This document shows, piece by piece, positions 1 to 64,000 of a stretch of 64,000 nt of DNA. The stretch comes from an uncultured Verrucomicrobiales bacterium (GTDB taxonomy: Bacteria > Verrucomicrobiota > Verrucomicrobiia > Verrucomicrobiales > Akkermansiaceae), in NCBI GenBank assembly GCA_937928545.1, contig CALGJQ010000029.1, forward strand, positions 1-64,000, written 5' to 3'. Position 1 is the first letter of the stretch, and each line of letters starts with the position of its first letter. The notes beneath the pieces are model-generated. The model was not told the DNA's origin. It did not search any database and saw only the letters and a program-made list of their open reading frames with translations. Made by a program: the position numbers and the translations under genes.

Positions 1-80
1 AAGGGCTTTGCGCTGGTTCTCAGCAGGTCAACAGCTCCTTTGCGGAACTCCTCAGTGTAAGTTGGTCTGATCTTTTTCAT
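1..80 (-). mobile_element. IS3-family transposase OrfA, N-terminal fragment that runs off the left edge of the window
   Basis: The reverse complement of 1..80 translates to MKKIRPTYTEEFRKGAVDLLRTSAKP, which resembles the N-terminal HTH start of IS3-family OrfA proteins. The ORF continues beyond position 1. Confidence 0.5.
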
Positions 81-121
81 GGTCTCAATTCTAGTTTTTA
101 GAACTGAGCGATCTTTGTCCA

Positions 122-358
122 TCAAATCGGGGGAGCTTCAATACTCTCTCCGGGGGTGTAGTCCGGATAGACTGCGTCCTTTAACTCATCGGTGCTCAAG
201 CCCAATCCATGGTCACGATAGGCCCGCAACTTCGCGCGGCGATCAGTCTCTCGCAAAGCAAAATCAACGGCCTCAGTCTTGGTCTTGAAATCATGAGCCT
301 TCATGATGTCCTTCAAAACTTTTTCATCGATATGTAAGGTCATTTTCATGCCATACAC
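122..358 (-). CDS. VapB-like antitoxin (ribbon-helix-helix / DUF2191-type), with no PIN toxin partner visible
   Basis: The N-terminus MKMTLHIDEKVLKDIMKAHDFKTKTEAVDFALRE matches the VapB/DUF2191 antitoxin pattern. The downstream neighbour is a transposase fragment rather than a PIN-domain toxin. Confidence 0.5.
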   Translation of the reverse strand: MYGMKMTLHIDEKVLKDIMKAHDFKTKTEAVDFALRETDRRAKLRAYRDHGLGLSTDELKDAVYPDYTPGESIEAPPI

Positions 359-895
359 AGTATGGCTCCGTGTAAGAAAGGCAATAAAAATTAGTCTTCG
401 CTCCCAAACTGAGGGGGGGAGAAGAGGATGTTTGCAACGAGAATTGCCTGAAATAGACGCTCTTCAGGGCAGCTGAAGTATATCTCCGATTGATAGTCGT
501 AGTGCTTGAATTTCATGTCCTCCAATTGGAAATGGCGTGAGCCTCCCATCAGATCCATAAAAGTTCGTTTCGATTCACTACCAGTTATAAACGATTGTTT
601 CCCAAAATAACTTTTCTGAAACCATAGTGGGAAATTTGGGCGGGATGAAAGGTCGAGAGTGCTCTTAGTGAGCGAGAAATGAAATTTCCACGACTGGATC
701 AATTGGCCGTTCAGATCAGAAAGCCCGTAACTCGCACTTTTTTGAAAGAGAGACTGCTGAGATTGGAAAGAGAGCACGAAGGATTCGATCCGGTTAAGGT
801 GGACGGCAGCTGATGTTCTGTTCCCAGGCCTCTGCCAATCTCCTTGGTTCTTTTGCAAAGAGACTGCACCACGAAGCTGCTGGGTTGGCATGAGA

Positions 896-1936
896 TTAGA
901 GAGTGGAAGCAGCGTCTCGAACCAAGCGCTCGGTAGTCTCCCAATCGATGCATTGATCGGTGATGGATTGGCCGTAGGTGAGTTGATCGAGTGGTTGAGG
1001 GAATTTTTGATTTCCATCGACGAGATGGCTTTCGAGCATAGCTCCGATGACGGATTTGTCTCCGGTGGCGCGTTGGCGGACGATTTCCTCGAAAACGGCG
1101 GGCATTTGTGCAGATTTTTTTCCGCAGTTGGCGTGTGAGGCATCGACCATGATGGCGGGGTCGAGATTGTTCTCGAGAAGGCGGTCGCGGGTTCGCTTGA
1201 TAGAATCGGCGTCGAAATTTGGGCCATTGTCTCCACCGCGAAGGATGAGGTGGCAGTGAGGGTTTCCGGCAGTCGAGACGGCGGAGGCGATGCCTTGATC
1301 TGAAACCCCAAGGAAAGTTTGAGGCTGTGAGGCGGCCTTGATGGCATTGATGGCTGCGACGAGATCGCCTGAGGTGGTATTTTTGAAACCGAGAGGCATC
1401 GAGAGACCTGATGCCATTTGGCGGTGCGTTTGACTTTCAGAAGTGCGAGCGCCGATGGCGGACCAGGAGATCAGGTCAGCGATGTATTGCGGCGTGATAG
1501 GGTCGAGGAGTTCGGTTGCGGTGGGGAGACCGAGGCTGAGAATGTCGGTGAGGAATTCCCGTGCCACGGTGAGACCTTTGTGAATGTTGTCTGAGCCATC
1601 AAGGTTTGGGTCCATGATGAGGCCTTTCCAGCCGACGGTGGTGCGAGGCTTTTCGAAGTAGACGCGCATGACGATGAGGATTTTTTCTTTCACCTCTTCA
1701 GCCAAAGCGGCGAGCTTTTCGGCATAAACACGGCAGGCGGCGGTGTCGTGAATCGAGCAAGGGCCAACGATGAGGAGGAATCGAGAGTCGGGGACGAAAA
1801 GGGAATCGCGAACGGCCTCTCGAGATGAAAGGACAAGCTGAGCTTGCGAATCAGTGCGCGCGACCTCCTGCATGAGGATTGCGGGAGAGGGTAAGGGAGC
1901 GTTATTGAGAACGTTGACGTCAGAGATTTCGGCCAT
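896..1936 (-). CDS. 3-deoxy-7-phosphoheptulonate (DAHP) synthase, class I
   Basis: 346 aa with LLIVGPCSIHD, KPRT and other class-I DAHP synthase motifs. Confidence 0.9.
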   Translation of the reverse strand: MAEISDVNVLNNAPLPSPAILMQEVARTDSQAQLVLSSREAVRDSLFVPDSRFLLIVGPCSIHDTAACRVYAEKLAALAEEVKEKILIVMRVYFEKPRTTVGWKGLIMDPNLDGSDNIHKGLTVAREFLTDILSLGLPTATELLDPITPQYIADLISWSAIGARTSESQTHRQMASGLSMPLGFKNTTSGDLVAAINAIKAASQPQTFLGVSDQGIASAVSTAGNPHCHLILRGGDNGPNFDADSIKRTRDRLLENNLDPAIMVDASHANCGKKSAQMPAVFEEIVRQRATGDKSVIGAMLESHLVDGNQKFPQPLDQLTYGQSITDQCIDWETTERLVRDAASTL

Positions 1937-1997
1937 AAAGCGGAGAGTCTTGAGTTTTCGGGTTCAAGTATCAAGCCCGTCTTGATAGAGATAGGGC

Positions 1998-3068
1998 ATG
2001 CAAGCGAAAGGCCTACAACTCCTCGAATCTCTGACACAAGCCCACAGCATCCCCGGATATGAAGACGAGGTGAGAGAAATCTTCGTCAACGAACTCCGTG
2101 AACACGGTGAATTGGGGAGTGATCGGAATGGTTCGGTCTATTGTTCAAAAGGGACGAATGGCCCGAAGGTCCTTGTCGCGGGGCATATGGATGAGGTGGG
2201 CTTTCGGGTGCAAAATATTCTGCCCAATGGATATCTCAAGATGGTGCCAGTCGGCGGGTGGTGGGGGCATACCTTGCTCGCGCAGAGGGTCGAGGTGAAG
2301 AATAGCCATGGAGTTAAGATTATCGGGACGATTGCTTCGCGCCCTCCTCATTTCCTCTCTGAAGCGGAGCGAAACAGTGTGATTGGGGTTCCCAACATGT
2401 TTGTGGATATTGGCGCGCGTTCTCGGAAGGAAGTAGAAGATTGGGGGATTCATCTTGGAGATCCGATTTGCCCGTGGAGTCCATGGACGCCGATGCATCA
2501 GCCCGATTGGTATATGACCAAGGCTTTTGACAATCGGGTCGGGATGGCTGGAGCGATTCAAGTGGGGCAGGGAACTGCACCAAGTAATTGTCAGTTGATC
2601 GTGGCGGGCTCGGTTCAGGAGGAGGTGGGACTTCGCGGGGCTAAGACTTTGGCCAATGTGACAAAGCCCGATGTTGCAATTGTGCTTGAGGGGCCTCCAG
2701 CTGACGACACTCCAGGAATGCCGATTAGCGAGGGCCAGGGAGTGCTCGGAGGAGGTGTTCAAATCCGACTTCATGACCCTAGCGCAATTATGAATCCTCG
2801 CTTGGCGCAGTTTGCGATTGATATGGCAAGGCAGGAAGGAATTCCACATCAGGTAACCGTGAGAAACAGTGGGGGGACGGATGCTGGTTCATTTCATTTA
2901 GCGAATGATGGTGTTCCTTCGGTCGTTTTGGGAACGCCTGCTAGATATATCCATTCTCACAATGCCATCATCTGTGCGGCGGACTATCATGCCATGGTCG
3001 CTCTGACTCAGGCCATGGTGAATCATCTCGATGAAGAGGCCGTGAGCGGGTTTTCTCGCTACATATAA
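1998..3068 (+). CDS. M42-family glutamyl aminopeptidase (FrvX/YsdC-like)
   Basis: Carries AGHMDEVGF, DNRVG and QEEVGLRGA motifs typical of M42 peptidases. Confidence 0.85.
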   Translation: MQAKGLQLLESLTQAHSIPGYEDEVREIFVNELREHGELGSDRNGSVYCSKGTNGPKVLVAGHMDEVGFRVQNILPNGYLKMVPVGGWWGHTLLAQRVEVKNSHGVKIIGTIASRPPHFLSEAERNSVIGVPNMFVDIGARSRKEVEDWGIHLGDPICPWSPWTPMHQPDWYMTKAFDNRVGMAGAIQVGQGTAPSNCQLIVAGSVQEEVGLRGAKTLANVTKPDVAIVLEGPPADDTPGMPISEGQGVLGGGVQIRLHDPSAIMNPRLAQFAIDMARQEGIPHQVTVRNSGGTDAGSFHLANDGVPSVVLGTPARYIHSHNAIICAADYHAMVALTQAMVNHLDEEAVSGFSRYI

Positions 3069-3123
3069 TTTCTGAAGATAATTATAATGGAGCTAGTTTC
3101 CTAAATCTGATTTCCTCTGCACT

Positions 3124-3753
3124 GTGAAGGAGATTTGGGAACAGGCGTTTTTGATTTATAATCTGCCACTGACACTTTTGTTGGGGTTGGTTGCTGTTTT
3201 TTGGATCGTGAGTCTTCTTGGAGTTGCTGATTTCGATACCGAGATGGACCTCGATCTGGATGCAGACGGAGATTTGCAGGGTGGTGAGAGTGCTTTTGGA
3301 GTCCTGATGAGGTTGGTCAATGCGCACGATGTTCCGCTCATGCTGGTTCTCAGCCTACTCACTCTTTTTATGTGGCTGATCTCGATTGCGAGTAACTTCT
3401 ATTTGAACTCTGGGGAGAGTGGTCTTGTTGCTTTCGGACTTTTGTTCGTCAATTTCATCATCAGCGTAATTTTTGTGAAGCTCGTCACGCAGCCGCTGCG
3501 TCCGATGTTTCGTTCAATTAGGAATGACAAGGAACACCAAGAGCCATTGATCGGATCAACTGGTTTTGTAAAAAGCCGGGTGCTGGATGCGGACTTTGGC
3601 CAGTGTGAGGTGATTCGACCGAAAGGTGCACCAGCGTTGCTTAACTGCCGACTTGCTGAGGGTGAGGAACCGCTCGTCCGCGGTGACGAAATTTTAGTGA
3701 TCGGCCACGATGACGACACCCGCAAATTTATTATTAAACCAATCAAAAACTAA
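3124..3753 (+). CDS. NfeD-like / YqiJ-type membrane protein (flotillin partner)
   Basis: N-terminal TM helices, an acidic stretch and a C-terminal OB-fold-like region. It sits immediately upstream of the flotillin gene, the classic NfeD-SPFH pairing. Confidence 0.6.
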   Translation: MKEIWEQAFLIYNLPLTLLLGLVAVFWIVSLLGVADFDTEMDLDLDADGDLQGGESAFGVLMRLVNAHDVPLMLVLSLLTLFMWLISIASNFYLNSGESGLVAFGLLFVNFIISVIFVKLVTQPLRPMFRSIRNDKEHQEPLIGSTGFVKSRVLDADFGQCEVIRPKGAPALLNCRLAEGEEPLVRGDEILVIGHDDDTRKFIIKPIKN

Positions 3754-3763
3754 AAACTGAATT

Positions 3764-5821
3764 ATGAAAATGCATGAACTAATGCCCCTCGCTCTTGCTC
3801 AAGAGCTCGTTGTGATCGGAGGGATTGCGCTCTTAGCGCTTATCGCCGTTGCCGTCTTTCTTCTGATGACCTTTTACCGAAAGGTGGAGAAAGGAACGGC
3901 TCTTGTCCGAACTGGTTTCGGTGGAACCAAGGTCTATTTCAATGGTGGGGTCGTTTATCCCGTTCTCCATCGGATCGATCATATGGATATTTCGTTGAAG
4001 CGGATCGAGATCGACCGGACCGGGAAGAATGGTCTAATCTGTCAGGATAACCTTCGGGCAGATATTAAAGTGGCCTTCTTTGTCCGCGTGAATAATGCGG
4101 CAGAAGATGTCCTCCGCGTGGCTGAGTCGATTGGTTGTGATCGTGCCTCATCCGAAGATGAGATTCGTGCTCTCTTCGACGCGAAGTTCTCTGAAGCTCT
4201 CAAGACGGTTGGTAAGCGTTTCGAGTTCATCGCGCTTTACGAGGATCGCGATACTTTCCGTGACGAGATTTTGAAAGTGATCGGAACCGATCTTAATGGC
4301 TTTGTTCTTGATGATGCGGCGATTGATTACCTAGAGCAGACCCCGCTCTCGATGCTGGATCCGGACAACATTCTTGATGCCGAAGGTATTAAGAAAATCA
4401 CAGAGCTGACTGCGGCGCAGGCAAAGCTCGCGAACAATATTCAGCGCGACAAAGAAAAGGTCATTAAGCAGCAGGACGTCGAGGCTCGTGAAGCAATTCT
4501 TGAGCTGGAGCGCCAGCTTGCTGAAACCGAAGCGAAGCAACAGCGGGAGGTGGAGACGGTTCAGTTCCGCGAAGAAGCGGAGGCATTAAAAGTGCAGGAA
4601 GAAGAGCGTCAGAAATCTGAACAAGCTCGTATTTCTGCGGAGGAAGAAATTCAAATTTCAGAAGAGAACAAGCAACGCCAGGTTTTGGTTGCGCAGCGGA
4701 ACAAGGAGCGCACCGACGGTGTCGAGCTGGAGCGCGTAGAGCGTGATCGCATGCTTGAAGAAATTGAGCGGAAACGTGCGACTGAGCTGAAGTCAATTGA
4801 AGCTGAGAAAGTGGTTGAGATTCAGAAGAAGGAAATTCAAGAAGTGATCCGCGAGCGGGTGGCTGTTGAAAAAGGAGTCGTTGAAGAGCAGCAGCGAATC
4901 AAGGATACCGAGGAATTTGCGACTGCAGATCGATTCAAGCAAGTCACCGTGACGACGGCTGAGGCGAATGCGCAGGAAGCTTTGATCAGTAAAATCAAGG
5001 ACGCCGAGGCTCAGAAGGAGTCTGCTCAATTGAAGGCGGATGAAGAGGCTTACACGGTCGTGAAAGAAGCTGAGGCAGCCAAGACCGCAGCTGAAATGCG
5101 GGCATCGGAGCGAATCATCCAAGCTGAGGCCGAGGAGACTGCAGCTGAGAAGGAATCATCTGCGAAGAAGATGCTAGCCGAAGGAATCGCAAAAGAAGCC
5201 GCTGCCGAAGGTATGGGCGAAGCCGAGGTCCTCCGGGCTAAGGGAACTGCTGATGCCGAAGTGGTGCGTGCGATGGGTGATGCCGATGCTAATGCGATTG
5301 AGCAGAAAGCGGCTGCGATGAAGCTCTTTGAAGAAGCCGGACAGGAGCACGAGGAATTCAAGCTCGAGCTTGATAAAGAGAAGGTCATCGAGCTCGCTGA
5401 GATCGATGTGCAACGTCAGATTGCCGAGCAGCAAGCTGTCGTGGTGGGTGAAGCGCTTAAGTCGGCCAATATCGACATCGTCGGTGGCGAGACTGAGTTC
5501 TTTGACCGAATCACCAAGGCGATCACGACTGGTAAAGTGGTGGATCGGACCGTCGGAAACAGCCGCGTCTTGGATGATGTGAAGGAGACTTTCTTCAATG
5601 GGGATCCTGAATACTTTAAGAGTCAGTTGTCTACCTGGATTGATGACTTTGGAATTAAGACGGAAGATCTTAAGAATCTAAGTATTAGTGCCCTTCTTGG
5701 CGACCTAGTCGGCACCGCGAAAGGTGAAGAACGGAAGAAGATCGTCGGTATGCTCGGCGCTGCGGAGAGATTCGGAGTGGGTGAGATGAAAGCTGCTGAG
5801 TTGATTAAGAAGCTTGGGTAG
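3764..5821 (+). CDS. Flotillin-family SPFH protein (YqiK/FloT-like)
   Basis: N-terminal TM, an SPFH domain (GFGGTKVYFNGGVVYPVLHRID...) and a long E/A/K-rich coiled-coil tail. Confidence 0.85.
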   Translation: MKMHELMPLALAQELVVIGGIALLALIAVAVFLLMTFYRKVEKGTALVRTGFGGTKVYFNGGVVYPVLHRIDHMDISLKRIEIDRTGKNGLICQDNLRADIKVAFFVRVNNAAEDVLRVAESIGCDRASSEDEIRALFDAKFSEALKTVGKRFEFIALYEDRDTFRDEILKVIGTDLNGFVLDDAAIDYLEQTPLSMLDPDNILDAEGIKKITELTAAQAKLANNIQRDKEKVIKQQDVEAREAILELERQLAETEAKQQREVETVQFREEAEALKVQEEERQKSEQARISAEEEIQISEENKQRQVLVAQRNKERTDGVELERVERDRMLEEIERKRATELKSIEAEKVVEIQKKEIQEVIRERVAVEKGVVEEQQRIKDTEEFATADRFKQVTVTTAEANAQEALISKIKDAEAQKESAQLKADEEAYTVVKEAEAAKTAAEMRASERIIQAEAEETAAEKESSAKKMLAEGIAKEAAAEGMGEAEVLRAKGTADAEVVRAMGDADANAIEQKAAAMKLFEEAGQEHEEFKLELDKEKVIELAEIDVQRQIAEQQAVVVGEALKSANIDIVGGETEFFDRITKAITTGKVVDRTVGNSRVLDDVKETFFNGDPEYFKSQLSTWIDDFGIKTEDLKNLSISALLGDLVGTAKGEERKKIVGMLGAAERFGVGEMKAAELIKKLG

Positions 5822-5835
5822 GGGAGTTTCTAAAC

Positions 5836-5863
5836 CACGAATCGACACGAATTATCACGAATC
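5836..5863. repeat. Left arm of an inverted repeat flanking the GxxExxY gene (CACGAAT x3, cacgaattatcacgaatc)
   Basis: Seen directly in the sequence. Its reverse-complement partner lies at 6272..6289. Confidence 0.6.
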
Positions 5864-5870
5864 CCTACCG

Positions 5871-6248
5871 ATGCTGGACTTAGTATTCAAAAAGGAGTCC
5901 TATGAAATTATAGGAGCTTGTTTTGAGGTCTATAACGAACATGGGAATGGGTTTCTGGAGTCAATTTATCATGAGTCACTTATTCTAGAGCTTGCCTTCA
6001 AGAAAATCCCTTCTGTTTCTGAACCTCGTCTTGAGGTGAAGTATAAAGGCCAACTCTTGAAGAAGACATGTCGGCCTGATTTCGTTTGCCACAGTAAGAT
6101 CATTGTTGAAATTAAAGCGGTAAGGGAGCTTACGGACGAACATCGAGGTCAGGTTCTTAACTACTTGAAGGCAACCGGTTTTAAGCTGGGCCTCTTGGTG
6201 AATTTTGGAGCAAAGGACGAACTTCAATATGAACGTATCGTCCTCTAG
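5871..6248 (+). CDS. GxxExxY-family protein (PD-(D/E)xK nuclease superfamily)
   Basis: ESYEIIGACFEVYNEHGNGFLESIYHESLILEL matches the GxxExxY (TIGR04256-type) signature. Length is about 125 aa, and the start is placed at MLDLVFKK inside the longer ORF 5814..6248. Confidence 0.8.
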   Translation: MLDLVFKKESYEIIGACFEVYNEHGNGFLESIYHESLILELAFKKIPSVSEPRLEVKYKGQLLKKTCRPDFVCHSKIIVEIKAVRELTDEHRGQVLNYLKATGFKLGLLVNFGAKDELQYERIVL

Positions 6249-6271
6249 AATCCAGCAAGACCACCAACCAT

Positions 6272-6289
6272 GATTCGTGAATATTCGTG
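6272..6289. repeat. Right arm of the inverted repeat flanking the GxxExxY gene (gattcgtgaatattcgtg)
   Basis: Its reverse complement, cacgaatattcacgaatc, matches cacgaattatcacgaatc at 5846..5863 apart from a 2-nt swap. Confidence 0.6.
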
Positions 6290-6394
6290 CAGATCCGTGG
6301 TTAAACCAACCAAAACCAAAGCCCCAACTCCAATCATAAATCCTCAACCCAGCTTTCGTTTATTTCGTAAGTTTTGTGGTTGGCCTAATTCCAA

Positions 6395-9300
6395 ATGCCA
6401 GAAGAAAAACAACAGTTAGAAGGCGGTGCCTATGAAGTGATCCGTGCTCGTCTTGAGAAGGGCGGGGGAGAGCTTCAGGCCCGTATGACCGCGCTTAATG
6501 CCGAACGGCAAGAAGTGTTTGGGGCCGTGGAGACTGAGTTGGTTTCGACCGAGCGAGTTTCGACGGAACATAATTGTGTTCCTCGTGACATTATTGCGGT
6601 CGGGGCGAACCGCTTTATCTTTGGCTACAATATTCAGTTTGGGCTGAAGGCGACGACGAGCATCGAAGATGTTTTTGCGGCTTACGATTACGATCCCGAG
6701 TCGCATTCGTTTGCGGCAGCCAATATTTCCGAGGTCTTGGCGGATTCGAGTTTCTTGGAGGATTTTAAGTATCTCTTTAAATACTACCGTGAAGCGGTTT
6801 TTGTGAAGTTCATGGTGATTGGGCCGCATCTCTTCATGGCGATGCGGATTGGTAAGGCGATCACCGACCTCAAAGCCTTCAAGTGGTTGATCCAAGGTGA
6901 TGGAACTTTGGAATATCTGGGGAACCGCTTTGATCATGAATATCAATTCCCGCCACAGCAGGAATTTGAATGGCAGCGGGCGCATCGCGATATGCAGCGC
7001 TCGGGAGAGCATCCGCATATCTCGATCGAAGATCGGGTCTTTGTCGAGACGGTGGGCGGAGATCTTACCATTAAGGTGGAGGATAATACGGCCACTGGAG
7101 CTGGGGTTTACCAAGAGCCAGTCACGGAGCTGGATCAAACTCTGGATGATGCGGAGATTCTCTACGCGACGGTGGGGCCATTGATTTTGTTGAAGATTCT
7201 TCCTTATCGGGAAGAGCTGCATCGTTATCTCGTCTTCAATGAGAAGACCCAATCGGTGCATCGGATCGATGCGATTGGTCATTCCTGTGTCCTGCTGCCA
7301 GACGAGCAAGGACTCATCTTTTCAAATGGTTACCTCTTGCTGACAGGAGAGTCTAAAATCTTCGAGACCGATCTCACTGACATGCGCTTTGAGCGGCGAG
7401 TTCTGAGTGCTAACGGGGAGGATACCCTCTTCGTTTTCTACAATCGCCTCAGTGGAGATTACGTTCTCCTTTCCTATAACATGATCAGTCAGTCGGTCGA
7501 GACACCGGTGATCTGTAGTGGTTATTCACTCTTTCCAGATGGGCGAATGATCATTTTTCGAGGTGAGACCGAGGCTTCGAAACATCATGCTTTGCAAATT
7601 TGGCAAACATCTTATCTCAGCGATGAGGTTGCCTCTAGCCAAGCCACGAGTGGTGAATCTTTGCTTTTTAAGATTGGCAATGCCGAGCTGGTGCGCGGGA
7701 TGGCGGAGTGTCGTGAGGTGCTGACCTTGCTTCGCAAAGACGATAGCTACGGCGATCTCTATTTAGACCTAAGTAAGAAGACGGGAGATATCATCGACTC
7801 GTATTTCTGGTTAGGACAAGAGGAGGCTGGTGATCTGGCGGCGCCGTTGAAAGACATCCGAGGTGCGGCCACGTCGGCGATCGATGAGTTTGAGAAAGTG
7901 CAAGGGCTGCGTCGTTCGACAGGTGAACGCACGAAGGCGGTTCGCGAAACAGCGGGGGAACTTCTGCGTGCGATTCGTCACTCACCGGCAGACGATATTT
8001 TCGGTTTTGTGCACCATCTTGCCGAATTACGAAAGAGCCGCGGCGAGGTCATCGGCTTGCGCGATTTGCGTTATGTGGATGAAGCTCTGGTGGGAGAGCT
8101 TGAAAAAGAGATCGTAGAAGCAAGCGAGAAGACGGCGGGTAAGACGGTTGAGTTTTTGTTGAAGCCTGAGGCGCTGGATCCTTATCTGAAAGCGGTCGAG
8201 GAGCAGGAAGCCCGCGTGCCTAAGTTGGCAAAAGTGGTGGAAGCTGATGAGGTCGTGGAGTCCTTAGACGCGGCCGGTGGTGAGCTCGAGATGCTGATTG
8301 ATATTGTCGGGAATCTAAAGATTGAAGACGCCACGCAGACCACGGCGATCATCGATAGTATTTCTGCGATTTACTCGACTCTGAATGGGGTCCGAGCGGG
8401 GCTTAAAAATAAGCGGCTCGACTTGGCGAAGGGTGAAGGTGTTGCCCAATTTGGGGCGCAGATGAAGCTGCTCAGTCAGGCGGTGGTGAACTACCTAGAC
8501 CTTTGCGATACGCCCAAAAAGTGTGAGGAATACCTGACGAAGGTGATGGTTCAGTTGGAAGAGCTTGAGGGGAAATTCTCAGAGTTTGACGACTATGTGG
8601 AAGAGCTTTCGGGTAAGCGTGAGGAGATTTACGAGGCCTTTGAAAGCCGTAAGCAGTCGCTTTTAGAAAAGAAGAACCGCCGCACGAATCAATTGGTGAA
8701 ATCTGCGGAGCGGATTCTTTCGGGAATCAAGAATCGCTTAGAAGGATTCAGTGAGATCAACGAGATCAATGGCTACTTCGCCAGCGACCTTATGATTGAG
8801 AAGGTTCGCGACATCATCGAAGAGCTTACGGAGCTGGGTGATGCGGTGAAGGGTGATGATATTCAGACGCGGCTCAAGACCACTCGTGACGATGCCGTTC
8901 GCGCGCTAAAGGATCGTAAGGAACTCTTTGTCGATGGGGAGGCGATCATCAAATTTGGAAAGCATCGTTTCTCGGTCAATGAGCAAGAATTGGAGCTGAG
9001 TATCGTGCCGAAGGAAGGCGAGATGTGCTTCCACCTGAGTGGGACGAATTTCTTTGAACCGGTGACGAATGAGGAATTCCTCGCGACCGAGTCGGTTTGG
9101 GATCAGGAAGTGATTTCCGAGACGAATGAGGTTTATCGTTCCGAGTGGTTGGCTTACCAATTTCTGCTGAACGGGGGAGATCAGACGCTGGAGCAATTTA
9201 TGCAGCCGCGCTATAACGAAGGTTATCTTAAGGGTGTACATGATTTGGATGCGGCAAAGCTCATTGAGGCTCTCCGACCAATGCAGGAAAAGGCGGGACT

Positions 9301-11374
9301 CTTGAGGTTCAGCCCAAGGATACGCGCGAAGGCACTGCTGGCTTGGGACGCTCTCGACGACGAGATTCGTTCGGATCTTTCGATTCGATTGCGTGCTCAT
9401 GGTGAGAAGCGAAAAGCATTTGGTGAGAGTGAATTCACCAAAGTTCAAGGTGAGGTCTTTATTGCTGAAATGTCTCAACATTTTACCGAGGATCAGGCTG
9501 AATACCTTTTCGAGGAAATTTCGAATGGCCCTGACTTTGTCGTTTCCAAGGCTTCGGTGACCTTGGCAGAGCGTTTGAAATCGGAATTACTTTCGAAACG
9601 AGCTGGGAAGATTTTTGAAGCAGCCTTGGCGGAATTTGAAGACTCCTTGGAAGGTCGCTTCGCAGTGGCTTTTGATTGGTTAGGATCGTTTACGGTCGAC
9701 GACGAAATTTACGAGGCTGCTTACTGGATTGCTAAAGGTGGTTATGAAGAACGTTGGGTAAAAGACGCCCAGCTTTCTCTTTCGGTCGAGGGCGTGAAGG
9801 GAAGTCATGCTCGAATTGAGAACGCGGAAATTGCGCTCAACTATCACGAGTTCATGGATCGTCTTTCGCTCTTTGCGCGAGAAGAAGTGCCAATTTTTGA
9901 AAGCTACTTGGAATCGAAGCAGAACTTGGTCGATGAGAAGCGGGACGAGATGCGCTTGGAGGAATTTAAACCACGTGTGATGTCGGCCTTTGTTCGGAAC
10001 CGTCTCATTAATGAGGTTTATCTTCCGATGGTGGGCGATAATCTCGCGAAGCAGATGGGAACGGCGGGTGATGACACGCGCACCGATCGAATGGGTCTCT
10101 TGCTACTCATCTCTCCTCCGGGTTACGGAAAGACGACCTTGATGGAATACATCGGAAATCGTCTTGGCCTGACCTTCATGAAAATTAATGGCCCAGCGCT
10201 GGGTCATAATGTGACTTCGCTCGATCCCTTAGACGCGCCGAATGCGTCAGCACGGGAGGAAGTTGAGAAGCTCAACCTCGCGCTAGAGATGGGGGACAAT
10301 GTCATGATTTATCTCGATGACATCCAGCACACTCATTCGGAGTTTTTGCAAAAATTCATCAGTCTCTGTGATGGGCAACGTAAGATCGAAGGGGTCTATA
10401 ATGGTAAGGCTAAGACCTATGACCTGCGTGGCAAAAAGATCGCGGTTGTCATGGCGGGTAACCCTTATACTGAGACCGGTGGGAAGTTTCAGATCCCGGA
10501 TATGTTGGCGAACCGCGCGGATACTTATAACCTGGGTGATATTTTGGGAGATCATGAGGAGGCCTTTAAGGTGAGCTTTGTGGAGAACTGCCTGACTTCA
10601 AATAGCGTGCTCAATAAGTTGGCCAGTAAGAGCCAGAAAGATGTCTATGCCGCTCTTGCAGTTGCGGAAACTGGAAGCACGGAGGGAGTCGATTTTGAGG
10701 GAAACTATACGCCGGCTGAGATTGAGGAATTTTCTCAAACTCTCAAACGTCTCCTGCGAGTGCGCGACACCATCATGCGAGTGAATATGGAGTATATCCG
10801 CAGCGCGGCGCAGGAGGATGCCTATCGCTTGGAGCCAGCCTTTAAGCTGCAGGGATCGTATCGAAACATGAACCGCATTGCGGAGAAGGTGCTTCCGCTC
10901 ATGACGATGGAAGAGGTGGAGGGGTTGATCTTTGATCACTACGAGAACGAATCGCAAACGCTCACCACGGGGGCTGAGGCGAACCTCTTGAAATTTAGGG
11001 AGATGGAAGGTGTTTTATCTGAGGAGGAAGAGACTCGCTGGGCTCAAATTAAGAAGGACTTTGGCAAGCAGAAGCTCCTCGGTGGGGCCGGTGAGAATGA
11101 TCCGGTGGCGCGGGTGGTGGCGCAGATGACTCAGTTCAATGATGGTCTAGAAGCGATCAGCCAAGGGCTCGTGAAGCCACCTGCCTTGGCTGAAGCATCG
11201 ATTGCTCAGCTTCAGGCGATTATCGAAGGCCTGCGTGCGGTTCCAGTGCAGGTCGATATCAACGTCGTTCCAGTGCAGGACGAAGGCGATAGCATCGAGA
11301 GCATTTCTAAAAAGCCAAGTTCATCGCCGATCGATATCGAGCCGGAGGTGAGGCAGGGAGAGGATTTAAACTAG
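6395..11374 (+). CDS. Giant multidomain protein (1659 aa) with a C-terminal AAA+ (AAA_5/MoxR/McrB-like) ATPase module; function unknown
   Basis: Walker A LLISPPGYGKTTLMEY, Walker B VMIYLDDIQH, a sensor-1-like VVMAGNPY and an Arg in LANRADTYNL lie around nt 10100-10560. These are preceded by about 450 aa of possible beta-rich sequence and about 700 aa of coiled-coil-like E/K/L-rich sequence. Confidence 0.8.
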   Translation: MPEEKQQLEGGAYEVIRARLEKGGGELQARMTALNAERQEVFGAVETELVSTERVSTEHNCVPRDIIAVGANRFIFGYNIQFGLKATTSIEDVFAAYDYDPESHSFAAANISEVLADSSFLEDFKYLFKYYREAVFVKFMVIGPHLFMAMRIGKAITDLKAFKWLIQGDGTLEYLGNRFDHEYQFPPQQEFEWQRAHRDMQRSGEHPHISIEDRVFVETVGGDLTIKVEDNTATGAGVYQEPVTELDQTLDDAEILYATVGPLILLKILPYREELHRYLVFNEKTQSVHRIDAIGHSCVLLPDEQGLIFSNGYLLLTGESKIFETDLTDMRFERRVLSANGEDTLFVFYNRLSGDYVLLSYNMISQSVETPVICSGYSLFPDGRMIIFRGETEASKHHALQIWQTSYLSDEVASSQATSGESLLFKIGNAELVRGMAECREVLTLLRKDDSYGDLYLDLSKKTGDIIDSYFWLGQEEAGDLAAPLKDIRGAATSAIDEFEKVQGLRRSTGERTKAVRETAGELLRAIRHSPADDIFGFVHHLAELRKSRGEVIGLRDLRYVDEALVGELEKEIVEASEKTAGKTVEFLLKPEALDPYLKAVEEQEARVPKLAKVVEADEVVESLDAAGGELEMLIDIVGNLKIEDATQTTAIIDSISAIYSTLNGVRAGLKNKRLDLAKGEGVAQFGAQMKLLSQAVVNYLDLCDTPKKCEEYLTKVMVQLEELEGKFSEFDDYVEELSGKREEIYEAFESRKQSLLEKKNRRTNQLVKSAERILSGIKNRLEGFSEINEINGYFASDLMIEKVRDIIEELTELGDAVKGDDIQTRLKTTRDDAVRALKDRKELFVDGEAIIKFGKHRFSVNEQELELSIVPKEGEMCFHLSGTNFFEPVTNEEFLATESVWDQEVISETNEVYRSEWLAYQFLLNGGDQTLEQFMQPRYNEGYLKGVHDLDAAKLIEALRPMQEKAGLLRFSPRIRAKALLAWDALDDEIRSDLSIRLRAHGEKRKAFGESEFTKVQGEVFIAEMSQHFTEDQAEYLFEEISNGPDFVVSKASVTLAERLKSELLSKRAGKIFEAALAEFEDSLEGRFAVAFDWLGSFTVDDEIYEAAYWIAKGGYEERWVKDAQLSLSVEGVKGSHARIENAEIALNYHEFMDRLSLFAREEVPIFESYLESKQNLVDEKRDEMRLEEFKPRVMSAFVRNRLINEVYLPMVGDNLAKQMGTAGDDTRTDRMGLLLLISPPGYGKTTLMEYIGNRLGLTFMKINGPALGHNVTSLDPLDAPNASAREEVEKLNLALEMGDNVMIYLDDIQHTHSEFLQKFISLCDGQRKIEGVYNGKAKTYDLRGKKIAVVMAGNPYTETGGKFQIPDMLANRADTYNLGDILGDHEEAFKVSFVENCLTSNSVLNKLASKSQKDVYAALAVAETGSTEGVDFEGNYTPAEIEEFSQTLKRLLRVRDTIMRVNMEYIRSAAQEDAYRLEPAFKLQGSYRNMNRIAEKVLPLMTMEEVEGLIFDHYENESQTLTTGAEANLLKFREMEGVLSEEEETRWAQIKKDFGKQKLLGGAGENDPVARVVAQMTQFNDGLEAISQGLVKPPALAEASIAQLQAIIEGLRAVPVQVDINVVPVQDEGDSIESISKKPSSSPIDIEPEVRQGEDLN

Positions 11375-12360
11375 GATCCCGTTTGAAACGGCTTCACCTT
11401 ACCAAGTTCTAATGATCCTCCGAGCCAGGCGAGGAGTTGGTTCATCTCGGGGTGGTCATTCCGAAGCGCTTGGAGGGAATCCCAGCCACAGTGCGTGCGG
11501 CCACGAGCGGAGGAAATTTTCTCAATTTTAAGTCGTCCCATGAGTGCTTCAGTTTCACGATCCATGGCATTCTGAATTTGGGCAGGATGGGGGAGGTCAT
11601 CGAGATCAATGGCTGATAGTCCAAAGCTGGTCACGCCAATTCCCAAATCAGCAGCAAGAGCGCGGACTTGATCACCAAGAGATTCATCCTGAATCGAGCC
11701 AGCGAGGTAAAGTTCACCTGAATTTGCCCAAGGGGAGGCACTCATGGTTTGGAAAAGGTCTTCGCGAAAGCTATTGTGCGTGGTTTCGACCCTCATTCGG
11801 ATGGATTCGAGCCGGTAAGGTGGAAGTCCGAGAGTTTGTTTGAGGGCGAGATGGGCGGGGTCGAGTTCCAAGCCATCGTCATCAAATTCACCGTGCTCCC
11901 AATCGACGAGAACCATTTCGGGGAACTTCCAGAGATTTCCAAGAGGGGCATCAGCAGAGAGTGATTCGCGGAATTCAAAGGTGAACTTATTTCGAGTCTC
12001 AGCGTATTTTTGCACGATGGCGCGAAACTTGCCGAGACGAAGCATCGCTTGATCCACGGAGCTATTGTCACCCAGCTCATCGAGACGTCCTTGCTGCATC
12101 GCTACTAACTCGTGAGCGCCCGAGAGCGCTGGCATAGCGGCACCGCGTTTGTAGTAGCCTTGACCTTTTTCAACCTTGGCAATCGGGGAGCTAGGATCGC
12201 AGGACATCACGGAGAAGTGATAGCGAAGAGAGGCATCAGAGTATGATCCATCCATGCGGAGTCTCAGAAGCCGAATTAACTCAGTTCCCTTGATGGCCTC
12301 CGTTGGGTTTGCGGGTAAGATCTCGGAAAGAAGGTCGGTAAGTTGTGTGCGGAGACTCAT
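11371..12360 (-). CDS. Hypothetical protein (329 aa), convergent with the giant AAA gene and overlapping it by 4 nt
   Basis: Long ORF with balanced composition and no recognisable motif. Confidence 0.55.
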   Translation of the reverse strand: MSLRTQLTDLLSEILPANPTEAIKGTELIRLLRLRMDGSYSDASLRYHFSVMSCDPSSPIAKVEKGQGYYKRGAAMPALSGAHELVAMQQGRLDELGDNSSVDQAMLRLGKFRAIVQKYAETRNKFTFEFRESLSADAPLGNLWKFPEMVLVDWEHGEFDDDGLELDPAHLALKQTLGLPPYRLESIRMRVETTHNSFREDLFQTMSASPWANSGELYLAGSIQDESLGDQVRALAADLGIGVTSFGLSAIDLDDLPHPAQIQNAMDRETEALMGRLKIEKISSARGRTHCGWDSLQALRNDHPEMNQLLAWLGGSLELGKVKPFQTGS

Positions 12361-12538
12361 TATGAAGTTTTAAAAAAGCGACGTGAAAGGACTAAAGAGA
12401 TGCAACTTGATGAGGACTACTTTGGGCAAGCCTCAAGTCACAAGAATGCTAAAATTTTTTGCTAATCGAAGGTGACTTTTCCATCGAATGAATTAATTCC
12501 TCTTGCCGTCTCATTTCACGAAGTGTTAAAAAACCAGC

Positions 12539-13225
12539 ATGAAAGTAATCCTAGCCCTAAGCCTTTCCCTCGCCCTTTCTCCATTTTCTCAAGCACAGAC
12601 CGCTGAGGATATCATGTCATCGGTCCGTCAAGTGGCCGTTTTACAGGGATCTCAGGATCTCAGTGGGGTGATCCGGAAAGGGTCTAAGAAAACCCCTCTT
12701 ACTCTTTTCCTGCGCGGAAAGGACATTCAGTTTGCTCTGAATGGAGGAGCCGAGCGCTTTCACTTACGATTGAACGAGGATACTCAGCAATTGCGGGAGC
12801 TTGTAGGAGGAAAGTCTCGTCCCTTTCCAAGTGCTAAGATTTCTGCTCCGATCTCGAACACTGACGTAAGCTACGAGGATCTGGCCTTGAAGTTCCTCTA
12901 TTGGCCTCAGCCTCGGATTATTCAAGAGGAGAAGATCAATGGTCAACTTTGTTGGCGCCTTCACGTCGTGAATCCAGAAAAGACTGGGCGTTATCGCGAA
13001 GTGAGCGTCTGGGTGACTAAGAATCAACGCGCGCTTATGAGAGTGGTGGGATATGGTCCACGGCCAGCGACGGTGGCTCTAAAGCAATTTGAAATCACCG
13101 ATGTGATGAAGGTCAACGGAGTTTTCACGGTGGAAACGATGAAAGTGAGCACTTTCAGCAAAGATCGCCGCGTGAGCGGGATCACCTATCTGGAATTCAA
13201 GAAGCCGAAGCGTAAGGGTCGCTAA
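12539..13225 (+). CDS. Secreted LolA-like / outer-membrane lipoprotein-sorting-like protein
   Basis: Signal peptide MKVILALSLSLALSPFSQAQT and a size and pattern reminiscent of LolA-like proteins. The assignment is weak. Confidence 0.4.
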   Translation: MKVILALSLSLALSPFSQAQTAEDIMSSVRQVAVLQGSQDLSGVIRKGSKKTPLTLFLRGKDIQFALNGGAERFHLRLNEDTQQLRELVGGKSRPFPSAKISAPISNTDVSYEDLALKFLYWPQPRIIQEEKINGQLCWRLHVVNPEKTGRYREVSVWVTKNQRALMRVVGYGPRPATVALKQFEITDVMKVNGVFTVETMKVSTFSKDRRVSGITYLEFKKPKRKGR

Positions 13226-13404
13226 AACCCGCTGCGGAAAATCGACTGCAAGTTGCGGAAAATTCCAACGGTTGAGGCCGTGTTTTGAATGGTTCGGCTC
13301 ACGTTCCCGGTTCCTCCTGTTGTAGGCGCGGCCGGGGTGTTTGAAGCACAGCTAGACAGGGATGCAAGCGAGGCGGTAAGGAGAAGAGTAAAAAGGACTT
13401 TCAT
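13222..13404 (-). CDS. Small putative lipoprotein (60 aa)
   Basis: Lipoprotein-like signal LLTASLASLSSCASN. The ORF is short, so this call is tentative. Confidence 0.25.
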   Translation of the reverse strand: MKVLFTLLLTASLASLSSCASNTPAAPTTGGTGNVSRTIQNTASTVGIFRNLQSIFRSGF

Positions 13405-13497
13405 TTCGATTGGGGGTTTTGATTTTCGGGGGGGGTGAAAATTAGTTGATGACTATTGAATCCACTCTAGGAGACAAAAGCGAGTCAGAAAGTGCCC

Positions 13498-14715
13498 TTA
13501 AGCGTCGAGATCAAAGGCGGTGTGAACGACCCGAGCAGCTTCCTCGATCTGGTCTTCTTCGACTGTGACAGAAATTTTGATCTCTGAAGTGGAAATCATT
13601 CCGATATTGATGCCCGCATTACCGAGAGCTTCGAACATTTTGGCGGCGACTCCAGAATGGCTACGCATTCCGATGCCGACACAGGAAAGCTTTCCGATAC
13701 CCGCTTCGGTTTCGATGCCGGCATCACCACCAAGATCGGCGAGAACGGGCTTGAGAGCGCTCTGAGCCCGACCGAGATCGCTGGTGTGCATGGTGAAGGA
13801 ATGGCGGGCCAGTTGATCGCTGGCGATGTTTGAAACGATCATATCGATGTTCACCTCAGCCTTAGCCAGGGCTCCTAGGATGCTTCCGGACATTCCGGGT
13901 TCATCGGGGATGCCGGTGATGGTGACTCGGGCTTGGGAGCGCTCGATCGAGACTCCGCGAATGACAACTGATTCCATAGCTTCGTGTTCTTCGGTGACAA
14001 TGGTCCCCGGATTGTTGTTGAGAGATGATTTCACTTCGAATTTCACCCCATATTTTTTGGCGAATTCGACAGATCGGGATTGCATGACCTTAGTCCCCAC
14101 TGAAGCGAGTTCTAAGAGTTCATCGTAAGAGATTTCCGGGAGCTTGCGGGCCTTTTTGACAACGCGAGGATCGGCAGTGTAAACGCCGTCGACATCGGTG
14201 AGGATTTGGCAGAGGTCCGCTTTTACTGAAGAGGCGACGGCAATAGCAGAAAGGTCTGAGCCACCCCGTCCGAGCGTGTGGATCATGCCGTCTTCGGTCA
14301 TGCCTTGAAAACCGGCGACGATGACAGTGCGGTCTTCGGAAAGAAAATGATTCACCAACTTTGGCTCAATTTTATCGATCCGCCCACGAGTATGAGAACC
14401 GCTCGTGACAATACCCGCCTGACGTCCAGTGGCGGAAACGGCATCGATCCCCATTTCATTGAGCGCGATGGAGAGGAGGGCGATGGATTGCTGCTCACCT
14501 GAGGAAAGGAGGACATCCATTTCGCGCTCGGTGGGGTCATCTGAGAGCTCTTTTGCAAGGGCAATGAGTTTATCGGTCACTCCGCCCATCGCTGAAATGA
14601 CAGCAACGACCTTGTTGCCCTTATCGCGCTCAGATTTGATCCGATTTGCAACATTACGGATCCGGTCAATCGAGCCGACCGAAGTGCCGCCGTATTTTTG
14701 GACGATGAGAGCCAT
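13498..14715 (-). CDS. lysC: Aspartate kinase
   Basis: MALIVQKYGGTSVGS at the N-terminus, an aspartokinase fold and C-terminal ACT domains. The ORF extends to 14754, but the conserved start is the internal Met. Confidence 0.9.
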   Translation of the reverse strand: MALIVQKYGGTSVGSIDRIRNVANRIKSERDKGNKVVAVISAMGGVTDKLIALAKELSDDPTEREMDVLLSSGEQQSIALLSIALNEMGIDAVSATGRQAGIVTSGSHTRGRIDKIEPKLVNHFLSEDRTVIVAGFQGMTEDGMIHTLGRGGSDLSAIAVASSVKADLCQILTDVDGVYTADPRVVKKARKLPEISYDELLELASVGTKVMQSRSVEFAKKYGVKFEVKSSLNNNPGTIVTEEHEAMESVVIRGVSIERSQARVTITGIPDEPGMSGSILGALAKAEVNIDMIVSNIASDQLARHSFTMHTSDLGRAQSALKPVLADLGGDAGIETEAGIGKLSCVGIGMRSHSGVAAKMFEALGNAGINIGMISTSEIKISVTVEEDQIEEAARVVHTAFDLDA

Positions 14716-14825
14716 GAATGAGCTGTCTTTAGAGAGGTGAGGGGAATTAGGCAAGCTCGGGCAGTTAAGAAAAAAATCCCCCGCCGATCAGTGAAAGGCG
14801 AGGGATTTTTGAAAAATAGGGGACG

Positions 14826-15539
14826 CTAGCGTCGGCGGCGGATTAGGCCGAAGAGGGCAAGGCCGCTGAGAAGTGCTGAGGAAGGCTCAGGAACCGCATA
14901 GGTCGGGTTCACAGAACCGAATGTCGATAGAGTAGGGTCTGCGGTGAAATCCGAAGCTGCCACCATCGTTCCGGTCTCGTCATAGACGTTTCCGTTCACG
15001 GTGTAGAAAAAATCTCCAGTGGAAGAGTCTCGGAAAACGAGCTCAGGATCAGTTGAGGAAATTGGAGGAAGATAAACTCCGCCAAGCCCAGTTGCGTAGT
15101 CAGGGTCCATGGAATCCTCGATGATCCCGACAACATCCAGAATCCCTGAAAATTCTGAGATATCATCGGCAATGCCATCATTATTAGTGTCAATATCGGA
15201 ACTTCCGATAGTTCCAGTAAAGTCGTCAGCGAGAATCAAGGTGTTAGAAGGGTTTTCTAAATCATCAATCGAGACCGACGCAATTCCGAGAGAATCGAAG
15301 GTTCCCGTGATATTTTCGGCTCGGTCGACTGTTCCTTGGCCACTGCCTGGATCAGTCTCAATCGACACAATCCAGAGGTCAAAACTAGTCGAAGGAACCC
15401 CGGAAATTTCAAAATCTTGAGAAGCTGGATCACTTCCCGGCGGATTCGAGTAGATTTCAGAAATTAAGGTGACTGCATTTGCTGATGAAAGTAATGTTCC
15501 AAAAGTGACGGTAGATAGGAAAAGGGATTTTGGTTTCAT
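14826..15539 (-). CDS. PEP-CTERM sorting-domain protein with an N-terminal lamin-tail-like domain
   Basis: Signal peptide, an LISEIYSNPPGSD (lamin-tail-like) motif and a C-terminal VPEPSSALLSGLALFGLIRRRR PEP-CTERM anchor. Confidence 0.8.
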   Translation of the reverse strand: MKPKSLFLSTVTFGTLLSSANAVTLISEIYSNPPGSDPASQDFEISGVPSTSFDLWIVSIETDPGSGQGTVDRAENITGTFDSLGIASVSIDDLENPSNTLILADDFTGTIGSSDIDTNNDGIADDISEFSGILDVVGIIEDSMDPDYATGLGGVYLPPISSTDPELVFRDSSTGDFFYTVNGNVYDETGTMVAASDFTADPTLSTFGSVNPTYAVPEPSSALLSGLALFGLIRRRR

Positions 15540-15687
15540 GGGTTTTCTTTTTCTAAAAGGCGATTGAGATTAAGCAGAAGAGGGGCCAATGTGCCAACTT
15601 TCTTTTTATGGCAGTTATGAAACCAATGGTTTTTCGAATCTAGCTAAGCAATTCCCATCACTGCCGTAACTCAAAAGGAGGGTCATT

Positions 15688-16992
15688 TTAGAGCGTTTCG
15701 ATCCGGAAAACAACCGGTCGAGCAGTGAGACAGTCGAGGGCTTCAACTTCAGCAAGGGCTGTTTTCAGCTGACCAAAGGGGCATTTGTGGAGAAGAAAGA
15801 CCATTTCAACAAAGGCGGCGTCGGGGTTGTCGGCATCGACGGGAGAATGGGTGCCAGAAATGCCGATTTCGTGATTCGCGAGAATTGAGGCAATGTTGGC
15901 AATGACTCCGGGTTGGTCTGTGACGGAGAAGCGGACGTAGTAGGAAGTCGAGGTTTCGTCGATTTCTACAAGCTTTCCTGATTCTTGGTAAGGGATGAAT
16001 CCTCGATCGCTGCGGGAATTTCGAGCGGCTTCGACGAGGTCAGAAACGACCGAAGAAGCAGTGGGGCCTTGTCCAGCGCCGCGGCCATAGAAGAGAGAGT
16101 CGCCCAAATGGTCGCCTTTCACCGCGACGGCATTAAAGACCCCATGAACTGAGGCCAAGATGTGCTTTTGCGATAAGAAGGAGGGTTGGGTGCGGATTTC
16201 AATCGCTCCGTGATCGCGCTCGATGACGAGAGAGAGGAGTTTTACGACATAACCGAGATCTGAGGCGAATTTGATGTCGAGAGGGGTCACTTTTTCGATC
16301 CCACGGACATAGACCTCTTTGTAATCAATGAGGAAGCCATGGGCGAGCGAGCCAAGGAGGATCGCTTTGTGGGCAGCATCCCAGCCATTGACGTCGAGAG
16401 TTTCGTCCGCTTCGGCATAGCCGAGGTCTTTGGCCTCCTTGAGAGCCTCAGGATAGCCAAGGCCTGCTTCGGTCATGCGCTGAAGGATGTAATTGGAGGT
16501 TCCATTAATGATCCCAGCGATTGATTCGATGCGATTTCCAACAAGAGACTCTTGAACAGCCTTAATAATAGGGATGCCTCCAGCGACGGCGGCTTCGAAA
16601 TGGATGGGGGCCTTGTGTTCCTTTGAAAGAGCAAAGAGTTCGGCGCCTCGCTCGGCGAGAAGGGCTTTGTTTCCGGTGACAACGGGTTTTCCGGCGCGGA
16701 GAGCTGCTGCGACCAAGTCGAATGCGGCATCGGTTCCGCCGATCAATTCGACCACAATATCGACTGCTGGATCATTGACAACTTCCATGAGATCCGTCGT
16801 GAAAAGCTCGGCCGGAGCATCGGCATCGCGTTTTTTGGCAAGGTCGCGAACGGCGATTTTTCGGATTTCAAGGGCCGCGCTTCCTTGTGAACGTGAAGAA
16901 ATCAAGCCTCCGTGTTCCTGAAGAATTTGCCATACGCCTGACCCGACGGTTCCAAATCCCGCTAATCCGATTCCTGAAATTGTGCAGCTCAC
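15688..16992 (-). CDS. hom: Homoserine dehydrogenase
   Basis: N-terminal NAD-binding GFGTVGSG, a homoserine dehydrogenase core and a C-terminal ACT domain. Confidence 0.9.
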   Translation of the reverse strand: MSCTISGIGLAGFGTVGSGVWQILQEHGGLISSRSQGSAALEIRKIAVRDLAKKRDADAPAELFTTDLMEVVNDPAVDIVVELIGGTDAAFDLVAAALRAGKPVVTGNKALLAERGAELFALSKEHKAPIHFEAAVAGGIPIIKAVQESLVGNRIESIAGIINGTSNYILQRMTEAGLGYPEALKEAKDLGYAEADETLDVNGWDAAHKAILLGSLAHGFLIDYKEVYVRGIEKVTPLDIKFASDLGYVVKLLSLVIERDHGAIEIRTQPSFLSQKHILASVHGVFNAVAVKGDHLGDSLFYGRGAGQGPTASSVVSDLVEAARNSRSDRGFIPYQESGKLVEIDETSTSYYVRFSVTDQPGVIANIASILANHEIGISGTHSPVDADNPDAAFVEMVFLLHKCPFGQLKTALAEVEALDCLTARPVVFRIETL

Positions 16993-17087
16993 GGAAGAGA
17001 TCTAGGGTGATTTTGGGCGGTAAAACAGAAAAAATCTCTTTGATCGTTGAATTGCAAGGCCCGTTCGTGACGTTATACTCATCACAG

Positions 17088-18305
17088 ATGGCTCGCGAAT
17101 ACTCATGGGAAACCGGAAGCACTTACACTCCTCCTCGGCGGGAGGGCTTAGGCTGGTATGTGCTGGTGGCGGTTGTTTTGGCTCTGCTGATTCATGTGGG
17201 CGCCTTGATCGCAGCGAGTGGTACTTTTTATCGCGCCGAGATTTCAGAACCTCAGGAGTGGGAATCCCAGCCGATGCGGGTTACGAGTGTCGAGACTGAG
17301 CCAGAAGAGGTTGCGGAAGCTCCGCCGGAAGAAGAGTTGGAGCGGCCAGTCGATGATAGTGAGCTCATCGATGACACCGAGGATGCTATTGCCGATCTGC
17401 AAAATACCGAGATCGATATTGATACTCAAATCGAAGAGGCCGCCTTGCCCGATATGAAGATCGAGAAGCCAAAATTGGTTGGAGTTGAAGAAGGAGAACT
17501 TCTCAAGCCGGTGATCGGAGCGAATGTCAATCCTGACATTCCGGATCCGGGACAAATGAAAATTGATTTCCCGATGGCCAAAGCGAACCAGCTTGTGGTT
17601 GTCGATGACGGAGCTCCTTTGGCTGATGTTTTGGATCCAAATTCGGTGGTTTCTGAATTGGGGAACATGAAAGGAGCAGGCGGAGACAATGTTGATGGTG
17701 TGATCGATGGATACACCGGTCTCTCAGCTTACGCGAAGATGTCTCCCGGTGATTTGCAGCGAAACAAGGCGTCGATCGGGAGTGATCTCCTTTTTGAATT
17801 CAACGAATCAACTCTTCGAGATGATGCCCGGCTCACTTTAATGACAGTCGCCATGTTGATTGACCGGAATCCCGACATGTATTGTTGGGTTGAGGGTCAC
17901 ACTGATCTCTTTGGAGGTGACGAGTTTAACAGCAGTCTCTCGTTGAAGCGCGGAAAGGCGGTTAAGGATTGGTTGGTCCAGGCGCTCCAACTCGATCCCA
18001 AATACATCATTGTTCGTCCTTTTGGTCGCACGGCGCCGATTGTGACTGAAGGTGATCGTGATCAACAGGCTCCGAACCGGCGAGTTGACATTAAAATGAG
18101 AAAGACCGTTCCCGTTCCTGTGACCGGATTGCCAGCGAAGGTTCTCGTGAAGCCCGGTCAGGCTTACATCATTCCTGATGATGAGGCGGACATTCCCAAA
18201 GCTTTGATCGTAGAAGATGATGAGGTGGAAGAGAAAATCCCCGAAGCTGAAAGTGTCCCCGAGGAGACTCCTGAAATTCCTGGAGCCCTTCCTGTCGTGG
18301 AGTAA
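17088..18305 (+). CDS. OmpA/MotB-family peptidoglycan-binding membrane protein
   Basis: A TM helix, an acidic linker and a C-terminal OmpA-like domain (NESTLRDDARLTL...RRVDIK). The start is placed at MAREYSW because the longer ORF start at 16887 overlaps hom. Confidence 0.7.
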   Translation: MAREYSWETGSTYTPPRREGLGWYVLVAVVLALLIHVGALIAASGTFYRAEISEPQEWESQPMRVTSVETEPEEVAEAPPEEELERPVDDSELIDDTEDAIADLQNTEIDIDTQIEEAALPDMKIEKPKLVGVEEGELLKPVIGANVNPDIPDPGQMKIDFPMAKANQLVVVDDGAPLADVLDPNSVVSELGNMKGAGGDNVDGVIDGYTGLSAYAKMSPGDLQRNKASIGSDLLFEFNESTLRDDARLTLMTVAMLIDRNPDMYCWVEGHTDLFGGDEFNSSLSLKRGKAVKDWLVQALQLDPKYIIVRPFGRTAPIVTEGDRDQQAPNRRVDIKMRKTVPVPVTGLPAKVLVKPGQAYIIPDDEADIPKALIVEDDEVEEKIPEAESVPEETPEIPGALPVVE

Positions 18306-18334
18306 GAGATCCTCATTTATCGACCTGAGAACTT

Positions 18335-19132
18335 GTGGTTAGAATTTTACCAGAGCCCCCAATTTGGAAAGCCGCGATAGGTTTTGATTTTGACGATACT
18401 CTCGTCATGAAAGGTGGAAATGGTTCGCTTGATCCACGCTTTTTTGAATGTATTCAATGGGTCAGATCGACTTACGGAGCAGCGTGGGGAATCGCCACCG
18501 GACGTTCTCTTTACCAACTCGTAGAGGGTTTCAATGAGGCCTCTTTTCCCGTTCTCCCTGATTTTGTGGTCGCTCGTGAGCGTGAGATTTATTTCCCGGG
18601 GCAGTTTGGACGTTGGGTTCCGCATGAAGAGTGGAATGATCGTTGCGAGCGAGATCACGATCGTCTTTTTCGTAAGAGCAAAAGAGTTCTCAACAAGGTC
18701 CGGAAGTTCATCGAATCGAAAACCTCCGCGCGCTGGGTTTCGGTAGAAGGGGACGCCGCCGGGATCGAGGCAAGCTCTGATGCTGAAATGGATGAAATCC
18801 AAACCTTCATCGAAGGGCTCTCACGAAATTCGAATCTCACTTTTGAGAGGAACTCCATTTATCTTCGCTTTAGTCACCGTGACTACAATAAGGGAACGGG
18901 CTTGGTCGAAGCTGCGGATCGATGGGGGATTGGACCGGATCGGATCTTAGCAATTGGCGATAATTATAACGATCTTCCGATGTTTCAGCCGCAGATTTGC
19001 GATGCCTGCGGTTGTCCGGGCAATGCGCTTGATGAGGTGAAAGACTTCATTAGAAATCGTGCTGGAAAGGTTGCCGAAAAGTCGGGTTCTGACGGAGTGA
19101 TTGAGGTTCTCGGGCATTACTTTGATCCATGA
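18335..19132 (+). CDS. HAD-superfamily hydrolase (Cof/IIB-type)
   Basis: DxDxT motif FDFDDTLV and a C-terminal GDNYNDLPMF motif. Confidence 0.75.
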   Translation: MVRILPEPPIWKAAIGFDFDDTLVMKGGNGSLDPRFFECIQWVRSTYGAAWGIATGRSLYQLVEGFNEASFPVLPDFVVAREREIYFPGQFGRWVPHEEWNDRCERDHDRLFRKSKRVLNKVRKFIESKTSARWVSVEGDAAGIEASSDAEMDEIQTFIEGLSRNSNLTFERNSIYLRFSHRDYNKGTGLVEAADRWGIGPDRILAIGDNYNDLPMFQPQICDACGCPGNALDEVKDFIRNRAGKVAEKSGSDGVIEVLGHYFDP

Positions 19133-19719
19133 TCGGAGAGTTGCTGGCCTTTGCTCTCATTATGGTGATCGGTCAATTTAGTCCGGGGCCAGATATGCTC
19201 CTTTTAACGCGAACGGCTCTCGCGGAAGGATTGAAAGCAGGGTGGTTGATGGTTTTGGGGATCGTCACGGGACTCGTATTTCATGCCACCTTAGCGATTG
19301 CAGGCATGGCCGTCATCATCACTCGCGGGGGATGGCTCTCTCAGATGATGACTTGGCTGGCGGCCGCATATTTAATTTGGCTGGGGATTGGCCTGATTCG
19401 GAAAGGGGCAGAGCAAGAAGATGTCGAGAGAACGAAAAGAAGCCCTTACCTGCGAGGTCTGTTCTGCAATTTGCTGAATCCGAAAGTCCTCGTTTTTTTT
19501 GCCAGTGTGGTGGCTCCTTTTTTAACTGGGGATCGTCCCGATTGGTGGCCTTTTGCCTTGTGGCTTCTCATCGTGGGCGAGGGGCTCTTTTTCTGGTTCC
19601 TGTGGGTGTGGCTTTTACAGGTTCCTCAGATTCGATCAGCCTATCAAAGAGCTGGGCGGACTCTGGATCTTATCTTTGCGCTGCTTCTGTTCGGTCTCGC
19701 CCTTCATTTGCTGATCTGA
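19129..19719 (+). CDS. LysE/RhtB-family amino-acid exporter
   Basis: About 196 aa with six TM helices, SPGPDML and NPKVLVFF motifs. Confidence 0.8.
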   Translation: MIGELLAFALIMVIGQFSPGPDMLLLTRTALAEGLKAGWLMVLGIVTGLVFHATLAIAGMAVIITRGGWLSQMMTWLAAAYLIWLGIGLIRKGAEQEDVERTKRSPYLRGLFCNLLNPKVLVFFASVVAPFLTGDRPDWWPFALWLLIVGEGLFFWFLWVWLLQVPQIRSAYQRAGRTLDLIFALLLFGLALHLLI

Positions 19720-19777
19720 GGCGGAGAAAAAAGCCCTACTCGAAAAACGAATAGGGCTTTGAGAGGGTGACGGGATT

Positions 19778-21610
19778 TTAGCGCCTCGACCGCCGTGTGG
19801 AGCTTTGGCGTCTTTGACGCCCGTCGTTCTCATTCGGACGAGTGATCGTCTCCGCCTCTTCGTTAGCGAAGACATGATCCGGAAGTTCATCTCCTATCTC
19901 AGTGTTTCGCCTGATGATGGTCGCGAGGGTCTGTTCCTCAATCATCTCCACCATTTCTTGAGGCAAAGCTCCCCGGTAATAGAAGCGGTCGCCGTCTCGA
20001 AGACGGGTGAATTGATCCACTAAGATGGCTTGGTAAGTCTCACCAACCATCGAGCCGGGAACATCAGTTTCGCAAAGACCACCGACCCATAAATCAACTT
20101 GATCGGGGCTTGCGTAGACCGAAGCCAAAGCTTCCGAATCAGTGGTGTTCTCGGTAATGCCAGTCATGTCGCTCACGGGCGCGAAACCTAAGCTCACGCG
20201 GGCGGAGTTGTAATCTGGAATGCCATGATCACGTCCGCGTTGGATGTTCAATGAAGCAAGGTCGAAGCCGCCTGCTCCCGGAGGGCCGAAGAGGAGGTTG
20301 CGAACTTCATCCACCAAATGTGCATCAAGTTCCTGGCATTCTTGAGCTGCCAAACCTCGAAGAAGAGGAGCAATCCCTTCTTCTTCGATCAAGGCTGGGT
20401 TGAAGAAAGATCCTGCAAGAGAAAGGTGCCCTGCTTCGATCTCATTTCCCTCCGCATCCACTCGCAGGAGTTCCGCGGACAACATGCTGTGCCCAATTCT
20501 GAAGGCAGCAGCCCCGAAAGAGTTTGAGAGGTCTGCCCGAACGTCTTCACGATAGCCGCGGTAGTCGGGAAGGGCATTTTTCCCCAGCAAAACGGGGAGG
20601 AATTCACGATAGGTGATCGCTTGGATTTCAGCGGCAACCACCATCCGAGCGAACTGGTAAATCTCTTCCCCTTGGGCAAGTGGATTACTTGCTGCGTATT
20701 CTTCAGCCCAATAATTGTGCTCTCGAACGAAAAGCGTGTGGAGCGCGGTCAGTCCCGCTTGCTCATTGGCTCGAACATCGCCAGCGAGGAAAAAATTCGA
20801 GCTTGGGGCGGGGGCATTTGCAAATCCCGCTTCGTTGTATGGAAGTAAGTCCCCATGCTCAGATTCGGTCACTTTAAGTTTGCCGCTGCCATCCAAGCTT
20901 CGGAGGGCGAAGGCTCGACTGTCGTCTGATCCGTAGACTTGTGAGGCATCAATGTAGGCTGAGATTTCGTTTACTTGCTCACGGACTCCGTCGTGATCTT
21001 CATAGAGAGAACGATTGAGAGCAATGGTCGCCGATCCTGAATTGAAGGGGTCGAAATGCGGGTCTCCGAGAGGGACCGGGATATCAAAGGCCTCGGCGGG
21101 ATCTGCCGATGGGGTCTCAATGATGTCGTGATCGACAAATTGCCCCCATTGCCAGAGGTAATCAGTGGCGCCACGGGAATTAACGATTGATTCGCTCTGC
21201 GCGATCAAGGCATTACTGATGGCTCGGGGAGAAGGTCGCTCGGCTCCAGCGGGAGTTGAGTAACCATCGGCGTAGGCATTTCCTAAGATTCGGATCGTGG
21301 TCTCCTGAGCCATTCCCCAAGTTGGGTTTGCGAGATTGTTTCCACTTCCATTTACTGAGCGATTTTCAGTTGGAATCGCAATCGGTCTGGAGCTTTCGTT
21401 GCGGTTTGGGCTGTTGTCTCGGGTGTCGCGAGACCTCTGAATCGCTCGCGGAATGAAGGCCGCTTGGCGGTCATTGACGTTACGATTCGTGGTGCTTGCT
21501 CGTTCGGGTCCAGCTAACTGGGCGGGAGCGAGTATCATGGTGGCCGTCAGGGAAAAGGCCGTGATGGCGACTTTCCGTGAGGTGTTAGGTGTTTTTTTCA
21601 TGATTCTCAT
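19778..21610 (-). CDS. Secreted animal-type heme peroxidase family protein
   Basis: Signal peptide and a peroxidase core (ANEQAGLTALHTLFVREHNYWA...). Confidence 0.8.
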   Translation of the reverse strand: MRIMKKTPNTSRKVAITAFSLTATMILAPAQLAGPERASTTNRNVNDRQAAFIPRAIQRSRDTRDNSPNRNESSRPIAIPTENRSVNGSGNNLANPTWGMAQETTIRILGNAYADGYSTPAGAERPSPRAISNALIAQSESIVNSRGATDYLWQWGQFVDHDIIETPSADPAEAFDIPVPLGDPHFDPFNSGSATIALNRSLYEDHDGVREQVNEISAYIDASQVYGSDDSRAFALRSLDGSGKLKVTESEHGDLLPYNEAGFANAPAPSSNFFLAGDVRANEQAGLTALHTLFVREHNYWAEEYAASNPLAQGEEIYQFARMVVAAEIQAITYREFLPVLLGKNALPDYRGYREDVRADLSNSFGAAAFRIGHSMLSAELLRVDAEGNEIEAGHLSLAGSFFNPALIEEEGIAPLLRGLAAQECQELDAHLVDEVRNLLFGPPGAGGFDLASLNIQRGRDHGIPDYNSARVSLGFAPVSDMTGITENTTDSEALASVYASPDQVDLWVGGLCETDVPGSMVGETYQAILVDQFTRLRDGDRFYYRGALPQEMVEMIEEQTLATIIRRNTEIGDELPDHVFANEEAETITRPNENDGRQRRQSSTRRSRR

Positions 21611-21752
21611 TATTTGTTTCAGAACGGATTGATTTCCGATCTGTCGAGGATCATGGCACAGCTTTCCTGAATGCCTGATGAATGGCTGGAAAGTATTTTG
21701 GAAAAGAGCTAAAAAGTTTTAACTCTAGTGGGTCTCGTACTTTGAATGAAAG

Positions 21753-22835
21753 TTACGAAAGGAATTTAGGAAGCTCGGCATCCAGAGCATCGAGCATTTC
21801 CTGCATGGTTGAGGTGGTCTCGTTACCCATGTTGGAAATGCGGAAGGTTTTGCCTTTGATTTTCCCGTAGCCGCCGTTGATGGCGATGTTGTGATTCGCG
21901 ATGATTGACTTAATCCAACCCGCTTGATCAAGGTTCTCTGGAGTCACGAAGCAGGAGAGAGAAAGCGAGCGGAAGCCTTCGGGAGGGAGTAGATCGAAGC
22001 CGTGGCGCTCACCCCATTGATGGACCATCGCGTTGTTTGATTGATGGCGGGTGAACCGATTCTCCAGACCTTCCTCGAGCATGACGCCTACTCTTTCACG
22101 GAGAGCATAGAGATGAGGGATGGCGGGAGTAGAAGGGGTGTTGTCTTTTTCGTCATTCTTGGCGAATTCGCAGAAATCGAAGTAGTAACCGCGATCTTTC
22201 ATCGAAGCGGCGCGCTCAAGGGCGGCGTCCGAGGTCACGAAGACCGCTAGGCCGGGAGGGAGTGCGATGGCTTTTTGGACTCCAGCGAGGAGGACATCGA
22301 TTCCCAGTTCGTCAAAATTGATGGGCATGGCCGACAGAGAGGAGACGGTGTCGACCACGAGGAGGACGTCGTCAAAAGACTTAACGACATCAGAAATCTC
22401 CTTGAGAGGATTTAAGACCCCTGTGGAAGTTTCATTGTGAACCAGCGTGACGGTATCGAAGCCTCCCTCAGCGAGTTTTTCGCGAACAGCCTCGGGATCG
22501 ATCGGCTGACCCCACTCGACTTGGATTTTTTCGGCCTCTTTGCCGCAACTTTGGGCAACGCCATACCATTTGTCTGAAAATGCTCCGCAGCAGAGATTCA
22601 GGACCTTTTTGTGAACCAGATTCCGAATGCAGCCCTCCATGACTCCCCAAGCGGATGAGGTTGAAAAGTAAACCGGGCGGCTCGTCCCGACAACTTGGCG
22701 GATACCGGGCTGAATTGAGGCGTAAAGCTCTTCAAAATCCTTTCCACGGTGTCCAATTCCAGGGCCAGCCATGGCCGCATAGGTTTCGGGAGCAACATCA
22801 ACGGGACCTGGTATAAACAACTTGGGCTTCGACAT
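21753..22835 (-). CDS. Class V aminotransferase (serine-pyruvate / alanine-glyoxylate type)
   Basis: Starts MSKPKLFIPGPV, with a PLP-fold sequence and a lysine-containing GVQKAIALPPG motif. Confidence 0.8.
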   Translation of the reverse strand: MSKPKLFIPGPVDVAPETYAAMAGPGIGHRGKDFEELYASIQPGIRQVVGTSRPVYFSTSSAWGVMEGCIRNLVHKKVLNLCCGAFSDKWYGVAQSCGKEAEKIQVEWGQPIDPEAVREKLAEGGFDTVTLVHNETSTGVLNPLKEISDVVKSFDDVLLVVDTVSSLSAMPINFDELGIDVLLAGVQKAIALPPGLAVFVTSDAALERAASMKDRGYYFDFCEFAKNDEKDNTPSTPAIPHLYALRERVGVMLEEGLENRFTRHQSNNAMVHQWGERHGFDLLPPEGFRSLSLSCFVTPENLDQAGWIKSIIANHNIAINGGYGKIKGKTFRISNMGNETTSTMQEMLDALDAELPKFLS

Positions 22836-22999
22836 GACGCGGGAAACTGTCTTGAGAAGCGGATTCTGTCGAGCGGATTTCAAAGGGGAACAGCCCGATG
22901 GGGGCGTTTATGGTGAATCGCTTAAGATTCTTCACTTTAAGAAGCACGGGAAATGCGTGACATTGCCTTTTTAAACCACCATATTGCCTCCACCAACCC

Positions 23000-23848
23000 A
23001 TGAAGCGCCGTAAGATTTTAAAACTGAGCTCCGGAGCGATCATTGCTCTCCCAGCCTGTTCTGCAAAAAAGGATCAACTCACCCCCAGTGTCGCTAATGC
23101 GATTCCGGCAAGCTCGAATGTCGCGGCAAGTACGCAGCCGGTTAAGGTCGGAGCGAATACGCAATATCGACCTCCAGCGTATGTGAACCAGGGCTTACGG
23201 AACCCGAATATGAATCTGCCTTCGCAGTTCAGTGGTAAGACCGTGAGTCATTCACGTGGTCTCTCAACAAATCCTTATGTCGCGATGACTTTCGATGATG
23301 GTCCTCATCCGCAAAACACGCCACGTCTTTTGGATATGCTTCGCGCTCGAAACATTAAGGCGACCTTCTACGTGATTGGGGGAAATGTAGACCGATATCC
23401 TCACATTGTGCGTCGCATCGTTGCGGAAGGACATGAGATCGGGAATCACACATACACTCACCGTAAGTTGACCTCATTGGGAGATTCGGAAGTTTCCAAA
23501 GAAATGCGCCGCACCGAAGATGCCATCGTGAGAGCCGCTGGAGTAAAGCCGCGGACGATGCGTCCACCGTATGGCGCTCTTTTGACTCGTCAGCGTAACA
23601 ATATTTTTTCGAACTTTAATTACCCGACCATCTTGTGGTCAGTTGATCCAAACGACTGGAAGCGTCCAGGCGCTTCGGTGGTGACTTCTCGGATTTTGAA
23701 GGGAGCTCACAATGGTGCCATCATTTTGGCTCACGATCTCCATGCTCCTACCGTTGATGCGATGCCTAAAACCTTTGATGGTCTTTTATCACGAGGTTTC
23801 CAGTTTATTACGGTTTCTCAGCTCCTTGCTCAAAAAGGGCAAGCCTAG
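23000..23848 (+). CDS. Polysaccharide deacetylase (NodB homology domain)
   Basis: MTFDDGPHPQNTPRLLDML and GHEIGNHTYTH motifs. Confidence 0.85.
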   Translation: MKRRKILKLSSGAIIALPACSAKKDQLTPSVANAIPASSNVAASTQPVKVGANTQYRPPAYVNQGLRNPNMNLPSQFSGKTVSHSRGLSTNPYVAMTFDDGPHPQNTPRLLDMLRARNIKATFYVIGGNVDRYPHIVRRIVAEGHEIGNHTYTHRKLTSLGDSEVSKEMRRTEDAIVRAAGVKPRTMRPPYGALLTRQRNNIFSNFNYPTILWSVDPNDWKRPGASVVTSRILKGAHNGAIILAHDLHAPTVDAMPKTFDGLLSRGFQFITVSQLLAQKGQA

Positions 23849-23885
23849 GGCGGTGCCTTAGTTCATACCCCCTTTTACCCCCGAA

Positions 23886-25601
23886 ATGTTTGGTGAACGC
23901 TATTTTGCGACGAGACAGCGCCTGACCGATGTGGTCGCTGGGGTGCGTGAGCTGGGTGAGAAAACGGGTGCCGAGGTCAGCAGCTTGGCCGATGAGGGGG
24001 ATTTTTTGAAAGGACTCCACAGCCCTTTTCTTTTTGTCGTTTGTGGAGAGGTGAATGCTGGAAAGTCCACCATGGTGAATGGGCTTTTTGGACAGGATCT
24101 TTGTAAGGTGAACGTTCTCCCTGAAACCGAAAAGGTTCATTGGTATCGCTACGCAGATGAGGCCAAAACGGTGAACACCACTCCCACCTTGGAGGAGCGC
24201 TATCGTCCCATCGATTTCCTTCAGGATTTTAATATCGTCGACACTCCAGGGACAAACTCGGTCGTTCCCGGTCATCAACCGATTACCGAGCGATTTCTTC
24301 CGGTTGCCGATTTGCTCTTGTTTGTCTTTCCAGTGAGCAATCCCTGGGGAGCTGCGACTTGGCAATTCATTTCACGTTTGCCAGAGGACCAACTTCAGAA
24401 TGTGGCCTTCGTGTTACAGCAAGCGGATTTACGAAGTGAGGAAGATTTAGCGGTCATTTTGGAGCACATGCGAACTTTGGCAGAGCAGAAGACTGGAGCA
24501 CGCCCTGAAGTGTTCCCCGTTTCTGGTCGGATGGCGATGGAGGCCAAAAAGGCCCATCCATTTTCTTCGAACCTTTGGAAAAAGAGTGGATATCCGGCAC
24601 TTGAAGCCTTTATTTCGAAAAGGGTATCGGAAAACCCGGCACGCCGTCGGGTCTTGCAGGATGTCCGTGATTCCACTCAAGTCGCACTTCGCAAAATCGA
24701 GGAGAAGATCGAGGCTCGCACCGCGACGCTCGATAACGATCAACGCTTTTTACGTGAGTTAGAAAATGAGGTTGATGGCCGTCGCGAAGGGCAGGCCAAA
24801 ATTCTCTCCGAACGACTCAGTGGATTGGGTGAGGTCTTCCTTCGGCAAGGAAATCAAGCCGTGGATCATTTGGCCTCGAGGATGTCGATTTCGCAGAGTT
24901 TCGTGTCCCTCTTTCAACAAGAAACTTTGCCGACTCATATCGAAAAGGGGCTCACCGAAGCGGTGAAGGAAGCGATTGAGGAAACAGCTTCTCAAGATGG
25001 AGGCGAGTTGGTGCAGAATTGCCGGACTCACTGGGAAACGGTGGAGCCTAGGATTAAGAAAAATTTACAAGTTCAAGCACCTGACTTCGAAAAAGATACC
25101 GAGTCACTCTCGGGGACGAGCGCGCGCTTTGTGCGAAGGCTGGGCCGCTCGGCGAAGCAGGCGGTTGCTCAATTGAAACTCAGAGGCACGCTTGATATGC
25201 AGATGGAGAGTCGGCGCGCCATTTTGCGTCGTTACATGGTGGCGGCTCTCTGCGCCCTGATTTCAGCTGGGGTCCTAGGTGGCCTAAACCTTCAGCCTTG
25301 GTCGTGGATTGCAGTGGTCATTGCTCTCCTCATTTTGGGTGCCGCTGGCGTTTATGCCTCGAAGTCGCGAGATGCGGTTTGTCAGGATTTCACAGAACGT
25401 GTGGAAGACCTTAGGCAGCCCTTTGCGGATTCCCTAGCGACAGATTATAAGGAAGGAGTTCGTGAATTTTATGTCGAATATGGAGGGCTTTTTGAGATTG
25501 TTCGGCGGCGTATTGCTGATCAAAAATCCCTGTTAAAACCACAACTGGAGAGATGGAATGATCTCTTTTTAGAGCTCAAGGCAATCGAGCAAGAGATTTA
25601 G
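23886..25601 (+). CDS. Bacterial dynamin-like GTPase
   Basis: G1 VVCGEVNAGKSTMVNGLFG, a DTPGTNS motif, a long helical stalk and a C-terminal TM hairpin. Confidence 0.75.
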   Translation: MFGERYFATRQRLTDVVAGVRELGEKTGAEVSSLADEGDFLKGLHSPFLFVVCGEVNAGKSTMVNGLFGQDLCKVNVLPETEKVHWYRYADEAKTVNTTPTLEERYRPIDFLQDFNIVDTPGTNSVVPGHQPITERFLPVADLLLFVFPVSNPWGAATWQFISRLPEDQLQNVAFVLQQADLRSEEDLAVILEHMRTLAEQKTGARPEVFPVSGRMAMEAKKAHPFSSNLWKKSGYPALEAFISKRVSENPARRRVLQDVRDSTQVALRKIEEKIEARTATLDNDQRFLRELENEVDGRREGQAKILSERLSGLGEVFLRQGNQAVDHLASRMSISQSFVSLFQQETLPTHIEKGLTEAVKEAIEETASQDGGELVQNCRTHWETVEPRIKKNLQVQAPDFEKDTESLSGTSARFVRRLGRSAKQAVAQLKLRGTLDMQMESRRAILRRYMVAALCALISAGVLGGLNLQPWSWIAVVIALLILGAAGVYASKSRDAVCQDFTERVEDLRQPFADSLATDYKEGVREFYVEYGGLFEIVRRRIADQKSLLKPQLERWNDLFLELKAIEQEI

Positions 25602-25626
25602 GGGAAAGGGTTGAGAATCGAATACT

Positions 25627-26646
25627 ATGGCTCCGCTTTCCACGGCAATCTCAAGCGCTAGTCAAGGCGTCGATGCAGAATTGAAGCTGAGAACGCTGAA
25701 GGCGATGATCCTATCTCGGACCTTAGAATCCAAGCTAACCAGTCTCTATAAGGCAGGGAAAATTGTCGGTGGAGTCTATTTAGGAACGGGGCAAGAGGCC
25801 TTTTCTGCGTCACTAGGATGCTGCCTCGATCAGGAGCTTGATATCTTTGCGCCGCTGATTCGCGATCAGGCGGGGAGGACCGCTTTTGGTGAACCACTTA
25901 TTGAAGCAACTCGGACTTATCTAGGTTCAGTTCTTGGACCGATGAAGGGTCGGGATGGAAATATTCATCGGGGGAGACCCGATCAACGACGCCCTGCGAT
26001 GATTAGCCATCTTGGGACTTCAGTCTCAGTGGTGGCAGGGATGTTGATGGCTCGAAGAATGAAAGGTGAACTGGATGGAGTGGTGGGGGCTACCTGCGTG
26101 GGAGATGGGGCAACCTCGACCGGAGCTTTCCATGAAGGACTTAATTTGGTGGCGGTTGAGAAGCTACCTATGGTCATTCTCGTGGCAGACAATCAATTCG
26201 CCTATTCAACACCACGTGAGCGACAGTTCGCCTGCGAAAAATTAGTGGATCGCGCAAAAGGCTATGGCGTGACCGGAACTGAAGTCGACGCCACGAACTT
26301 GAGCCTCTGTCTGGAAGGGGTCAGAAATGCCGTTGAAGCGGCGCGATCGGGGAAGGGTCCTCAGATGGTGGTGGGAAATCTCCTCCGTCTTTGTGGTCAC
26401 GGAGAGCACGATGATGCTTCCTATGTTGCGGCACAGCTCAGGGAGTCCAGCCTTGGCCGAGATTGCTTAGACATCGGAATTGCTCAAATGATTGAACAAG
26501 ATCTTGCAAGCAGCGAAGAAATTTCAAAGTGGCAGGACGAGGCCGCAGAGCTCGTGCAACAAGCGGTAGCAAGTGCCCAAAAAGAACCCACACCTGATCC
26601 GTATCAGGAAGATTGGCGAGCCGTATCCGAGGAGGGAATGCAATAG
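25627..26646 (+). CDS. 2-oxo-acid dehydrogenase E1 component, alpha subunit (TPP-dependent)
   Basis: Characteristic E1alpha TPP-binding sequence (GDGATSTGAFHEGLNLVAV...). Confidence 0.85.
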   Translation: MAPLSTAISSASQGVDAELKLRTLKAMILSRTLESKLTSLYKAGKIVGGVYLGTGQEAFSASLGCCLDQELDIFAPLIRDQAGRTAFGEPLIEATRTYLGSVLGPMKGRDGNIHRGRPDQRRPAMISHLGTSVSVVAGMLMARRMKGELDGVVGATCVGDGATSTGAFHEGLNLVAVEKLPMVILVADNQFAYSTPRERQFACEKLVDRAKGYGVTGTEVDATNLSLCLEGVRNAVEAARSGKGPQMVVGNLLRLCGHGEHDDASYVAAQLRESSLGRDCLDIGIAQMIEQDLASSEEISKWQDEAAELVQQAVASAQKEPTPDPYQEDWRAVSEEGMQ

Positions 26647-27611
26647 TGAGTGTTACCTACATCGACGCCATTCATCAGGCTCAGTTAGAACTCCTTCGCG
26701 AGAGGGACGACGTGTTTCTCTATGGTCAGGACATCGGTTCTTTTGGAGGGGCCTTTAAAGCCACAAAGGGACTGCAAGAAGAGTTTCCAGAGCGAGTCTT
26801 AGATTCACCAATTAGTGAAGATGCGATGGTGGGAATGGCAATTGGAGCAGCGGTGAGTGGGATGCGGCCCATTGTGGAAATGCAGTTCGCGGATTTCTCC
26901 TCAATCGCCTTCAATCAGATCGTCAATCACGCCGGGACTCATTTTTATCGGACAGGAGTTCCGGTTCCAATCACGGTCAGGCTTCCTTGTGGAGGGACGC
27001 CTGGTTCTGGGCCATTTCACAGTCAAATGGTGGAGACGATTTACGCTCACTATCCCGGAATCATCGTAGCCACTCCAGCAACGGTTTCGGATGCTTACCA
27101 CCTGTTAAAGCAATCGGTGGAACTCGATGATCCCGTTGTTTTCTGTGAGCATAAATTTCTCTACCGTTGGCTTAAAACTGCAAAGATCGAGCCGGAGCCT
27201 CTTCCGCTTGGGATCGCACGGATCGCGAGACCTGGAAAGCACGCCACAGTGGTGACTTACAGTGCCATGGTGCACGAAGCGGTTCGAGCGGCTGATCGGA
27301 TGGCTTCAGAAGGATGGGAGATTGAAGTCGTAGATTTGCGTTCTATTAAACCCTTGGATATGGACACGGTCATTGCTTCAGTCGCAAGAACGGGGCGTCT
27401 TTTAGCTTTGGGCGAAGCTTTTCCATGGGGTGGAGTGACTGCTGAGATTGTTTCGCAGGTTGTCGCGGAAGGATTTCATCTTCTTGATGCCCCTCCGATG
27501 CGTTTGAATGCGAAAGATACTCCCATTCCCTATCATCCAAATCTTTGGGCCGCTCACCGACCGACTCCTGAGTCGATCATCGAAAAGCTCCGCGAACTGC
27601 TGAACCTCTAA
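26647..27611 (+). CDS. 2-oxo-acid dehydrogenase E1 component, beta subunit
   Basis: VSVTYIDAIHQAQLELLRERDDVFLYGQDIG aligns with E1beta N-termini. A GTG start lies immediately after the E1alpha stop, and an alternative ATG lies at 26613. Confidence 0.85.
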
Positions 27612-27616
27612 TCCGA

Positions 27617-28834
27617 ATGCCACAAGTTCCTATCATCATGCCTCAACTCGGTGAATCAATTGCCGAGGCCAAAATCGTTCGCCTCCTTATTGCGGTAGGT
27701 GATTCTGTCGAGGCCGATCAAGAGATCATCGAAGTAGAAACGAACAAAGCGACGATGTCGGTCACAACCCTTTGCGGTGGGACGGTGACCGAAATTCGAG
27801 GCGAGGAAGGAGTGGATTACGCGGTAGGGAGTCTTTTAGGTATTCTTGAAGCAAGCCAAGATGAAATCACCCGAACCGGCGCTCCGACGATGGGCGATCA
27901 GCTTGAAAAAGAGGGGGCTGATCAAAGTGAAGCGAATTTGCACTTTCGTCAGAGCGAAAAAAGCTATGAAGAGCCAAAGCTGGTTGAGCCCAGTGTAAAG
28001 GGACTTCCGGTTCCGGCAGGGATGAAGGGGGCGCACTATATTTCTCCTCGAATGCGAGCTCGCATGAATGAATTAGGTCTTCGCGAAGCTGACATCTCAG
28101 CAATTGCGGGGAGCGGTGCCGGCGGGCGAGTGACCGTCGATGACCTTGAAAAATTTCTCGAATACATTTCCGATTGGCCTCACAGCACGGCTTCGTCGAT
28201 GCGTCTTGCGGTGGCTGATGCGATGCGACGGAGTTGGACACGCCCCCTTGCTTCGGTAGGTCTTCCGGTGGTGCTTGATCAGGTTTTAGAGCATCGAGGG
28301 CGACAGAATCCTAAACCGGGGTTGACCCTATACGTGTTAAGGGCATTTGCGATTGCTCTCGCTGAGGAACCTACGACGGCAGGGTTTTTGATCGGGGAAA
28401 AGATCGTTCATCCAAGAGCCTTTGATATTGGAGTGGCTGTCCAAGTTGAGGACGGAGTGATGGTTCCAGTTCTGCGGAATGTCGATCAACTCAGCGTTCG
28501 TGAACTTGCTGAGGCTTATGGGGAGTTAGTCGATGAAGCTCGGAACCGACGCCTCACTCCGGAGCAAACCCAAGGAGGAATTGCGACGGTGACGAACTTT
28601 GGAACTTTTGGCCTGAAGTGGGGAACCCCGATCCCACTTCCCAATGAGACTCTCATTCTCGGTCTCGCTGCCGGAATTAAGAAACCTGTTTGGAGTGATG
28701 CGGTTGGAGCCTTTGTTCCGGTGACTGAGACTGAGTTATGTCTCACTTTTGATCACCGCGTTGTTGATGGGGGTGGAGCAGGCCTTCTTCTTCAAAGAAT
28801 TGGCGCTCTCCTTCAGAAGCCAGAGGAACTTTAA
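27617..28834 (+). CDS. Dihydrolipoamide acyltransferase E2
   Basis: Lipoyl domain (EVETNKATMSV) and a catalytic C-terminus with DHRVVDGGGA. Confidence 0.85.
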   Translation: MPQVPIIMPQLGESIAEAKIVRLLIAVGDSVEADQEIIEVETNKATMSVTTLCGGTVTEIRGEEGVDYAVGSLLGILEASQDEITRTGAPTMGDQLEKEGADQSEANLHFRQSEKSYEEPKLVEPSVKGLPVPAGMKGAHYISPRMRARMNELGLREADISAIAGSGAGGRVTVDDLEKFLEYISDWPHSTASSMRLAVADAMRRSWTRPLASVGLPVVLDQVLEHRGRQNPKPGLTLYVLRAFAIALAEEPTTAGFLIGEKIVHPRAFDIGVAVQVEDGVMVPVLRNVDQLSVRELAEAYGELVDEARNRRLTPEQTQGGIATVTNFGTFGLKWGTPIPLPNETLILGLAAGIKKPVWSDAVGAFVPVTETELCLTFDHRVVDGGGAGLLLQRIGALLQKPEEL

Positions 28835-28846
28835 GCCGCAAAAAAA

Positions 28847-28867
28847 GGCCGGAGAATCTCTCCGGCC
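28847..28867. terminator. Bidirectional rho-independent terminator hairpin
   Basis: ggccggagaatctctccggcc is flanked by an A-run upstream and a T-run downstream, and sits between convergent genes. Confidence 0.5.
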
Positions 28868-28894
28868 TTTGTGAATTTATGAAAGGCTCAAGCT

Positions 28895-29989
28895 CTAGCC
28901 TCCGCCTGAGTTAGCGAGCGCCTTATCTTCGTCAGGAAGGAAGGGGGCAAAGCGACCTTTCTCGATTGATTTCATGTAAGCTTCCTGAGGCGAAATCATC
29001 GCGGCCTCAAGTTTCTCCATGATGGCATCGTCCATGAACTGCATGCCCAGTGCCTTTCCGCCAATGATGACGTCGTAAAGTTTTTGCGTCGCACCTTCAC
29101 GAATAATCGCGGCGACCGCTGGGGTGGCGAAGAGAATTTCATTCACAGCAACCCGGCCGGGTTTATCGGTCCGCTTACAGAGGAGCTGAGCCACCACTCC
29201 GCGAAGAGAAGCTGCAAGCATGGTGCGAACTTGTGATTGTTGGTCGGCAGGGAAAACGTCGATGATTCGATCAACCGTCTTACGAGCGTTGTTGGTGTGG
29301 AGTGTTCCGAAGACGAGAAGTCCAGTTTCAGCTGCGGTGAGTGCGAGCGAAATCGTTTCAAGGTCCCGCATCTCACCAACCAGAACAATGTCGGCATCTT
29401 CACGAAGACAAGCACGGAGGCCATCGGAGAATTCAGGAGTCTGAATGGGAACCTCACGCTGAGTGATGATCGACTGCTTGCTCTGGTGGACAAACTCGAT
29501 GGGCTCCTCAATCGTAATGATGTGGCGACTGAAGTTTGTGTTAATGTAGTCAATGAGTGCCGCCAAAGAGGTCGACTTCCCTGAACCAGTAGGCCCAGTG
29601 ACAAGAACGAGTCCGGAACGCATGTGACCGAATTCCTTGATGACGGGAGGAAGGTTAAGGTCCTCGATTGAAGCAATCTCGGTAGGGATCAGACGGAAGA
29701 CCGCGCCAAGGCCATTCTGCTGCTTCATGAAGTTGCAACGGAAGCGGGACTGCTCATCCATTTCGTAGGCGAAGTCAAGGTCACCGGTTTCGAGGTATTG
29801 CTCAAATGGTCCGGGCTCGCAAATCTCGCTGAGGAGTTCTTTAAACTCTTCCCCTTCGAGGACAGGTTCATCGGGGATTGCAGAAACACCGCCGTGGACG
29901 CGGACCTTGGGTGGTGAGCCCTCGGATAGGTGGAGGTCGGAACCTCCGGAGGAGACGAGGTATTGGAAAAGACGATCAATTTTAGCCAT
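28895..29989 (-). CDS. pilT: Type IV pilus retraction ATPase PilT
   Basis: MAKIDRLFQYLVSSGGSDLHL, Walker A GPTGSGKST and the PilT family core. Confidence 0.85.
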   Translation of the reverse strand: MAKIDRLFQYLVSSGGSDLHLSEGSPPKVRVHGGVSAIPDEPVLEGEEFKELLSEICEPGPFEQYLETGDLDFAYEMDEQSRFRCNFMKQQNGLGAVFRLIPTEIASIEDLNLPPVIKEFGHMRSGLVLVTGPTGSGKSTSLAALIDYINTNFSRHIITIEEPIEFVHQSKQSIITQREVPIQTPEFSDGLRACLREDADIVLVGEMRDLETISLALTAAETGLLVFGTLHTNNARKTVDRIIDVFPADQQSQVRTMLAASLRGVVAQLLCKRTDKPGRVAVNEILFATPAVAAIIREGATQKLYDVIIGGKALGMQFMDDAIMEKLEAAMISPQEAYMKSIEKGRFAPFLPDEDKALANSGGG

Positions 29990-30017
29990 GCTAATGAAAG
30001 TGTGTGTGTTTTAAAAA

Positions 30018-31100
30018 TTAGGATTGGAAGAAGAGTTTCATCTGCTGGGCATCTTCACAGCGGAAGAGGGTTTCCTCCTGGGTGATGAGGCCTTGAGTAT
30101 AAAGATTACGGAGTGACTCATCCATCGTGATCATGCCGACGTTTTTACCTGTCTGCATAATTCCGGGGAGCATGAAGGTCTTGCCATCTCGAATGGTCGC
30201 GGCAACCGCAGCGGTGTTGACGAGAAGCTCAAGTGCCATCACGCGGCCCGTGCCATCGGCTCTCGGAACGAGTTGTTGAGAAATCACTCCACGGAGTGAC
30301 TCCGAAACCATGATTCGGATTTGATCACGTTGATCCACTGGGAACACATCGAGAACACGGTCGAGGGTTCGAGGGGCGTTTCCAGTATGAAGGGTAGCGA
30401 GAACGAGGTGGCCTGTTTCAGCTGCGGTTAGTGCAAGTTGAATGGTTTCAAGGTTTCTCATTTCTCCGACCATGATGACGTCGGGATCTTCTCGAAGCGC
30501 TCCCCGGAGAGCCTTTGGGAAGGATTCGGTATGGGCGCCGACCTCGCGCTGGTTCACGTGGCATCCTTGAGATTCGAAAACGTATTCGATGGGATCTTCC
30601 AAGGTGAGGATGTGGTCTTCCCGATCCTTGTTAATGAAGTCAACGAGCGCTGCCATGGTCGTTGATTTACCAGAGCCAACCGATCCCGTAATCAAGATGA
30701 GTCCGTTTTGGTAACGAGTGAGCGGCTTAATGTGCTCGATGGGAAGGCTGAGATCTTCCATCGTCCGGATATTGGTAGAGATGATTCGGAAAACGATCTC
30801 GTATCCTAAACGCTGTTTAATGACAGAAGCACGGAAACGACCAAAATCGTTGGCGTAAGCAAAGTCGATGTCTCCAATTTTATTGAGGTGCTCCCAGCGA
30901 TCGTCATCAAGAAATGAGCGGGCGAGGCGCTCAGTATCATCTGGAGTCAAGGGAGCGTGGGTGTCCCAAATTGGGTTAAGGCTTCCAAAGCGTCGCCATG
31001 CGGGTGGGTAGCCGGCTGGAAGGTGGATATCGGAGCAATCGTATTCGATACCGATCTTAAGATATTCGTCTACGTGAGCTAGGACTTCGTGTTCTGACAT
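30018..31100 (-). CDS. PilT/PilU-family ATPase (second paralog)
   Basis: Walker A GSVGSGKSTT and the PilT core. The start is placed at MSEHEV. Confidence 0.8.
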   Translation of the reverse strand: MSEHEVLAHVDEYLKIGIEYDCSDIHLPAGYPPAWRRFGSLNPIWDTHAPLTPDDTERLARSFLDDDRWEHLNKIGDIDFAYANDFGRFRASVIKQRLGYEIVFRIISTNIRTMEDLSLPIEHIKPLTRYQNGLILITGSVGSGKSTTMAALVDFINKDREDHILTLEDPIEYVFESQGCHVNQREVGAHTESFPKALRGALREDPDVIMVGEMRNLETIQLALTAAETGHLVLATLHTGNAPRTLDRVLDVFPVDQRDQIRIMVSESLRGVISQQLVPRADGTGRVMALELLVNTAAVAATIRDGKTFMLPGIMQTGKNVGMITMDESLRNLYTQGLITQEETLFRCEDAQQMKLFFQS

Positions 31101-31158
31101 GGAGTATGTGTGTGAATTGAAAAAGGGAATTTGGGTCGAAAATTGTCTGTAAGAGAGA

Positions 31159-31539
31159 TCACTTTTGAGGCGGGTCGCCAAGCATGGAATTAGGGGGAAG
31201 GGGGGCAAGGCGATCCTCCGCGTAATCTTTGGCATGTTCTAAGGCGAATCTTGCTAAAGACGGACGCACAAAGAAAAAGGCGAGACGGATTGATTTGCCA
31301 ATTAGGCCTCTTTTCCTTTTAAAATTGGAATAGATAATTTTCTTTCTTCGGAAGAGGAAGCAAAAAGCAATGGCTGACACGGCACCACCGACCATCCATC
31401 GAGTCGGGTTGTTTTGAACCGACTTTTTCAGCTGTTTAGAAACGCTCAACTCGGCGCGCAGCGAATCATGACTGTTCGTCATTTCGGAACGCTGCAAGGC
31501 GAGTCGCGCTGCTAGGGCTTTCTTTTCTGCTTCAGCCAT
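31159..31539 (-). CDS. Hypothetical membrane protein (third member of a yqjD/yqjE-like operon)
   Basis: One TM helix; the call rests on operon context only. Confidence 0.4.
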   Translation of the reverse strand: MAEAEKKALAARLALQRSEMTNSHDSLRAELSVSKQLKKSVQNNPTRWMVGGAVSAIAFCFLFRRKKIIYSNFKRKRGLIGKSIRLAFFFVRPSLARFALEHAKDYAEDRLAPLPPNSMLGDPPQK

Positions 31540-31961
31540 TCCTGTTCCTTTTGAAGTTCGTTGCGGGTGTATTCGAAGAAAGTTTGCTCGGCTCCGATCT
31601 TCTTTGCGCGTTTGAAAAAGAAGAAGCCAACCAAGAAGTGGAGTCCTCCAAAAATGAGCGACGCGCCGGTCCAGTTCGCGAGAGAAAGAGAGGTATCAGG
31701 ATTCAAGACTGCGGCAAGAATTCCCACGAAAGCTGCGAGGATGAGGAGGTAAGCGAGACCAAGCATCACTCCAGAGATCAGCATTAAGCGGGTTTTTTTT
31801 CCGTAAACTAGGCCAGCTTCTTTCGCCTCGATCGTGAAGAGTTCGGACCGAAGTTGAAGATAGTCCGAGGCATCTCGCAAGAAGGAGGTGACTTCCGCTT
31901 TCAATCCAGTGGGAGCCTCGTGGGGCTCTTCACGTGAAGCTGGGTTTTGCTTGGAATCCAT
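31512..31961 (-). CDS. YqjE / holin-X (DUF1469)-like membrane protein
   Basis: Two TM helices. Size and topology resemble YqjE-family proteins, which pair with YqjD/ElaB. Confidence 0.5.
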   Translation of the reverse strand: MDSKQNPASREEPHEAPTGLKAEVTSFLRDASDYLQLRSELFTIEAKEAGLVYGKKTRLMLISGVMLGLAYLLILAAFVGILAAVLNPDTSLSLANWTGASLIFGGLHFLVGFFFFKRAKKIGAEQTFFEYTRNELQKEQEWLKQKRKP

Positions 31962-31990
31962 AGATTCGCCTAAATTCTATCGGCGAAGTT

Positions 31991-32401
31991 TTACCGGCGA
32001 AGCAAAAGGCCTAGAACAAAGCCAACTCCCACTGCTGAGACAACTGCCTTGGTGGGGTTTTCACGGACGTAGATTTCGAGTGACTCGTGGAGTTCACGGG
32101 CTTTCTCGCGAGAGTCCTGCCACTGCTCCGAGGCTGCTCCTTTGAGATGACTCGCTTTTGCGCCAATCTTGTCAGTGGCGGCAGCTTTAAGGCTTTGTGC
32201 TTTCTCTCCGGCAAAGTCGCGAATTTGTGCGGCTTTTTGAGAAGCGGCTTCTTTCAAAGCATTTGCTTTTTCCTCAGTCGTGGTGGCTACGCGCGACGGC
32301 TCTTTGCCTTCCGCGGCTGCGCGAAGCTCATCGGCTGCCGAACGCGCGTCCGGGGAGTCTGAAAATGGAATAGAATCTGGGGCTGCATATGCGTCACTCA
32401 T
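31991..32401 (-). CDS. YqjD/ElaB/YgaM (DUF883)-family ribosome-associated membrane-anchored protein
   Basis: Ala/Lys-rich helical body with a C-terminal TM anchor VVSAVGVGFVLGLLLRR. Confidence 0.6.
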   Translation of the reverse strand: MSDAYAAPDSIPFSDSPDARSAADELRAAAEGKEPSRVATTTEEKANALKEAASQKAAQIRDFAGEKAQSLKAAATDKIGAKASHLKGAASEQWQDSREKARELHESLEIYVRENPTKAVVSAVGVGFVLGLLLRR

Positions 32402-32484
32402 GATGAGGTTACTTTCGCCCCGATAGTTTGGGATGACAAGAGAATCCTCCCCGATTTCCAGAGAGAAGGCCGGCCGTTTCTTCG

Positions 32485-33057
32485 CTAGATGGAAAGGATC
32501 TCTTTCACGTCTTGATGAACCTTCTCAGGAGTTTGTCCGGCATCGATCCGGTGGACGAAATCATCCTCAAGCGAGGCAAAGATGTTGTGGCACTGCTGCA
32601 AGGCCTCACGTTGCTCAAATTCGTTGGCTTGGCCGTCTCGAACTCCGATTCGATCGAGGGCGGTATCGAGATTTAGTTCTAGAACAAAGACAAAGTCAGG
32701 AAGCGGGGCGAATTCCTCGTTAGTCTTACGAATTTCAAGGGGATCGAAGCCGCGAATCCCTTGGTAGGCCATCGTGGAGAAGAAGTAGCGATCTAGGATC
32801 ACAACTGCATCACGGGCGAGAGCGGGCTTAATGAGACTTTCGACGTGTTCCTTGCGATCAAGGTGAAAGAGATCGAGTTCCTCTTGAGGAGAGAGGCGCC
32901 CGGTTTCAGCGGAGTCCCGCAATCGACTCCCGTGTGGTCCGTCGGTGGGTTCTTTTGAGGTAATGACCTCGCGGCCTTGCGCCCTGAGAGCCTCGGCAAG
33001 CAAATTGACCTGAGTGGACTTGCCAGTGCCGTCGATCCCTTCGAAGACGATGAACAT
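32485..33057 (-). CDS. tmk: Thymidylate kinase
   Basis: P-loop FIVFEGIDGTGKSTQ and the dTMP kinase fold. Confidence 0.9.
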   Translation of the reverse strand: MFIVFEGIDGTGKSTQVNLLAEALRAQGREVITSKEPTDGPHGSRLRDSAETGRLSPQEELDLFHLDRKEHVESLIKPALARDAVVILDRYFFSTMAYQGIRGFDPLEIRKTNEEFAPLPDFVFVLELNLDTALDRIGVRDGQANEFEQREALQQCHNIFASLEDDFVHRIDAGQTPEKVHQDVKEILSI

Positions 33058-33067
33058 AAAAAAGAAA

Positions 33068-33144
33068 GTGGCACGCTCAGCAGGACTTGAACCTGCAACC
33101 CCCGCATTAGAAGTGCGGTGCTCTATCCAGTTGAGCTATGAGCG
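33068..33144 (-). tRNA. tRNA-Arg (anticodon TCT)
   Basis: The reverse complement folds as a cloverleaf with anticodon loop CTTCTAA, T-arm GCAGGTTCAAGTCCTGC, acceptor stem GCGCTCA/TGAGCGT and an encoded CCA. Confidence 0.85.
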
Positions 33145-33710
33145 CGTAACGGGGAGCTTTCTAGCGAGAGCTTTTGCGGCGGGCAAGCTGGATGAGTCGG
33201 AAGAGGGCAGATTTTTTTCAACTTCCTCAAGGGAGGGGATTTCCAAGCCTTCTTTTTCGATCTGCTCGAAGTCCCGAGGATAGTCTGATTCAGGAAGAAC
33301 CGACTCCGCGAGGTGGAAGCAAGCCCAAGCGCGCCAGCTTCGTAGCTCGGCATGTTCGCCGGACATCCGTGTGGCGAGGTGCTGAAAATGGCGGACGGGG
33401 TTTCCGATGAAGAGTTCTTGCGAGCGCTTGGCGAGATACCAAACCATCGCTTCGTAAGGAGCGGCTTGGTCTGGGACCATGGACGCTTTATTGAGTTGAA
33501 GGATCGCTTGAGCGGGCTTTCCTTGTTGCCATAGGGATTGTGAAAACTCGAGACAGGCTTGATAAAAGGCCTCGCCGCGGGCGGAGCGATGGCGACGCGA
33601 GTGCTCGGGGCCGAGATCGGGTGGTGCGGGGGGCAGGTGAGGATTTAGCACGGGGAGGATTAAAGGTTTCCTGATCGGCAATGGCCAGTCACAATAAACG
33701 CAGTTCTTCA
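33136..33710 (-). CDS. Hypothetical protein (about 191 aa)
   Basis: C-terminal part of ORF 33136..34254 starting at MKNCVYCDW. The upstream part of that ORF is antisense to the SLC13 transporter gene and is rejected. Confidence 0.45.
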
Positions 33711-35581
33711 TGGTAGAAACTTGGCAACAAATCGCACTCGGGATTCTCGTCCTTTTGGTCTTCACCAGCTTTGTGAAAGAGTGGGTCTCGCCTGAGGTTG
33801 TCGCTCTGGGGGCTCTCGTCTCTTGTGTTTTGATCGGAGTCTTACCGATCGCAGTCCCGACTCCCTCTCCTGAGTTGCAGGGCGAGGAGCTCAAAAGGGC
33901 GCTCATGATGTTTAATGCCGACGCCCTCCGCGTCTTCGCCCATCCCGCGCCGATCACGGTGGCTTGTATGTTTGTCCTCAGTGCCGCGCTCGAGAGAACG
34001 GGGGTGATTGAAATCCTCGGCAACTGGTTCGAGCGGACCGCTGGAACGAGCCCCACTCGTATGATGGTCGTGATGATTCTGATCGTCGCGGGCCTCTCCG
34101 GTTTCATGAACAACACGCCGGTTGTTGTCGTTTTCTTGCCGATCGTTCTTGGCATCTGTCGCCGAAAAAGTTGGACGGCCTCCAAGTATCTTATCCCGCT
34201 TTCGTACGCCGCGATTGTAGGAGGAACGGTGACGATCATCGGAACCTCGACCAATCTAGTCGCCTCAGGAATCGCCGCGTCCTACGATCAAAAATACGCT
34301 TTCGGATTCTTCGACGTGACACCGCTCGGGCTTGTCTTCGTGACGATCACCTTCGTTTATCTCCTTACGATTGGCAAAAAACTTCTCCCAGACCGCGTCA
34401 CCCTTGCAGCCCTGATCGATAGTAAGGATTCACGCGAGTTCATCTCGCGAGCCTATGTCTCTAAAGACTCTCCTTTGATTGGGCAGAGCTTTATCGAGTC
34501 CTCGCTTAAGAAGATGAAGAAAGCTCGCGTCATCGATGTCGTTCGCGATGGAAATCGCGTGCAAGATAGTCTCAAGTCGGTCGTTTTTGAAGCCGGGGAT
34601 GAAATCATCATCAAAGGCAGGCTAGGGGACTTAATGGGGCTTTCCGATCAAGATGGGATCACGCAGGGAAGCCCGGATCAGCTCGGACTCGAGGACGTTC
34701 GGACTGAATCCGCAGTCATGATGGAAGGGATCATTGGGCCGGACTCAAGCCTCGCTGGGAAGAGCCTGAAGGAGCTGAACTTCCGCCAACGTTTCGGTGT
34801 GATCATCGTGGCGGTTCATCGTCGCGGACGGAATCTGCAGGAACGCTTCGAGGACGTGAAGTTAGCCTTTGGCGATACTCTTCTCGTGCAAGGCCCGGCC
34901 CGCCGGATGCAGCAGCTCTTTGAGCTAAAGGACTTCATCAACTTAAGTGAGCCCAAGGAGATTGCCATTCGTTCTCAAAAGGCACCTTTTGCAATCGCTG
35001 CGATTCTCGCCTTCATGGTCTTGGGTTTATTAACTGGTATCGAAGTGATCCCGCCGATCCCCATCGTTCTCGTTGCGCTCGGAGCAGCGGTCTTTGTCCT
35101 CGTGACTCGATGCATTGATCCTTCGGAAGCTTATCAAGCGATCGACTGGAAAGTCCTCTTCCTGATTATTGGAATGCTGGGACTGGGCCAGGCGCTGCAA
35201 TTTTCTGGGGTCGCAGAGATCCTCGCGATCAAGGTCGTTGAGTCGACCCAAGGCATAGATCCCCGCATCTTAGTGGCCCTCATTTATCTCCTCGCCGCCA
35301 TCATGACTGAGATGGTGAGTAATAATGCGGTCGCCGCCTTGCTCACTCCGCTCGCCATTATTGTCGGGATTCAGTTGGGCGTTGATCCCAAGCCGTTCAT
35401 CGCAGCAGTGATGTTTGGTTCCTCGGCGAGTTTCGCGACGCCAATTGGCTATCAGACGAACACCTTCGTCTATGGCGCGGGTGGTTATAAATTTGGAGAT
35501 TTCTTTCGAGCAGGATTCCCACTTGCGGTGATTCTCTGGATTGTCGCCAGTTTGCTCATTCCGGTAATCTGGCCACTTTAA
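33710..35581 (+). CDS. SLC13/DASS-family permease with two internal TrkA-C (RCK_C) domains
   Basis: TM-rich N- and C-terminal halves with a central soluble region containing two TrkA_C-like repeats. Confidence 0.8.
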   Translation: MVETWQQIALGILVLLVFTSFVKEWVSPEVVALGALVSCVLIGVLPIAVPTPSPELQGEELKRALMMFNADALRVFAHPAPITVACMFVLSAALERTGVIEILGNWFERTAGTSPTRMMVVMILIVAGLSGFMNNTPVVVVFLPIVLGICRRKSWTASKYLIPLSYAAIVGGTVTIIGTSTNLVASGIAASYDQKYAFGFFDVTPLGLVFVTITFVYLLTIGKKLLPDRVTLAALIDSKDSREFISRAYVSKDSPLIGQSFIESSLKKMKKARVIDVVRDGNRVQDSLKSVVFEAGDEIIIKGRLGDLMGLSDQDGITQGSPDQLGLEDVRTESAVMMEGIIGPDSSLAGKSLKELNFRQRFGVIIVAVHRRGRNLQERFEDVKLAFGDTLLVQGPARRMQQLFELKDFINLSEPKEIAIRSQKAPFAIAAILAFMVLGLLTGIEVIPPIPIVLVALGAAVFVLVTRCIDPSEAYQAIDWKVLFLIIGMLGLGQALQFSGVAEILAIKVVESTQGIDPRILVALIYLLAAIMTEMVSNNAVAALLTPLAIIVGIQLGVDPKPFIAAVMFGSSASFATPIGYQTNTFVYGAGGYKFGDFFRAGFPLAVILWIVASLLIPVIWPL

Positions 35582-35641
35582 GCATTTCAGTCTGACATTC
35601 CGTTGACCTTGTCGCTTACGGGGAGTAATGAGAACTCGTCT

Positions 35642-36628
35642 ATGAAAGCTCCAATCACAGTTTCGGTCACCGGTGCCGCCGGCCAAATCGGTTACGCCCT
35701 TCTTACCCGCATCGCATCTGGATCGATGTTCGGTCCCGATCAGCCGGTCAATCTCCGCCTCATTGAAATCGAGCCCGCGATGGGAGCTCTCGAAGGCACC
35801 GTGATGGAACTTGATGACTGTGCTTTTCCTCTCCTGAACGAGATCGTCCCAACCTGTGACCTGAACGAAGGATTTCGTGGAAGCGATTGGGCCCTCCTTG
35901 TCGGTTCGGTCCCACGGAAAGCAGGTATGGAGCGTGCCGATCTTTTGGGGATCAACGGTAAAATTTTCACTGGCCAAGGGCAGGCCATCGCAGCCAATGC
36001 CGCGTCTGGAGTTCGGACTCTTGTTATTGGAAACCCCTGTAACACCAACTGCCTCATTGCCATGAACAATGCGAACGGCATTCCGAACGATCAGTTCTTC
36101 GCAATGACTCGTCTTGATGAGAATCGTGCCAAAAGCCAACTCGCGGCGAAGGCTGGCGTTCATAATAGCGTGGTTTCGAACCTCTGTATTTGGGGGAATC
36201 ACTCTGCCACTCAGTATCCTGATTTCACCAATGCTAAGATTGATGGCAAGCCGGTTGCCGAGGTCATCAGCGATCGCGCATGGCTCGAAGGAGAGTTTAT
36301 TTCCACCGTTCAGCAGCGAGGTGCTGCCATCATCAAAGCTCGTGGCCAAAGTTCTGCCGCCTCTGCTGCAAACGGAGTTGTAGATACCGTCCGCTCACTG
36401 ACGACTCCAACTCCAGAGGGTGATTGGACCAGCGTTGCGGTTTGTTCTGACGGTTCTTATGGAATCCCCGAAGGCCTCATTGCCTCCATGCCAATCCGCA
36501 CGGACGGTAAGAAATGGGAAGTGGTTCAGGGTGTCGAGCTCGACGACTTTTCACGCGCTAAGGTTGATGCCTCAGTTGCGGAGCTCAGTGAAGAGCGCGA
36601 GGCTGTTAAGGATCTCATTCCTTCCTAA
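35642..36628 (+). CDS. mdh: Malate dehydrogenase
   Basis: [21 protein letters not shown] together with LDH/MDH family motifs. Confidence 0.9.
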
Positions 36629-37417
36629 TTGAAAATGGCATCACCACTAGTCATTGCAGGACGCGAGTTTCATTCGCGCCTCATGCTCGGGACGGGGAAG
36701 TTTCCCTCGAACGAACTCATGAGTGATGCCCTAGCGGCCTCGGGAACTGAAATTGTTACCGTTGCTTTGCGTCGCGCTGACCTGAGTGGTCAAGACGATC
36801 CATTTGCGAACATTCTCGAATTCATCGACTCTGAAAAATATCTTCTCCTTCCAAACACCAGCGGAGCGATGGATGCTGAGGAGGCAATCCGGCTTGCTCG
36901 CCTTGCTGCGGCCGCAGGATTGCCAAAGTGGGTGAAGTTGGAAATCCACCCAGATCCTACTTATCTTCTACCGGATCCTATCGAAACACTCAAAGCCGCC
37001 GAGCAGTTAGTGAAGGAAGGCTTTGTCGTTCTTCCTTACATCAATGCTGACCCAGTGCTGGCGAAGCGCTTGCAAGAAGTTGGGACCGCCACCGTGATGC
37101 CTCTTGGCGCGCCAATCGGAAGTAATAAAGGGATTTCGACTCGTGATCAAATTCGAATCATCATCGATCAGGCGGAAGTCCCGGTCGTTGTCGATGCTGG
37201 GATTGGCGCACCGAGTCATGCTGCTGAAGCGATGGAATTGGGAGCAGATGCCGTCCTCGTCAATACCGCCATCGCGATCGCTTCTGATCCATGCCGAATG
37301 GGGGAGGCTTTCAAAAAAGCGGTCGAAGCGGGCCGTGACGCCTTCGAAATGGGACTGCCTGATGTGATTGATTCGGCTTCGGCTACGAGCCCTTTGACCG
37401 GATTTTTGACCTCATAG
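36629..37417 (+). CDS. thiG: Thiazole synthase
   Basis: [19 protein letters not shown] and the ThiG TIM-barrel motifs. Confidence 0.9.
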
Positions 37418-37563
37418 AAGCGGGGGATTTGACCCCATTTTTCTGCAATGTCGTATGATGAACGAGATTGTTAGGAGAATTTTATGGATTTTTTTGCTTA
37501 ATGGTCCAAAACTAAGGAACACCTGAGTTCGTGTTGCAATAACGCGTCTCTCACTTCACATCA

Positions 37564-38742
37564 ATGCCCGACGACGCGACAAAATTGCAAGCGACCCGCA
37601 TTCTTGTGACCGCTGCTGCCGTAGTCATCTTGGTAACCGGTCTCAAGCTTGCTCAGTCGTTTTTTATTCCAGTGCTCCTGGCGGCATTTATCGCGACGGT
37701 GTCATTCCCTATTACAAGGTGGCTTCGTCAACGCAAAGTGCCCCGTCCCATTGCGGTGCTTCTCACCGTTTTGGTCGATTTCGCCTTCCTCAGTGGAATT
37801 GTTGTGATTGTGGTGGCTTTGATGGGGGACCTCGATGCGAAATGGCAGGATAAGTATTATCCCGCCATGAATTTGAAGATCGAAGAAGTCTCGGAATCAG
37901 CCGTGGCGACCCTCGAGAAATGGAATGTTCCTAACGCACGAAAGAAGGTCAGTGAATATGCGACGATTCAAATTCCTCAGCAAATTGACGACGCGGTTAA
38001 CCCTTTTGCACTCGGAAAAGACGTCGCCTTTAGAGTGATTTCCTTCCTTGGAACGACCCTCCTCATTTTGATTCTCACGGTCTTCATGTTGAGTGAAGCT
38101 CGAATGTTTGGGCGACGGGTCAATGCCATTTTAGAAGCACATGGGCCAAACTTAGATCGAATTTTGAATGCCACTGCTGACATTCAGCGCTACCTCGCGA
38201 TGAAGACGGTGGTCAGTCTCGCGACTGGATTTTTGGCTGGCTTCCTCTGTTGGGCTGCGGGACTCGATTTCTTTGTTCTTTGGGGAATTGTTGCCTTTGC
38301 CTTCAATTTCATCCCAGTCCTAGGTTCGATTATCGCTGGGGTGCCACCTTTTATCTTAGCCTACCTTGTCGATGGAGGGGCAAGTGCGCTGGCGGTCGGA
38401 GTGGGCTATATCTCGATCAATGTCTTCCTTGGTAATTTCCTTGAGCCAATGCTCATGGGACGCCGCTTTGGCCTCTCGACTCTCGTTGTAATCATCTCAG
38501 TTCTTTTCTGGGGCTTTGTCTGGGGACCAGTTGGGATGTTGCTTGCCGTGCCGCTTACGATGGTCTTGAAAGTGATGCTTGATAACTCTGAAGAGCTGCG
38601 ATGGATGGCCGTTGCGATCACCAAAGAGAAGAGACATCCCTTGCTTGTTCCTGAGGACGACGAAGACCCTCTTTTGGAAGAAGAAATTCTAAGAACGGAG
38701 AAGATCGACCTTTCTGGTGTCACTCCGGAAAAGCGGAGTTAA
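37564..38742 (+). CDS. AI-2E family transporter (PerM/YhhT-like)
   Basis: Eight TM helices and a conserved AI-2E core. Confidence 0.8.
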   Translation: MPDDATKLQATRILVTAAAVVILVTGLKLAQSFFIPVLLAAFIATVSFPITRWLRQRKVPRPIAVLLTVLVDFAFLSGIVVIVVALMGDLDAKWQDKYYPAMNLKIEEVSESAVATLEKWNVPNARKKVSEYATIQIPQQIDDAVNPFALGKDVAFRVISFLGTTLLILILTVFMLSEARMFGRRVNAILEAHGPNLDRILNATADIQRYLAMKTVVSLATGFLAGFLCWAAGLDFFVLWGIVAFAFNFIPVLGSIIAGVPPFILAYLVDGGASALAVGVGYISINVFLGNFLEPMLMGRRFGLSTLVVIISVLFWGFVWGPVGMLLAVPLTMVLKVMLDNSEELRWMAVAITKEKRHPLLVPEDDEDPLLEEEILRTEKIDLSGVTPEKRS

Positions 38743-38789
38743 GGCTCGCTCGTTGTTGTCATCATGACTTGAGTAGCTAGGATCGCGCC

Positions 38790-39773
38790 GTGCGAAAGAC
38801 TGGTGTTCAGCGTTGGGCCTTAATCTCGATCGTTCTCTTGATTGTCCTGATCTTTGCGGGTGCCATTGTGAGAGTGACGGGTTCTGGTTTAGGCTGCCCT
38901 GATTGGCCAACTTGCTGGGGGCAAATGATTCCGCCCACTGCAGTAGAGCAAGTGGATCGTGAGAAGCTCGCAGCCGATATTCCTCGATTCAAAAAGGCTG
39001 CCGAGAGGTTTGGGCGAGATCCCAATGAGATTACCGTTGATTCCTTGTTGGAGAAATTTGACGGCACTCAGACTTGGATCGAATTCATCAACCGGCTTTT
39101 GGCTCTGCCGGTGCTTCTCGCCAATTTTATTTTGATGGTCGTTTGTTGGAGGACTCGAATTCTCAAAAAACAAGGGATCGCGGCGTTTTCTCTCGTCATC
39201 GTTAGCGCGCTCACTGGGATCGTGGTCGTTGCGAGCGGGCTCCATGCCGGAGTTGTCACCATTCATATGGCCCTCGCATTTCTGCAGCTCTTTTTACTGA
39301 CTTACATGCTGTGGGCAGGGGGACGGAAAGGTGTCCTCCGGACTAGAATTCCTCAGACCACTCGCTACCAAGTCATGATCCTTTTAGCCTGTGTCATGAT
39401 AGAATGGGCCCTAGGTTCCCAGATTCGGGAAATGACGGATCGGCTTCAAATGCAAAAAGGAATCGATTCACGACCCACTTGGATTCACGAGATTTCTGGC
39501 AGCACCCTCTATCTCATTCACCGGAGTTTTTCGTGGGCTATTTTGATCGCGGCACTTTGGTTGGCTTACAAAGTTCATTGGCGAGGCTTCGTGCCTCGTC
39601 TTGTTCTGGCGGTTGTGGGAGCTTTAATGATTATGGGTCTAATTCTGAGCACCTCTGGAATTCATGCCGTGATTCAAGTCCTCCATGTTGGACTGGCGGG
39701 TGTCTTGGTAAGCGCAGTTTTCTACTGGTGGCTTGCGGCAGCGCCTTCAAATAAAGGAGGCCCGCGTGCCTAA
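38790..39773 (+). CDS. ctaA: Heme A synthase (CtaA/COX15 family)
   Basis: GSGLGCPDWPTC motif and multiple TM helices. Confidence 0.8.
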   Translation: MRKTGVQRWALISIVLLIVLIFAGAIVRVTGSGLGCPDWPTCWGQMIPPTAVEQVDREKLAADIPRFKKAAERFGRDPNEITVDSLLEKFDGTQTWIEFINRLLALPVLLANFILMVVCWRTRILKKQGIAAFSLVIVSALTGIVVVASGLHAGVVTIHMALAFLQLFLLTYMLWAGGRKGVLRTRIPQTTRYQVMILLACVMIEWALGSQIREMTDRLQMQKGIDSRPTWIHEISGSTLYLIHRSFSWAILIAALWLAYKVHWRGFVPRLVLAVVGALMIMGLILSTSGIHAVIQVLHVGLAGVLVSAVFYWWLAAAPSNKGGPRA

Positions 39774-40977
39774 CGGAGGATACCGGAAGAAGACCTTCTA
39801 CTTGGAAAATCTACGCGCTTTTCCTGCTGGGATTATTGAAACGCTGGGAACCACTTTTTCTATTCTCATCGCGAACCGTGTTTTTGATGCCGGTGCTCTT
39901 GCCAAAGCCGCTCTCGTAGCTCTCCCCAGCTTAGGCCTCCTTCTGAGTCTTTTCGTGGTGCAAGCGGTGCGACGGAGCGGCTTGAGTGCGAACGTCATGC
40001 TGGCCCTGATTTTTGTCGCTTCGGGCGTGGGCTTCACGATCAGCTCGTTCGCGGGGGATCGATTTGAAATCTACTTACTCGGTATGGTGATTGCTCTGGT
40101 CACCCTGACTCTCAATCTCCCGCTTTTCTCACAGATTTATCGACGCCACTATCCAGATGAGGTTCGCGGGAAGCTCTTTTCGATGACCGCTTTCACTCGG
40201 AAGGCTTACGCCATCGGAACGGCATTTCTCTTCGGATGGCTCCTGACCAAGTCTCTTGATTACTACCCTTATCTGCTGGGAGTCTATGCTGTGGCTTCTT
40301 TCATGATGGCGGGTTGCGTCATGGCGATGGAGAAAGTCACCTTGAGCCGCTCGAAGCGAACCAAGCTATTCGATGCCTTCCGCCACGCGGGCCAAGATGA
40401 TCGTTTTCGCAAGTTGCTGATTTCATGGATGATTTTAGGTTTTGGAAACCTTCTCTCGTTCTCACTTTTCGTGGAATACGTCACGAACAAGGACTACGGC
40501 TTCAACCTGAGTGAGAATCACGTCAGTATCATCACCACGGTCATCCCGGAGACCTGCTTCTTTGTTTCAGTCCTGCTTTGGGGAAGGCTTTTTGATCGGA
40601 TCAGTTTCTACGTTCTCCGCTGTGTCATCAATCTCATCTTCGGAGCAGGAATCATCTTCTATTTCATGGGGGATGGATTGTGGGCTCTCTATATCGGGAT
40701 CGGTTTACATGGTGTCGCTAAAGCAGGGGGGAATGTCGCTTGGAGTCTTTGGGTGACCAAATTCGCCTCCGCCGAAAACGTCGCCGAATACATGAGCGTT
40801 CATACTTTTTTGACGGGGTGCCGAGGAGTGATCGCGCCATTTATTGCTTTCCCACTCGCGGCAAGCCTCGGACCGACTTGGGTAGGGGCGATTGGGGCTA
40901 CCTTGATCTTCATCGCAACGGCGATGCTAATACCCGACCTAAAATCACGAGATCGAGACTTGCCAGAGCCTAAATGA
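39733..40977 (+). CDS. MFS transporter
   Basis: About 12 TM helices with MFS-like topology. Confidence 0.7.
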   Translation: MRQRLQIKEARVPNGGYRKKTFYLENLRAFPAGIIETLGTTFSILIANRVFDAGALAKAALVALPSLGLLLSLFVVQAVRRSGLSANVMLALIFVASGVGFTISSFAGDRFEIYLLGMVIALVTLTLNLPLFSQIYRRHYPDEVRGKLFSMTAFTRKAYAIGTAFLFGWLLTKSLDYYPYLLGVYAVASFMMAGCVMAMEKVTLSRSKRTKLFDAFRHAGQDDRFRKLLISWMILGFGNLLSFSLFVEYVTNKDYGFNLSENHVSIITTVIPETCFFVSVLLWGRLFDRISFYVLRCVINLIFGAGIIFYFMGDGLWALYIGIGLHGVAKAGGNVAWSLWVTKFASAENVAEYMSVHTFLTGCRGVIAPFIAFPLAASLGPTWVGAIGATLIFIATAMLIPDLKSRDRDLPEPK

Positions 40978-41021
40978 TCAGTAGTATCCGCGCCGTCGGA
41001 GGGAAATTCCCTGATGACAAT

Positions 41022-41097
41022 GCCGCCTTAGCTCAGTTGGTAGAGCTACTGATTTGTAATCAGTAGGTCGACGGTTCGAGTCCGTCAGGCGGCTCCA
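41022..41097 (+). tRNA. tRNA-Thr (anticodon TGT)
   Basis: Acceptor stem GCCGCCT/AGGCGGC, D-arm TAGCTCAGTTGGTAGAGC, anticodon loop TTTGTAA, T-arm GGTTCGAGTCC and an encoded CCA. Confidence 0.9.
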
Positions 41098-41105
41098 TTT
41101 TTTAG

Positions 41106-41143
41106 AACGACTCACGTTGAAAGACGTGAGTCGTTTTTTTATT
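41106..41143 (+). terminator. Rho-independent terminator after tRNA-Thr
   Basis: gaacgactcacg-ttgaaaga-cgtgagtcgtt followed by a T7 run. Confidence 0.6.
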
Positions 41144-42080
41144 TGAAGTCAAGTTGAAGGCCTCGCGTCGACCAATAGGCTTTCAACTTCATTTGGATTG
41201 AAGAGGCGTATTTTATGGGGAAAAGAATCGGCTTTTGGTCGCGCTTTAAAATGACCTTTTCAAGCTCCGCAAGGTAGTTCGAAAATTCTTGGCGACGCTC
41301 AGCACCTCCGTGGAAGGTGAAATGAGTGAGAAGAAGCGCAGAGGTGTATGATTCTAAGGCCTCATTCGGAGGAAGTGTCGCAGTTCGTTTTAGCCAATCG
41401 TTCGAGCTCAGTTTGAGGAGTTGCTCGATATTGGTGAGGGGGATTTTTTGATTTTTCGCGCCAGTTTGCTTGCGGACATGATCGCGGATCTGAGTGTCTA
41501 TTTTTCTGAAATCGAAGTTCCCTCTGACTAGGTGTGCTGCTGCGAGGTATTCCGCGATTCCTTCGGTCAGCCATGGCCTAATCTTCCAGATCTTGTCGCG
41601 CATCCCAAGATGGGTGAGTTCATGAACGAGCAGATCAAAAGCGGGACGACGGAGAAGGGCTGATTGCGAGGGGACTCGATGAAGTTGATCCCAACGAACG
41701 ATGACCCTGTTGCGATGTCCATCGTAGAAGCCCCCAGTTCCAGATGCTCCTCCTGCTGTGGAGTAGGATTCCTCATCGAGAGCAATTTGAATCAGGGGTT
41801 TTTCTGAATTCGAAGTGCTGGAGAGAGCAAAAGGAATCGACTTCAAAGCGAGCGCGGTGGCTTCAGCGCTCATGACAAAATTTGTGACGAGATCGCTATC
41901 GATTTTCTTGGGAGTCTGAATGCGAAAGCTGCTTGTTTCGTAGATGAAACCATTTTGAGCGGCCTCGACCGAGTGAGTTCCCAGCTTGGGAGAGGGCGTG
42001 ATCGTTAGGGGCCACTTTTGAGTTTGGGCCTGACTGAATGAGTTGAAGGTAATGAGCCAACTAATTGCCCGTGTCTTCAT
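41139..42080 (-). CDS. Secreted HEXXH zinc-metallopeptidase-like protein
   Basis: Signal peptide and an LVHELTHL (HExxH) motif. Confidence 0.55.
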   Translation of the reverse strand: MKTRAISWLITFNSFSQAQTQKWPLTITPSPKLGTHSVEAAQNGFIYETSSFRIQTPKKIDSDLVTNFVMSAEATALALKSIPFALSSTSNSEKPLIQIALDEESYSTAGGASGTGGFYDGHRNRVIVRWDQLHRVPSQSALLRRPAFDLLVHELTHLGMRDKIWKIRPWLTEGIAEYLAAAHLVRGNFDFRKIDTQIRDHVRKQTGAKNQKIPLTNIEQLLKLSSNDWLKRTATLPPNEALESYTSALLLTHFTFHGGAERRQEFSNYLAELEKVILKRDQKPILFPIKYASSIQMKLKAYWSTRGLQLDFK

Positions 42081-42537
42081 CGAGAGGAACGATCTTGATT
42101 TTCCCGGTGGGGGCCTGGTTTAAGTTCCCTGCGAGAGTTTCAACGGCGGGTTTTGAGGGAGCTTCCTTGCCATCGAGCGCGCTTTTCAGAGCTTGTTCGA
42201 CAAGTTGGCCACAGTGGATCTTCATTGGCGGAAGGGGGCCAAGATCCCCGGAAAGTTCGTTAGGTTTCAGCTCTCGGGCTTCATCAGGGGTTTTCCCTTT
42301 GAGGAGTTCAGTTGCCATCGAGGCCACGGCGATCGCAGTTTGACAACCGAAGGCTTGGAAAGAGGCGCGGTCGATGACTTTCTTCCCATCCTTTTCGGTG
42401 AATTTGAGCCACATTCGAAGCATGTCGCCGCAATCAGGTGAACCAACGGTGCCAACGCTATCGGCATCGTTCATTTCTCCCACATTCTTGGGCTTAGCGA
42501 GGGCTTCCCGCGCGCGATCTTCAAAGTTCTCAGACAT
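42061..42537 (-). CDS. NifU/IscU-like Fe-S cluster scaffold domain protein
   Basis: GSPDCGDMLRMWLKF...FQAFGCQTAIAVAS contains the three conserved Cys. Confidence 0.75.
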   Translation of the reverse strand: MSENFEDRAREALAKPKNVGEMNDADSVGTVGSPDCGDMLRMWLKFTEKDGKKVIDRASFQAFGCQTAIAVASMATELLKGKTPDEARELKPNELSGDLGPLPPMKIHCGQLVEQALKSALDGKEAPSKPAVETLAGNLNQAPTGKIKIVPLDEDTGN

Positions 42538-42568
42538 GGGTGAATATTAGCTGCGGAAGCAAGAAAGT

Positions 42569-44443
42569 CTAGGACTGCCCCTTTTTGTCGTGGGCTGGAT
42601 CGTAGTAAATCTTCACGTCAGCTTTGGTCGTCCCGAGGAGTTCTTGTGCACGAATTAGAGCATCGCGGGTTGAGATGTTGGGATTACTAGGGGAGGTGAA
42701 GAAGAGATTGGTTTCGCCTTCTTCCCGACAACATCCTCGCTGTAAGGTTCGCAGAACACCGGAACTTTTAAGGACTTTATAAACATCCCGAGTCGCGCCC
42801 GAAATAATAAGGTGCCTATCCTTGGAGCGGACGAATCGAATAAGCTCTCGCAGAGCCATCACGCTGGTGGCGTCTAAGTGACGGGCGTTTTTCAGGCGAA
42901 GAATGATGACCTTAATATTTGGGTCGACTACGAGCCGTTGAACTTGGGTTTGAAAGAGTTCGGCTGCCCCGAAGAAGAGGGACCCTTCGACATGCACAAT
43001 GGAAATCGCAGGATTGGGGCGCTTTTTCTTCTCTCCTAGTTCGCGAAGTTCACCATCGTCTGAAACTTCGTATTCAATCAAGTGGGGGCGGGAAACCTTT
43101 CGGAGGAAGAGGAAAATTGAAAGTGAGGCGCCAATGAAAATAGCGACGTAGAGCGGGAAAATAAGCGCGGTGAGAAAAGTGACCAATAGGACTCCGAAGT
43201 CTTCCGGAGTTGAACGCAGACAAATACGAATGTTACGAGTTTTGATCAAAGAGGCGGCCACCCCGATGACCAAGCCTGCCAGTGCTGCCTTGGGGATGAA
43301 TGAGACAGGATTTGGACTCATGAAGGCGAAAGCAAAAATAGCGATGAGACAAAACACGCCCGAAATGATCGACGAGATGCCTGATCGAGCTCCCGACTCG
43401 TAGTTTAATGCCGAGCGAGTGAGTGATCCCGAAGCTGGCATGGCAGCCGTGAAAGCACAGGCGACATTGCTCATGCCGACAGCCATCATGTCTTGGTTGA
43501 TTTCGGTCCGGTTTCCAGAGCGAGAAGCAAGGGACTTTGCCATGACGGTATTCTCTAGAGATGCTAGGAAGGCAATGGCCACGGCAACCCCAAGAAGGGA
43601 AGAGATGTCGGAAAGGAATCCACTCTCAGAAGCAACTGGGTATCGAAACTTTAAGTCGGAGAGAGAAAAGGACCCGAAATTAGGAACCGCGGCAGCCCAG
43701 TCAGAGGACTGTTCTGACATGAAGGTGGAAACGATGGCTGCAATTGTGAGAGAAAGAGCGAAATTGGGGAGGGCCTTTAGCCACTTCGTCATAACGAGAT
43801 ACAAGAGCAGAGTGCCGAAGCCGAGAATGGCCGGCTGCCAAAGGTAGGAATGCTTTGCGTTCGCGAGTTCGCTAAACATTCCGAAGAAATTACTGGCCGG
43901 TTCAACCACCTCCGCAACTCCGAAAAGGTGCTTCCCTTGATTGATCATGATGAGAATTGCGGCTCCGGTGATGTATCCGACGAGAACGCTTTGGCTAATG
44001 TATTGCACCAGTTCCGCAGCCTTCAAGACGGCCCCAATGAGACAGATGACTCCTACCATGAGGACCAAAAGAGGCATGAGATTCAGTTTCTCAGACATGG
44101 TGAAGCTCCCTGCGGCAAAAAAGCTAAAGACCATGAGCGAGGTTGCATTGGTTGGTCCTAAAATCGTGTGTCGGGAACTTGCGAAGAACGGTGCGACGAT
44201 GGCGGCTATGGCTGAGCAAATAATCCCATAGAGAATAGGGAGCTCGGCGATCGCGGCGTAAGCCATTCCTTGGGGAACAGCCAAAAGTGCGATGTTTACT
44301 GCCGCACTGAGATCCTTCCGTCCGTCGAAAGTGGTGTAGCCAGCAATGCTCTTACGAAATGGAAAAAGACTGAGCTGATTGCTTGCCGCCCAATCCCTGA
44401 AGGCTCTGAAGGCAGAGCGACCTTTCCGCTTCAGTTTATCCAT
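42569..44443 (-). CDS. SulP-family anion transporter with a C-terminal STAS domain
   Basis: SulP TM core followed by a STAS domain. Confidence 0.85.
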   Translation of the reverse strand: MDKLKRKGRSAFRAFRDWAASNQLSLFPFRKSIAGYTTFDGRKDLSAAVNIALLAVPQGMAYAAIAELPILYGIICSAIAAIVAPFFASSRHTILGPTNATSLMVFSFFAAGSFTMSEKLNLMPLLVLMVGVICLIGAVLKAAELVQYISQSVLVGYITGAAILIMINQGKHLFGVAEVVEPASNFFGMFSELANAKHSYLWQPAILGFGTLLLYLVMTKWLKALPNFALSLTIAAIVSTFMSEQSSDWAAAVPNFGSFSLSDLKFRYPVASESGFLSDISSLLGVAVAIAFLASLENTVMAKSLASRSGNRTEINQDMMAVGMSNVACAFTAAMPASGSLTRSALNYESGARSGISSIISGVFCLIAIFAFAFMSPNPVSFIPKAALAGLVIGVAASLIKTRNIRICLRSTPEDFGVLLVTFLTALIFPLYVAIFIGASLSIFLFLRKVSRPHLIEYEVSDDGELRELGEKKKRPNPAISIVHVEGSLFFGAAELFQTQVQRLVVDPNIKVIILRLKNARHLDATSVMALRELIRFVRSKDRHLIISGATRDVYKVLKSSGVLRTLQRGCCREEGETNLFFTSPSNPNISTRDALIRAQELLGTTKADVKIYYDPAHDKKGQS

Positions 44444-44452
44444 GGAATTAAG

Positions 44453-45568
44453 TTAGGCCCGTTTGCTTGCGCGGCGAAAGAGGAAAATCCCCAAAGCTAA
44501 ACAGGCGATGTTCGGAAGCCAGAGGAGGGCTTTTGTGATGAGGAGTTCGTCTCCTTGTGTTTTGTCTGCGATGATGAAAAAGACGAAGTATCCAATCGCT
44601 ACGGCGAGACTTAGCACGGCACCAGTTGAAGTTTCTTTTCTTCGCGCCGAGAGACCAAGAGGAATGCCAATGAAGGCGAGTGCGAGAGGAGCCATCGAAA
44701 AGGAAATCCGCCGGGTGCGCTCGACATCGAAGTCATTAATTTTCTCTTGAAGCATCCCTTCCGGGGGATTGGCGAGGAGTTCTCGGATCTCGCCATTATC
44801 GAGCATGTTTGGTTTAATTTTCCGAGCCTTAGAAACCTCCAGAGGAAGAACCCACGGCTCAATTTTTTCACCGAAGGTCTGTTGCAGCTCGCCTTCCTTG
44901 TTATAGGTCTCTGCCCAAACTCCATTTAGGCGGAGGTCCAACTTTTTCACCTTCTTACCTTTATTTCGAAGGGTGACTTGTTCCGCATAGACGTAACCGA
45001 TTGGTTTGGCGCTAGGGTCATCGGTGTTGATTTGATAAGCATGAAATCCTTGCAGGCTTTCGTCTGGGTTCCTCGATTCGATATAAATCCGTTGCCCCTT
45101 CATTCGGGATTGCACGATACCGGGGTCAAGGAGTCGAAGCGGGTCGTCTTCGAGGGTTTCATAAAGGAGTCTTTTGAGTTCACCCTTTGAACGAGGCGAG
45201 ACCGTGGCGTTTAACCAGAGACAGAGAAGCGATAGCGCTAAGCCGAGAGTCAGAACCGGAGCGGCAATCCGATAAAGCCCCATTCCAGCACTGCGAAATG
45301 AGTTGATTTCTTGATCGGATGAGAGCCTCCCAAAAACAAGGAGGACTGCCGCGAGAAATCCCCAAGGAATGGTGAAGACCAGAGAAACGGGAAGAAGCTT
45401 GGCGATGAAAACACCAAGAAACGAAATCGGAGCACCTCGGTCGACCAGAAGCTTGTTAATCTCTTTGAAAAGGTTTCCGAGAACTAGAACAACACTCAGA
45501 ATCAGAACCGCATATAGTGCCGTCGCGAAAACTTGTTTGGCAATGTAGCGGTCGCTCTTGAGAATCAT
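44453..45568 (-). CDS. LptF/LptG-family permease
   Basis: Characteristic N-terminus MILKSDRYIAKQVFATALYAVLILSVV and a periplasmic beta-jellyroll insert. Confidence 0.8.
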   Translation of the reverse strand: MILKSDRYIAKQVFATALYAVLILSVVLVLGNLFKEINKLLVDRGAPISFLGVFIAKLLPVSLVFTIPWGFLAAVLLVFGRLSSDQEINSFRSAGMGLYRIAAPVLTLGLALSLLCLWLNATVSPRSKGELKRLLYETLEDDPLRLLDPGIVQSRMKGQRIYIESRNPDESLQGFHAYQINTDDPSAKPIGYVYAEQVTLRNKGKKVKKLDLRLNGVWAETYNKEGELQQTFGEKIEPWVLPLEVSKARKIKPNMLDNGEIRELLANPPEGMLQEKINDFDVERTRRISFSMAPLALAFIGIPLGLSARRKETSTGAVLSLAVAIGYFVFFIIADKTQGDELLITKALLWLPNIACLALGIFLFRRASKRA

Positions 45569-45637
45569 CTTGCTTGCGAACTAGATTCAAAAAAGAGCGG
45601 GCTTGAGTAATGCGGTCATCCGACAGAGGAACAAAAA

Positions 45638-45665
45638 TGGCGGAGAGGGAAGGAATTGAATCTCT
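45638..45665. repeat. tRNA 3'-end-like att repeat, copy 1, marking the left boundary of integrative element 1
   Basis: tggcggagagggaaggaattgaa is repeated at 56452 with one mismatch. Its reverse complement reads TTCAA-TCCTTCCCTCTCCGCCA, which corresponds to T-loop position 54 through the CCA of a tRNA. Confidence 0.55.
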
Positions 45666-45747
45666 CCATTTCTTCTCCTTATAAAACAAAGCATTCAGCC
45701 TTTGGCGGAATTCCTTGGTGTGCCACTTGTGTGACGCTTTTAATAGT

Positions 45748-45761
45748 GCCGATAGGATAAA
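45748..45761 (+). promoter_or_regulatory. Conserved motif TAAAAATCTGACAA, 27 nt upstream of rep-like gene 1
   Basis: An identical 14-mer lies 25 nt upstream of the paralogous gene at 56635. Confidence 0.5.
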
Positions 45762-45787
45762 AATCTGACAAGTCTTTTCAAAGGGCT

Positions 45788-47134
45788 ATGGAAGTCGGAA
45801 AAGGGGTCATGCTAACTGGCTACGATGACCTCCCTACGATTGAGAACGCGAAACACGACCGGATAAAGGTTCAACAGAAGTCATGGATTCTCTCTTATCC
45901 AAGTGAGTCGGCTCTTCAAGAGTTCGTGCTTCGATTAAGGACTGTGGTTATCGGCTCGGATTCAGACACAATAGAGTATTCCCAGTTAGAAGGTGATCTT
46001 GATGAAAGCACGGGGTGGATATTCGTGAGTGCTCCTAATTCCCAACGAAGGGGGCTTACTCGGTTAAACGTTAGAAGGAGTCGAACAACCTCACACAGAC
46101 ATAGATTCGGGATGCCGCTTTTCAAGGGGAGTATCGACATTCGAGAATCACCCCAGACGGCACAAGCATCAGCTGTGATAACGAGCACGCTTTATCTTAA
46201 TCCCACTAGATTTGCGCGCTGGCAGGATGCAGAGGAAGGGAGCGCGTTTGTGTTTTGGACGCCTCGCCGACGATTTCGTGAGAGGGGGCGAAATCAGTCA
46301 TTGGATCGATCTGACAACTACATGTCACGGGAGCAGTATCAAAGATTTGACGGTGCTGATGCTTGGTTTGGACTCCTAGAGAGCTATTGGAGCGGAGTTG
46401 TCGGAGAGATTGAAAGAGAGTTCTCTAGAGCTTCGATGGCGGCTGAGGCGTCGTTCCGACGTCAACATGGGGAGAGGAACTCCACAAAGGTTAAGGAGGT
46501 GGAGGTGTATTGGGAAATGGCCTCCGATGATGCCTTGAACGAGCTATCTAGGATCAGGCCGATACTCAGAGGAATTGGACGTGATAGCCGTGAGTCTTCA
46601 TATCCGACCATAATAGGAGACATTGAGCGCGATTGCCCCTCTTTTACCATTCAGCTATGTAACGGCGTTAAACTGCGTGTCTATGCGAAGACGGAGACAA
46701 GAATTAGATTCGAGGTGGCTTATAAATTGGGAGGAAGTGGGCGGTATCAGCTCAGAGGGGGAACAGCGGGTGATGAGCCTGCAATTTTGAATCGTATTTG
46801 TCGTGAAGCTGCGATTGATGCCTCTAACCGTCTTTCTGAGATTTTCCCTCTCTTATCTGAGGTGATCCCAAGGGCGGTAACACTGATGGACTTCTTTGAT
46901 GCTCTTCATTCAAGTTCATCTTCGTTAACTGAAGCAACAGCGATCCTTCGCTTGCTGGTCGCAAATGGATCGGTCTCCATTGGACGGCGGGGAACAATTA
47001 GGCGACGAGCAATCGACAAACTAATTAGGCGTGAGGTTTTACGGTCTTCTCCAGTCCACAGTGGGAGTGCATTTTTAAGTGAGGATTATCGTTCTCTTCT
47101 TAATCATGCATTCCCTTCGTCATCACTCCTTTAG
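45788..47134 (+). CDS. Element-encoded protein, putative replication initiator (paralog 1)
   Basis: 448 aa, paralogous to 56635..57984, sharing GMPLF and LNPTRFA / VNPTRFA blocks. The position and upstream motif are the same in both elements. Confidence 0.6.
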   Translation: MEVGKGVMLTGYDDLPTIENAKHDRIKVQQKSWILSYPSESALQEFVLRLRTVVIGSDSDTIEYSQLEGDLDESTGWIFVSAPNSQRRGLTRLNVRRSRTTSHRHRFGMPLFKGSIDIRESPQTAQASAVITSTLYLNPTRFARWQDAEEGSAFVFWTPRRRFRERGRNQSLDRSDNYMSREQYQRFDGADAWFGLLESYWSGVVGEIEREFSRASMAAEASFRRQHGERNSTKVKEVEVYWEMASDDALNELSRIRPILRGIGRDSRESSYPTIIGDIERDCPSFTIQLCNGVKLRVYAKTETRIRFEVAYKLGGSGRYQLRGGTAGDEPAILNRICREAAIDASNRLSEIFPLLSEVIPRAVTLMDFFDALHSSSSSLTEATAILRLLVANGSVSIGRRGTIRRRAIDKLIRREVLRSSPVHSGSAFLSEDYRSLLNHAFPSSSLL

Positions 47135-47171
47135 CATCTTTCGTTCTACTGTGTTAGGGGTGCTTCTGAAT

Positions 47172-47187
47172 TTGCAACCGGTTGCAA
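47172..47187. repeat. Perfect 16-bp palindrome TTGCAACCGGTTGCAA (site A)
   Basis: Seen directly in the sequence. Extended context is AATTTGCAACCGGTTGCAACAG. Confidence 0.7.
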
Positions 47188-47206
47188 CAGGGTGTGGATG
47201 ATGAGG

Positions 47207-47869
47207 CTAGTTCACGAAATTCTGAGATTCAGCATCTTCAACCTCTTGTTCTTCCTCAATGAAGCCAGCGAAGACTTTCATCATCTCGACTAGCTCTTCC
47301 TGTTTGGCCATATCGCGAAGCACTGAGTCTGGGACTTTAGGCGTTGATTGATTGGCATGATTTTCTGCCATTCGTGGAGTGAAACCTTGGAAGCTATCCA
47401 TCTTGATTCGGATGGTAAGAAGAAGGTTAAGAGCTTCTTTTTTCGCTCGCTCTGAAGTGGCGTCATTGTATTCCTGAAAGGCCAATTTCCAAAGCAGTTC
47501 ATATTCCATTAGAGCTTTCCCTCTCTGCGTCTCAATGTCTGGCCAAGAACAATCCCTTTTCCAACGAACCTCAACCCTTCCTCGATAGCGTTCAAGTTGT
47601 CTCCGGTCTGTGATTTCCAACAAGGGCATAAGTTCGCGTGAATGGGTAACTCCTTGAAGCATGAGTTGCTCTAGTCTCAGAACCTGCTCCTCGTCCCGTA
47701 ATGCCCTATCGCATTCGATGGGAGGGGAAGGGACTTCTACTTCATCTGAGGGGCGAGCGCGCCTCTCTGCAAGGGGAAGGCCTACGCGCCGTCTCTGGCG
47801 GGGAAGGGGAGGTGTGGTAGATTCAGCACTCACGGCGTGCATCCTAACACAGTCCTTTTCCTTCTTCAA
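47207..47869 (-). CDS. Hypothetical protein (220 aa) bracketed by two palindromes
   Basis: ORF with balanced composition and no recognisable motif. Confidence 0.5.
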   Translation of the reverse strand: MKKEKDCVRMHAVSAESTTPPLPRQRRRVGLPLAERRARPSDEVEVPSPPIECDRALRDEEQVLRLEQLMLQGVTHSRELMPLLEITDRRQLERYRGRVEVRWKRDCSWPDIETQRGKALMEYELLWKLAFQEYNDATSERAKKEALNLLLTIRIKMDSFQGFTPRMAENHANQSTPKVPDSVLRDMAKQEELVEMMKVFAGFIEEEQEVEDAESQNFVN

Positions 47870-47902
47870 GAAAGGGACAGCTTAGAGGGCAGTTTTTGTA
47901 GG

Positions 47903-47918
47903 TTGCAACCGGTTGCAA
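47903..47918. repeat. Perfect 16-bp palindrome TTGCAACCGGTTGCAA (site B)
   Basis: Located between the start of the 220-aa gene and the end of the next gene. Confidence 0.7.
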
Positions 47919-47921
47919 TTG

Positions 47922-48818
47922 TCAGTTTCGAAGTTCTTTCACGATTTGATCTCTTACTTCTGGAGAGCTAAATGGCAGTTCTTCTCCTCGATAGATATAG
48001 CGATTTCCTGATGCGTTAGGGGGGACAAAGAGCAGTAGCTTGTCAGCTTCTTCCTTCGTGATTTCCATCTCCCCCGCGACGGCAACTCTGAAAGAATTTC
48101 TCTGCCTAGCAAGATCATCGGGGAAGGCATTCAAAATCCTCTTTCGATTTTGGGCGTAAATTGCGTTTGCTCGAATCACGTCAGGAGACGGAACACTAGA
48201 AGGAATCTTAACGTCCCAAACTTCTGATTTGTCATCCCCTGACCAGCCTTTCCCGTCTGGAATATAGTTCACCATTGCCACAATTTGAGATGCCCCGTGC
48301 TCGATTGAGTGACGACTCATCTCGGCAATCACCGATACTGTTTCAGCCTTCGTTTTTTCCTGAAGATTTCGCGCTGCATAGATGAGAGTCGCGGCATAAT
48401 CTTGCGGCCTCTCAGAGCCTTCGACGACGACACGCCAAGTTAACCGCTTCCTCGATCCAAAGGAGGAATTTTCAGATTCGTAGATCTTGAAAGTGCGAAT
48501 TGCTCCAAGGCGTTCGGCAAGTTCGTCGTTTTTCAGCCTTTCGATTTCCTTGATGAGTTCCCCAAATTCTTCGTCTTCAATCGCTGAATACTTCCTTTTC
48601 AGTTCTTCTAAAGTTGAAAGGTCTTCTTCAGATACAGCCTTTTCGGCTTTCGCTATGATCTCGGAACGATTTTCCTCAAAATCTTTACGCTGTTGAGAAA
48701 TGCCAATGCTTCCGATGATTAGCAGAAGCACAAAGATTCCAACGACCACGGCTAGTGCAACTACGCACCCTTTCTTCTTCGGTTTGGTTTGCGGGAGAGG
48801 GGGTGGAGTCTGTGTCAT
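47922..48818 (-). CDS. Membrane-anchored hypothetical protein (298 aa)
   Basis: N-terminal Pro/Lys-rich segment plus a single TM helix. Confidence 0.5.
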   Translation of the reverse strand: MTQTPPPLPQTKPKKKGCVVALAVVVGIFVLLLIIGSIGISQQRKDFEENRSEIIAKAEKAVSEEDLSTLEELKRKYSAIEDEEFGELIKEIERLKNDELAERLGAIRTFKIYESENSSFGSRKRLTWRVVVEGSERPQDYAATLIYAARNLQEKTKAETVSVIAEMSRHSIEHGASQIVAMVNYIPDGKGWSGDDKSEVWDVKIPSSVPSPDVIRANAIYAQNRKRILNAFPDDLARQRNSFRVAVAGEMEITKEEADKLLLFVPPNASGNRYIYRGEELPFSSPEVRDQIVKELRN

Positions 48819-48945
48819 TGCTTAGGTGGTTTACTGCTCCCCGCGCTATGCCGAGGTCCGTGCATATATGCACGTATCAGGCACCGCATTGGAAGGGTAA
48901 AAACGAAGCCTGAGCATTGACCCTAAAGACCTAGCTTCGGCAGTT

Positions 48946-49152
48946 GTGGAAATCCTTAGAGAGAAGCGAGTTGAGCAGGGCCTATCCCATGAAGCTCTCT
49001 CCAAGCTCTCGGGAGTTCATCGCACAACTGTGAGCCGAGTTGAGAGAAACCAGATAAACGCCACTCTGTTTGTTCTTCAGAGTATGGCGGGCGCGTTGAA
49101 CCATCCTCTAAGTGAGATTTTGGCTCAGGCTGAAGATCGCTTGAAAAGGTGA
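48946..49152 (+). CDS. XRE-family helix-turn-helix transcriptional regulator
   Basis: QGLSHEALSKLSGVHRTTVSRVERNQ is a Cro/C1-type HTH. Confidence 0.7.
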   Translation: MEILREKRVEQGLSHEALSKLSGVHRTTVSRVERNQINATLFVLQSMAGALNHPLSEILAQAEDRLKR

Positions 49153-49299
49153 TTTTCTCAGCTTTTTAAAGTAGCACTGAGGCCTTGGATTCGCTGGGAT
49201 GTGCATGAAATGAATCCTTCAGAACTTCTGATGTGGATCAATGTGGGTTTAGTGCCTAACCTCTCTTAACGGAGCTGAAATCATTTCAGCTTTTCGACG

Positions 49300-50622
49300 A
49301 TGAGCGCACAGCCTTTATCGTTGGATAGTGCTCACCGGAAAATAAACTCAATGGATGATCTGTTTGACTCGGAACCAAAGCTTCCCAATCCGAAGCGGAA
49401 GGGGAGCGTGTCAATTGGTGTTGGAGGGTGGTCTCGCTTTCATGCGGCGTTCTCGAGAGCGTTCGTAGAAGCGGCAATTGCTGATTTGTCTCAGAATTAC
49501 AAGAGCCCTCTAATATTTGATCCGTTTGTTGGTTCTGGGACGTCTATCGAAGCTGCTCGGAGCATGGGGCTTCCTATAGTTGCAAACGATTTGGACCCCG
49601 TCTCTGCGCTAATGTCTCGAGCAAAGGCTTCTAGTGATTATTCGCTTAGAACTATATTAGCCCTTCTTAAAAAGGGCCGTTCTAAGAAAATAAACGTCAA
49701 TTTTTCCGAAGCAGACCAATATTTCAGCCCTGAAAGTTGGGCCTACTGTTCAGACGTGGTAACGCGCTTGAGAAAGAAGGTAGGCAAATGTAGTAACTTG
49801 GTTTCTACTCTCGTCGAATCGACCCCGGGGAAATATGACAATGAGGTGCTAGCCCTAGCATCTATTTTGATGAGCGCATCAGTTGCTTGGAAGGGACGAG
49901 GTAGTTCCAATCCAACGTGGCATAAGAAAACCTCTGCGAATCCTACTGTGGAGTCGCTAGCCGATCTTACGACCGATGCCGCAACGAAAATAGTCTCTGA
50001 TTTATCTCAGGATTTCCCCGAAAAGTGTGTGCGAGGGACCAGAGTTTATATGAGGAATATTGCTGAGCCAATAGCATTGAAGACGAGGCCTCCAAATGTT
50101 GTTGTAACGTCTCCACCTTACCTAACTAGGATTGATTACATTAAGAATCATTTGCCGGAGGTTGTGATTCTAAATGCCTTTCAAGATTTTGAAATCCGAT
50201 CTCTAAGAGATCAAATGATTGGAACCCCGACAATTCCGAAGGGTGAGCGCTCAACGGGAAGTGGCTCAAAAAAGGCCGAGAAGATAATGAAGGAGATTGA
50301 GGGGCATGAGAGCTTCGGATCTGCCAACTACTACCTTCCTTTTTACAGAAATTACTTCGTCACTATGGAAAAGTTTTTACGAAGTTTAAAAGGGATGATT
50401 GCCGCAGATGCAAGCGGCTACATCGTTGTTCAGGAATCCCGCTACAAGGAGTTGATCGTAGATCTTCCTGCAATTGTTGTCGAACAACTGGAGTCTATAG
50501 GGGCTACGGCTTCTGTGCGTTCCGAATTTCCTGTGGGTTCATCTTATTCAAACCTAAACTCTAAATACCGGAATTCGAATAGTAGGAAATTGGTAGAGTC
50601 GGTGGTTAGCTTCAAATTTTAG
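49300..50622 (+). CDS. DNA methyltransferase (amino-MTase, alpha-class motif order)
   Basis: Motif I LIFDPFVGSGTS lies about 200 aa before motif IV VVTSPPY. Confidence 0.8.
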   Translation: MSAQPLSLDSAHRKINSMDDLFDSEPKLPNPKRKGSVSIGVGGWSRFHAAFSRAFVEAAIADLSQNYKSPLIFDPFVGSGTSIEAARSMGLPIVANDLDPVSALMSRAKASSDYSLRTILALLKKGRSKKINVNFSEADQYFSPESWAYCSDVVTRLRKKVGKCSNLVSTLVESTPGKYDNEVLALASILMSASVAWKGRGSSNPTWHKKTSANPTVESLADLTTDAATKIVSDLSQDFPEKCVRGTRVYMRNIAEPIALKTRPPNVVVTSPPYLTRIDYIKNHLPEVVILNAFQDFEIRSLRDQMIGTPTIPKGERSTGSGSKKAEKIMKEIEGHESFGSANYYLPFYRNYFVTMEKFLRSLKGMIAADASGYIVVQESRYKELIVDLPAIVVEQLESIGATASVRSEFPVGSSYSNLNSKYRNSNSRKLVESVVSFKF

Positions 50623-51614
50623 TAGTGCGTTGAATCAAAAATTGGTTCCCAGACTTCTTCCCAGTCATCGAGCCAATTGACGGCACAAAAGTCGTTGAAG
50701 CAACATTTCTCCTGTTTGAGCGGTTCAAGATTAGCCGCCTTATCTACGTCAAGTTTTGATCTGCATAGCGGAGAAGATCGTATGCACTGGCTTCTAGCGA
50801 GCATCCATTCGACGTAATTCACATGAGCGATACTGAGGTTAGAGAATTGAGCTACGCATCCAAGAGCTTGGGCTGTAGCTCTGCGAGCTTCCTCCACAAA
50901 GACTCTGCTGGGCTGATTTTTGTGGGACGTAAGCCTTTCAAGTGCCAGTTTGTGTTTAGGGAAGATCCTACCTGATCTCAGGTAAATTCTGATGATATGG
51001 TAATCTATCGCAGGCTTGATGTTCTCTGGATCAGTTATAGCGATATTACCATTCCTTACGAGTTCGTGAACAAGAACACACGATTTTTTTCTCAGTGGAT
51101 CAGCCTCAAATGCAGGGAACTCGTCGAGGTAGCTATATAAGCCTTTTGGGCCACTAAGACGTTTTTTTGACTTAGAAAGCAAGGATTGAAGGCTGCATTT
51201 AAATTTTGACTCCAAAATTTTAGCCGTTTCTTTGAGGATGCCAATTCTCTCGTTTGATCTTATTCTAGTCTCATCGATGCCCTCACCAAAAGGCTGCTCG
51301 AATTGTTCTGGCGTGATGTCTCTGACTAGGTTCGTTATTTGTGTTGCTGATTTACACCCCGCAAATAATTTGCTCATAGCGGATTCGAGTTCGTTCCAGT
51401 TATACTGGTGACATATCGAAATGAAGAAGAATTTCTCGGTTAAATCCCTGCCAGACCACGGAGAACCAAGCGATGGATTAGAGTCCTTTAGAAGAGTGAG
51501 CTTTTGGGCCGAAAGCTGGCAAGCAATCTCACTAACGCCGAACCAAGGGTCTGATTTAGGGTCTGGAAGAAGCCTCTCAGTTCTTGATGTGCCCGAGGCA
51601 TTTGGATTTTTCAT
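50619..51614 (-). CDS. DUF2419 / Qng1-like nucleotide N-glycosylase family protein
   Basis: ERIGILKETAKILESKFKCS and flanking blocks resemble the queuosine-5'-phosphate N-glycosylase (Qng1/C9orf64, DUF2419) family core ER-RIL-ETGKIL-EKFGGS. This is recognition by eye. Confidence 0.55.
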   Translation of the reverse strand: MKNPNASGTSRTERLLPDPKSDPWFGVSEIACQLSAQKLTLLKDSNPSLGSPWSGRDLTEKFFFISICHQYNWNELESAMSKLFAGCKSATQITNLVRDITPEQFEQPFGEGIDETRIRSNERIGILKETAKILESKFKCSLQSLLSKSKKRLSGPKGLYSYLDEFPAFEADPLRKKSCVLVHELVRNGNIAITDPENIKPAIDYHIIRIYLRSGRIFPKHKLALERLTSHKNQPSRVFVEEARRATAQALGCVAQFSNLSIAHVNYVEWMLARSQCIRSSPLCRSKLDVDKAANLEPLKQEKCCFNDFCAVNWLDDWEEVWEPIFDSTHY

Positions 51615-52155
51615 GGAGATACTTTTCCTGCTCAGGTGTCCGATTCATATCGAGGTGAGCTTGCTTGACGTTGAAGCCTTCCCTTTGTAGGGCTTCTATT
51701 TTGAGCGGGTTGTTGGATTCAATTCGAATGTCTTTTGGCGTATTCATACTTGCCAAAAGTTTTGCAGCAAAATCAAAATCTCTCTCATCTTTTGAGAAAC
51801 CTAATTCCTTAAAAGCGTCCGAAGTGTTGAGACCTTGCGCCTGTTGGAGGCCGATAGCCTCACATTTTTTAAGTAGTCCGATTCCTCGACCTTCCTCGAA
51901 AGAATAGATTAAAAGACCCGGGCTAGTTTTAAGTTCGTCGAGAAAAGATTCTAGCTGATGGCCACAATCGCAATCATCAGCACCGATAGCCTCGCTGAAC
52001 AAACAAGAGGAATGTATTCTAACCAAAACAGGGCCATCTCCAAAATTATCGTCCTTATAAACGATGGCATGACTTTCATCTGACAGGGGGACTCTTATCC
52101 AGTAGTCAAAGCCTTTGCGGGTGATTCGAATGGGCTCTGTAAGCTCTATACTCAT
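51577..52155 (-). CDS. GTP cyclohydrolase II (RibA-family) homolog
   Basis: VRIHSSCLFSEAIGADDCDCGHQLE (zinc Cys triad), EGRGIGLLKK, ERDFDF and SNNPLK align along the whole length with E. coli RibA motifs. Confidence 0.85.
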   Translation of the reverse strand: MSIELTEPIRITRKGFDYWIRVPLSDESHAIVYKDDNFGDGPVLVRIHSSCLFSEAIGADDCDCGHQLESFLDELKTSPGLLIYSFEEGRGIGLLKKCEAIGLQQAQGLNTSDAFKELGFSKDERDFDFAAKLLASMNTPKDIRIESNNPLKIEALQREGFNVKQAHLDMNRTPEQEKYLHEKSKCLGHIKN

Positions 52156-54512
52156 TAAAATTCTTTAGCTGGGAGATCACTTGGAGACTCTATGAGTCGA
52201 GTGATATAATTCTCAGGCCAGTCAATCTCATTGTCTGTATAGAATCGAGGGATTTTTGGTTTTTCGTTCATCGTCTCTATATATTTAACTGATGATACTG
52301 AAAATTCGTAATGCGCCCGTTCAAATGGTCGCTCGGTTCCCCATCGCGAGACAAGTAAGCTGATTTTATCGAGTGTCTCACGAGCTTCCGTTACATCGTT
52401 AGATCGAAGGCTAGCATCAGCCAATCCAAGACAGCTCCAGAAGAGGGAGTCTCTGTTAGTCAATTTTTCAGCGCACTCAATTGCCTTACCGTAAGATTGT
52501 CGAGCCTCGGTGTTTTTACCGAGATGACGAAAAACTTCTCCTTCGGCTAAATGGGAGTTACCAAGCTCTAGTCTAAGGTGATTTATCTTAGCTAATTTTT
52601 TTGCTTGGGTGGCAGAGCGTAGAGCCTCGTTTCTGCGCTCTGGAATAAAGCAGTATGTTCGAGCTTCTGTTCGATAGATGTCGCAATTTTCCTTGGGGCC
52701 AAATGCTTCAGGATCATTGTCACGAAGGGTGTGAATTTTTTCTATCCACAGAGATGCTTGAGAATAATGTCCTTTGGCTCTTTCAATAGTATTGAGGCAG
52801 CGGATAGCCCCCAGCCCCTCCTTCGTGGTTCTATGATTATCTTTAAGGATAGCCTCAGCAAATTTGGTGGCTCTTTCAAACTGACCTAACCGAACGAGGA
52901 TTTTTGTCTTTAGCAGGAGAATCTTATTTGAAATTGGGAGCTGCTCTACGATCTGGATCGCCTCCGAGTAATTGCCTCTAATGTAAAATGCATAAGCACG
53001 AATGGATTCGATTGAGGTGTGATAATTCTCTGTGGATCCAATAGCCTTTGTTAACCCAGTCTCGATTGATTTGAGCGACTCTAAACCGGCGTCAATTCGC
53101 CCGCCTCGCACTAATATATCTGCTGAAGCGATGAGCCTTTCCCAGTCCAACTGCTGATCTTGAATTGTCCACGCCGATAACGAATTTTCGAAGAATGAGA
53201 GTAAGCTTTCGTCGAATTTCCCCCTGATTTCAGGTTGATCGAGTATTTTTAAGATTTCAGCGGCTATTTCCACCTTTGCATGAAGAGTAGTAGCGCCAAA
53301 AATACTCTTTCCAATTAGGTCATGGTAAAGCCTTACTCCTCCAGAATTAGGATCAATTTTAACGATTAACTTTTCTTGAGCTTCAGCAAGTGCGCTGCTC
53401 AGCTCTACAGAGCTGTCGATTCTGGCCAATTTTAAGATGAATTCGTGCGGAAACCATCCGCCTGAAGGTAGCATGGCCAAGCCCCTAATTACTCTGATGG
53501 CAGCATCAGAGTCTAGGTTTTCAAAGTGGCTGGGATAGTCAGATGGCATGGATCCTAAGCACTGATGCGCTGTTGGGATTTGGTCAATACTTGGGGCGTT
53601 GTTAAGAAGCTGTTCAATTAGGAAAGGCCTTCCTTGCGTTTCATCCTGAAGGTCTTGGAGTTTCTCGTAAAGAGGAACCTTTCCAAAGATTTTGTGAAGC
53701 CATTCTTCGATTGCAGGAGCTTCCAAGGAGGGGACTAGGTGTTCCTCATAAGAGCCTTTAGAGTTTTGCTTTAGCTCTTTTACAAAGTAGCTAAACACCT
53801 CTCGGTCTTGAGTCTCGTCGTTCATCGACACAAATATCGACCAGCCATTAGGAAGCTGTGAAAGAACACCCAGAATTACCTGCTTCATGTCTTCCGAGCT
53901 TTTTTCAGCTGAGTCAATGCAGATCACCCCACTAAGACCGAGTCGTTCACAAAACTTAAGAAGTTCCTCAAACCGCACCAGCTTATCTTCGTGAGCCATG
54001 TTGACAATACTTGAAGCTTGAGTTGCTTGGTTAGTGTCCTTGTGGGTGGAATAGAGAACATTGAACAGAGCTTCTGCTGTTTTGGGAGTCAGAAGCCCTA
54101 GGTCCTCAATGAAACCATGGATGAGAGTTTCTGTATGGTCACTCGAATTGTCGTTAAGTGACTTTCTCATGGCCTCTAATTTGTCTTTCCGGATTTGGAG
54201 GTGTGGGCCAATAGCAGCACACACTGCGGCCATTAGTCTAATAGAGTGAACGGCTTTAGAGGAGACCTCAAATAGGCAGCTTATTTTCTCTTCGGGAGAA
54301 GATGCCATGACTTCCTCAAGGATAGCGGTTTTACCAACTCCTGAGCCCCCTGAGAGAATATAGATTTTTTTCTCTAGTGGATTTTCACAAAGATTCTCAA
54401 TCATTGAGCGTCTTCCGAAGAGAACGCGAGCTGGGATCGATTTTTCAGGGCTTGAAAGGATTTCGCCTTCGTTACTCTTACTTTTGAAAAATCTAGAAAC
54501 CCAATTGAGCAT
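52155..54512 (-). CDS. STAND-type P-loop NTPase with C-terminal TPR repeats
   Basis: Walker A LSGGSGVGKTAILEE about 50 aa from the N-terminus, a Walker-B-like GVICIDSAE, and about 300 aa of TPR-like repeats (AIQIVEQL..., KAIECAEKL...). There is no DNA-binding or fused effector domain. Confidence 0.75.
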   Translation of the reverse strand: MLNWVSRFFKSKSNEGEILSSPEKSIPARVLFGRRSMIENLCENPLEKKIYILSGGSGVGKTAILEEVMASSPEEKISCLFEVSSKAVHSIRLMAAVCAAIGPHLQIRKDKLEAMRKSLNDNSSDHTETLIHGFIEDLGLLTPKTAEALFNVLYSTHKDTNQATQASSIVNMAHEDKLVRFEELLKFCERLGLSGVICIDSAEKSSEDMKQVILGVLSQLPNGWSIFVSMNDETQDREVFSYFVKELKQNSKGSYEEHLVPSLEAPAIEEWLHKIFGKVPLYEKLQDLQDETQGRPFLIEQLLNNAPSIDQIPTAHQCLGSMPSDYPSHFENLDSDAAIRVIRGLAMLPSGGWFPHEFILKLARIDSSVELSSALAEAQEKLIVKIDPNSGGVRLYHDLIGKSIFGATTLHAKVEIAAEILKILDQPEIRGKFDESLLSFFENSLSAWTIQDQQLDWERLIASADILVRGGRIDAGLESLKSIETGLTKAIGSTENYHTSIESIRAYAFYIRGNYSEAIQIVEQLPISNKILLLKTKILVRLGQFERATKFAEAILKDNHRTTKEGLGAIRCLNTIERAKGHYSQASLWIEKIHTLRDNDPEAFGPKENCDIYRTEARTYCFIPERRNEALRSATQAKKLAKINHLRLELGNSHLAEGEVFRHLGKNTEARQSYGKAIECAEKLTNRDSLFWSCLGLADASLRSNDVTEARETLDKISLLVSRWGTERPFERAHYEFSVSSVKYIETMNEKPKIPRFYTDNEIDWPENYITRLIESPSDLPAKEF

Positions 54513-54591
54513 AATCTTGTAATGATTGACCCCTTTTAAAGGGTTGGGATTTGTAGCATCATTGTAATACGAGTTCTAGGTTTCATGTCGA

Positions 54592-56388
54592 TTAAATCGA
54601 CTTCGGAATGAGCGTTTTCTGTTCAGCGAGAAGAGTTATGGCTTGAATAGAGTCGCCGACGTGATCGATTTCTTCTTTAAGTCTAGCGAGACTATAGCCA
54701 TTTCCATAGCTACTGTGTGAACTCTTCTTGCTGCTAGATTCCACCCAGCCACCTAAGGCTTCCATTATGGGAACTGGAACTCCTGCGTCTCGGCCAGCTC
54801 TGGCAAATGAGTGTCGGAATGAATGAAGAGTCTTCTCCCTATTTTCTAGAGTTTGCCCCTCAAGGACCTGCCTTCGGAAGCGAGAGAACCATTTGCTCAC
54901 AGCGTCGGCCATAGAGCCCCGTTTTGTTTTTGTAAGAGTAGAGAAGACATAAACGTGATCAGCTTTTCTTTGGCCATCTATGAAAGCTAGAAATCCTGTT
55001 TTTAGAAACTGATCACTTAGAGGCAACCGTCGATTGCTGTGACTAGTCTTGAGTTGCTTCACCTTCAGGCCTTTATCGTTCACCTCACGGATATCAAGGA
55101 ACCAGACTCCTTCCTCTTGTTTGACGTCCTCAACGAGGAGTTGCGCGGCTTCGTTGGCCCTCATGCCGTGGAAAAAGCAAAGAAGAGGAATCCAAAATCG
55201 AGGGTAATTTTTTGGGTGATGGCGGCAGTCTAGGAATGACTGGAGAGAAAAGAGCTTTACCAGTTCATCTGACGGGAAAACTACGGACTCCTTGTTCGTG
55301 ACTTCAGGAAGGCGACTTGAGACAGCCCTTTTTGTAAATGGATTTGCGGTAATCCAGTCCAGTTCGTGAGCGTGGCGGAAGATTGATGAAAAACCTTGCA
55401 GGTGGTCTTGTTGGGTCTTCGGAGAAATGAAGCAAGGAAGGTTCCTTGCATCTTCTCTTATCGATGCTTCTTTTAGAGTAAGCTTGGGATAACGCTTTGT
55501 CCCGTTGTTTGGAATTTTACCAAGAAAGTCTGCCAGCTTCTGAGCCTCTTCAACTCCTACAGCTGAAACTGCGGTTGTGTCTCCAAGGAAGTCCTTGAGA
55601 ATACGGATTTGCATCTGGTATTTAGAGAGGGTGCCTGTGGTTACACCCATCACCTTCTTGTCTTGCTGGTATTTGGCGCATAGCTCGCCGATGGTGCGCG
55701 TTTTAGCAGGGCGCGCGTTTACTGATGAATGGGAATAGAGATCTCTAAAGAGCGGATTTTCGGGCTCTTTTGGTGCCGAATTCATCGCGATAAGAGTCCG
55801 GCGTCCGATCTCAATTTCAGCTTTGCGGATTTGGTGTGCAAAAATGATGATTTCCTCATCGGTTGCTTGAAAGCCGTCCTCTGCAATGATCGCAGCAGCT
55901 TTCTTCTCCCATACTGAAAGAGGGATAGAATCAAAGGAGCTGATGTCTGAGTGGTCGAGCCTAGCATCCCCTAAAGCCTCATTTTTCCAGAGATCATCAT
56001 CGGATGCTGTCCAATCGTCTCTGAAGCTTTCGGCTCCCTTTTCTCTACTTACGAACCATCGAAATACTAAATCGCGTTTTTGTTCCTCCGTGAGAACCTT
56101 GAAAGGGAGCTTCTCTGCGTTGTTACTCTCCTTAGTGCCTTTCCACTGCTGTTCTAGCTTCTCGACCTCTAATTGGAAGTGAAGGGCTTCTCTCGTTGCT
56201 ACTTGTTTAGCTTTTTTCCAGTCTTTGGTCTCAAGGCTCTTTCTGAAATGGCTTTTCCCTCCGGTTAGCTCAAGGGGAAGGTCACGCGGATAGCGGGCGT
56301 TGAAGTAGTAAACGCCATTTCGGCGGATCGTGTTTGGAATCTTAGGCACGTTGTCTGAGGCTTCTGGTGTGTCACCTTGGTATGCCAT
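54592..56388 (-). CDS. Tyrosine recombinase / phage-type integrase (element 1)
   Basis: C-terminal catalytic motifs FHGMRANEAAQL, HSFRHSFA and a GW...Y tail, with a long N-terminal extension. Confidence 0.85.
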   Translation of the reverse strand: MAYQGDTPEASDNVPKIPNTIRRNGVYYFNARYPRDLPLELTGGKSHFRKSLETKDWKKAKQVATREALHFQLEVEKLEQQWKGTKESNNAEKLPFKVLTEEQKRDLVFRWFVSREKGAESFRDDWTASDDDLWKNEALGDARLDHSDISSFDSIPLSVWEKKAAAIIAEDGFQATDEEIIIFAHQIRKAEIEIGRRTLIAMNSAPKEPENPLFRDLYSHSSVNARPAKTRTIGELCAKYQQDKKVMGVTTGTLSKYQMQIRILKDFLGDTTAVSAVGVEEAQKLADFLGKIPNNGTKRYPKLTLKEASIREDARNLPCFISPKTQQDHLQGFSSIFRHAHELDWITANPFTKRAVSSRLPEVTNKESVVFPSDELVKLFSLQSFLDCRHHPKNYPRFWIPLLCFFHGMRANEAAQLLVEDVKQEEGVWFLDIREVNDKGLKVKQLKTSHSNRRLPLSDQFLKTGFLAFIDGQRKADHVYVFSTLTKTKRGSMADAVSKWFSRFRRQVLEGQTLENREKTLHSFRHSFARAGRDAGVPVPIMEALGGWVESSSKKSSHSSYGNGYSLARLKEEIDHVGDSIQAITLLAEQKTLIPKSI

Positions 56389-56451
56389 TTGCAGACTTTA
56401 ACGCTTTGATTTACAATGTTTCCTCTAACTTTAAGTGAGTTAGAGGGAAGG

Positions 56452-56478
56452 TGGCGGAGAGGGAAGGACTTGAACTCT
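56452..56478. repeat. tRNA 3'-end-like att repeat, copy 2, at the junction between element 1 and element 2
   Basis: tggcggagagggaaggacttgaa. Its reverse complement, TTCAAGTCCTTCCCTCTCCGCCA, equals tRNA positions 54-76 (probably a Ser-type tRNA with a GGAGAGG acceptor stem and G73). Confidence 0.55.
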
Positions 56479-56596
56479 GGGTGCTATGAGCACTTATTTT
56501 CAAGGACTTACAAATCCTGTAAAACATGGGTGTGTATCACCCGCGCTTCGGGGGTGATTATTCAAGGTTGGAGACCTTGGGAAAAGCTTAAACGGG

Positions 56597-56610
56597 TAAA
56601 AATCTGACAA
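56597..56610 (+). promoter_or_regulatory. Conserved motif TAAAAATCTGACAA, 25 nt upstream of rep-like gene 2
   Basis: Identical to the 14-mer at 45748..45761. Confidence 0.5.
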
Positions 56611-56634
56611 ACGCCTTCACCCTGTGGCGGGTTC

Positions 56635-57984
56635 TTGCATCCTTGGGGCATGCTACAATCATACGATGATGCACCAACGCCAGAATCTGCCCGAATCGAC
56701 AGGGTGAAGCTTTCTGTAAAAGGCTGGCGGGTATCCTATCGGGACGATCAAGCCTTCGATGATTTCGTGTTTGCTCTAACAAGTCCCAGCGGGGTGCAAG
56801 CTGGGAGGCTCATTGATTCAGACAACAGCTTGGTTGAGGGGTTAGAAGACAGGGGGTGGATATTTAACAACCGAAAGAATCCCAGTCTGTCCCTCACAAC
56901 TCTGGACGTAAAGAGGCCCCGCTCTTCGGGGGTTCGAGGGCGGATGGTAGGAATGCCTCTATTTGGCGGCATAGTCCGCTTCTCACGGCAGAGAGGGGAA
57001 CTTAGCGGCAATCGTAGCGTTTCATCGATCACGCTTGAATTGAGCGTGAATCCGACGCGGTTTGCGGACCGCCACCCAACAGGGGGACCATTCTTCCCGT
57101 ATGTCCCAAGAGGTGTTTCCCGTAGCCGATATTCCTCGCTTGATGGAAATGACAATCTAATGAGGCCGCAAGCCTTGGTTCGATACGACGACGATGCCCT
57201 TTGGCACGATCTTCTAGATTTGTATCCAAGCATCGTGATTGAAGCGATCCAAGCCGAGATGGAGAGAGCCGCTGAGGTTTCAGAATGCCAATTTGTCGCC
57301 ACCGAAACTCGGTTTTCTATTCGAGATGTGGAGATATACTGGGAGAAGTCTTCAAATGACGCCATTCAAGAACTGCAAAGCTATATCCCTGCGCTTTCTC
57401 AAGTCGGGAGGGCTAGCAGGGTCCGTGAGTATCCAAGCAGTGAGACAAGCAGAGAAGCCAATTGTCCCTCGGTGTCTGTTAGTCTCGCTGAAGGTTTGAC
57501 TTTTCGCACGTATGCCAAGGCATTCGACAGACTGCGATTTGAATTTTCCTTCAATCTGAAAATGTTCCACCGTGCAGCGAGTAGCGCGGACTCATTGGCT
57601 GAGGTCAACAGCAGGTTTCATCAACTAGCGGAAGATGCATCTTCACGACTGGTTCACTTGATGGGAGCAATGAGGCAAACGGGGGAAAGATCAGAAGCCG
57701 CAACACTAAGGGGGTTTCTTCAAAAACTCCATTCCTCAGTGCATACCGCCGATGATGCGCATCAAATCCTCGCAATCCTAATTGAGTTTCGATGCCTCGC
57801 GAGACCTTCGAGAAAATTCGATGTGGTTGCGAGAAGGCTAAGAGATGAAGGGGTGTTGTGCCAAAGCCTTCCCCAAGGAGTAACGACGCCAAATCCTTAC
57901 ACTCTCACCCCCGAATATTTGGAACTTTTTAGGTCTGTTTTTCCACTTCCAACTGACTCCCCTAGCATCTCCCCGACTGTGTAA
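56635..57984 (+). CDS. Element-encoded protein, putative replication initiator (paralog 2)
   Basis: 449 aa, paralogous to 45788..47134. Confidence 0.6.
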   Translation: MHPWGMLQSYDDAPTPESARIDRVKLSVKGWRVSYRDDQAFDDFVFALTSPSGVQAGRLIDSDNSLVEGLEDRGWIFNNRKNPSLSLTTLDVKRPRSSGVRGRMVGMPLFGGIVRFSRQRGELSGNRSVSSITLELSVNPTRFADRHPTGGPFFPYVPRGVSRSRYSSLDGNDNLMRPQALVRYDDDALWHDLLDLYPSIVIEAIQAEMERAAEVSECQFVATETRFSIRDVEIYWEKSSNDAIQELQSYIPALSQVGRASRVREYPSSETSREANCPSVSVSLAEGLTFRTYAKAFDRLRFEFSFNLKMFHRAASSADSLAEVNSRFHQLAEDASSRLVHLMGAMRQTGERSEAATLRGFLQKLHSSVHTADDAHQILAILIEFRCLARPSRKFDVVARRLRDEGVLCQSLPQGVTTPNPYTLTPEYLELFRSVFPLPTDSPSISPTV

Positions 57985-58137
57985 GCAGCATTTAGAATTT
58001 CCTGTCTTAGCGTTACTCAGGCGGTAGGACTATGCCCCTAAAACCTTTTCAGCAAAGAGGAAAAAATTCAAGGTTCGTTTCACCGCAACTTGGTTTCGGG
58101 CCATGTTTTACGTAGGAAAAAAATCTGGTATCTTCGC

Positions 58138-58371
58138 TCAGTGTTGATCACTTGTGTTTGGTTGACGCTGCCGAGCGGATTCTCGCTGTAACATCCAATT
58201 TCTGAGGCCTTGTTCTCGCCTTCTCCTACTCTTCTCGATTTGTCTCCCAAACTCTTTCCAATCTTCGTCAGATTTGATCCCTCCCAAGAGGGCGGCGTCT
58301 CTTTCTCGACGATCTAAGTTTTTCGGCTCTTGCTCAGTCCGGCCACTTGAACACTCTTCTCCCATACTCAT
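58138..58371 (-). CDS. Small basic hypothetical protein (77 aa)
   Basis: ORF only; Arg/Glu-rich. Confidence 0.25.
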   Translation of the reverse strand: MSMGEECSSGRTEQEPKNLDRRERDAALLGGIKSDEDWKEFGRQIEKSRRRREQGLRNWMLQRESARQRQPNTSDQH

Positions 58372-58426
58372 GTTCGGACTATAACATTTTTAGGACGAGC
58401 TAGCCAGCGCACGGTGCCGAAAGAGG

Positions 58427-59269
58427 CTAAGGCAAGGCGACGGTTGGAGGTGCGATCAATACCTCTTTGCCCTTTTTGCTCGAATGCGCGCTATAATGGA
58501 GGGAAAAGGATCGGCAGGTCATGTCCCGATATAGTGCTCTAATTTCGGGTGCGTCATCATAAGTAAGAACCCATGGGAAGTCTGCCTTGTCTCGGAGATA
58601 GTCAGACACCTTTGCATGATCCTCTGGCTTGTAGTGATTGAGGTAGAGCTGTGATCCTTTCACGAAGTAAGGTGGATCGAGATAGGCGAAAAAATCCTCG
58701 TTGGCGTATTCCTTCGACGATGCAGCAAGGAAATCGAGAGCATCCAAATTCGAAATCTTGATGGATTCTTTGTGGTCAGCAATCTCCTCAATTCTTGCGA
58801 TCAAAGAATCCTTGTTAAACCTCGCGTCAATTTTCCAATTCCCATTTTGGGCGATTCCACCAATCGGACCACCAGTCGCGATAATGCCAGATCGATTGCA
58901 CCTGTTTAGATAAAAACTAGCAAATCCAGTCTTAAACTGAGAATGCTTATTAGAGCTTTTGTAAATCGCCTTTTGATTTCGCCATTCATCTACTGTTATT
59001 GGAGTTCGGTGAATTGCGTTTTTGAGGCGTGTTGTTTGATTGAGAACTGCGTTCCAAAACGAGTAAATCCGATAGTCGGCATCGTTTATGAGAGCGGTTG
59101 AGACATGCCCTAGGAAAAGGAGTTGTAGGGCTGAAGACGCCCCTCCTGCATATGGTTCTGCGTAAATGCCTCCTTGGAGTCCGTTTGCATAAACGATTTG
59201 TTGGAGCAAGGGACAAAGCTTTCCTTTCCCACCTGGGTAACGGAGAGGGCTGACTTGGCTAGCGATCAT
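58427..59269 (-). CDS. Dam-family DNA adenine methyltransferase
   Basis: LRYPGGKGK at the N-terminus (Dam motif) and DPPY catalytic motif. Confidence 0.85.
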   Translation of the reverse strand: MIASQVSPLRYPGGKGKLCPLLQQIVYANGLQGGIYAEPYAGGASSALQLLFLGHVSTALINDADYRIYSFWNAVLNQTTRLKNAIHRTPITVDEWRNQKAIYKSSNKHSQFKTGFASFYLNRCNRSGIIATGGPIGGIAQNGNWKIDARFNKDSLIARIEEIADHKESIKISNLDALDFLAASSKEYANEDFFAYLDPPYFVKGSQLYLNHYKPEDHAKVSDYLRDKADFPWVLTYDDAPEIRALYRDMTCRSFSLHYSAHSSKKGKEVLIAPPTVALP

Positions 59270-60753
59270 TTTTTGACAGACAGAAGCTTTTCAAAAACTG
59301 GCTCAAGTTTGGCACAGAGTGATTCAATATCGGAATCGGTTACTGGGAAAAATTCAGCATGAACCCACGCGTTTAATGTTGTAAGAGAAAAAATTCCTTC
59401 TTTCTGTCCCAGCAACTGATTTACGACAGAAATAACTCTCTTTTCGAGCTGGATTGATGACCCTGCGTTGGAGTCGATTATGAACTTGAGCATACGTGAT
59501 AGCTTCGGAATCTCATTGGGATTTGCCTGATTGACAAATTTCATAAGTTTTGGCCAGTCACCAGCTTCCTTTACTGACCCAATTAGAGACAATTCCAACA
59601 GGAGCCTTACAAGGAGAGCCGTTGAGTTTTTATATTCACTATATCGAATGGAGTGAATTTCCTTGATCACCGAAGGGATTCTTTGATCAGGAAAGCAGCA
59701 TGTGAATTTTTTCTTAAAAAGCCCATTTCCGTATTTCCTACCCGCCTTCTTTTTCGGTGGGAGTTGCTTTTGGGGAGGGGTGGTAACTTTGGGAGGGGGT
59801 GGACTATTTGAAAGTTTCGCATAAAGAGCTTTGAACTCTTTCGGAGTCTGTCTTTTCTTCTTAGGTAATTGATCTTCCAACTTTCCGAGATAGCCCTTTA
59901 GCTTTCCGAGATCACCGACAGTTCTTGTGTCGAGCTTCTTCTTTCCCGTTTGCTCATCAATCGATAGGGAATCTTCAAGAATTATGCTGAGGAAATGTTG
60001 AAACCGCTCCATTCCTCCTGTCACCTCAATTCCTTTGTCGGGGCTGATTGAGAACCCTACCGTCTTTTGGGCTGTCGGAACGGTGATTATCTTATCGATG
60101 ACGGTTGCATGGGGGAATTTTTTTGGATCTGCGAGATCCTCTTTTATCTCCTTGGCCAAATCAAGGTGAGGAGAGATTTCGTAAATGCTTAGGGTTGCCA
60201 ACGACTCGGAAATCGCCCCGTCCGTTGCCCGACAGATTCGTTTGATCTCCTCAAGGCTCTCTCCAGCGTTGACCAGCTTTTGGATGAAAACCGCCTGTTG
60301 AATTTTGGACCACCGCTTGGAAAACGTTTCCGGCGTGTGCTTCATGTAAACATATATGTTTGCCTGAGTCCTGTCTGGTGCGCAAACAGTCCAAACCTTT
60401 CGGGGGAGGTTTTCGCCTAAGTCAGTTTGGAGTGCTTTGAAGGTTTTCTGAACGCTGGGGTCAGGCGCGCGAAGAGGATTGGTAAGCAGCTTATATGCAG
60501 CAAGCCGCCGATTCCCCTCGATCACGATCTTCTTGCCATTCTCAACCGCGATCACCAAGTCTTCGACTGGCAGGTAGCCAACTTGAGAAATCTGTCTTGC
60601 GAGTTGATCAATGTCCTCAGTTTCGAGGAGCTTTTCAATCGCTTCAGCCTCAGACTTTGTTTCGCCGAAAAGCCTCGGGTTTTTAAGGTCGAGGTGAAGT
60701 GATGAAATGACGTATTCACGTTTCTTCCATTCAGTATAGTTGGTCAGTGGCAT
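59266..60753 (-). CDS. ParB-like nuclease-domain protein with a C-terminal domain of unknown function
   Basis: KIVIEGNRRLAAYKLL is a ParB/Srx-type GxRR motif near the N-terminus. The gene overlaps the dam-like gene by 4 nt. Confidence 0.6.
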   Translation of the reverse strand: MPLTNYTEWKKREYVISSLHLDLKNPRLFGETKSEAEAIEKLLETEDIDQLARQISQVGYLPVEDLVIAVENGKKIVIEGNRRLAAYKLLTNPLRAPDPSVQKTFKALQTDLGENLPRKVWTVCAPDRTQANIYVYMKHTPETFSKRWSKIQQAVFIQKLVNAGESLEEIKRICRATDGAISESLATLSIYEISPHLDLAKEIKEDLADPKKFPHATVIDKIITVPTAQKTVGFSISPDKGIEVTGGMERFQHFLSIILEDSLSIDEQTGKKKLDTRTVGDLGKLKGYLGKLEDQLPKKKRQTPKEFKALYAKLSNSPPPPKVTTPPQKQLPPKKKAGRKYGNGLFKKKFTCCFPDQRIPSVIKEIHSIRYSEYKNSTALLVRLLLELSLIGSVKEAGDWPKLMKFVNQANPNEIPKLSRMLKFIIDSNAGSSIQLEKRVISVVNQLLGQKEGIFSLTTLNAWVHAEFFPVTDSDIESLCAKLEPVFEKLLSVKK

Positions 60754-60896
60754 CTGTGTCGGTTGTAGCTTGGCAAAGTGTGCTCAAAAAATGGTTCGTA
60801 ATAAAGCCTTCTTCTGGGCGGAGTAAATTCGACTCAAAAGGAAACTTTAGGTGTATTCAGAAAAACACTTGATTTTTTGAATACACTTGGTAGATA

Positions 60897-61532
60897 TTGG
60901 CCATGCCGAAAACGATCCCAGTTGCTATTCTTGTCCGAGTCTCGACAACGAAACAAGAGACAGATCGTCAGGTTTCCGAATTGGAAGCCTACGCGTTGAA
61001 GCAGGGATACTCAGTTTTTGAAGTCTGCCGGGAGTCAATTTCGGGGGCCGCTGCTATGGATTGTCGCGCTGGACTGAGTCGGGTTGAAGAGTTGGCGCGT
61101 TCGGGCCAGATCAAAAAGGTGCTTGTTCATGAAGTCTCTCGTCTTGCGAGGAAAAATAGTGTATGCCATAGCTTCGTTGAAGCACTGGAGGAAGCTGGCG
61201 TCTCGCTTTATTGGCACCAACAATCGATTGAGACCCTTCTCCCAAGTGGAAAAAGAAATCCGGCTGCTGCAATGATGTTTGCCTTACTTGCTGAGATGGC
61301 CCGATCTGAAAGAGACACCTTGACTGAGAGAATCAAGTCTGGCCTTGCTGAGGCTAGACGGAAAGGACGGACTCTAGGCCGTCCGAAAGGGTCGGGCTTG
61401 GATACCAAAGATTTCCTCTTCAAGCATCGTGACGTAAGGCGAAAGCTGAATGAAGGGCATTCGATAAGAAATACTGCCAAGATCACGGGTAAGGGCGTTT
61501 CGACGGTTCAGCGAGTGAAAGCGTTACTCTAA
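60897..61532 (+). CDS. Serine recombinase (resolvase/invertase family)
   Basis: AILVRVSTTKQETDRQ (catalytic Ser region), a resolvase core and a C-terminal HTH. Confidence 0.85.
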   Translation: MAMPKTIPVAILVRVSTTKQETDRQVSELEAYALKQGYSVFEVCRESISGAAAMDCRAGLSRVEELARSGQIKKVLVHEVSRLARKNSVCHSFVEALEEAGVSLYWHQQSIETLLPSGKRNPAAAMMFALLAEMARSERDTLTERIKSGLAEARRKGRTLGRPKGSGLDTKDFLFKHRDVRRKLNEGHSIRNTAKITGKGVSTVQRVKALL

Positions 61533-61546
61533 CGCCTCCATCTTCT

Positions 61547-61786
61547 CTATCGTAGTGACTCTTCGGCCTCGGTGATTATTGAGCTAAGGGTTAAATCGAG
61601 GGCGTTAGCGATTTTCTGAAATATGAACAAAGTCCCGTTTGTCTCTTCAGCTTCGATTCGGCCAATTGTGGAACGACTCACCCCCGCGAGGTCTGCCAGT
61701 TTTTGATGGGAAAGGCCCTGCTTTTTGCGGTGAGCTATGAGAACGGCAGTCACTTGAGATGATAGCTGTTTCGGGTCGATTGGCAC
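61547..61786 (-). CDS. XRE-family HTH regulator (paralog of 48946..49152)
   Basis: QGLSHQKLADLAGVSRSTIGRIE is a Cro/C1-type HTH. Confidence 0.7.
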   Translation of the reverse strand: MPIDPKQLSSQVTAVLIAHRKKQGLSHQKLADLAGVSRSTIGRIEAEETNGTLFIFQKIANALDLTLSSIITEAEESLR

Positions 61787-61842
61787 ATTCCCAGATTATT
61801 GCTGGTCTCCAATTAAAAATACGCCCACATAAGGGCGGTTAA

Positions 61843-62796
61843 ATGATTGCTACAATTTCAGGGAAAATTCGGGTTCTTCCACTTTGGGGGAAAGTCATCT
61901 TGGGAATCACCGCTTTCGGTGTTCTGAGTCTTGTCGGGCTGTTTGGTCTAGCCTTCGTTCTAGCTCTGGGCGACCTGATCGACAGTGAGGACAAGCAAAG
62001 CGATGCTGAGGTCATTGAGAGCGTTTCTACGGTGGAACCAAGCGGTTTCATTATGAGGGGAACGGTCTGCTTTGAGGACAGGGAATCTTCCAAATTGCTT
62101 TCAAACTCAAGTGATGCAGGAACGGTTTACAAACGGCTCAAGAGTGAGGGCAAGGCTTGGTCTTTTGACCACAACCTGCGAATCGCGATTCTGGAGGGGT
62201 CTCCAAAAGACGAATTGGTGAAAGTCGCTTTGACCGACTGGAAGGATCGTAGAACCAAAAGAGCTTTCTGGATTAGTGGAGAGGATTATTTGGCGAGGAC
62301 TCACTCGTTCGCTCAATTCGCGATGGACGGTTCGAAGATGGTGAGCCAACGGGACTTCAAAATAGTCCTTAATGGCCAAAATGAAGTGAGGCTAAGGCAG
62401 TTCAGTGTACGGGATTTCGCTTTCTTGGTGGAACTGATCTACAAGGGAATGGTTTCTGAAGAGGCTGCTAAAAAGTGTCTGATTTTTCCTGAATCAACGA
62501 TTGGAAAGCTTGTCTTTTGCTCTTTTGAGTATCGCTTGAAGAACCGTCTCATCTACTCAGTTGGGCAAGTTGGTGATGATGTGGAATACGACATCGCAGT
62601 GATTCGCGACGAGTCTCTTGAAACGAGATATAGCGATCCAAATGATCTATATCGCGAGATGAAGCCGGGAACCCTTCACGGTGCTGATCCAATGTGGCAA
62701 GGGGGAATGGTTTTCAATGGTTTTGAGGACTTCACGACTCAAAACGGCACGGTTCGGCGAATTCCAGTCTTCAGGATTGTGAATCCACAACCTTGA
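61843..62796 (+). CDS. Membrane-anchored hypothetical protein (317 aa)
   Basis: N-terminal TM helix; no recognisable motifs. Confidence 0.5.
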   Translation: MIATISGKIRVLPLWGKVILGITAFGVLSLVGLFGLAFVLALGDLIDSEDKQSDAEVIESVSTVEPSGFIMRGTVCFEDRESSKLLSNSSDAGTVYKRLKSEGKAWSFDHNLRIAILEGSPKDELVKVALTDWKDRRTKRAFWISGEDYLARTHSFAQFAMDGSKMVSQRDFKIVLNGQNEVRLRQFSVRDFAFLVELIYKGMVSEEAAKKCLIFPESTIGKLVFCSFEYRLKNRLIYSVGQVGDDVEYDIAVIRDESLETRYSDPNDLYREMKPGTLHGADPMWQGGMVFNGFEDFTTQNGTVRRIPVFRIVNPQP

Positions 62797-62800
62797 GAAT

Positions 62801-62816
62801 TTGCAACTGGTTGCAA
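62801..62816. repeat. Palindrome TTGCAACTGGTTGCAA (site C, one mismatch to sites A and B)
   Basis: Abuts the stop codon of integrase 2. Confidence 0.65.
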
Positions 62817-63959
62817 TTATTGCCACGGGTTGTCCTCAAGTCCTTCAATGGTGACCTGATCGACGATAGCTTTAAGCTGACTAAGCGGGAATCCTTTGCC
62901 GTAATCTGCTCCAGCGTTTTTCTTTCCCCCGCCAGTAGTCCACCCAAGAAGGGCAGTTCGCTTGTCATCGGAATCGGTGATTCTCCTTAGTTCATCGGTG
63001 ACTTGGTGTCTGAAGGTATGAAAAGTCTTCCTTTTTTTGTTTGGCTGGTTGGTTGTGACCTTTCGGATTTGGCGGTTAATCCACTGGCTTAAATCCTTTG
63101 CTCGGTTTCCTGTGAGTGAGTTCTCTTTGAACTCGCAGAAGAGAAAAGGATCTTCCCCTTGTTCCCTTCGCCTTTCCACAAAATTGAGGAATCCGCTTTC
63201 GATGATTTGTCGATGAATCGGGACTCGTCTCTGGCTGACTTCGCTTTTCAGTGATTTGATTGTCTGGCCAGTATCGTCTTCTTCTCTGACTGAAAGATAG
63301 TGAACACCCTCAGAGACTTTTACGTCTTCGATGAGAAGAGATGCCGCTTCATTGATACGCAAGCCATGAAAGACGCAAAGCAAAGGAACCCAAAACTTGC
63401 CCTCTGTTGCCAAGCCCTCTTCGTTGCTTGTTCCTCTAACTGACAAGAGGGAAGAGCTTGTGAAAAGTGCCCTGAGTTCAGTTGCTGTGAACGAAACATG
63501 CTCTTTCCTCTTCACTGCTGGCAAAAGGCCTCGCAGTGCTTTTGAGTCGAAAGGGTTTCTATCGATCCACTGAATTTCTTCAGCGTAGGAGAGAATGGAT
63601 TGAATCGTTATGAAAAGATCAAGCTGGCGTTTTGGGGCTAACCCTTTCCCCGTCTTTGCGACATTGGCGAGTTTCGCCGCCGCCCTGAAGTCCATACCGG
63701 GAAAGCGTTGGGTTTTGTTGGCTGGAATCTCTGCGAGAAATGAAACCAGCTTTTCGGCTTCATCATATCCGATAGACTTTAGCGGTTTATCGGGACCAAA
63801 GAAATCAATCAAGATTTCGATGGGCATCTGATACCCCGCAAGGGTCGATTTCTTGAGCTTGCCCTTGGCAAAACGAGTTGGGAATCGCTCGCAAATTTCT
63901 GCGATGATTCGGTGCGAGTGAGGGGTAGCTTGCCCTTGGCTAGCGATTATTGAGGCCAT
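62817..63959 (-). CDS. Tyrosine recombinase / integrase (element 2)
   Basis: FHGLRINEAASL, HTFRH and a GW..Y tail. Paralogous to the integrase at 54592..56388. Confidence 0.85.
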   Translation of the reverse strand: MASIIASQGQATPHSHRIIAEICERFPTRFAKGKLKKSTLAGYQMPIEILIDFFGPDKPLKSIGYDEAEKLVSFLAEIPANKTQRFPGMDFRAAAKLANVAKTGKGLAPKRQLDLFITIQSILSYAEEIQWIDRNPFDSKALRGLLPAVKRKEHVSFTATELRALFTSSSLLSVRGTSNEEGLATEGKFWVPLLCVFHGLRINEAASLLIEDVKVSEGVHYLSVREEDDTGQTIKSLKSEVSQRRVPIHRQIIESGFLNFVERRREQGEDPFLFCEFKENSLTGNRAKDLSQWINRQIRKVTTNQPNKKRKTFHTFRHQVTDELRRITDSDDKRTALLGWTTGGGKKNAGADYGKGFPLSQLKAIVDQVTIEGLEDNPWQ

Positions 63960-64000
63960 CGAAAACCGTTCGTCAACAGGTCCGGGATTTTCACCAGTCA

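Follow-up and report, generated by a model that had tools for sequence, protein, structure and literature searches.

A giant DUF3686-family AAA+ ATPase encoded in a conserved module with a dedicated flotillin subfamily

The roles of bacterial flotillins and the regulation of flotillin assemblies are still debated. The closest described gene pairs to the locus analysed here are YqiJ-YqiK of E. coli and YuaF-FloT of B. subtilis, which are homologous to the first two genes of our module; E. coli yqiJK has no DUF3686-type ATPase gene. Genetic coupling of an SPFH protein to an AAA+ ATPase, as seen here, is known from the literature for HflK/C-FtsH and prohibitin-m-AAA, which may serve as functional analogies. 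Comparative genomics had already picked out the operon, often with CesT/Tir-PspA genes, in one sentence without structure, subfamily analysis or experiment (Ravi et al. 2024, mSystems, PMC11237479). What we add is the exclusivity of the flotillin subfamily, the MoxR-like fold and the domain map of the ATPase, not the discovery of the operon.

The window, a 64-kb stretch of an Akkermansiaceae contig, encodes the three proteins of the operon of Ravi et al. in unchanged order. All parts of the locus mapped below lie on the plus strand. The first gene (3124-3753) encodes a 209-aa YqiJ/YuaF-type, NfeD-like membrane protein with three hydrophobic segments, an acidic loop and a C-terminal beta-rich, OB-like tail. 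Its stop lies 10 nt before the start of the flotillin gene (3764-5821), whose 685-aa SPFH/band-7 product comprises an N-terminal transmembrane segment, the SPFH domain, a coiled coil and a subfamily-specific C-terminal domain (around residues 500-685) with an invariant H529-E530-E531-F532. Single-sequence searches of Pfam, NCBIfam and the PDB returned nothing significant for these two proteins, and their identities rest on family profiles compared by hhalign. The profile of the YqiJ-like family (A6) aligns with E. coli YqiJ at a probability of 95.9% (E=5.8e-9), and that of the flotillin family (A5) with E. coli YqiK at 100% (E=1.5e-42, 380 columns). Pfam YqiJ_N matches 8 of 21 YqiJ-like members (best 9.6e-7) and Band_7 matches 2 of 26 flotillins (best 3.3e-13); the top PDB match of the YqiJ-like profile, the YuaF NfeD domain 2k14, is not significant (E=0.12). 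At the level of these profiles, both are genuine homologues, the first of YqiJ and the second of YqiK (flotillin). The band-7/YqiK and three-TM YqiJ features of the Ravi-type operon are thereby present in the window, as is its propeller, in divergent form, in the AF2 model of the ATPase. The flotillin differs from the 553-aa YqiK in its greater length and in an unrelated C-terminal domain, the last 186 residues showing no similarity to the YqiK C-terminus.

The flotillin stop (5821) and the ATPase start (6395) are separated by 573 nt that contain a GxxExxY/PDDEXK_3 gene alone, in line with the gap of about 570 bp and the single intervening gene described in the sequence-only reading. The insert (5833-6302) carries a GxxExxY/PD-(D/E)XK_3 gene called at 5871-6248, with the longest open reading frame starting from a TTG at 5814, and its product matches TIGR04256 (1.3e-39) and PF13366 (5e-39). 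Inverted repeats of 31 nt (5833-5863 and 6272-6302) are 84% complementary and built of CACGAAT units; the pattern CACGAAT-N3-CACGAAT has five matches, four of them in the repeat arms, against 0.48 expected. Such a gap with an unrelated gene inside could be taken to mean that the flotillin and the ATPase are neighbors in the window by coincidence. A GxxExxY gene at this position is, however, found in only 5 of 81 loci, namely the window's own contig (L001) and four close Akkermansiaceae/Verrucomicrobiae relatives. It had been proposed to look for orthologous loci without the insert, and the insert proved to be lineage-specific, confined to close Akkermansiaceae relatives and outside the conserved module.

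Comparison across genomes argues further against coincidence. Of the 64 loci with enough upstream sequence, 62 have a flotillin-like gene as the immediate same-strand neighbor upstream of the ATPase, the exceptions being L032 and L043, where the ATPase has no adjacent flotillin. The flotillin is preceded by a YqiJ/NfeD-like gene in 55 of 62 informative loci, with a median gap of 16 nt, and a Limisphaerales/Pedosphaera-type group has no recognisable YqiJ. The gap between flotillin and ATPase is at most 150 nt in 35 of 70 loci, in which the giant gene follows the flotillin directly, an arrangement that the sequence-only reading had proposed to look for. The loci span Verrucomicrobiota, Planctomycetota, Bacteroidota, Desulfobacterota and Clostridia, annotated records widen the range to Actinomycetota, Deinococcota and Gammaproteobacteria, and the annotations of Pseudomonas pQBR103 and a Streptomyces plasmid show this gene order too. 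Ten or more bacterial phyla have the ATPase gene behind dedicated flotillin and YqiJ/NfeD genes of its own, and its tie to the NfeD-flotillin pair, first suggested from the window alone, holds with conserved synteny.

The partner flotillin itself is distinctive. Among 322 records of a plasmid collection that encode a flotillin SPFH domain, the 13 best matches to the window flotillin (39-60% identity) coincide one for one with the 13 ATPase-bearing records, whereas the other 309 reach at most 34% identity and have no ATPase match. The flotillin C-terminal domain matches 10 records, all among these 13. Identity is 39-60% inside the subfamily of the window flotillin and at most 34% to ordinary plasmid flotillins, and flotillin and ATPase divergence are correlated over 64 loci (Mantel r=0.68, p=0.001). 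We assign the partner to a distinct flotillin subfamily, which in the plasmid collection occurs exclusively together with the ATPase. With order and strand kept across phyla, a lineage-specific insert and this co-occurrence, coincidental adjacency is refuted, and we give it a practically negligible likelihood. The genes at 3124-3753, 3764-5821 and 6395-11374 form one conserved module with near-obligate synteny across phyla. A promoter and terminator scan of 2900-12600 found sites no more often than in shuffled sequence, so that operon boundaries are not readable from it. In one metagenomic protein (P0312), an apparent in-frame fusion, a truncated flotillin is joined to an ATPase without its first ~220 residues; we considered it as Rosetta-stone evidence and set it aside, since this single case could reflect a deletion or faulty assembly.

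The third gene (6395-11374) is a single ORF of 1659 codons with an ATG start, as had been read from the letters, and a stop-free run of this length has a chance of about 2.6e-35 in random codons. The consensus of the homologue alignment opens at the same Met. The product is a soluble protein, with no hydrophobic run of 15 or more residues in its 1659 aa and hence no TM-length stretch. Its architecture had seemed unlike any recognised protein, a view that must be corrected: Pfam assigns PF12458 (DUF3686; 1.1e-186, 621.2 bits against a cut-off of 25) to residues 26-471, covering profile positions 1-448 of 448, together with PF25472 (DUF7902; 1.6e-27, 95.9 bits against 26) and PF00004 (AAA; 1.5e-6, 29.1 bits against 21.2), and databases hold more than 6000 homologues. 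Those of 1640-1720 aa cover the query completely and share the motifs SPPGYGKTT and LQGSYR, relatives at E<=1e-30 form 439 clusters at 50% identity, and collinear homologues of 1600-1900 aa reach down to 27% identity. By these matches, the protein is a member of a large catalogued family, Pfam DUF3686 plus DUF7902 plus AAA. Single-sequence and profile searches of the PDB gave only P-loop-level matches (p97, Rix7 and RuvB), and no relative with a solved structure was found there by sequence.

The DUF3686/DUF7902 ATPases go by the name 'DNA repair ATPase' at NCBI, and the Pfam naming points the same way. A repair function would draw on this database name and on the P-loop-level similarity to RuvB (E ~1e-3 over ~45 residues). 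We detected no DNA-binding or nuclease domain in the protein, its conserved partners are membrane proteins, repair genes do not recur nearby, and the structural best matches of its AAA+ module are MoxR chaperone-type ATPases. Our literature search found no paper mentioning DUF3686 or PF12458, no experimental study on the function of the family or its operon, and no publication backing the name. With no supporting feature among domains, neighbors and publications, we set a repair function aside as highly improbable; the widely propagated name appears unsupported and is probably wrong.

The AF2 models allowed us to draw a domain map of the giant ATPase. A long N-terminal helix (6425-6520, residues 11-42 by DSSP) leads into a divergent beta-propeller-like domain (6536-7606, residues 48-404) that forms the core of DUF3686 and has ~27 strands in an AF2 model of mean pLDDT 86.9; the beta-rich N-terminus suspected earlier is thus recovered. 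Foldseek matches this domain to propellers with low TM-scores, consistent with a divergent one. A helical-bundle, spectrin-like region follows (7661-8554, residues 423-720) and contains DUF7902 (8168-8416, residues 592-674). The middle region (8555-9844, residues 721-1150) has no Pfam match; in the conservation profile of alignment A2, values are moderate over residues 701-950 and fall to their internal minimum over residues 951-1150. The ~800 residues between the propeller and the AAA+ module are helical in their modelled parts (residues 423-720 and 1151-1221); the sequence-only reading had seen about 700 aa of coiled-coil-like sequence. C-terminal to the AAA+ core (10091-10543, residues 1233-1383) lie the lid and a helical extension (10556-11236, residues 1388-1614), in which the FKLQGSYRN motif (10841-10867) is invariant and R1490 is a candidate sensor-2 residue. 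The protein ends in a poorly conserved acidic tail (11249-11371, residues 1619-1659) with a pLDDT below 50 (model residues 469-509) and a conservation of 0.14.

The AAA+ core is the most conserved portion of the protein and has all catalytic-type residues. The Walker A motif GYGKTT (10121-10138, residues 1243-1248), the Walker B pair D1308-D1309 (10316-10321) within YLDDIQH (10310-10330, residues 1306-1312), and NRADTYNL with R1374 (10511-10534, residues 1373-1380) all lie where the sequence-only reading had placed them, and the three motifs are invariant in 26 homologues at only 32-53% identity to the window protein. Sensor-1 is assigned to N1356 of the core. The pre-sensor-1 beta-hairpin (10382-10426) is modelled at residues 1330-1343, and the beta2-alpha2 segment has only a conserved 18-residue loop, GPALGHNVTSLDP, without a predicted hairpin. 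In AAA+ fold and lid placement the model is nearest to MoxR members such as CbbQ, NorQ and RavA, from which the protein differs by ~1200 extra N-terminal residues and the Walker B D-D; identity to these three is 12-15%. Pfam AAA_5 stays just under threshold (21.2 bits against 22), AAA_3 gives no match, and a precomputed PF07728 match is present in many homologues. MoxR ATPases typically have a VWA partner, whereas a non-exhaustive search found none in the giant ATPase, in the annotated operons of two records or among annotated recurrent neighbor families. For McrB-type or other known defence ATPases, there was neither a defence-system model match nor a McrC-like partner.

The invariant D-D of Walker B, in place of the usual D-E, suggests that the ATPase may work as a slow, nucleotide-dependent switch and not as a processive motor. 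This feature, the propeller-then-helical layout with its long helical region, and Foldseek matches to clathrin heavy chain, IFT-A and nucleoporins would suit a chiefly structural protein, a scaffold resembling a coat or cytoskeleton by which flotillin domains are shaped or tethered, with the AAA+ module as a nucleotide-controlled oligomerisation switch and no motor. The TM-scores of these matches are, however, very low (0.1-0.3), the helical part resembles short bundles and not solenoids, and the strongest conservation falls on the AAA+ core with its catalytic-type residues, which together make a scaffold distinctly unlikely.

In the role that we favor, and infer with about an even chance of being right, the ATPase would use ATP to remodel flotillin or membrane-stress assemblies. 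Points that we count against it are the Walker B D-D, the missing VWA partner, the two loci without an adjacent flotillin and the group without a recognisable YqiJ. The flotillin and YqiJ would build an oligomer of the SPFH type at the inner membrane, on its cytoplasmic side, like the one solved for QmcA-YbbJ. The giant ATPase would oligomerise via its MoxR-like AAA+ module and dock on this assembly through the beta-propeller and the helical arm, possibly at the subfamily-specific flotillin C-terminal domain, and would spend ATP on assembling, disassembling or remodelling the flotillin scaffold or proteins retained in it. It may do so within a membrane-stress or membrane-repair response that other lineages encode along with PspA and a CesT/Tir-like chaperone. 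The ATPase might relate to the flotillin scaffold as Vps4 to ESCRT-III, or as FtsH inside the HflK/C cage. It differs from the FtsH type in having neither a TM segment nor a protease domain (no M41 peptidase domain by Pfam), in its MoxR-like rather than classic AAA+ clade, and in its flotillin-type rather than HflK/C-type SPFH partner. The likeness to Vps4, an AAA+ enzyme acting on ESCRT-III/PspA-family polymers, would lie by analogy in the proposed polymer remodelling; the giant ATPase is, moreover, encoded alongside PspA-family genes in some lineages. The membrane-microdomain ATPase machine imagined from the window keeps its link to the flotillin gene, and the machine itself stays a suggestion drawn from gene context. 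A narrower version, which makes the ATPase a factor dedicated to the ATP-dependent assembly and disassembly of the flotillin scaffold and lets it dock on the subfamily-specific flotillin C-terminal domain, is tentative and on balance doubtful. If true, bacterial flotillin microdomains would have an energy-driven cycle that mirrors, for SPFH proteins in prokaryotes, the logic of Vps4/ESCRT-III or NSF/SNARE. The module gives genetics and biochemistry a concrete point of entry: a soluble AAA+ enzyme seen only together with its own flotillin paralogue, in ten or more phyla.

The membrane-stress neighbors open another reading, in which PspA/ESCRT-III-type polymers, or other membrane clients, are the substrate of the ATPase, a bacterial Vps4 analogue for PspA, and flotillin-YqiJ is a mere membrane platform. 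In 17-19 Bacteroidota loci, CesT_Tir_1 (1.4e-52) and PspA (2.2e-41) genes lie just upstream in the same orientation and operon, reproducing the five-gene form of Ravi et al., and in pQBR103 PspA and a yjf-type cluster lie upstream of the module. The same membrane-stress contexts were reported by Popp et al. 2022 and Ravi et al. 2024 (PMC11237479), the latter suggesting that abbreviated operons work with PspA encoded elsewhere. The window has the abbreviated three-gene form with the GxxExxY cassette between flotillin and ATPase, and HMMs built from the 17-19 loci match none of the ORFs in the 64 kb at E<=1, so the membrane-stress link is indirect for the window. We regard PspA-type clients as the main target as unlikely, and retain the remodelling of flotillin or membrane-stress assemblies as the preferred role.

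Large coiled-coil AAA+ proteins are common among defence systems, small selfish genes (GxxExxY, IS200, DUF559 and DMP19) accumulate beside the ATPase, and a few copies reside on megaplasmids, features that would fit a system for phage defence or another kind of conflict, in which a large AAA+ sensor/effector acts through the membrane. Against this, PADLOC gives no significant match (best LmuB 0.0058 and IetA 0.0074), recurrent defence genes are absent across 80 loci, and the ATPase matches none of 50,697 phage records and just 13 among 72,556 from plasmids, most of these being chromids or of chromosome size. The window neighbors of the module are housekeeping genes (DAHP synthase, M42 peptidase and aspartate kinase), and many named Verrucomicrobiota genera carry homologues of the ATPase at 61-85% identity. 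We therefore reject a defence role as very unlikely.

A single open reading frame of 1659 codons with an ATG start occupies positions 6395-11374 (+); a random stop-free run of this length has a probability of ~2.6e-35, and homologues share the start methionine of the encoded protein. The ATPase motifs quoted in the sequence-only reading were all located, namely GYGKTT (aa 1243-1248), the Walker B pair D1308-D1309 in YLDDIQH, and R1374 in NRADTYNL, and the three motifs are invariant in 26 homologues with 32-53% identity to the window ATPase. Pfam analysis identified DUF3686 (PF12458, 'ATPase involved in DNA repair') on aa 26-471 (E=1.1e-186), DUF7902 on aa 592-674 (E=1.6e-27), and a weak AAA match on aa 1236-1314. 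By sequence, the protein is assigned as a firm member of a catalogued Pfam family, with more than 6000 matching proteins in a collection of 5.8 billion and 439 clusters (50% identity) matching it at E<=1e-30. The architecture (1600-1900 aa) persists to 27% identity, and the closest relatives come from Akkermansiaceae and Verrucomicrobiaceae MAGs, which identifies the window as verrucomicrobial. Many homologues carry the NCBI name 'DNA repair ATPase'. A DNA repair enzyme is nevertheless extremely improbable, as no support was found beyond this database name and a P-loop match to RuvB.

AlphaFold2 models covering aa 1-720 (mean pLDDT 86.9) and aa 1151-1659 (mean pLDDT 81.8) enabled us to map the domains. 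In the N-terminal model, a long helix (aa 11-42) is followed by a beta domain of ~27 strands (aa 48-404) and bundles of long helices (aa 423-720). In the C-terminal model, linker helices precede the AAA+ alpha/beta core (aa 1233-1383), which contains a pre-sensor-1 beta-hairpin (aa 1330-1343) and leads into a lid and then a helical extension at the C-terminus. The final acidic tail is poorly conserved, and model confidence there is low. Conservation is highest in the AAA+ core and lid and lowest in aa 951-1150 and the tail. No TM-like hydrophobic stretch was found in a scan of the ATPase, and PDB sequence searches returned P-loop-level matches only, with no relative of solved structure. The ATPase, a giant AAA+ protein, is soluble; its motor is MoxR-like and its nucleotide-binding residues are intact. 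A structural, coat-like role is improbable, given very low TM-scores and an AAA+ core that is the best-conserved part of the protein.

Upstream of the ATPase lie the genes of a 209-aa YqiJ-like protein (3124-3753, +) and a 685-aa flotillin (3764-5821, +), both of whose families were missed by single-sequence searches. The flotillin family profile aligned with E. coli YqiK (hhalign probability 100%, E=1.5e-42) across 380 columns that take in both SPFH domain and coiled coil, and Pfam Band_7 was matched by 2 of 26 family members (best 3.3e-13). The YqiJ-like family profile matched E. coli YqiJ (hhalign, E=5.8e-9); YqiJ_N was matched by 8 of its 21 members, and its top PDB match, the YuaF NfeD domain, was not significant. 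Because the family profiles match YqiK and YqiJ, the pair is of the yqiJ-yqiK type, which bears out the NfeD-flotillin operon proposed earlier. Unlike in the window, no such ATPase gene follows yqiJK in E. coli K-12.

When GTDB was scanned with one genome for each species, at least 589 relatives came up. We fetched 80 loci, whose record titles place them in Verrucomicrobiota, Planctomycetota, Bacteroidota, Desulfobacterota and Clostridia. Synteny with flotillin in other genomes, set beforehand as the test of the association, was kept: of the 64 loci whose upstream sequence reaches 2.8 kb or more, 62 have a flotillin-like gene immediately 5' of the ATPase and on its strand. A YqiJ-like gene precedes flotillin in 55 of 62 loci. 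The median YqiJ-to-flotillin gap is 16 nt, and the flotillin-to-ATPase gap is at most 150 nt in 35/70 loci. The other neighbours of the module in the window (M42 peptidase, DAHP synthase, the 329-aa ORF and the LolA-like gene) are not kept across loci. The YqiJ-flotillin-ATPase order is also annotated in Pseudomonas fluorescens pQBR103 and a Streptomyces plasmid, and further ATPase homologues occur in Deinococcus, Nonomuraea, Proteus, Vibrio, Photobacterium and Halomonas. The operonic linkage of the ATPase with its dedicated flotillin and with a YqiJ/NfeD protein is near-obligate.

Several loci depart from this arrangement. L032 (Desulfobacteraceae MAG) and L043 (Bacteroidia MAG), the only loci with ample upstream sequence where the ATPase lacks an adjacent flotillin or YqiJ, possibly hold relocated or orphan copies. 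L047, L057, L062, L064 and L065 (Limisphaerales, Pedosphaera and related MAGs) have flotillin and ATPase with no recognisable upstream YqiJ, and this verrucomicrobial group may carry a variant module; the first four share a conserved ~290-aa protein without Pfam match just 3' of the ATPase. An apparent in-frame flotillin-ATPase fusion was found in the metagenomic representative P0312 (1798 aa), whose residues 2-421 correspond to flotillin profile positions 194-608, with ATPase sequence, starting near ATPase residue 224, behind them. Candidate explanations are a Rosetta-stone fusion, a pseudogene left by a deletion, and an artefact of assembly.

The flotillin itself belongs to a dedicated subfamily. 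The ATPase is present in 13 of 72,556 plasmid-collection records, and a search with the window flotillin's SPFH half matched 322. The 13 top SPFH matches (39-60% identity, E<=2e-50) are exactly the 13 ATPase-bearing records; the other 309 show at most 34% identity and gave no match in an ATPase search. The flotillin C-terminal 186 aa, dissimilar to the C-terminus of YqiK, match 10 records, all among the 13. Flotillin and ATPase pairwise divergences are correlated (Mantel r=0.68, p=0.001, 64 loci), which shows shared history, not contact. Chance adjacency of the two genes, with a likelihood of practically nil, is refuted by cross-locus synteny and flotillin subfamily exclusivity. The plasmid count also speaks against the module being an anti-phage defence, as do the lack of any significant PADLOC match or ATPase match in phage records, the housekeeping neighbour genes, and homologues in many named Verrucomicrobiota genera; we regard this role as very improbable. 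The flotillin-associated ATPase, the central idea of the sequence-only reading, is well supported by comparative genomics.

The module is frequently linked to PspA in some phyla. In 17-19 Bacteroidota loci, CesT_Tir_1 (1.4e-52) and PspA (2.2e-41) precede it in the same orientation, with a divergent HTH regulator beyond them. PspA rather than flotillin as the ATPase substrate is rather unlikely, since PspA was detected in just 19 of 81 loci whereas flotillin is near-obligate. In L082 (pQBR103, NC_009444.1 85.4-97.6 kb, a Pseudomonas fluorescens SBW25 megaplasmid), the module is joined to a longer same-strand cluster, in which PspA, rhomboid protease, DUF2491, DUF350, DUF1190 and glutathionylspermidine-synthase-like genes (polyamine-linked, of the E. 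coli yjf type) precede the YqiJ-like gene, SPFH gene and ATPase. No PspA or CesT was found in the 64-kb window, which therefore holds the abbreviated operon. Exactly this YqiJ-flotillin-ATPase module, with its PspA linkage, was described by Ravi et al. 2024 (PMC11237479), who found abbreviated operons without PspA to be more widespread, and PspA-band-7/FloT-NfeD-HTH neighbourhoods were noted by Popp et al. 2022. No paper found mentions DUF3686 or PF12458 or connects 'DNA repair ATPase' with flotillin, and no experimental work on the ATPase family was found. The catalogued family and the operon, described from sequence in 2024, are known already; new here are the quantified synteny, flotillin subfamily exclusivity, MoxR-like fold assignment and domain map, together with evidence for an inserted GxxExxY cassette and that the 'DNA repair' name is unsupported.

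By analogy with SPFH-NfeD cages (QmcA-YbbJ, HflK/C-FtsH), MoxR and other AAA+ remodellers, flotillin and YqiJ would form a membrane-attached oligomer, bound by an ATPase ring via its propeller and helical arm. The docking site may be the subfamily-specific flotillin C-terminal domain, and the ATPase would remodel, assemble or disassemble the scaffold or its clients under membrane stress. We give this mechanism roughly an even chance. In contrast to typical MoxR systems, the Walker B is an invariant D-D instead of the usual D-E, and no VWA partner was seen in the two annotated operons or the annotated recurrent neighbour families. Both features are compatible with the ATPase acting as a switch or as a scaffold.

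In the window, flotillin ends at 5821, and the 573-nt gap to the ATPase contains only a GxxExxY/PD-(D/E)XK_3 gene (5871-6248). Inverted repeats of 31 nt (5833-5863 and 6272-6302, 84% complementary) lie on either side of this gene, which supports its earlier description as an insert. Each arm consists of CACGAAT units with 10-nt spacing, and CACGAAT-N3-CACGAAT occurs five times in the window where 0.48 occurrences are expected; the arms account for four. The element (5833-6302) resembles a small mobile cassette bounded by terminal inverted repeats. The gap exceeds 400 nt in 24 of 70 loci, most with extra small ORFs. The four annotated kinds of insert, differing by lineage, are all selfish-type genes: IS200 Y1 transposase (L004, 6802-7251), DUF559 endonuclease-like (L023, 818-1258; also L039, L041, L074 and L081), DMP19 (L022, 8621-9250) and the window's GxxExxY. 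Insertion into this gap seems to recur in an otherwise tight operon.

At the other end of the ATPase gene, a convergent 329-aa ORF (11371-12360, -) overlaps the stop codon by 4 nt; Pfam, NCBIfam and PADLOC gave no match for this ORF, which is kept only in the window's own contig (L001) and its close relatives L002 and L075. Near the window start, a 78-aa gene (122-358, -), which has a weak VapB-antitoxin Pfam match on the identical public contig L001, adjoins a 128-aa gene (391-777, -) without any match. Located upstream of the DAHP synthase gene, the two possibly form a toxin-antitoxin pair.

What the first reader, a model, noticed from the sequence alone, without database searches (positions are those of the whole stretch)
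45638..64000. Tandem array of two related integrative elements bounded by copies of a tRNA 3' end
A 23-nt core (TGGCGGAGAGGGAAGGA[A/C]TTGAA) occurs at 45638 and 56452. Its reverse complement is exactly T-loop position 54 to CCA of a tRNA with T-stem CCTTC, acceptor CCTCTCC and G73, which fits a Ser-like tRNA. This is where tyrosine integrases usually cross over. Each copy is followed by a conserved TAAAAATCTGACAA motif, a paralogous rep-like gene, an XRE regulator, cargo and a paralogous integrase. The intact target tRNA is expected on the minus strand just beyond the window end. The elements share their backbone but carry different cargo, so they look like site-specific cargo shuttles.
Basis: seen in the sequence. 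Interest (0 to 1): 0.65.

Follow-up and report, generated by a model that had tools for sequence, protein, structure and literature searches.

The report
Two integrative elements stacked at tRNA-Sec
Two related but diverged mobile DNA elements, each carrying different anti-phage genes, sit one after the other in the 3' end of the selenocysteine tRNA gene of an uncultured Akkermansiaceae bacterium; this is a familiar kind of genomic island whose replication-type gene belongs to a large uncharacterised family.

Summary
The 23-nt core occurs at 45638 and 56452, with none expected by chance. A public contig identical to the window end continues past 64000. It shows a third copy as the 3' end of an intact minus-strand tRNA-Sec (anticodon TCA) at window-equivalent 64668-64760. 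So the tRNA is Sec, not Ser.

Three related metagenomic contigs have the empty site (lptFG, 86 nt, tRNA-Sec, dnaE2). The 19 kb between them is therefore inserted DNA.

- Element A is 10.8 kb and element B is 8.2 kb.
- Each has an inward-facing DUF6538-type tyrosine integrase at the tRNA-proximal end (36% identical).
- Each has a 441/444-aa "Rep-like" gene at the far end (33% identical).
- Each has an XRE regulator (45% identical) and copies of a 16-bp palindrome.
- Cargo of B is the PD-Lambda-5 defence pair. Cargo of A is a methylase plus a STAND NTPase/GTP-cyclohydrolase-II-like operon.

The Rep-like protein matches no Pfam, NCBIfam or PHROG family, yet has 871 related clusters. Its confident model has the TBP-like fold of Rep_trans rolling-circle initiators and an RxYxK...RxE motif. 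This is a known kind of island with an undescribed hallmark gene family. Excision and nicking activity are untested.

The parts
45638..45660 (+). Distal att site (site 1). A 23-nt copy of the tRNA-Sec 3' end, A variant, lying 70 nt from the lptF/G start codon.
   Evidence: Synteny with relatives ends at about 45570. In empty-site relatives the intact tRNA-Sec sits at this position.
45758..45771 (+). Conserved 14-mer TAAAAATCTGACAA upstream of Rep-like gene A. Its role is unresolved: promoter -10-like, operator or arm site.
   Evidence: One search gives two exact copies. It is not conserved upstream of Rep-like genes in other loci. No conserved hairpin was found.
45809..47134 (+). Rep-like gene A (441 aa from the conserved ATG; the ORF could also start at 45788). 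The predicted catalytic domain has a TBP-like fold and the C-terminal part is winged-helix-like.
47172..47187 (.). 16-bp perfect palindrome TTGCAACCGGTTGCAA, 38 nt after the stop of Rep-like gene A. Candidate origin or Rep-binding site.
47207..47869 (-). 220-aa ORF with no family match, bracketed by the two palindromes.
47903..47918 (.). Second copy of the 16-bp palindrome in element A.
47922..48818 (-). DUF4875 protein with an N-terminal membrane anchor (cargo or accessory).
   Evidence: PF16175, 3.5e-18.
48946..49152 (+). XRE-type HTH_3 regulator of element A (68 aa), upstream of the methylase.
   Evidence: PF01381, 6.1e-13. It is 45% identical to the element B copy.
49300..50622 (+). DNA methyltransferase (N6_N4_Mtase / type II MTase-like), cargo of element A.
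50619..54512 (-). Three-gene cargo operon of element A: a STAND-type AAA_16+TPR NTPase (52155-54512), a GTP cyclohydrolase II-like protein (51577-52155) and a 331-aa protein with only a weak Q_salvage hit (50619-51614).
   Evidence: There is no PADLOC system match.
54592..56388 (-). Integrase 1 (598 aa). Tyrosine recombinase with an N-terminal DUF6538 domain, reading inward from site 2.
   Evidence: PF00589 4e-11, PF20172 4.7e-10; phrog_1 integrase.
56452..56474 (+). Middle att site (site 2). The 23-nt core with C at position 18, forming the junction between the integrase end of A and the Rep end of B.
56597..56610 (+). Second exact copy of TAAAAATCTGACAA, upstream of Rep-like gene B.
56650..57984 (+). 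Rep-like gene B (444 aa), 33% identical to A. The RxYxK...RxRxE motif is retained (RTYAKA..RLRFE).
   Evidence: P0124.
58138..58371 (-). 77-aa ORF called as a gene in the public contig, with no family match.
58427..60753 (-). PD-Lambda-5 anti-phage system, cargo of element B. Gene A is ParB-like (59266-60753) and gene B is a D12-class adenine methylase (58427-59269).
   Evidence: (PD-Lambda-5_B 2.9e-111, PD-Lambda-5_A 2.5e-43).
60897..61532 (+). Small serine recombinase (resolvase).
   Evidence: PF00239, 5.2e-29.
61547..61786 (-). XRE-type HTH_3 regulator of element B (79 aa).
61843..62796 (+). 317-aa membrane-anchored protein with no family match.
62801..62816 (.). Third copy of the palindrome (TTGCAACTGGTTGCAA), between the 317-aa gene and the 3' end of integrase 2.
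62817..64000 (-). Integrase 2, cut by the window end. The full gene is 592 aa and runs to window-equivalent 64595. Beyond it, outside the window, lies site 3: the intact minus-strand tRNA-Sec (anticodon TCA) at window-equivalent 64668-64760 (L001 12826-12918), whose 3' 23 nt are the core, A variant.
   Evidence: Integrase. tRNA-Sec beyond the window.

Best explanation
Two diverged members of one family of site-specific integrative elements have inserted one after the other into the 3' end of the tRNA-Sec gene of an uncultured Akkermansiaceae bacterium.

Each element carries in its attP a copy of the last 23 nt of the tRNA, from the T-loop to CCA. Its DUF6538-type tyrosine integrase recombines attP with the tRNA gene. 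The tRNA is rebuilt, and a partial copy is left at the far end.

After two such events the order on the + strand is: lptFG, partial copy, element A (10.8 kb), partial copy, element B (8.2 kb), intact tRNA-Sec, dnaE2. The order of arrival cannot be read from the sequence, because both orders give the same junctions.

The shared backbone has four parts:
- an inward-facing integrase at the tRNA end;
- a Rep-like gene at the opposite end, so that the two genes diverge across attP in the excised circle;
- an XRE regulator;
- one or two copies of a 16-bp palindrome.

The rest is cargo. B carries the PD-Lambda-5 defence pair. A carries a methylase and a STAND-NTPase operon.

Inferred, not shown: after excision the Rep-like protein, a TBP-fold enzyme of the Rep_trans type, uses Tyr292 to nick at or near the palindrome. 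This would start rolling-circle replication of the circle, keeping it from being lost before it re-integrates or transfers. I put this step at about 0.55. How the elements move between cells is unknown.
For: Shown by the sequence and tool results:
- Three core copies sit exactly at the junctions, the third inside an intact tRNA-Sec.
- Three relatives have the clean empty site lptFG, 86 nt, tRNA-Sec, dnaE2, all with the A variant of the core.
- Synteny with other relatives stops at the lptFG start.
- GC is 46.1% in A and 47.5% in B, against 51.4% in the chromosome to the left.
- The integrases are full-length and 36% identical. Their alignment shows conserved GxRxNE, HxFRH and a C-terminal Tyr-containing stretch. 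Reading these as the tyrosine-recombinase catalytic residues is my inference by analogy. Pfam gives DUF6538 plus Phage_integrase.
- The backbone paralogs are only 33-45% identical, so these are two separate acquisitions and not a duplication.

Family-level support:
- 871 Rep-like clusters were found.
- 50 genomic loci, in Verrucomicrobiota and Alphaproteobacteria, carry the gene.
- 21 of the 50 have a tyrosine recombinase within the same 8-kb tile, and 11 have tRNA genes nearby.
- att repeats were verified at tRNA-Tyr in L035 (54 nt) and at tRNA-Ser in L050 (20 nt). L050 is a 4.5-kb interval holding only a DUF6538-bearing ORF, an unassigned 433-aa ORF, two small ORFs and the Rep-like gene.

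Support for the Rep function:
- The AlphaFold model is confident: pLDDT 87, pTM 0.88.
- The best BFVD hit is A0A345MNV4 (prob 1.0). PMC13107129 describes it as an Inoviridae Rep_trans initiator.
- Y292, A293, K294, R298, R300 and E302 are invariant in 60 sequences, within an R290-x-Y-x-K...R-x-R-x-E motif; D17, E232 and E236 are near-invariant. This parallels R189-x-Y191-x-K193, R212-x-E214 and three carboxylates on separate strands in RepDE (PMC4797284).
- Symmetric variants of the palindrome occur in 16 other Rep loci, against about 1.5 expected by chance. None occurs in 300 kb of Rep-less control DNA. Several lie within about 100 nt of the Rep-like gene and most within about 1 kb.
Against: - No direct evidence of excision, circles or replication is available.
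- No recognisable excisionase was found.
- The Rep-like family does not match PF02486 or DUF7845, even at E up to 10, in any of 60 members.
- Profile-profile comparison with the pT181 RepC family is not significant (prob 0.2%), although its only local alignment is LRVYAKT against IRIYNKK.
- The family was not found on any of 72,556 plasmids with three queries. A replication initiator might be expected there.
- In most related loci the integrase and the Rep-like gene are adjacent and co-directional. Here they are at opposite ends.
- In element B the palindrome lies 4.8 kb from the Rep-like gene.
- None of 28 metagenomic tRNA-Sec loci with the same 3' end carries a related element.
Confidence: 0.85

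Rival explanations
1. The elements are integrative mobilizable elements. On this reading the Rep-like protein is a MobT-like relaxase of the Rep_trans type and the palindrome is an oriT. It would nick the excised circle for transfer through the conjugation pore of another element, not for replication.
For: - Rep_trans-type proteins serve as relaxases of ICEs and IMEs in Firmicutes (titles and abstracts of PMC6499999, PMC7563843 and PMC5704250, listed).
- The elements are small and have no transfer genes of their own.
- The family is absent from plasmids and nearly absent from viral contigs.
- One family member gives a weak Mobilization_B hit, E 0.004.
Against: - No coupling protein or any conjugation gene was recognised in the window's two elements or among the neighbours that were annotated in L035, L050 and L062. 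Genes in the other tiles were screened only for Rep, integrase and XRE homologs and tRNAs.
- No sequence-level link to MobT or PF02486 exists.
- Nothing here shows that conjugative helpers exist in this host.
- This rival concerns only the role of one gene and is compatible with the tandem-insertion model.
Confidence: 0.3
2. The units are phage satellites (PICI- or P4-like) or prophage remnants that spread inside helper-phage capsids.
For: - The layout is an integrase at a tRNA, a regulator, a replication-type gene and defence cargo, which resembles satellites.
- One family member lies on a contig that IMG/VR lists as viral. That contig has phage-tail genes next to the element.
Against: - No capsid, terminase, portal or packaging-redirection gene is present, and only the integrase and DUF4875 hit PHROGs.
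- The Rep pattern occurs once in 2.9 million viral contigs, against 54 hits in genomes.
- No primase-helicase of the kind typical of satellites is present.
Confidence: 0.07
3. The array is a decayed, no longer mobile island. On this reading it is either one old insertion that was internally duplicated, or a set of remnants kept only for their cargo.
For: - No related element was found at tRNA-Sec in 28 related metagenomic loci.
- Only one contig carrying this configuration was retrieved with exact-protein look-ups.
- The middle site differs by one base from the outer sites.
Against: - Both integrases and both Rep-like genes are full-length with the family's invariant residues.
- The paralogs are 33-45% identical and share no DNA similarity beyond the core, the 14-mer and the palindrome. 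This excludes a recent duplication.
- All three att cores are intact.
Confidence: 0.08
4. The 23-nt repeat is a chance or dispersed genomic repeat unrelated to integration.
For: None found.
Against: - Zero matches are expected by chance.
- The only copies lie at the two unit boundaries and inside the tRNA-Sec gene.
- Empty-site relatives have a single copy.
Confidence: 0.01

Closest known systems
Tycheposons (Prochlorococcus and other marine bacteria; bioRxiv 10.1101/2020.12.28.424599)
   Same: - Site-specific integrase at one end, facing inward.
[quoted passage not shown]
- Variable cargo in between.
- Integration into tRNA genes leaves partial tRNA copies.
- Tandem junctions and island build-up at the tRNA.
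- Some members use serine recombinases instead; compare L062.
   Different: - The tycheposon replication modules named in that paper are primases, helicases and polymerases. Here the module is a single TBP-fold Rep_trans-like protein.
- Membership is defined by a lineage-specific integrase and shared hallmark gene profiles, which I could not test.
- The host phylum here is Verrucomicrobiota, and the cargo is anti-phage defence, not nutrient uptake.
Genomic and pathogenicity islands at selC (tRNA-Sec) in Enterobacteriaceae, such as LEE, PAI-I and SHI-2 (from my own knowledge, not checked here)
   Same: - The target gene is the same, tRNA-Sec.
- A tyrosine integrase lies next to the tRNA.
- Direct repeats of the tRNA 3' end are present.
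- The cargo is variable.
   Different: - Those islands are much larger, P4-type-integrase islands that mostly lack a replication gene.
- The integrase here has a DUF6538 N-terminal domain.
- Here two small complete units are stacked.
Rep_trans (PF02486) rolling-circle initiators and MobT relaxases, and the archaeal Rep-Arvir family (PMC4797284, PMC13107129)
   Same: - The predicted catalytic domain has a TBP-like fold.
- A conserved Tyr sits in an RxYxK strand next to an RxE strand, with further conserved carboxylates.
- The C-terminal region looks like a winged helix.
- A conserved DNA element with dyad symmetry lies next to the gene, as for Rep-SNJ2 and its downstream hairpin.
   Different: - No sequence-level match to PF02486 or DUF7845 was found.
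- The loop between the YxK and RxE strands is about 5 residues, against about 18 in RepC.
- The family was found only in chromosomally integrated contexts, not on plasmids or in phages.
- Activity is untested.
Actinomycete integrative and conjugative elements (pSAM2 type; PMC2440964 listed, details from my own knowledge)
   Same: They are small tRNA-integrating elements whose core is an integrase plus a rolling-circle Rep. They replicate after excision.
   Different: - AICE Rep proteins are of the HUH type.
- AICEs carry an FtsK-like transfer gene and an Xis.
- They occur in Actinobacteria.
PD-Lambda-5 defence system (PMC9519451; PADLOC models)
   Same: Element B carries both genes, adjacent and co-oriented, with strong matches.
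   Different: It is only cargo here. Its anti-phage activity in this host is not tested.

Membership tests
tRNA-targeting site-specific integrative element / genomic island | Direct repeats identical to the 3' end of a tRNA gene bound the inserted DNA, with the intact tRNA at one end. | tested here: met
   Cores lie at 45638, 56452 and within tRNA-Sec at window-equivalent 64668.
tRNA-targeting site-specific integrative element / genomic island | A site-specific recombinase gene lies next to the tRNA-proximal att site. | tested here: met
   Integrase 1 starts 64 nt from site 2, and integrase 2 starts 73 nt from the tRNA. Both have Phage_integrase and DUF6538 domains.
tRNA-targeting site-specific integrative element / genomic island | Related genomes have the uninterrupted (empty) target site. 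| tested here: met
   L073, L085 and L086 have lptFG, 86 nt, tRNA-Sec, dnaE2.
tRNA-targeting site-specific integrative element / genomic island | Excision to a circle with attP and restoration of attB. | not testable with these tools
   No read data are available, and exact-protein look-ups retrieved only one contig carrying this configuration.
Rep_trans superfamily (PF02486) nicking enzymes | Sequence match to the Rep_trans profile. | tested here: not met
   None of 60 members gives a PF02486 hit, even at E up to 10. hhalign against the pT181 RepC family gives prob 0.2%.
Rep_trans superfamily (PF02486) nicking enzymes | Catalytic domain with a TBP-like fold. | tested here: met
Rep_trans superfamily (PF02486) nicking enzymes | Active site with a catalytic Tyr in RxYxK, an RxE on the neighbouring strand, and three metal-binding carboxylates on separate strands. 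| tested here: inconclusive
   The motif is present: Y292, K294, R300 and E302 are invariant, R290 is conserved in most sequences, and D17, E232 and E236 are near-invariant on predicted strands. I could not superpose the residues, and the only hhalign local alignment pairs the two YxK motifs without significance.
Rep_trans superfamily (PF02486) nicking enzymes | Nicking with a covalent Tyr-DNA adduct at a cognate origin. | not testable with these tools
   This needs biochemistry. The candidate site is the 16-bp palindrome.
Tycheposons | [quoted passage not shown] | tested here: met
   The anatomy comes, compared with the definition read.
Tycheposons | A tycheposon-lineage integrase and the shared hallmark gene profiles. 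| not testable with these tools
   The profiles are not available here. The replication gene is not a primase, helicase or polymerase.
Phage satellites (PICI / P4-like) | Packaging or capsid-redirection genes and a primase-type replication module. | tested here: not met
   No such Pfam or PHROG hits were found. The Rep pattern occurs in 1 of 2.9 million viral contigs.
Integrative mobilizable elements | Own relaxase and oriT, no mating-pore genes, and transfer dependent on a helper. | tested here: inconclusive
   No mating-pore genes are present, and the Rep-like protein could serve as a relaxase. No relaxase family match was found beyond one weak Mobilization_B hit in 1 of 60 members.
PD-Lambda-5 defence system (cargo of element B) | Adjacent genes matching the PD-Lambda-5_A and PD-Lambda-5_B models. 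| tested here: met
   Gene A scores 2.5e-43 and gene B 2.9e-111. They overlap by 4 nt and are co-oriented.

The most novel reading that the evidence does not exclude
The 441-aa protein may found a third, bacterial branch of TBP-fold (Rep_trans-like) tyrosine nickases, invisible to current sequence profiles. Together with its TTGCAA-N4-TTGCAA palindrome and a swappable integrase, it would define a widespread, undescribed class of self-replicating, tRNA-targeting cargo elements in Verrucomicrobiota and Alphaproteobacteria. These elements would ferry anti-phage systems and stack in tandem.
Probability: 0.4. Interest if true: 0.7.

Novelty: new variant of a known kind. Interest (0 to 1): 0.5.

Why it matters
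Tandem islands at tRNA genes are textbook biology, and tRNA-Sec is a classic target, so the array itself is ordinary.

Four things are worth carrying forward:
- The hallmark gene has no family assignment in Pfam, NCBIfam or PHROGs. It nevertheless has 871 related clusters, a confident TBP-like/Rep_trans-like model, and a conserved palindrome beside it. This gives a testable candidate for how a large group of small islands in Verrucomicrobiota and Alphaproteobacteria maintain themselves after excision.
- It would extend the recently recognised TBP-fold initiator superfamily.
- It gives a simple marker (Rep-like gene plus palindrome plus integrase) for delimiting such islands and their defence cargo in poorly studied phyla.
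- Element A carries an unassigned STAND NTPase / GTP-cyclohydrolase-II-like operon in a place where the sister element carries a known defence system.

Tried and rejected
- **Truncated integrase look-up.** Looking up the 380-aa second integrase found nothing, because the gene runs off the window. A neighbouring gene gave the extending contig.
- **Closest LptF/G relatives.** Relatives at 81-82% identity (L002-L007) gave no empty site. Synteny ends at the lptFG start and no tRNA-Sec is there. The empty site came from scanning metagenomes for the tRNA-Sec 3' end.
- **Exact look-up of the host LptF/G.** It found only the same contig, so no strain variants are available.
- **The search for related loci.** I replaced it with a hand-made degenerate pattern over VYAK[TA]..R.R.E.
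- **Structure searches.** Foldseek against the PDB gave nothing usable, with TM scores of 0.17 or less. The afdb_sample library was unavailable.
- **Sequence-level link to known Rep families.** I looked for a link to Rep_trans or DUF7845 and found none.
- **Plasmid search.** Three family members found no match.
- **The 14-mer TAAAAATCTGACAA.** It is not conserved upstream of Rep-like genes elsewhere. The regions between core and Rep-like gene show no shared stable hairpin, with z-scores of 0.76 and -1.82. Its role stays open.
- **Order of arrival of A and B.** I considered it and dropped it, because both orders predict identical junctions.
- **DUF6538 literature search.** It returned no papers.

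Full report
**Observation.** The 23-nt core TGGCGGAGAGGGAAGGA[A/C]TTGAA occurs at 45638-45660 and 56452-56474. It occurs nowhere else in the window, even with three mismatches, and none is expected by chance. ARAGORN finds only tRNA-Arg and tRNA-Thr in the window, neither related to the repeat. The 14-mer TAAAAATCTGACAA follows each core exactly. The genes after each core are paralogs:
- the 441/444-aa proteins are 33% identical over their full length;
- the XRE-type HTH_3 proteins at 48946-49152 (+) and 61547-61786 (-) are 45% identical;
- the integrases are 36% identical.

The second integrase listed as 380 aa is really truncated by the window, since its frame is open to base 64000.

**Beyond the window.** An exact-protein look-up with the 317-aa gene at 61843-62796 returned a 56.9-kb public contig from run ERR9287619. 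Its locus L001 is identical to window 51843-64000 over all 12,158 shared bases and continues 7.6 kb further. L001 shows the following:
- The second integrase is 592 aa.
- 73 nt beyond its start codon lies a minus-strand tRNA-SeC with anticodon TCA, at window-equivalent 64668-64760.
- Rfam confirms it as tRNA-Sec at 59.2 bits, against a gathering score of 47.
- On the + strand the gene begins with the core, A variant.

The tRNA is Sec and not Ser. The three sites share 23 nt. The middle site has C at position 18 and shares one more base with the tRNA body.

**Is it an insertion?** LptF/G homologs name the host as an uncultured Akkermansiaceae bacterium of the Verrucomicrobiota. The closest LptF/G relatives (81-82% identity) are syntenic up to the lptFG start codon at about 45570 and then diverge. 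They have no tRNA-Sec there. A scan of metagenome contigs for the tRNA-Sec 3' end extended into the tRNA body found 28 loci.
- In L073, L085 and L086, lptFG (71-72.5% aa identity) is followed after 86 nt by an intact tRNA-Sec and then dnaE2 (76-84% identity). There is a single core copy, the A variant. This is the empty site.
- Two other relatives have 1.3 kb and 3.2 kb of unrelated genes at the same spot. The 3.2-kb stretch includes ORFs that by eye look like Cas9 HNH and Cas1 fragments.
- None of the 28 loci has a related integrase or Rep-like gene.

The inserted DNA is also lower in GC: 46.1% and 47.5%, against 51.4% in the chromosome to the left and 55.2% to the right. So 19 kb of foreign DNA lies between lptFG and tRNA-Sec, divided by the middle core into units of 10.8 and 8.2 kb.

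**Anatomy.** Each unit starts at the tRNA-distal side with the core, the 14-mer and the Rep-like gene reading inward. Each ends with the integrase reading inward from the tRNA-proximal core. In an excised circle the two genes would diverge across attP.

Both integrases combine an N-terminal DUF6538 domain with a Phage_integrase catalytic domain. Their alignment shows shared GxRxNE, HxFRH and C-terminal Tyr-containing stretches. I read these as the catalytic residues by analogy with other tyrosine recombinases.

Cargo differs between the units:
- Element B has the PD-Lambda-5 pair (gene B 2.9e-111, gene A 2.5e-43). It also has a small serine recombinase and a 317-aa membrane protein.
- Element A has a DUF4875 protein and an XRE gene upstream of an N6/N4 methylase. 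It also has a minus-strand operon of a STAND-type AAA_16+TPR NTPase, a GTP cyclohydrolase II-like protein and a 331-aa protein, none matching a PADLOC system.

The two units share no DNA similarity beyond the core, the 14-mer and a palindrome. They are therefore two separate acquisitions of related elements, not a duplication. Both possible orders of arrival give the same three junctions, so the order cannot be inferred. The C at position 18 of the middle site must come from an element's attP, because empty sites carry A.

**The Rep-like protein.**
- It has no Pfam, NCBIfam or PHROG match.
- A word-indexed search of 5.8 billion proteins found only two distant relatives.
- A profile search of 1.84 billion cluster representatives found 871 clusters at E of 0.001 or better, 219 of them at 1e-30 or better.
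- In a 60-sequence alignment, G107, N131, N170, Y292, A293, K294, R298, R300 and E302 are invariant. D17, E232 and E236 are nearly so.
- None of the 60 matches Rep_trans or DUF7845, even at E up to 10.
- The AlphaFold model is confident: pLDDT 87, pTM 0.88. It has two alpha/beta repeats followed by helices and short strands that look like winged-helix modules.
- Foldseek against the PDB found nothing.
- Foldseek against viral models put A0A345MNV4 first (E 5.6e-5, prob 1.0). PMC13107129 cites this Inoviridae protein as a Rep_trans-domain initiator. The same paper states that Rep_trans enzymes have the TBP fold and describes an archaeal sister family that is also unrecognisable by sequence.
- In RepDE the catalytic Y191 lies in R189-x-Y191-x-K193, next to R212-x-E214. 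The metal is bound by E214, D142 and D46, each on a separate strand (PMC4797284). The pT181 RepC sequence shows these motifs as RIYNK and RVE.
- The family here has R-V-Y292-A-K294 and R300-F-E302 on two adjacent predicted strands.
- Profile-profile comparison with the RepC family is not significant (prob 0.2%). Its single local alignment pairs LRVYAKT with IRIYNKK.

I conclude that this protein works like a Rep_trans-type tyrosine nickase. I hold that with moderate confidence and do not file it as a member of PF02486.

**The palindrome.** TTGCAACCGGTTGCAA occurs at 47172 (38 nt after the stop of Rep-like gene A), at 47903, and with one change at 62801. Symmetric variants such as TTGCAATCGATTGCAA, TTGCAACTAGTTGCAA and TTGAAACTGGTTTCAA occur in 16 other loci that carry a Rep-like gene. 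Several lie within about 100 nt of the gene and most within about 1 kb. Shuffles give about 1.5 hits. There is no hit in 171 kb of Rep-less tRNA-Sec loci, in 84 kb of relatives L002-L007, or in window 1-45637. This is a conserved cis element of the family. The most natural reading is the Rep-like protein's binding or nicking site, but a regulator's operator is not excluded. The 14-mer is specific to the two elements of this window, and no conserved hairpin accompanies it.

**The family elsewhere.**
- A degenerate pattern over the YAK...RxRxE motif found 54 stretches in 185,579 species genomes, and 50 of them encode true family members. They lie mainly in Verrucomicrobiota and Alphaproteobacteria.
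- 21 of the 50 have a tyrosine recombinase in the same 8-kb tile, mostly upstream of and co-directional with the Rep-like gene.
- 11 have a tRNA gene nearby, of several different types.
- Two tiles contain both ends of a unit. L035 has tRNA-Tyr with a 54-nt repeat. L050 has tRNA-Ser with a 20-nt repeat bounding a 4.5-kb interval. That interval holds only a DUF6538-bearing ORF, an unassigned 433-aa ORF, two small ORFs and the Rep-like gene.
- In a Micavibrio contig the Rep-like gene is flanked by a resolvase and a large serine recombinase.
- The pattern occurs once in 2.9 million viral contigs.
- Three family members found nothing in 72,556 plasmids.

The gene is thus a hallmark of chromosomally integrated, recombinase-linked units and not of plasmids or phages.

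**Comparison with known systems.**
[quoted passage not shown] The replication gene is different, however, and lineage membership could not be tested.
- The arrangement also resembles selC islands of enterobacteria, pSAM2-type elements and integrative mobilizable elements with Rep_trans relaxases.
- The satellite reading is weak, because there are no packaging genes.

**Verdict.** The finding is correct, and the array itself is ordinary: a tandem pair of tRNA-Sec-integrating elements with defence cargo. The less ordinary part is the unassigned Rep_trans-like hallmark family and its palindrome. Mobility, nicking and replication remain inferred.

Noticed in passing
window 50619-54512 (-) and 48946-50622 (+): The cargo of element A is an operon of a STAND-type AAA_16+TPR NTPase, a GTP cyclohydrolase II (RibA)-like protein and a 331-aa protein with only a weak queuosine-salvage hit. 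It is convergent with an XRE/controller-like gene plus a DNA methylase. No PADLOC system matches. Because it sits where the sister element carries PD-Lambda-5, it may be an undescribed defence system.
   Followed up: partly
L001 13000-13969 (window-equivalent 64842-65811, outside the window): A RES toxin / Xre antitoxin pair lies between tRNA-Sec and dnaE2-imuB. In the empty-site relatives L073, L085 and L086, dnaE2 lies within about 250 nt of the tRNA. The toxin-antitoxin pair therefore looks like a separate small insertion on the 5' side of the tRNA.
   Followed up: partly
L092 (oriented) 2034-5224; L089 8263-9521: In two relatives the same lptFG/tRNA-Sec gap holds other genes and no integrase, Rep-like gene or extra core copy. 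One holds ORFs that by eye look like Cas9 HNH and Cas1 fragments plus a LuxR-type HTH. The other holds ORFs that look like a truncated haemoglobin and a cytochrome-domain protein. These identities were judged by eye, not by a family search. The site appears to be a flexible hotspot in this clade.
   Followed up: partly
L062 2590-6540 (same contig as L041, Micavibrio MAG; IMG/VR UViG): Here the Rep-like gene is flanked by a small resolvase and a large serine recombinase, not a tyrosine integrase. It sits next to phage-tail/GTA-like genes (DUF1833, NlpC/P60, GpJ-like). This suggests that recombinases are exchangeable in this element family.
   Followed up: partly
L046, L059, L050, L038; L058, L039, L049; L016, L044, L008 (upstream of Rep-like genes): Subgroups of related loci share their own short motifs just upstream of the Rep-like gene: CCAnTGGACGCAC, TATTAGGCGT and CCCTATAGTATA. 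These may be subgroup-specific promoters or operators, playing the part that TAAAAATCTGACAA plays here.
   Followed up: no
L002-L007 versus window 45570: The closest LptF/G relatives (81-82% identity) do not have tRNA-Sec next to lptFG. A sulfatase gene or a contig end lies there instead. More distant relatives (70-72% identity) do have it, so the locus has been rearranged in part of the clade.
   Followed up: partly
window 33069-33145 (-) and 41022-41097 (+): Two other tRNA genes lie in the window: Arg-TCT and Thr-TGT. tRNA-Thr is conserved in five of the six relatives L002-L007. I did not check whether either has partial copies or islands nearby.
   Followed up: no
L050 4767-6518 and 6307-6326: In this compact 4.5-kb att-bounded interval, the distal 20-nt att repeat lies inside the 3' end of an unusually long (583-aa) Rep-like ORF. 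Integration may therefore alter the C-terminus of the protein.
   Followed up: no

Follow-up and report, generated by a model that had tools for sequence, protein, structure and literature searches.

The analysed window, a 64,000-nt stretch of DNA from an uncultured Verrucomicrobiales bacterium, contains a module of four genes, which encode a STAND-TPR NTPase, a GTP cyclohydrolase II-like enzyme (referred to as RibA*), a Qng1-fold N-glycosidase-like protein and an amino-methyltransferase (Table 1). Three overlapping minus-strand genes at 50619-54512 had been described in the initial annotation, and the ORF list bore this out. The minus-strand sequence likewise confirmed both reported junctions. 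At the TAATG stop/start junction (GAATTTTAATGAGT), one base is common to the stop codon TAA of the STAND gene and the ATG of the RibA* gene, whose own stop codon TGA lies 38 nt within the glycosidase ORF. The methyltransferase and glycosidase genes are convergent and share 4 nt at their 3′ ends. The starts given by NCBI are shorter for the STAND protein (749 aa, Met37 at 54404) and the methyltransferase (423 aa, Met18 at 49351); the gene overlaps are unaffected by either.

Table 1: Coordinates of the module and the features surrounding it in the window.
Feature	Position	Strand	Length	Basis or remark
Left 23-bp direct repeat TGGCGGAGAGGGAAGGAATTGAA, putative att site	45638-45660	none	23 bp	repeat search
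Small Xre-type HTH protein gene	48946-49152	plus	68 aa	directly upstream of methyltransferase gene
Amino-methyltransferase gene, N6_N4 DNA methylase type	49300-50622	plus	440 aa	
Qng1-fold N-glycosidase-like gene	50619-51614	minus	331 aa	ORF list
RibA* gene	51577-52155	minus	192 aa	ORF list
STAND-TPR NTPase gene	52155-54512	minus	785 aa	ORF list
Tyrosine integrase gene, DUF6538 N-terminus	54592-56388	minus	598 aa	Phage_integrase 4e-11, DUF6538 5e-10
Right 23-bp direct repeat	56452-56474	none	23 bp	just past integrase gene

The small HTH protein (HTH_3, 6e-13) has transcriptional regulators as PHROG matches. It was absent among the conserved flanking families of other module loci and could act as a local controller of the module.

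A mobile island and its surroundings

The module is carried by a 10.8-kb island with the tyrosine integrase at its right end. The island is bracketed by the 23-bp direct repeats, which are identical at 22/23 positions and of which two copies occur in the window compared to none in 100 shuffles; the integrase-bounded element proposed earlier was thus substantiated. The left copy, when reverse-complemented, is similar to a tRNA 3′ end, and the right copy is also the start of a second element, arranged in tandem, which carries PD-Lambda-5. The GC content is 0.43-0.45 across 50-55 kb compared to about 0.50-0.53 in most of the leftward window. The same integrase family adjoins the module in loci L019, L050, L055 and L057. 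A mobile-element, defence-rich setting was also evident from integrases, transposases and defence-model matches in the flanks: those of 17 genome loci contain integrases and matches to PtuA/PtuB, type IV REase, DRT, PDC-S11, MzaA and SoFic models. Neither a copy on viral contigs nor a PHROG match was found for the module, so any phage link would be via genomic context. In agreement with the initial annotation, no riboflavin genes were detected among the neighbours scanned by Pfam (45.8-49.2 and 54.6-58.0 kb) and PADLOC (58.4-60.8 kb).

Co-inheritance and variant cassettes

Conservation was evaluated in 107 non-redundant glycosidase loci. In 49 of them the gene immediately upstream of the glycosidase gene encodes RibA*, and most of these also contain the STAND gene; the translational coupling claimed earlier was borne out, and the triad is conserved as a unit. 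STAND adjoins RibA* in most RibA* loci, either co-directionally or divergently, and a 4-nt STAND/RibA* overlap was also present in loci L011, L041 and L075. Short overlaps or abutments were recurrent between RibA* and glycosidase genes as well, the overlap amounting to ~4-40 nt in homologous loci.

The methyltransferase gene had been regarded as an orphan neighbour, a view that has to be abandoned. In 54/107 related loci this gene and the glycosidase gene are arranged tail-to-tail, and nearly all loci with a methylase show the two in this way, their stops overlapping. Over 28 loci, the four proteins diverge in step, with correlations of r 0.87-0.89 between their pairwise distances (Mantel p<=0.001). 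Because of this layout and of the divergence shared with the other three genes, the methyltransferase is part of the module; no other partner accompanies the glycosidase so constantly, and it co-evolves with the triad. All four genes occur together in 32 non-redundant loci spanning Proteobacteria, Acidobacteriota and Verrucomicrobiota, often with integrases and known defence genes alongside; the hosts of the module include Alpha-, Beta-, Gamma- and Deltaproteobacteria, Acidobacteriota and Chthoniobacterales. In some lineages the methylase is dispensable. Complete triads and TauD variants without any methylase exist; transposases are found on the flanks of the methylase-less triads.

The four-gene module is one member of a wider cassette family centred on the same glycosidase. 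In 4-5 variant loci a dCTP-deaminase-fold protein takes the place of STAND, and in others the partner of the glycosidase is not RibA* but either a TauD-like dioxygenase or a DUF362 domain present as a fusion. An accessory DNMK-like kinase was found in 16 distinct loci and a guanylate-kinase-like kinase in 7; one of these accessory kinases gave a match to the kinase portion of the PADLOC 'dCTPase' model (1e-13). One RibA* (P0216) appears, as read from its sequence, to be fused to a glyoxalase/bleomycin-resistance-like domain.

PADLOC-DB v2 gave no match for the RibA*, glycosidase, dCTP-deaminase-fold or TauD-like proteins, and the large partner proteins showed marginal P-loop or N-terminal hydrolase-domain matches only (Avs4, mad8, PtuA, LmuA). 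No PADLOC model combines STAND, RibA*, glycosidase and methylase, and no publication on this combination was found in the literature search, as the initial annotation had anticipated. The cassette occurs on mobile DNA across many phyla of bacteria and corresponds to no described system.

Folds and active sites of the four proteins

RibA*, a stand-alone protein, matches PF00925 (E=3e-32) and just reaches the NF001591 subfamily 'RibA' model (148.4 vs 148), whereas it misses the cut-off of the TIGR00505 equivalog by 70 bits (135.2 vs 205.85 bits). The alignment to E. coli RibA (2bz0, residues 32-195) demonstrated that the zinc ligands are present (Cys51/62/64, corresponding to Cys54/65/67) and that Arg46, Glu88-Gly89-Arg90, Arg125, Asn148-Asn149-Pro150 and Lys152 are retained, with Phe115 replacing Asn118. 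A full RibA catalytic signature had been claimed for this protein. The Cys triad, EGR and NNP are indeed kept, but the signature is incomplete, since Ile101 occupies the position of E. coli Tyr105. Tyr105 of GTP cyclohydrolase II is a catalytic residue, hydrogen-bonded to the zinc-bound water. For the consequence of its loss we rely on what was reportedly found with GCH II paralogues of Streptomyces coelicolor, which is said to possess a GCH III-like variant of GTP cyclohydrolase II.

The window RibA* and 16 module homologues keep the zinc triad, R49, E92-G93-R94, R128 and K154 (E. coli numbering), and position 105 is I/V/M in 16/16 module copies. Among the top 150 library representatives, Tyr105 is absent from 66 of 158 domains, which cluster among the nearest matches. 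Nearly all of roughly the top 45 representatives show the pattern [S/A]53-E58-G95-[I/V/M/L]105-[F/Y]118, canonical RibA/RibBA proteins coming next; clade-wide changes affect E. coli positions 53, 58, 118 and usually 127. Since RibA*, judged by these residues, is a separate clade lacking Tyr105, the normal riboflavin precursor is an unlikely product and the enzyme probably makes something else. It is very improbable that an ordinary riboflavin ribA gene came to lie beside unrelated mobile-element genes by chance. The strong PF00925 match and the NF001591 score would suit such a gene, but dozens of loci from different phyla share this gene order and have co-varying sequences, Tyr105 is lost throughout the clade, the equivalog cut-off is missed and no rib genes were detected among the neighbours scanned. 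In this locus set RibA* is never beside rib genes and always coupled to the glycosidase; an identity as ordinary riboflavin ribA is contradicted by the conservation data.

Qng1 (DUF2419) is a queuosine-5′-monophosphate N-glycosidase. The previously noted resemblance of the third protein to this enzyme was supported by structure comparison: the glycosidase has the Qng1 three-dimensional fold including family-specific additions and is much nearer to Qng1 than to any DNA glycosylase, at a sequence identity of 16%. Its match to Pfam Q_salvage (PF10343) remains below the cut-off (17.7 bits vs gathering 25; E=0.003), which only one distant relative (L102) passes, and the family lies outside Pfam coverage. 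The glycosidase shows conservation of CHxxNW, seven invariant Arg, D172, K176/K177 and N266-x2-E269-W270, and the last residue is a Tyr (Y331) that is near-invariant across all subfamilies. Qng1 is a metal-independent enzyme in which the carboxylate of the terminal Tyr closes the active site, and the role we propose for Y331 is based on this (PMC9881137). An invariant Tyr at this position hints that the glycosidase has a mononucleotide pocket that is closed.

In addition, four Cys residues are invariant in the glycosidase (C277-x6-C284...C304-x5-C310). The [4Fe-4S] loop of the EndoIII type has the spacing C-x6-C-x2-C-x5-C, and the four Cys only partly resemble this EndoIII/MutY arrangement. 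Being invariant, they suggest a site for a metal or an Fe-S cluster, which Qng1 does not have. As Qng1 is metal-independent, these EndoIII/MutY-like Cys make a nucleic-acid substrate possible. Judged by a sequence-family match and an open DNA-binding cleft, the glycosidase does not class as an HhH-GPD DNA glycosylase, and no HhH-GPD Pfam match was found in it. Its active-site signature is identical whether the partner is RibA*, the TauD-like dioxygenase or the fused DUF362 domain, which is awkward if the substrate is specifically the RibA* product.

In the methyltransferase, motif I (D74-P-F-x-G-S-G-T81) and motif IV (S271-P-P-Y274) are set apart by a helical insert of ~190 aa, and both DPFxGSGT and SPPY are invariant across 65 homologues. 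The protein scores 27.6 against PF01555 (cut-off 26.7) and has N4C/N6A DNA methylases among its matches, as well as a full-length phage 'DNA methyltransferase' PHROG; its core is structurally nearest to the guanine-N2 methyltransferases Trm11/Trm14/TrmN. Distant relatives adjoin GmrSD_N/DUF262, HEPN and PLD-helicase genes. A nuclease domain that might represent a cognate restriction endonuclease was not found in the module or its conserved flanking families. Most likely, the methyltransferase methylates DNA as a self-mark or safety device.

The tail-to-tail genes with overlapping stops, a classic restriction-modification layout, together with the SPPY and FxGxG motifs, the DNA methylase and phage PHROG matches and the company kept by distant relatives, would fit a system acting on nucleic acid. 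In such a system the methyltransferase would mark host DNA, the glycosidase, with STAND, would serve as a base-excising 'restriction glycosylase' or would recognise bases, whether modified or not, of DNA or RNA, and RibA* and TauD-like enzymes would alter the target guanine or provide a cofactor or adduct. The HhH glycosylase fold shared by the glycosidase, its EndoIII-like Cys and many invariant Arg/Lys are in line with this, and an identical active site despite differing partners fits a common polymer substrate. Nevertheless, we consider this reading unlikely: the structure is far nearer to Qng1 than to DNA glycosylases, the terminal Tyr and the missing HhH-GPD match speak against it, and RibA* keeps triphosphate-binding and guanylyl-transfer residues indicating free GTP as substrate. 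Moreover, in triads and TauD variants devoid of the methylase, true restriction would be lethal unless otherwise gated.

The STAND protein matches AAA_16, weakly nSTAND6, and several TPR families representing C-terminal repeats. Walker A (G55-T62), Walker B (D200) and the GxP motif (G294-R295-P296) are kept across 32 homologues of 743-897 aa (31/32 of 743-818 aa), and no extra conserved region was apparent in their alignment. No domain precedes the P-loop, which begins at residue 55. Pfam and the homologue alignment revealed neither an effector nor a DNA-binding domain, as had been stated before. Avs4 models cover only ~55-60 residues around the P-loop (17-18 bits vs cut-off 1500). We propose that the protein is the sensor or switch of the module, and we assume, by analogy only, that a TPR-STAND protein of this type senses phage proteins.

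Proposed function and relation to known systems

The probable role of the cassette is to destroy GTP or convert it, with a sensor ATPase in control. More specifically, we tentatively favour, at somewhat less than even confidence, a mobile conflict or defence cassette in which STAND controls a two-step destruction of GTP to a free ring-opened base and ribose-5-phosphate, with DNA methylation as an accessory. From the gene anatomy, conservation, co-inheritance, folds, active-site residues and genomic context we infer each chemical step, the trigger and the phenotype as follows. The STAND protein, having no effector domain of its own, would sense the trigger via its TPR region, and the assembled form would turn on the two co-translated enzymes. 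RibA* would bind GTP, free pyrophosphate and open the imidazole ring at C8 via its zinc site; as the Tyr105 equivalent is missing, it would probably halt at the formylated product, a formamidopyrimidine ribotide 5′-phosphate, or make only GMP. The glycosidase, with an enclosed mononucleotide site of the Qng1 type shut by its own C-terminal tyrosine carboxylate, would then cut the N-glycosidic bond, releasing the free ring-opened base and ribose-5-phosphate. The net outcome would be an irreversible loss of GTP, possibly accompanied by a reactive or signalling pyrimidine, such that replication of the invader stops. The accessory guanylate/dNMP-kinase-like gene of about half of the relatives would feed further guanine nucleotide into this sink, and the methyltransferase, tail-to-tail as in restriction-modification systems, would most likely be a DNA self-mark or safety device. 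A precedent exists among immune effectors, some of which break the N-glycosidic bond in ATP (bioRxiv 10.1101/2023.01.24.525353). Some points tell against this reading. Depletion alone gives a DNA methylase no obvious use, although this is the gene that accompanies the glycosidase most constantly. The four-Cys set of the glycosidase and its partner-independent active site also count against it, as do the merely assumed sensing by TPR-STAND, the Avs matches confined to the P-loop and the contextual nature of any phage link.

The same enzymes could be placed in a small-molecule pathway unrelated to immunity, which we regard as less probable still than an action on nucleic acid. RibA*, glycosidase and methylase would make or salvage a modified pyrimidine or purine-derived base from GTP, serving as a toxin, signal, redox-active compound or cofactor precursor; the methylase would N-methylate an exocyclic amine and STAND would be a regulator. 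Ring opening of GTP, base release and amine methylation form a sensible series, for which the structural proximity of the methylase core to guanine-N2 methyltransferases, the kinase accessories suited to nucleotide metabolism and the domain fusion of P0216 can be cited. Glyoxalase/bleomycin-resistance-like domains often deal with toxic small molecules, and in plants the GCH II product is the source of two redox-toxic pyrimidines, vicine and divicine. However, the methylase family is annotated and shaped as a DNA methylase with phage homologues and is missing from some complete cassettes, the conserved flanking families include no transporter, tailoring or resistance genes, and STAND has no DNA-binding output. 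Integrase/transposon islands amid defence genes and a patchy phyletic spread point to conflict functions.

Compared to GTP cyclohydrolase II (RibA), RibA* shares the fold, size, zinc Cys triad, EGR, NNP-x-K and the Arg proposed as guanylyl acceptor, but differs by the aliphatic residue at Tyr105, a score below the equivalog cut-off, coupling to the glycosidase and a location away from rib genes. The glycosidase differs from Qng1 in its low identity, the sub-cut-off Q_salvage match and four invariant Cys; by spacing, an Asn seems to stand for the guanine-edge Asp in a tentative alignment, and its partners are RibA* or TauD-like proteins, STAND and the methylase instead of queuosine salvage genes.

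At the system level, the methylase resembles that of type II restriction-modification systems in its convergent, 3′-overlapping gene and SPPY/FxGxG motifs, and those of defence islands in the DUF262, HEPN or PLD-helicase genes that accompany its distant relatives. Unlike type II systems, the module has no recognisable endonuclease, its partners are metabolic-type enzymes and a STAND ATPase, and some complete cassettes are without the methylase. QueC-like Cap9/QatC and Dpd represent guanine/7-deazaguanine enzymes recruited to multi-gene defence cassettes (PMC13639016). The module likewise uses guanine-metabolism enzymes in a multi-gene cassette, but with GCH II instead of GCH I and a Qng1-like glycosidase instead of QueC/TGT; Pfam and PADLOC scans detected no CD-NTase, QatA, QatB, QatD or Dpd genes. 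With Avs and other STAND NLR-like ATPases it has in common Walker A/B and GxP motifs followed by TPR-type repeats and a location on mobile and defence islands, whereas its STAND protein is without an N-terminal effector and the enzymes are separate, translationally coupled proteins. The proposed destruction of a nucleotide pool upon infection would, by analogy, place the module beside dCTP deaminase, dGTPase, ATP nucleosidase and RADAR, and some relatives carry a PADLOC 'dCTPase'-type kinase domain or a dCTP-deaminase-fold protein. In contrast to these systems, its enzyme families have not been described in defence, and its target would be GTP, attacked in two steps by ring opening and subsequent deglycosylation.

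A conserved four-gene module

Three consecutive overlapping minus-strand genes had been proposed in the initial annotation, and our ORF list agrees. At the junction of the STAND and RibA-like genes (TTTTAATGAGT) the STAND stop and the RibA-like ATG share one base, and the TGA of the RibA-like gene sits 38 nt into the glycosidase ORF, as first described. The NCBI gene calls set the STAND start at Met37 and the methylase start at Met18, which leaves the overlaps unaffected. Promoter and terminator scans of 48.7-56.7 kb gave results no better than shuffles. A small HTH gene upstream of the methylase gene was considered as an R-M controller protein and rejected, as it is absent as a conserved gene at other loci.

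Features of the window and of homologous loci fetched for comparison (numbers with the prefix L)
Feature	Position	Strand	Description
STAND protein gene	52155-54512	minus	785 aa; AAA_16, AAA_22, weak nSTAND6, many TPR families
RibA-like gene	51577-52155	minus	192 aa; PF00925, E=3e-32
Glycosidase gene	50619-51614	minus	331 aa; sub-threshold Q_salvage as only domain match, E=0.003
Methylase gene	49300-50622	plus	440 aa, N6_N4 type; convergent with glycosidase gene, 4-nt overlap
Tyrosine integrase gene	54592-56388		comes after STAND gene
Direct repeats	45638-45660, 56452-56474		23 bp
Paralogous first genes	45788-47134, 56635-57984		448 and 449 aa; one in each tandem element
Two further cargo genes	47207-48818		first island
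Second integrative element	56475-64000		in tandem after first island
Complete PD-Lambda-5 pair	58427-60753		second element; B 58427-59269, A 59266-60753
Small serine recombinase	60897-61532		second element
Second tyrosine integrase	62817-63959		second element
tRNA-Arg(TCT)	33069-33145		upstream of islands
tRNA-Thr(TGT)	41022-41097		upstream of islands
Decayed module copies	L012:9446-10002; L028:9658-10884; L020:9947-10968
DUF362-glycosidase fusions	L026:4776-7091; L029:8477-10786; L095-L100; L105
Gut branch loci	L030-L034, L109-L114		Lachnospiraceae, Oscillospiraceae, Prevotella; L034 is an IMG/VR contig
Distant methylase loci	L117:6001-9181; L118:6001-8233		methylase directly upstream of GmrSD_N/DUF262 protein

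The glycosidase is a rare protein; a search of 5.8 billion clusters found 40 homologues at E<=0.001. Loci were fetched via its alignment (30 genome, 80 metagenome and one viral), their ORFs were classified with purpose-built profiles, and 107 non-redundant loci were counted. A RibA-like gene lies directly upstream of the glycosidase gene in 49 of these 107 loci, the methylase gene is tail-to-tail with the glycosidase gene in 54, and 32 carry all four genes (STAND, RibA-like, glycosidase and a convergent methylase). Pairwise distances of the four proteins, calculated for 28 complete loci, are strongly correlated (r = 0.87-0.89, Mantel p<=0.001), so the four genes are inherited as one unit. The original finding is real and more extensive than first reported, and the methylase, originally regarded as an adjacent orphan, is a component of the module. 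These conservation data effectively exclude the explanation that the middle gene is a housekeeping ribA found here by coincidence.

Hosts include Marivita, Yoonia, Bradyrhizobium, Sphingomonas, Marinobacter, Pseudomonas, Kangiella, Piscinibacter and Rubrivivax, as well as Deltaproteobacteria, Acidobacteriota and Chthoniobacterales. Viral contigs yielded a single distant glycosidase relative, indicating that the module is typically not phage-borne. Some genome copies are decaying: Marinobacter orientalis (L012) has a split or frameshifted RibA-like gene, and the glycosidase gene is split in L020 and L028.

Properties of the module proteins

The RibA-like protein was aligned to E. coli RibA (2bz0) across residues 32-195 and keeps the zinc ligands together with R49, Q70, E92-G93-R94, K101, T114, R128, N151 and K154 (E. 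coli numbering). The full RibA catalytic signature initially ascribed to it is nevertheless incomplete, as the position of Tyr105 is taken by Ile101 in the window and by I, V or M in 16/16 module copies. Further clade-wide changes are E53S/A, D58E, N118F/Y and usually E127P (E. coli numbering). A word-indexed homologue search gave only 14 proteins and was superseded by an exhaustive search of 1.84 billion representatives. There, nearly all of the closest relatives (roughly the first 45 hits) are stand-alone proteins of ~190-210 aa with the Tyr-less signature, and canonical Tyr105/Asn118 RibA and RibBA rank after them. In addition, the protein falls below the cut-off of the curated equivalog model TIGR00505 (135 vs 206 bits). 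Judged by sequence, the loss of Tyr105, the clade signature in the nearest relatives and the missed cut-off mark a distinct, neofunctionalised clade, a clean case of a housekeeping enzyme re-purposed with the loss of one catalytic tyrosine, which automated annotation will mislabel as riboflavin ribA.

In RibA, Tyr105 is in contact with the zinc-bound water; Streptomyces coelicolor has a natural paralogue with Met in place of this Tyr, which reportedly stops at the formylated product, like GTP cyclohydrolase (GCH) III. The retained triphosphate and guanylyl-transfer residues argue that free GTP would still be the substrate. Among proteins from the representative search, P0216 combines a Tyr-less RibA-like domain with a C-terminal segment that is glyoxalase/bleomycin-resistance (VOC)-like by inspection, a fusion hinting that the product or a derivative may be a small molecule needing binding or detoxification. 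The multi-RibA-domain proteins P0173, P0174 and P0186 were considered as possible fusions and rejected as unrelated tandem-domain proteins.

The Qng1-fold glycosidase carries a rigid signature comprising CHxxNW, seven invariant Arg, D172, K176/K177, N266-x2-E269-W270, four Cys and E323-P324, and its last residue, a Tyr, is also part of the family signature. In Qng1, queuosine-5'-monophosphate occupies an enclosed site that includes the carboxylate of the terminal Tyr, and the DNA cleft is blocked by insertions specific to the family (PMC9881137). By analogy, these features favour a mononucleotide as substrate of the module enzyme, which fits GCH II-type enzymes releasing the 5'-monophosphate of a guanine-derived base. 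Two observations call for caution. Qng1 is metal-independent, whereas the four Cys of the module enzyme are reminiscent of the Fe-S loop in EndoIII/MutY, and the signature is identical whichever enzyme partner accompanies the glycosidase. A rival explanation, an R-M-like system with a glycosidase acting on nucleic acid, we consider rather unlikely. PDB sequence searches with the glycosidase profile and the bridging relatives L031 and L102 gave no usable Qng1 alignment for mapping substrate-contact residues; an Asn may take the place of Qng1 Asp298.

The methylase has invariant DPFxGSGT and SPPY motifs with a helical insert between them, its profile matches N4C/N6A DNA methylases, and over its full length it matches a phage 'DNA methyltransferase' PHROG. 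Distant relatives adjoin DUF262, HEPN and PLD-helicase genes, and the Rossmann core is closest in structure to tRNA guanine-N2 methylases; Foldseek returned only generic class-I methylase matches (TM about 0.3). The methyl acceptor is therefore probably DNA. A second rival explanation, a small-molecule pathway with an N-methylated product, seems quite improbable to us. The distant members upstream of GmrSD_N/DUF262 proteins in L117 and L118, the former also with a HEPN protein, resemble further methylase-linked defence pairs, so far uncharacterised.

Walker A, Walker B and a GxP motif are retained in the STAND protein. An alignment of 32 homologues (743-897 aa) showed no further conserved region, and Avs4 models match the protein at the P-loop only.

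Mobility and variant cassettes

The module had been interpreted as mobile-element cargo, and this is correct. A 23-bp direct repeat, TGGCGGAGAGGGAAGGA(A/C)TTGAA, which resembles the complement of a tRNA 3' end, brackets a 10.8-kb island with the integrase at its right end; the repeat has no other copy in the window and is absent from 100 shuffles. The GC content is 0.43-0.45 over 50-55 kb compared to about 0.50-0.53 across most of the window leftward. Neither tRNA gene upstream of the islands matches the repeat, so the att-donor tRNA gene is probably located beyond the right window end. Four other loci have an integrase of this DUF6538-type family next to the module.

The paralogous first genes of the two tandem elements share an upstream motif, GTAAAAATCTGACAA. 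Their products gave no Pfam, NCBIfam or PHROG match, nor did the 448-aa copy match PADLOC; they may serve the replication, excision or regulation of their particular element. The two further cargo genes of the first island encode a 220-aa protein without family match and a DUF4875 protein (PF16175, 4e-18; phrog_28655) with an apparent N-terminal membrane anchor; neither is kept beside the module at other loci. The second element also encodes a 317-aa protein for which the PHROGs scan gave no match.

Half of the complete loci share the window's arrangement with a co-directional STAND gene; in the other half this gene is divergent. At divergent loci a DNMK-like P-loop kinase gene converges on the STAND gene (16 distinct loci), and in seven co-directional loci a guanylate-kinase-like gene is divergent from the methylase gene; the window has neither of these kinase genes. 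A dCTP-deaminase-fold protein replaces STAND in 4-5 loci, and in one of them (L010) the neighbouring kinase matches the kinase part of the PADLOC 'dCTPase' model (1e-13). Complete triads lacking the methylase and flanked by transposases were also found.

A TauD-family Fe/2OG oxygenase with intact HxD...H...R takes the place of RibA in about 23 loci. The large partner there combines an alpha/beta-hydrolase with helical repeats, and its N-terminus is similar to Lamassu LmuA hydrolase effectors. Matches of the TauD-like profile were limited to distant AsnO/CAS-like oxygenases and are therefore uninformative on its substrate. A third kind of enzyme partner, DUF362, is fused to the N-terminus of a glycosidase with the same active site (~740-770 aa) adjoining the alpha/beta-hydrolase-repeat partner. 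In a gut Firmicutes/Bacteroidota branch, the glycosidase is followed by a conserved ~340-367-aa protein (no Pfam match in the copy scanned) and then by a metallophosphoesterase-domain protein of ~685 aa or a ~400-aa protein. The glycosidase family, unannotated and outside Pfam, is the fixed core of several different cassettes, so identifying its substrate would account for them all together.

Proposed function and relation to known systems

Among 135 flanking proteins within 6 kb of 17 genome loci, we found six integrases and model matches to PtuA/PtuB, type IV restriction, DRT, PDC-S11, MzaA, AriA, SoFic and PbeA. A conflict or defence role of some kind is likely for the cassette. The chemical steps, the trigger and the phenotype we infer, and the best-supported reading, which we put forward tentatively, is a mobile cassette in which GTP is irreversibly broken down in two steps under the control of the STAND sensor. 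The RibA-like enzyme would open the GTP ring and release PPi, and the Qng1-like glycosidase would then free the base and ribose-5-phosphate. Optional kinases could widen the GTP sink, and the DNA methylase may serve as self-mark or safety. With small, soluble-looking proteins and a cassette of only ~5.2 kb, these predictions are directly testable.

There are related precedents: immune ATP nucleosidases cleave the glycosidic bond of a nucleotide (bioRxiv 10.1101/2023.01.24.525353), and type IV CBASS and QatABCD have recruited QueC-like enzymes from the queuosine pathway (PMC13639016). A more speculative and, in our view, unlikely proposal is an undescribed immune chemistry. STAND-triggered conversion of GTP would yield a free ring-opened guanine derivative (formamido- or triamino-pyrimidine), and this base would be the active agent, whether as a second messenger, through redox toxicity or by attachment to protein or nucleic acid; the amino-methyltransferase would mark or protect the host, and the TauD-like and DUF362 variants would lead in parallel to related bases for the same glycosidase.

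If the cassette is a defence system, GTP joins the nucleotide chemistry that bacteria turn on invaders, as do two enzyme families otherwise confined to vitamin B2 synthesis and queuine salvage, and a STAND sensor would employ separate metabolic enzymes as effectors, not a fused domain. In line with the earlier remark that no described system combining these proteins was known, PADLOC models did not match the RibA-like protein or the glycosidase, nor the TauD-like or dCTP-deaminase-fold proteins, and gave only marginal matches for the large partner proteins, to the P-loop or N-terminal hydrolase domain. Apart from the methylase, the core proteins had no match in PHROGs. In full-text literature searches we found no description of this cassette and no paper tying GTP cyclohydrolase II, Q_salvage or DUF2419 to phage defence or STAND. 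The enzyme families are new to the defence field; by its logic, the cassette is a variant of STAND-sensor systems, nucleotide-targeting immunity and methylase-linked defence.
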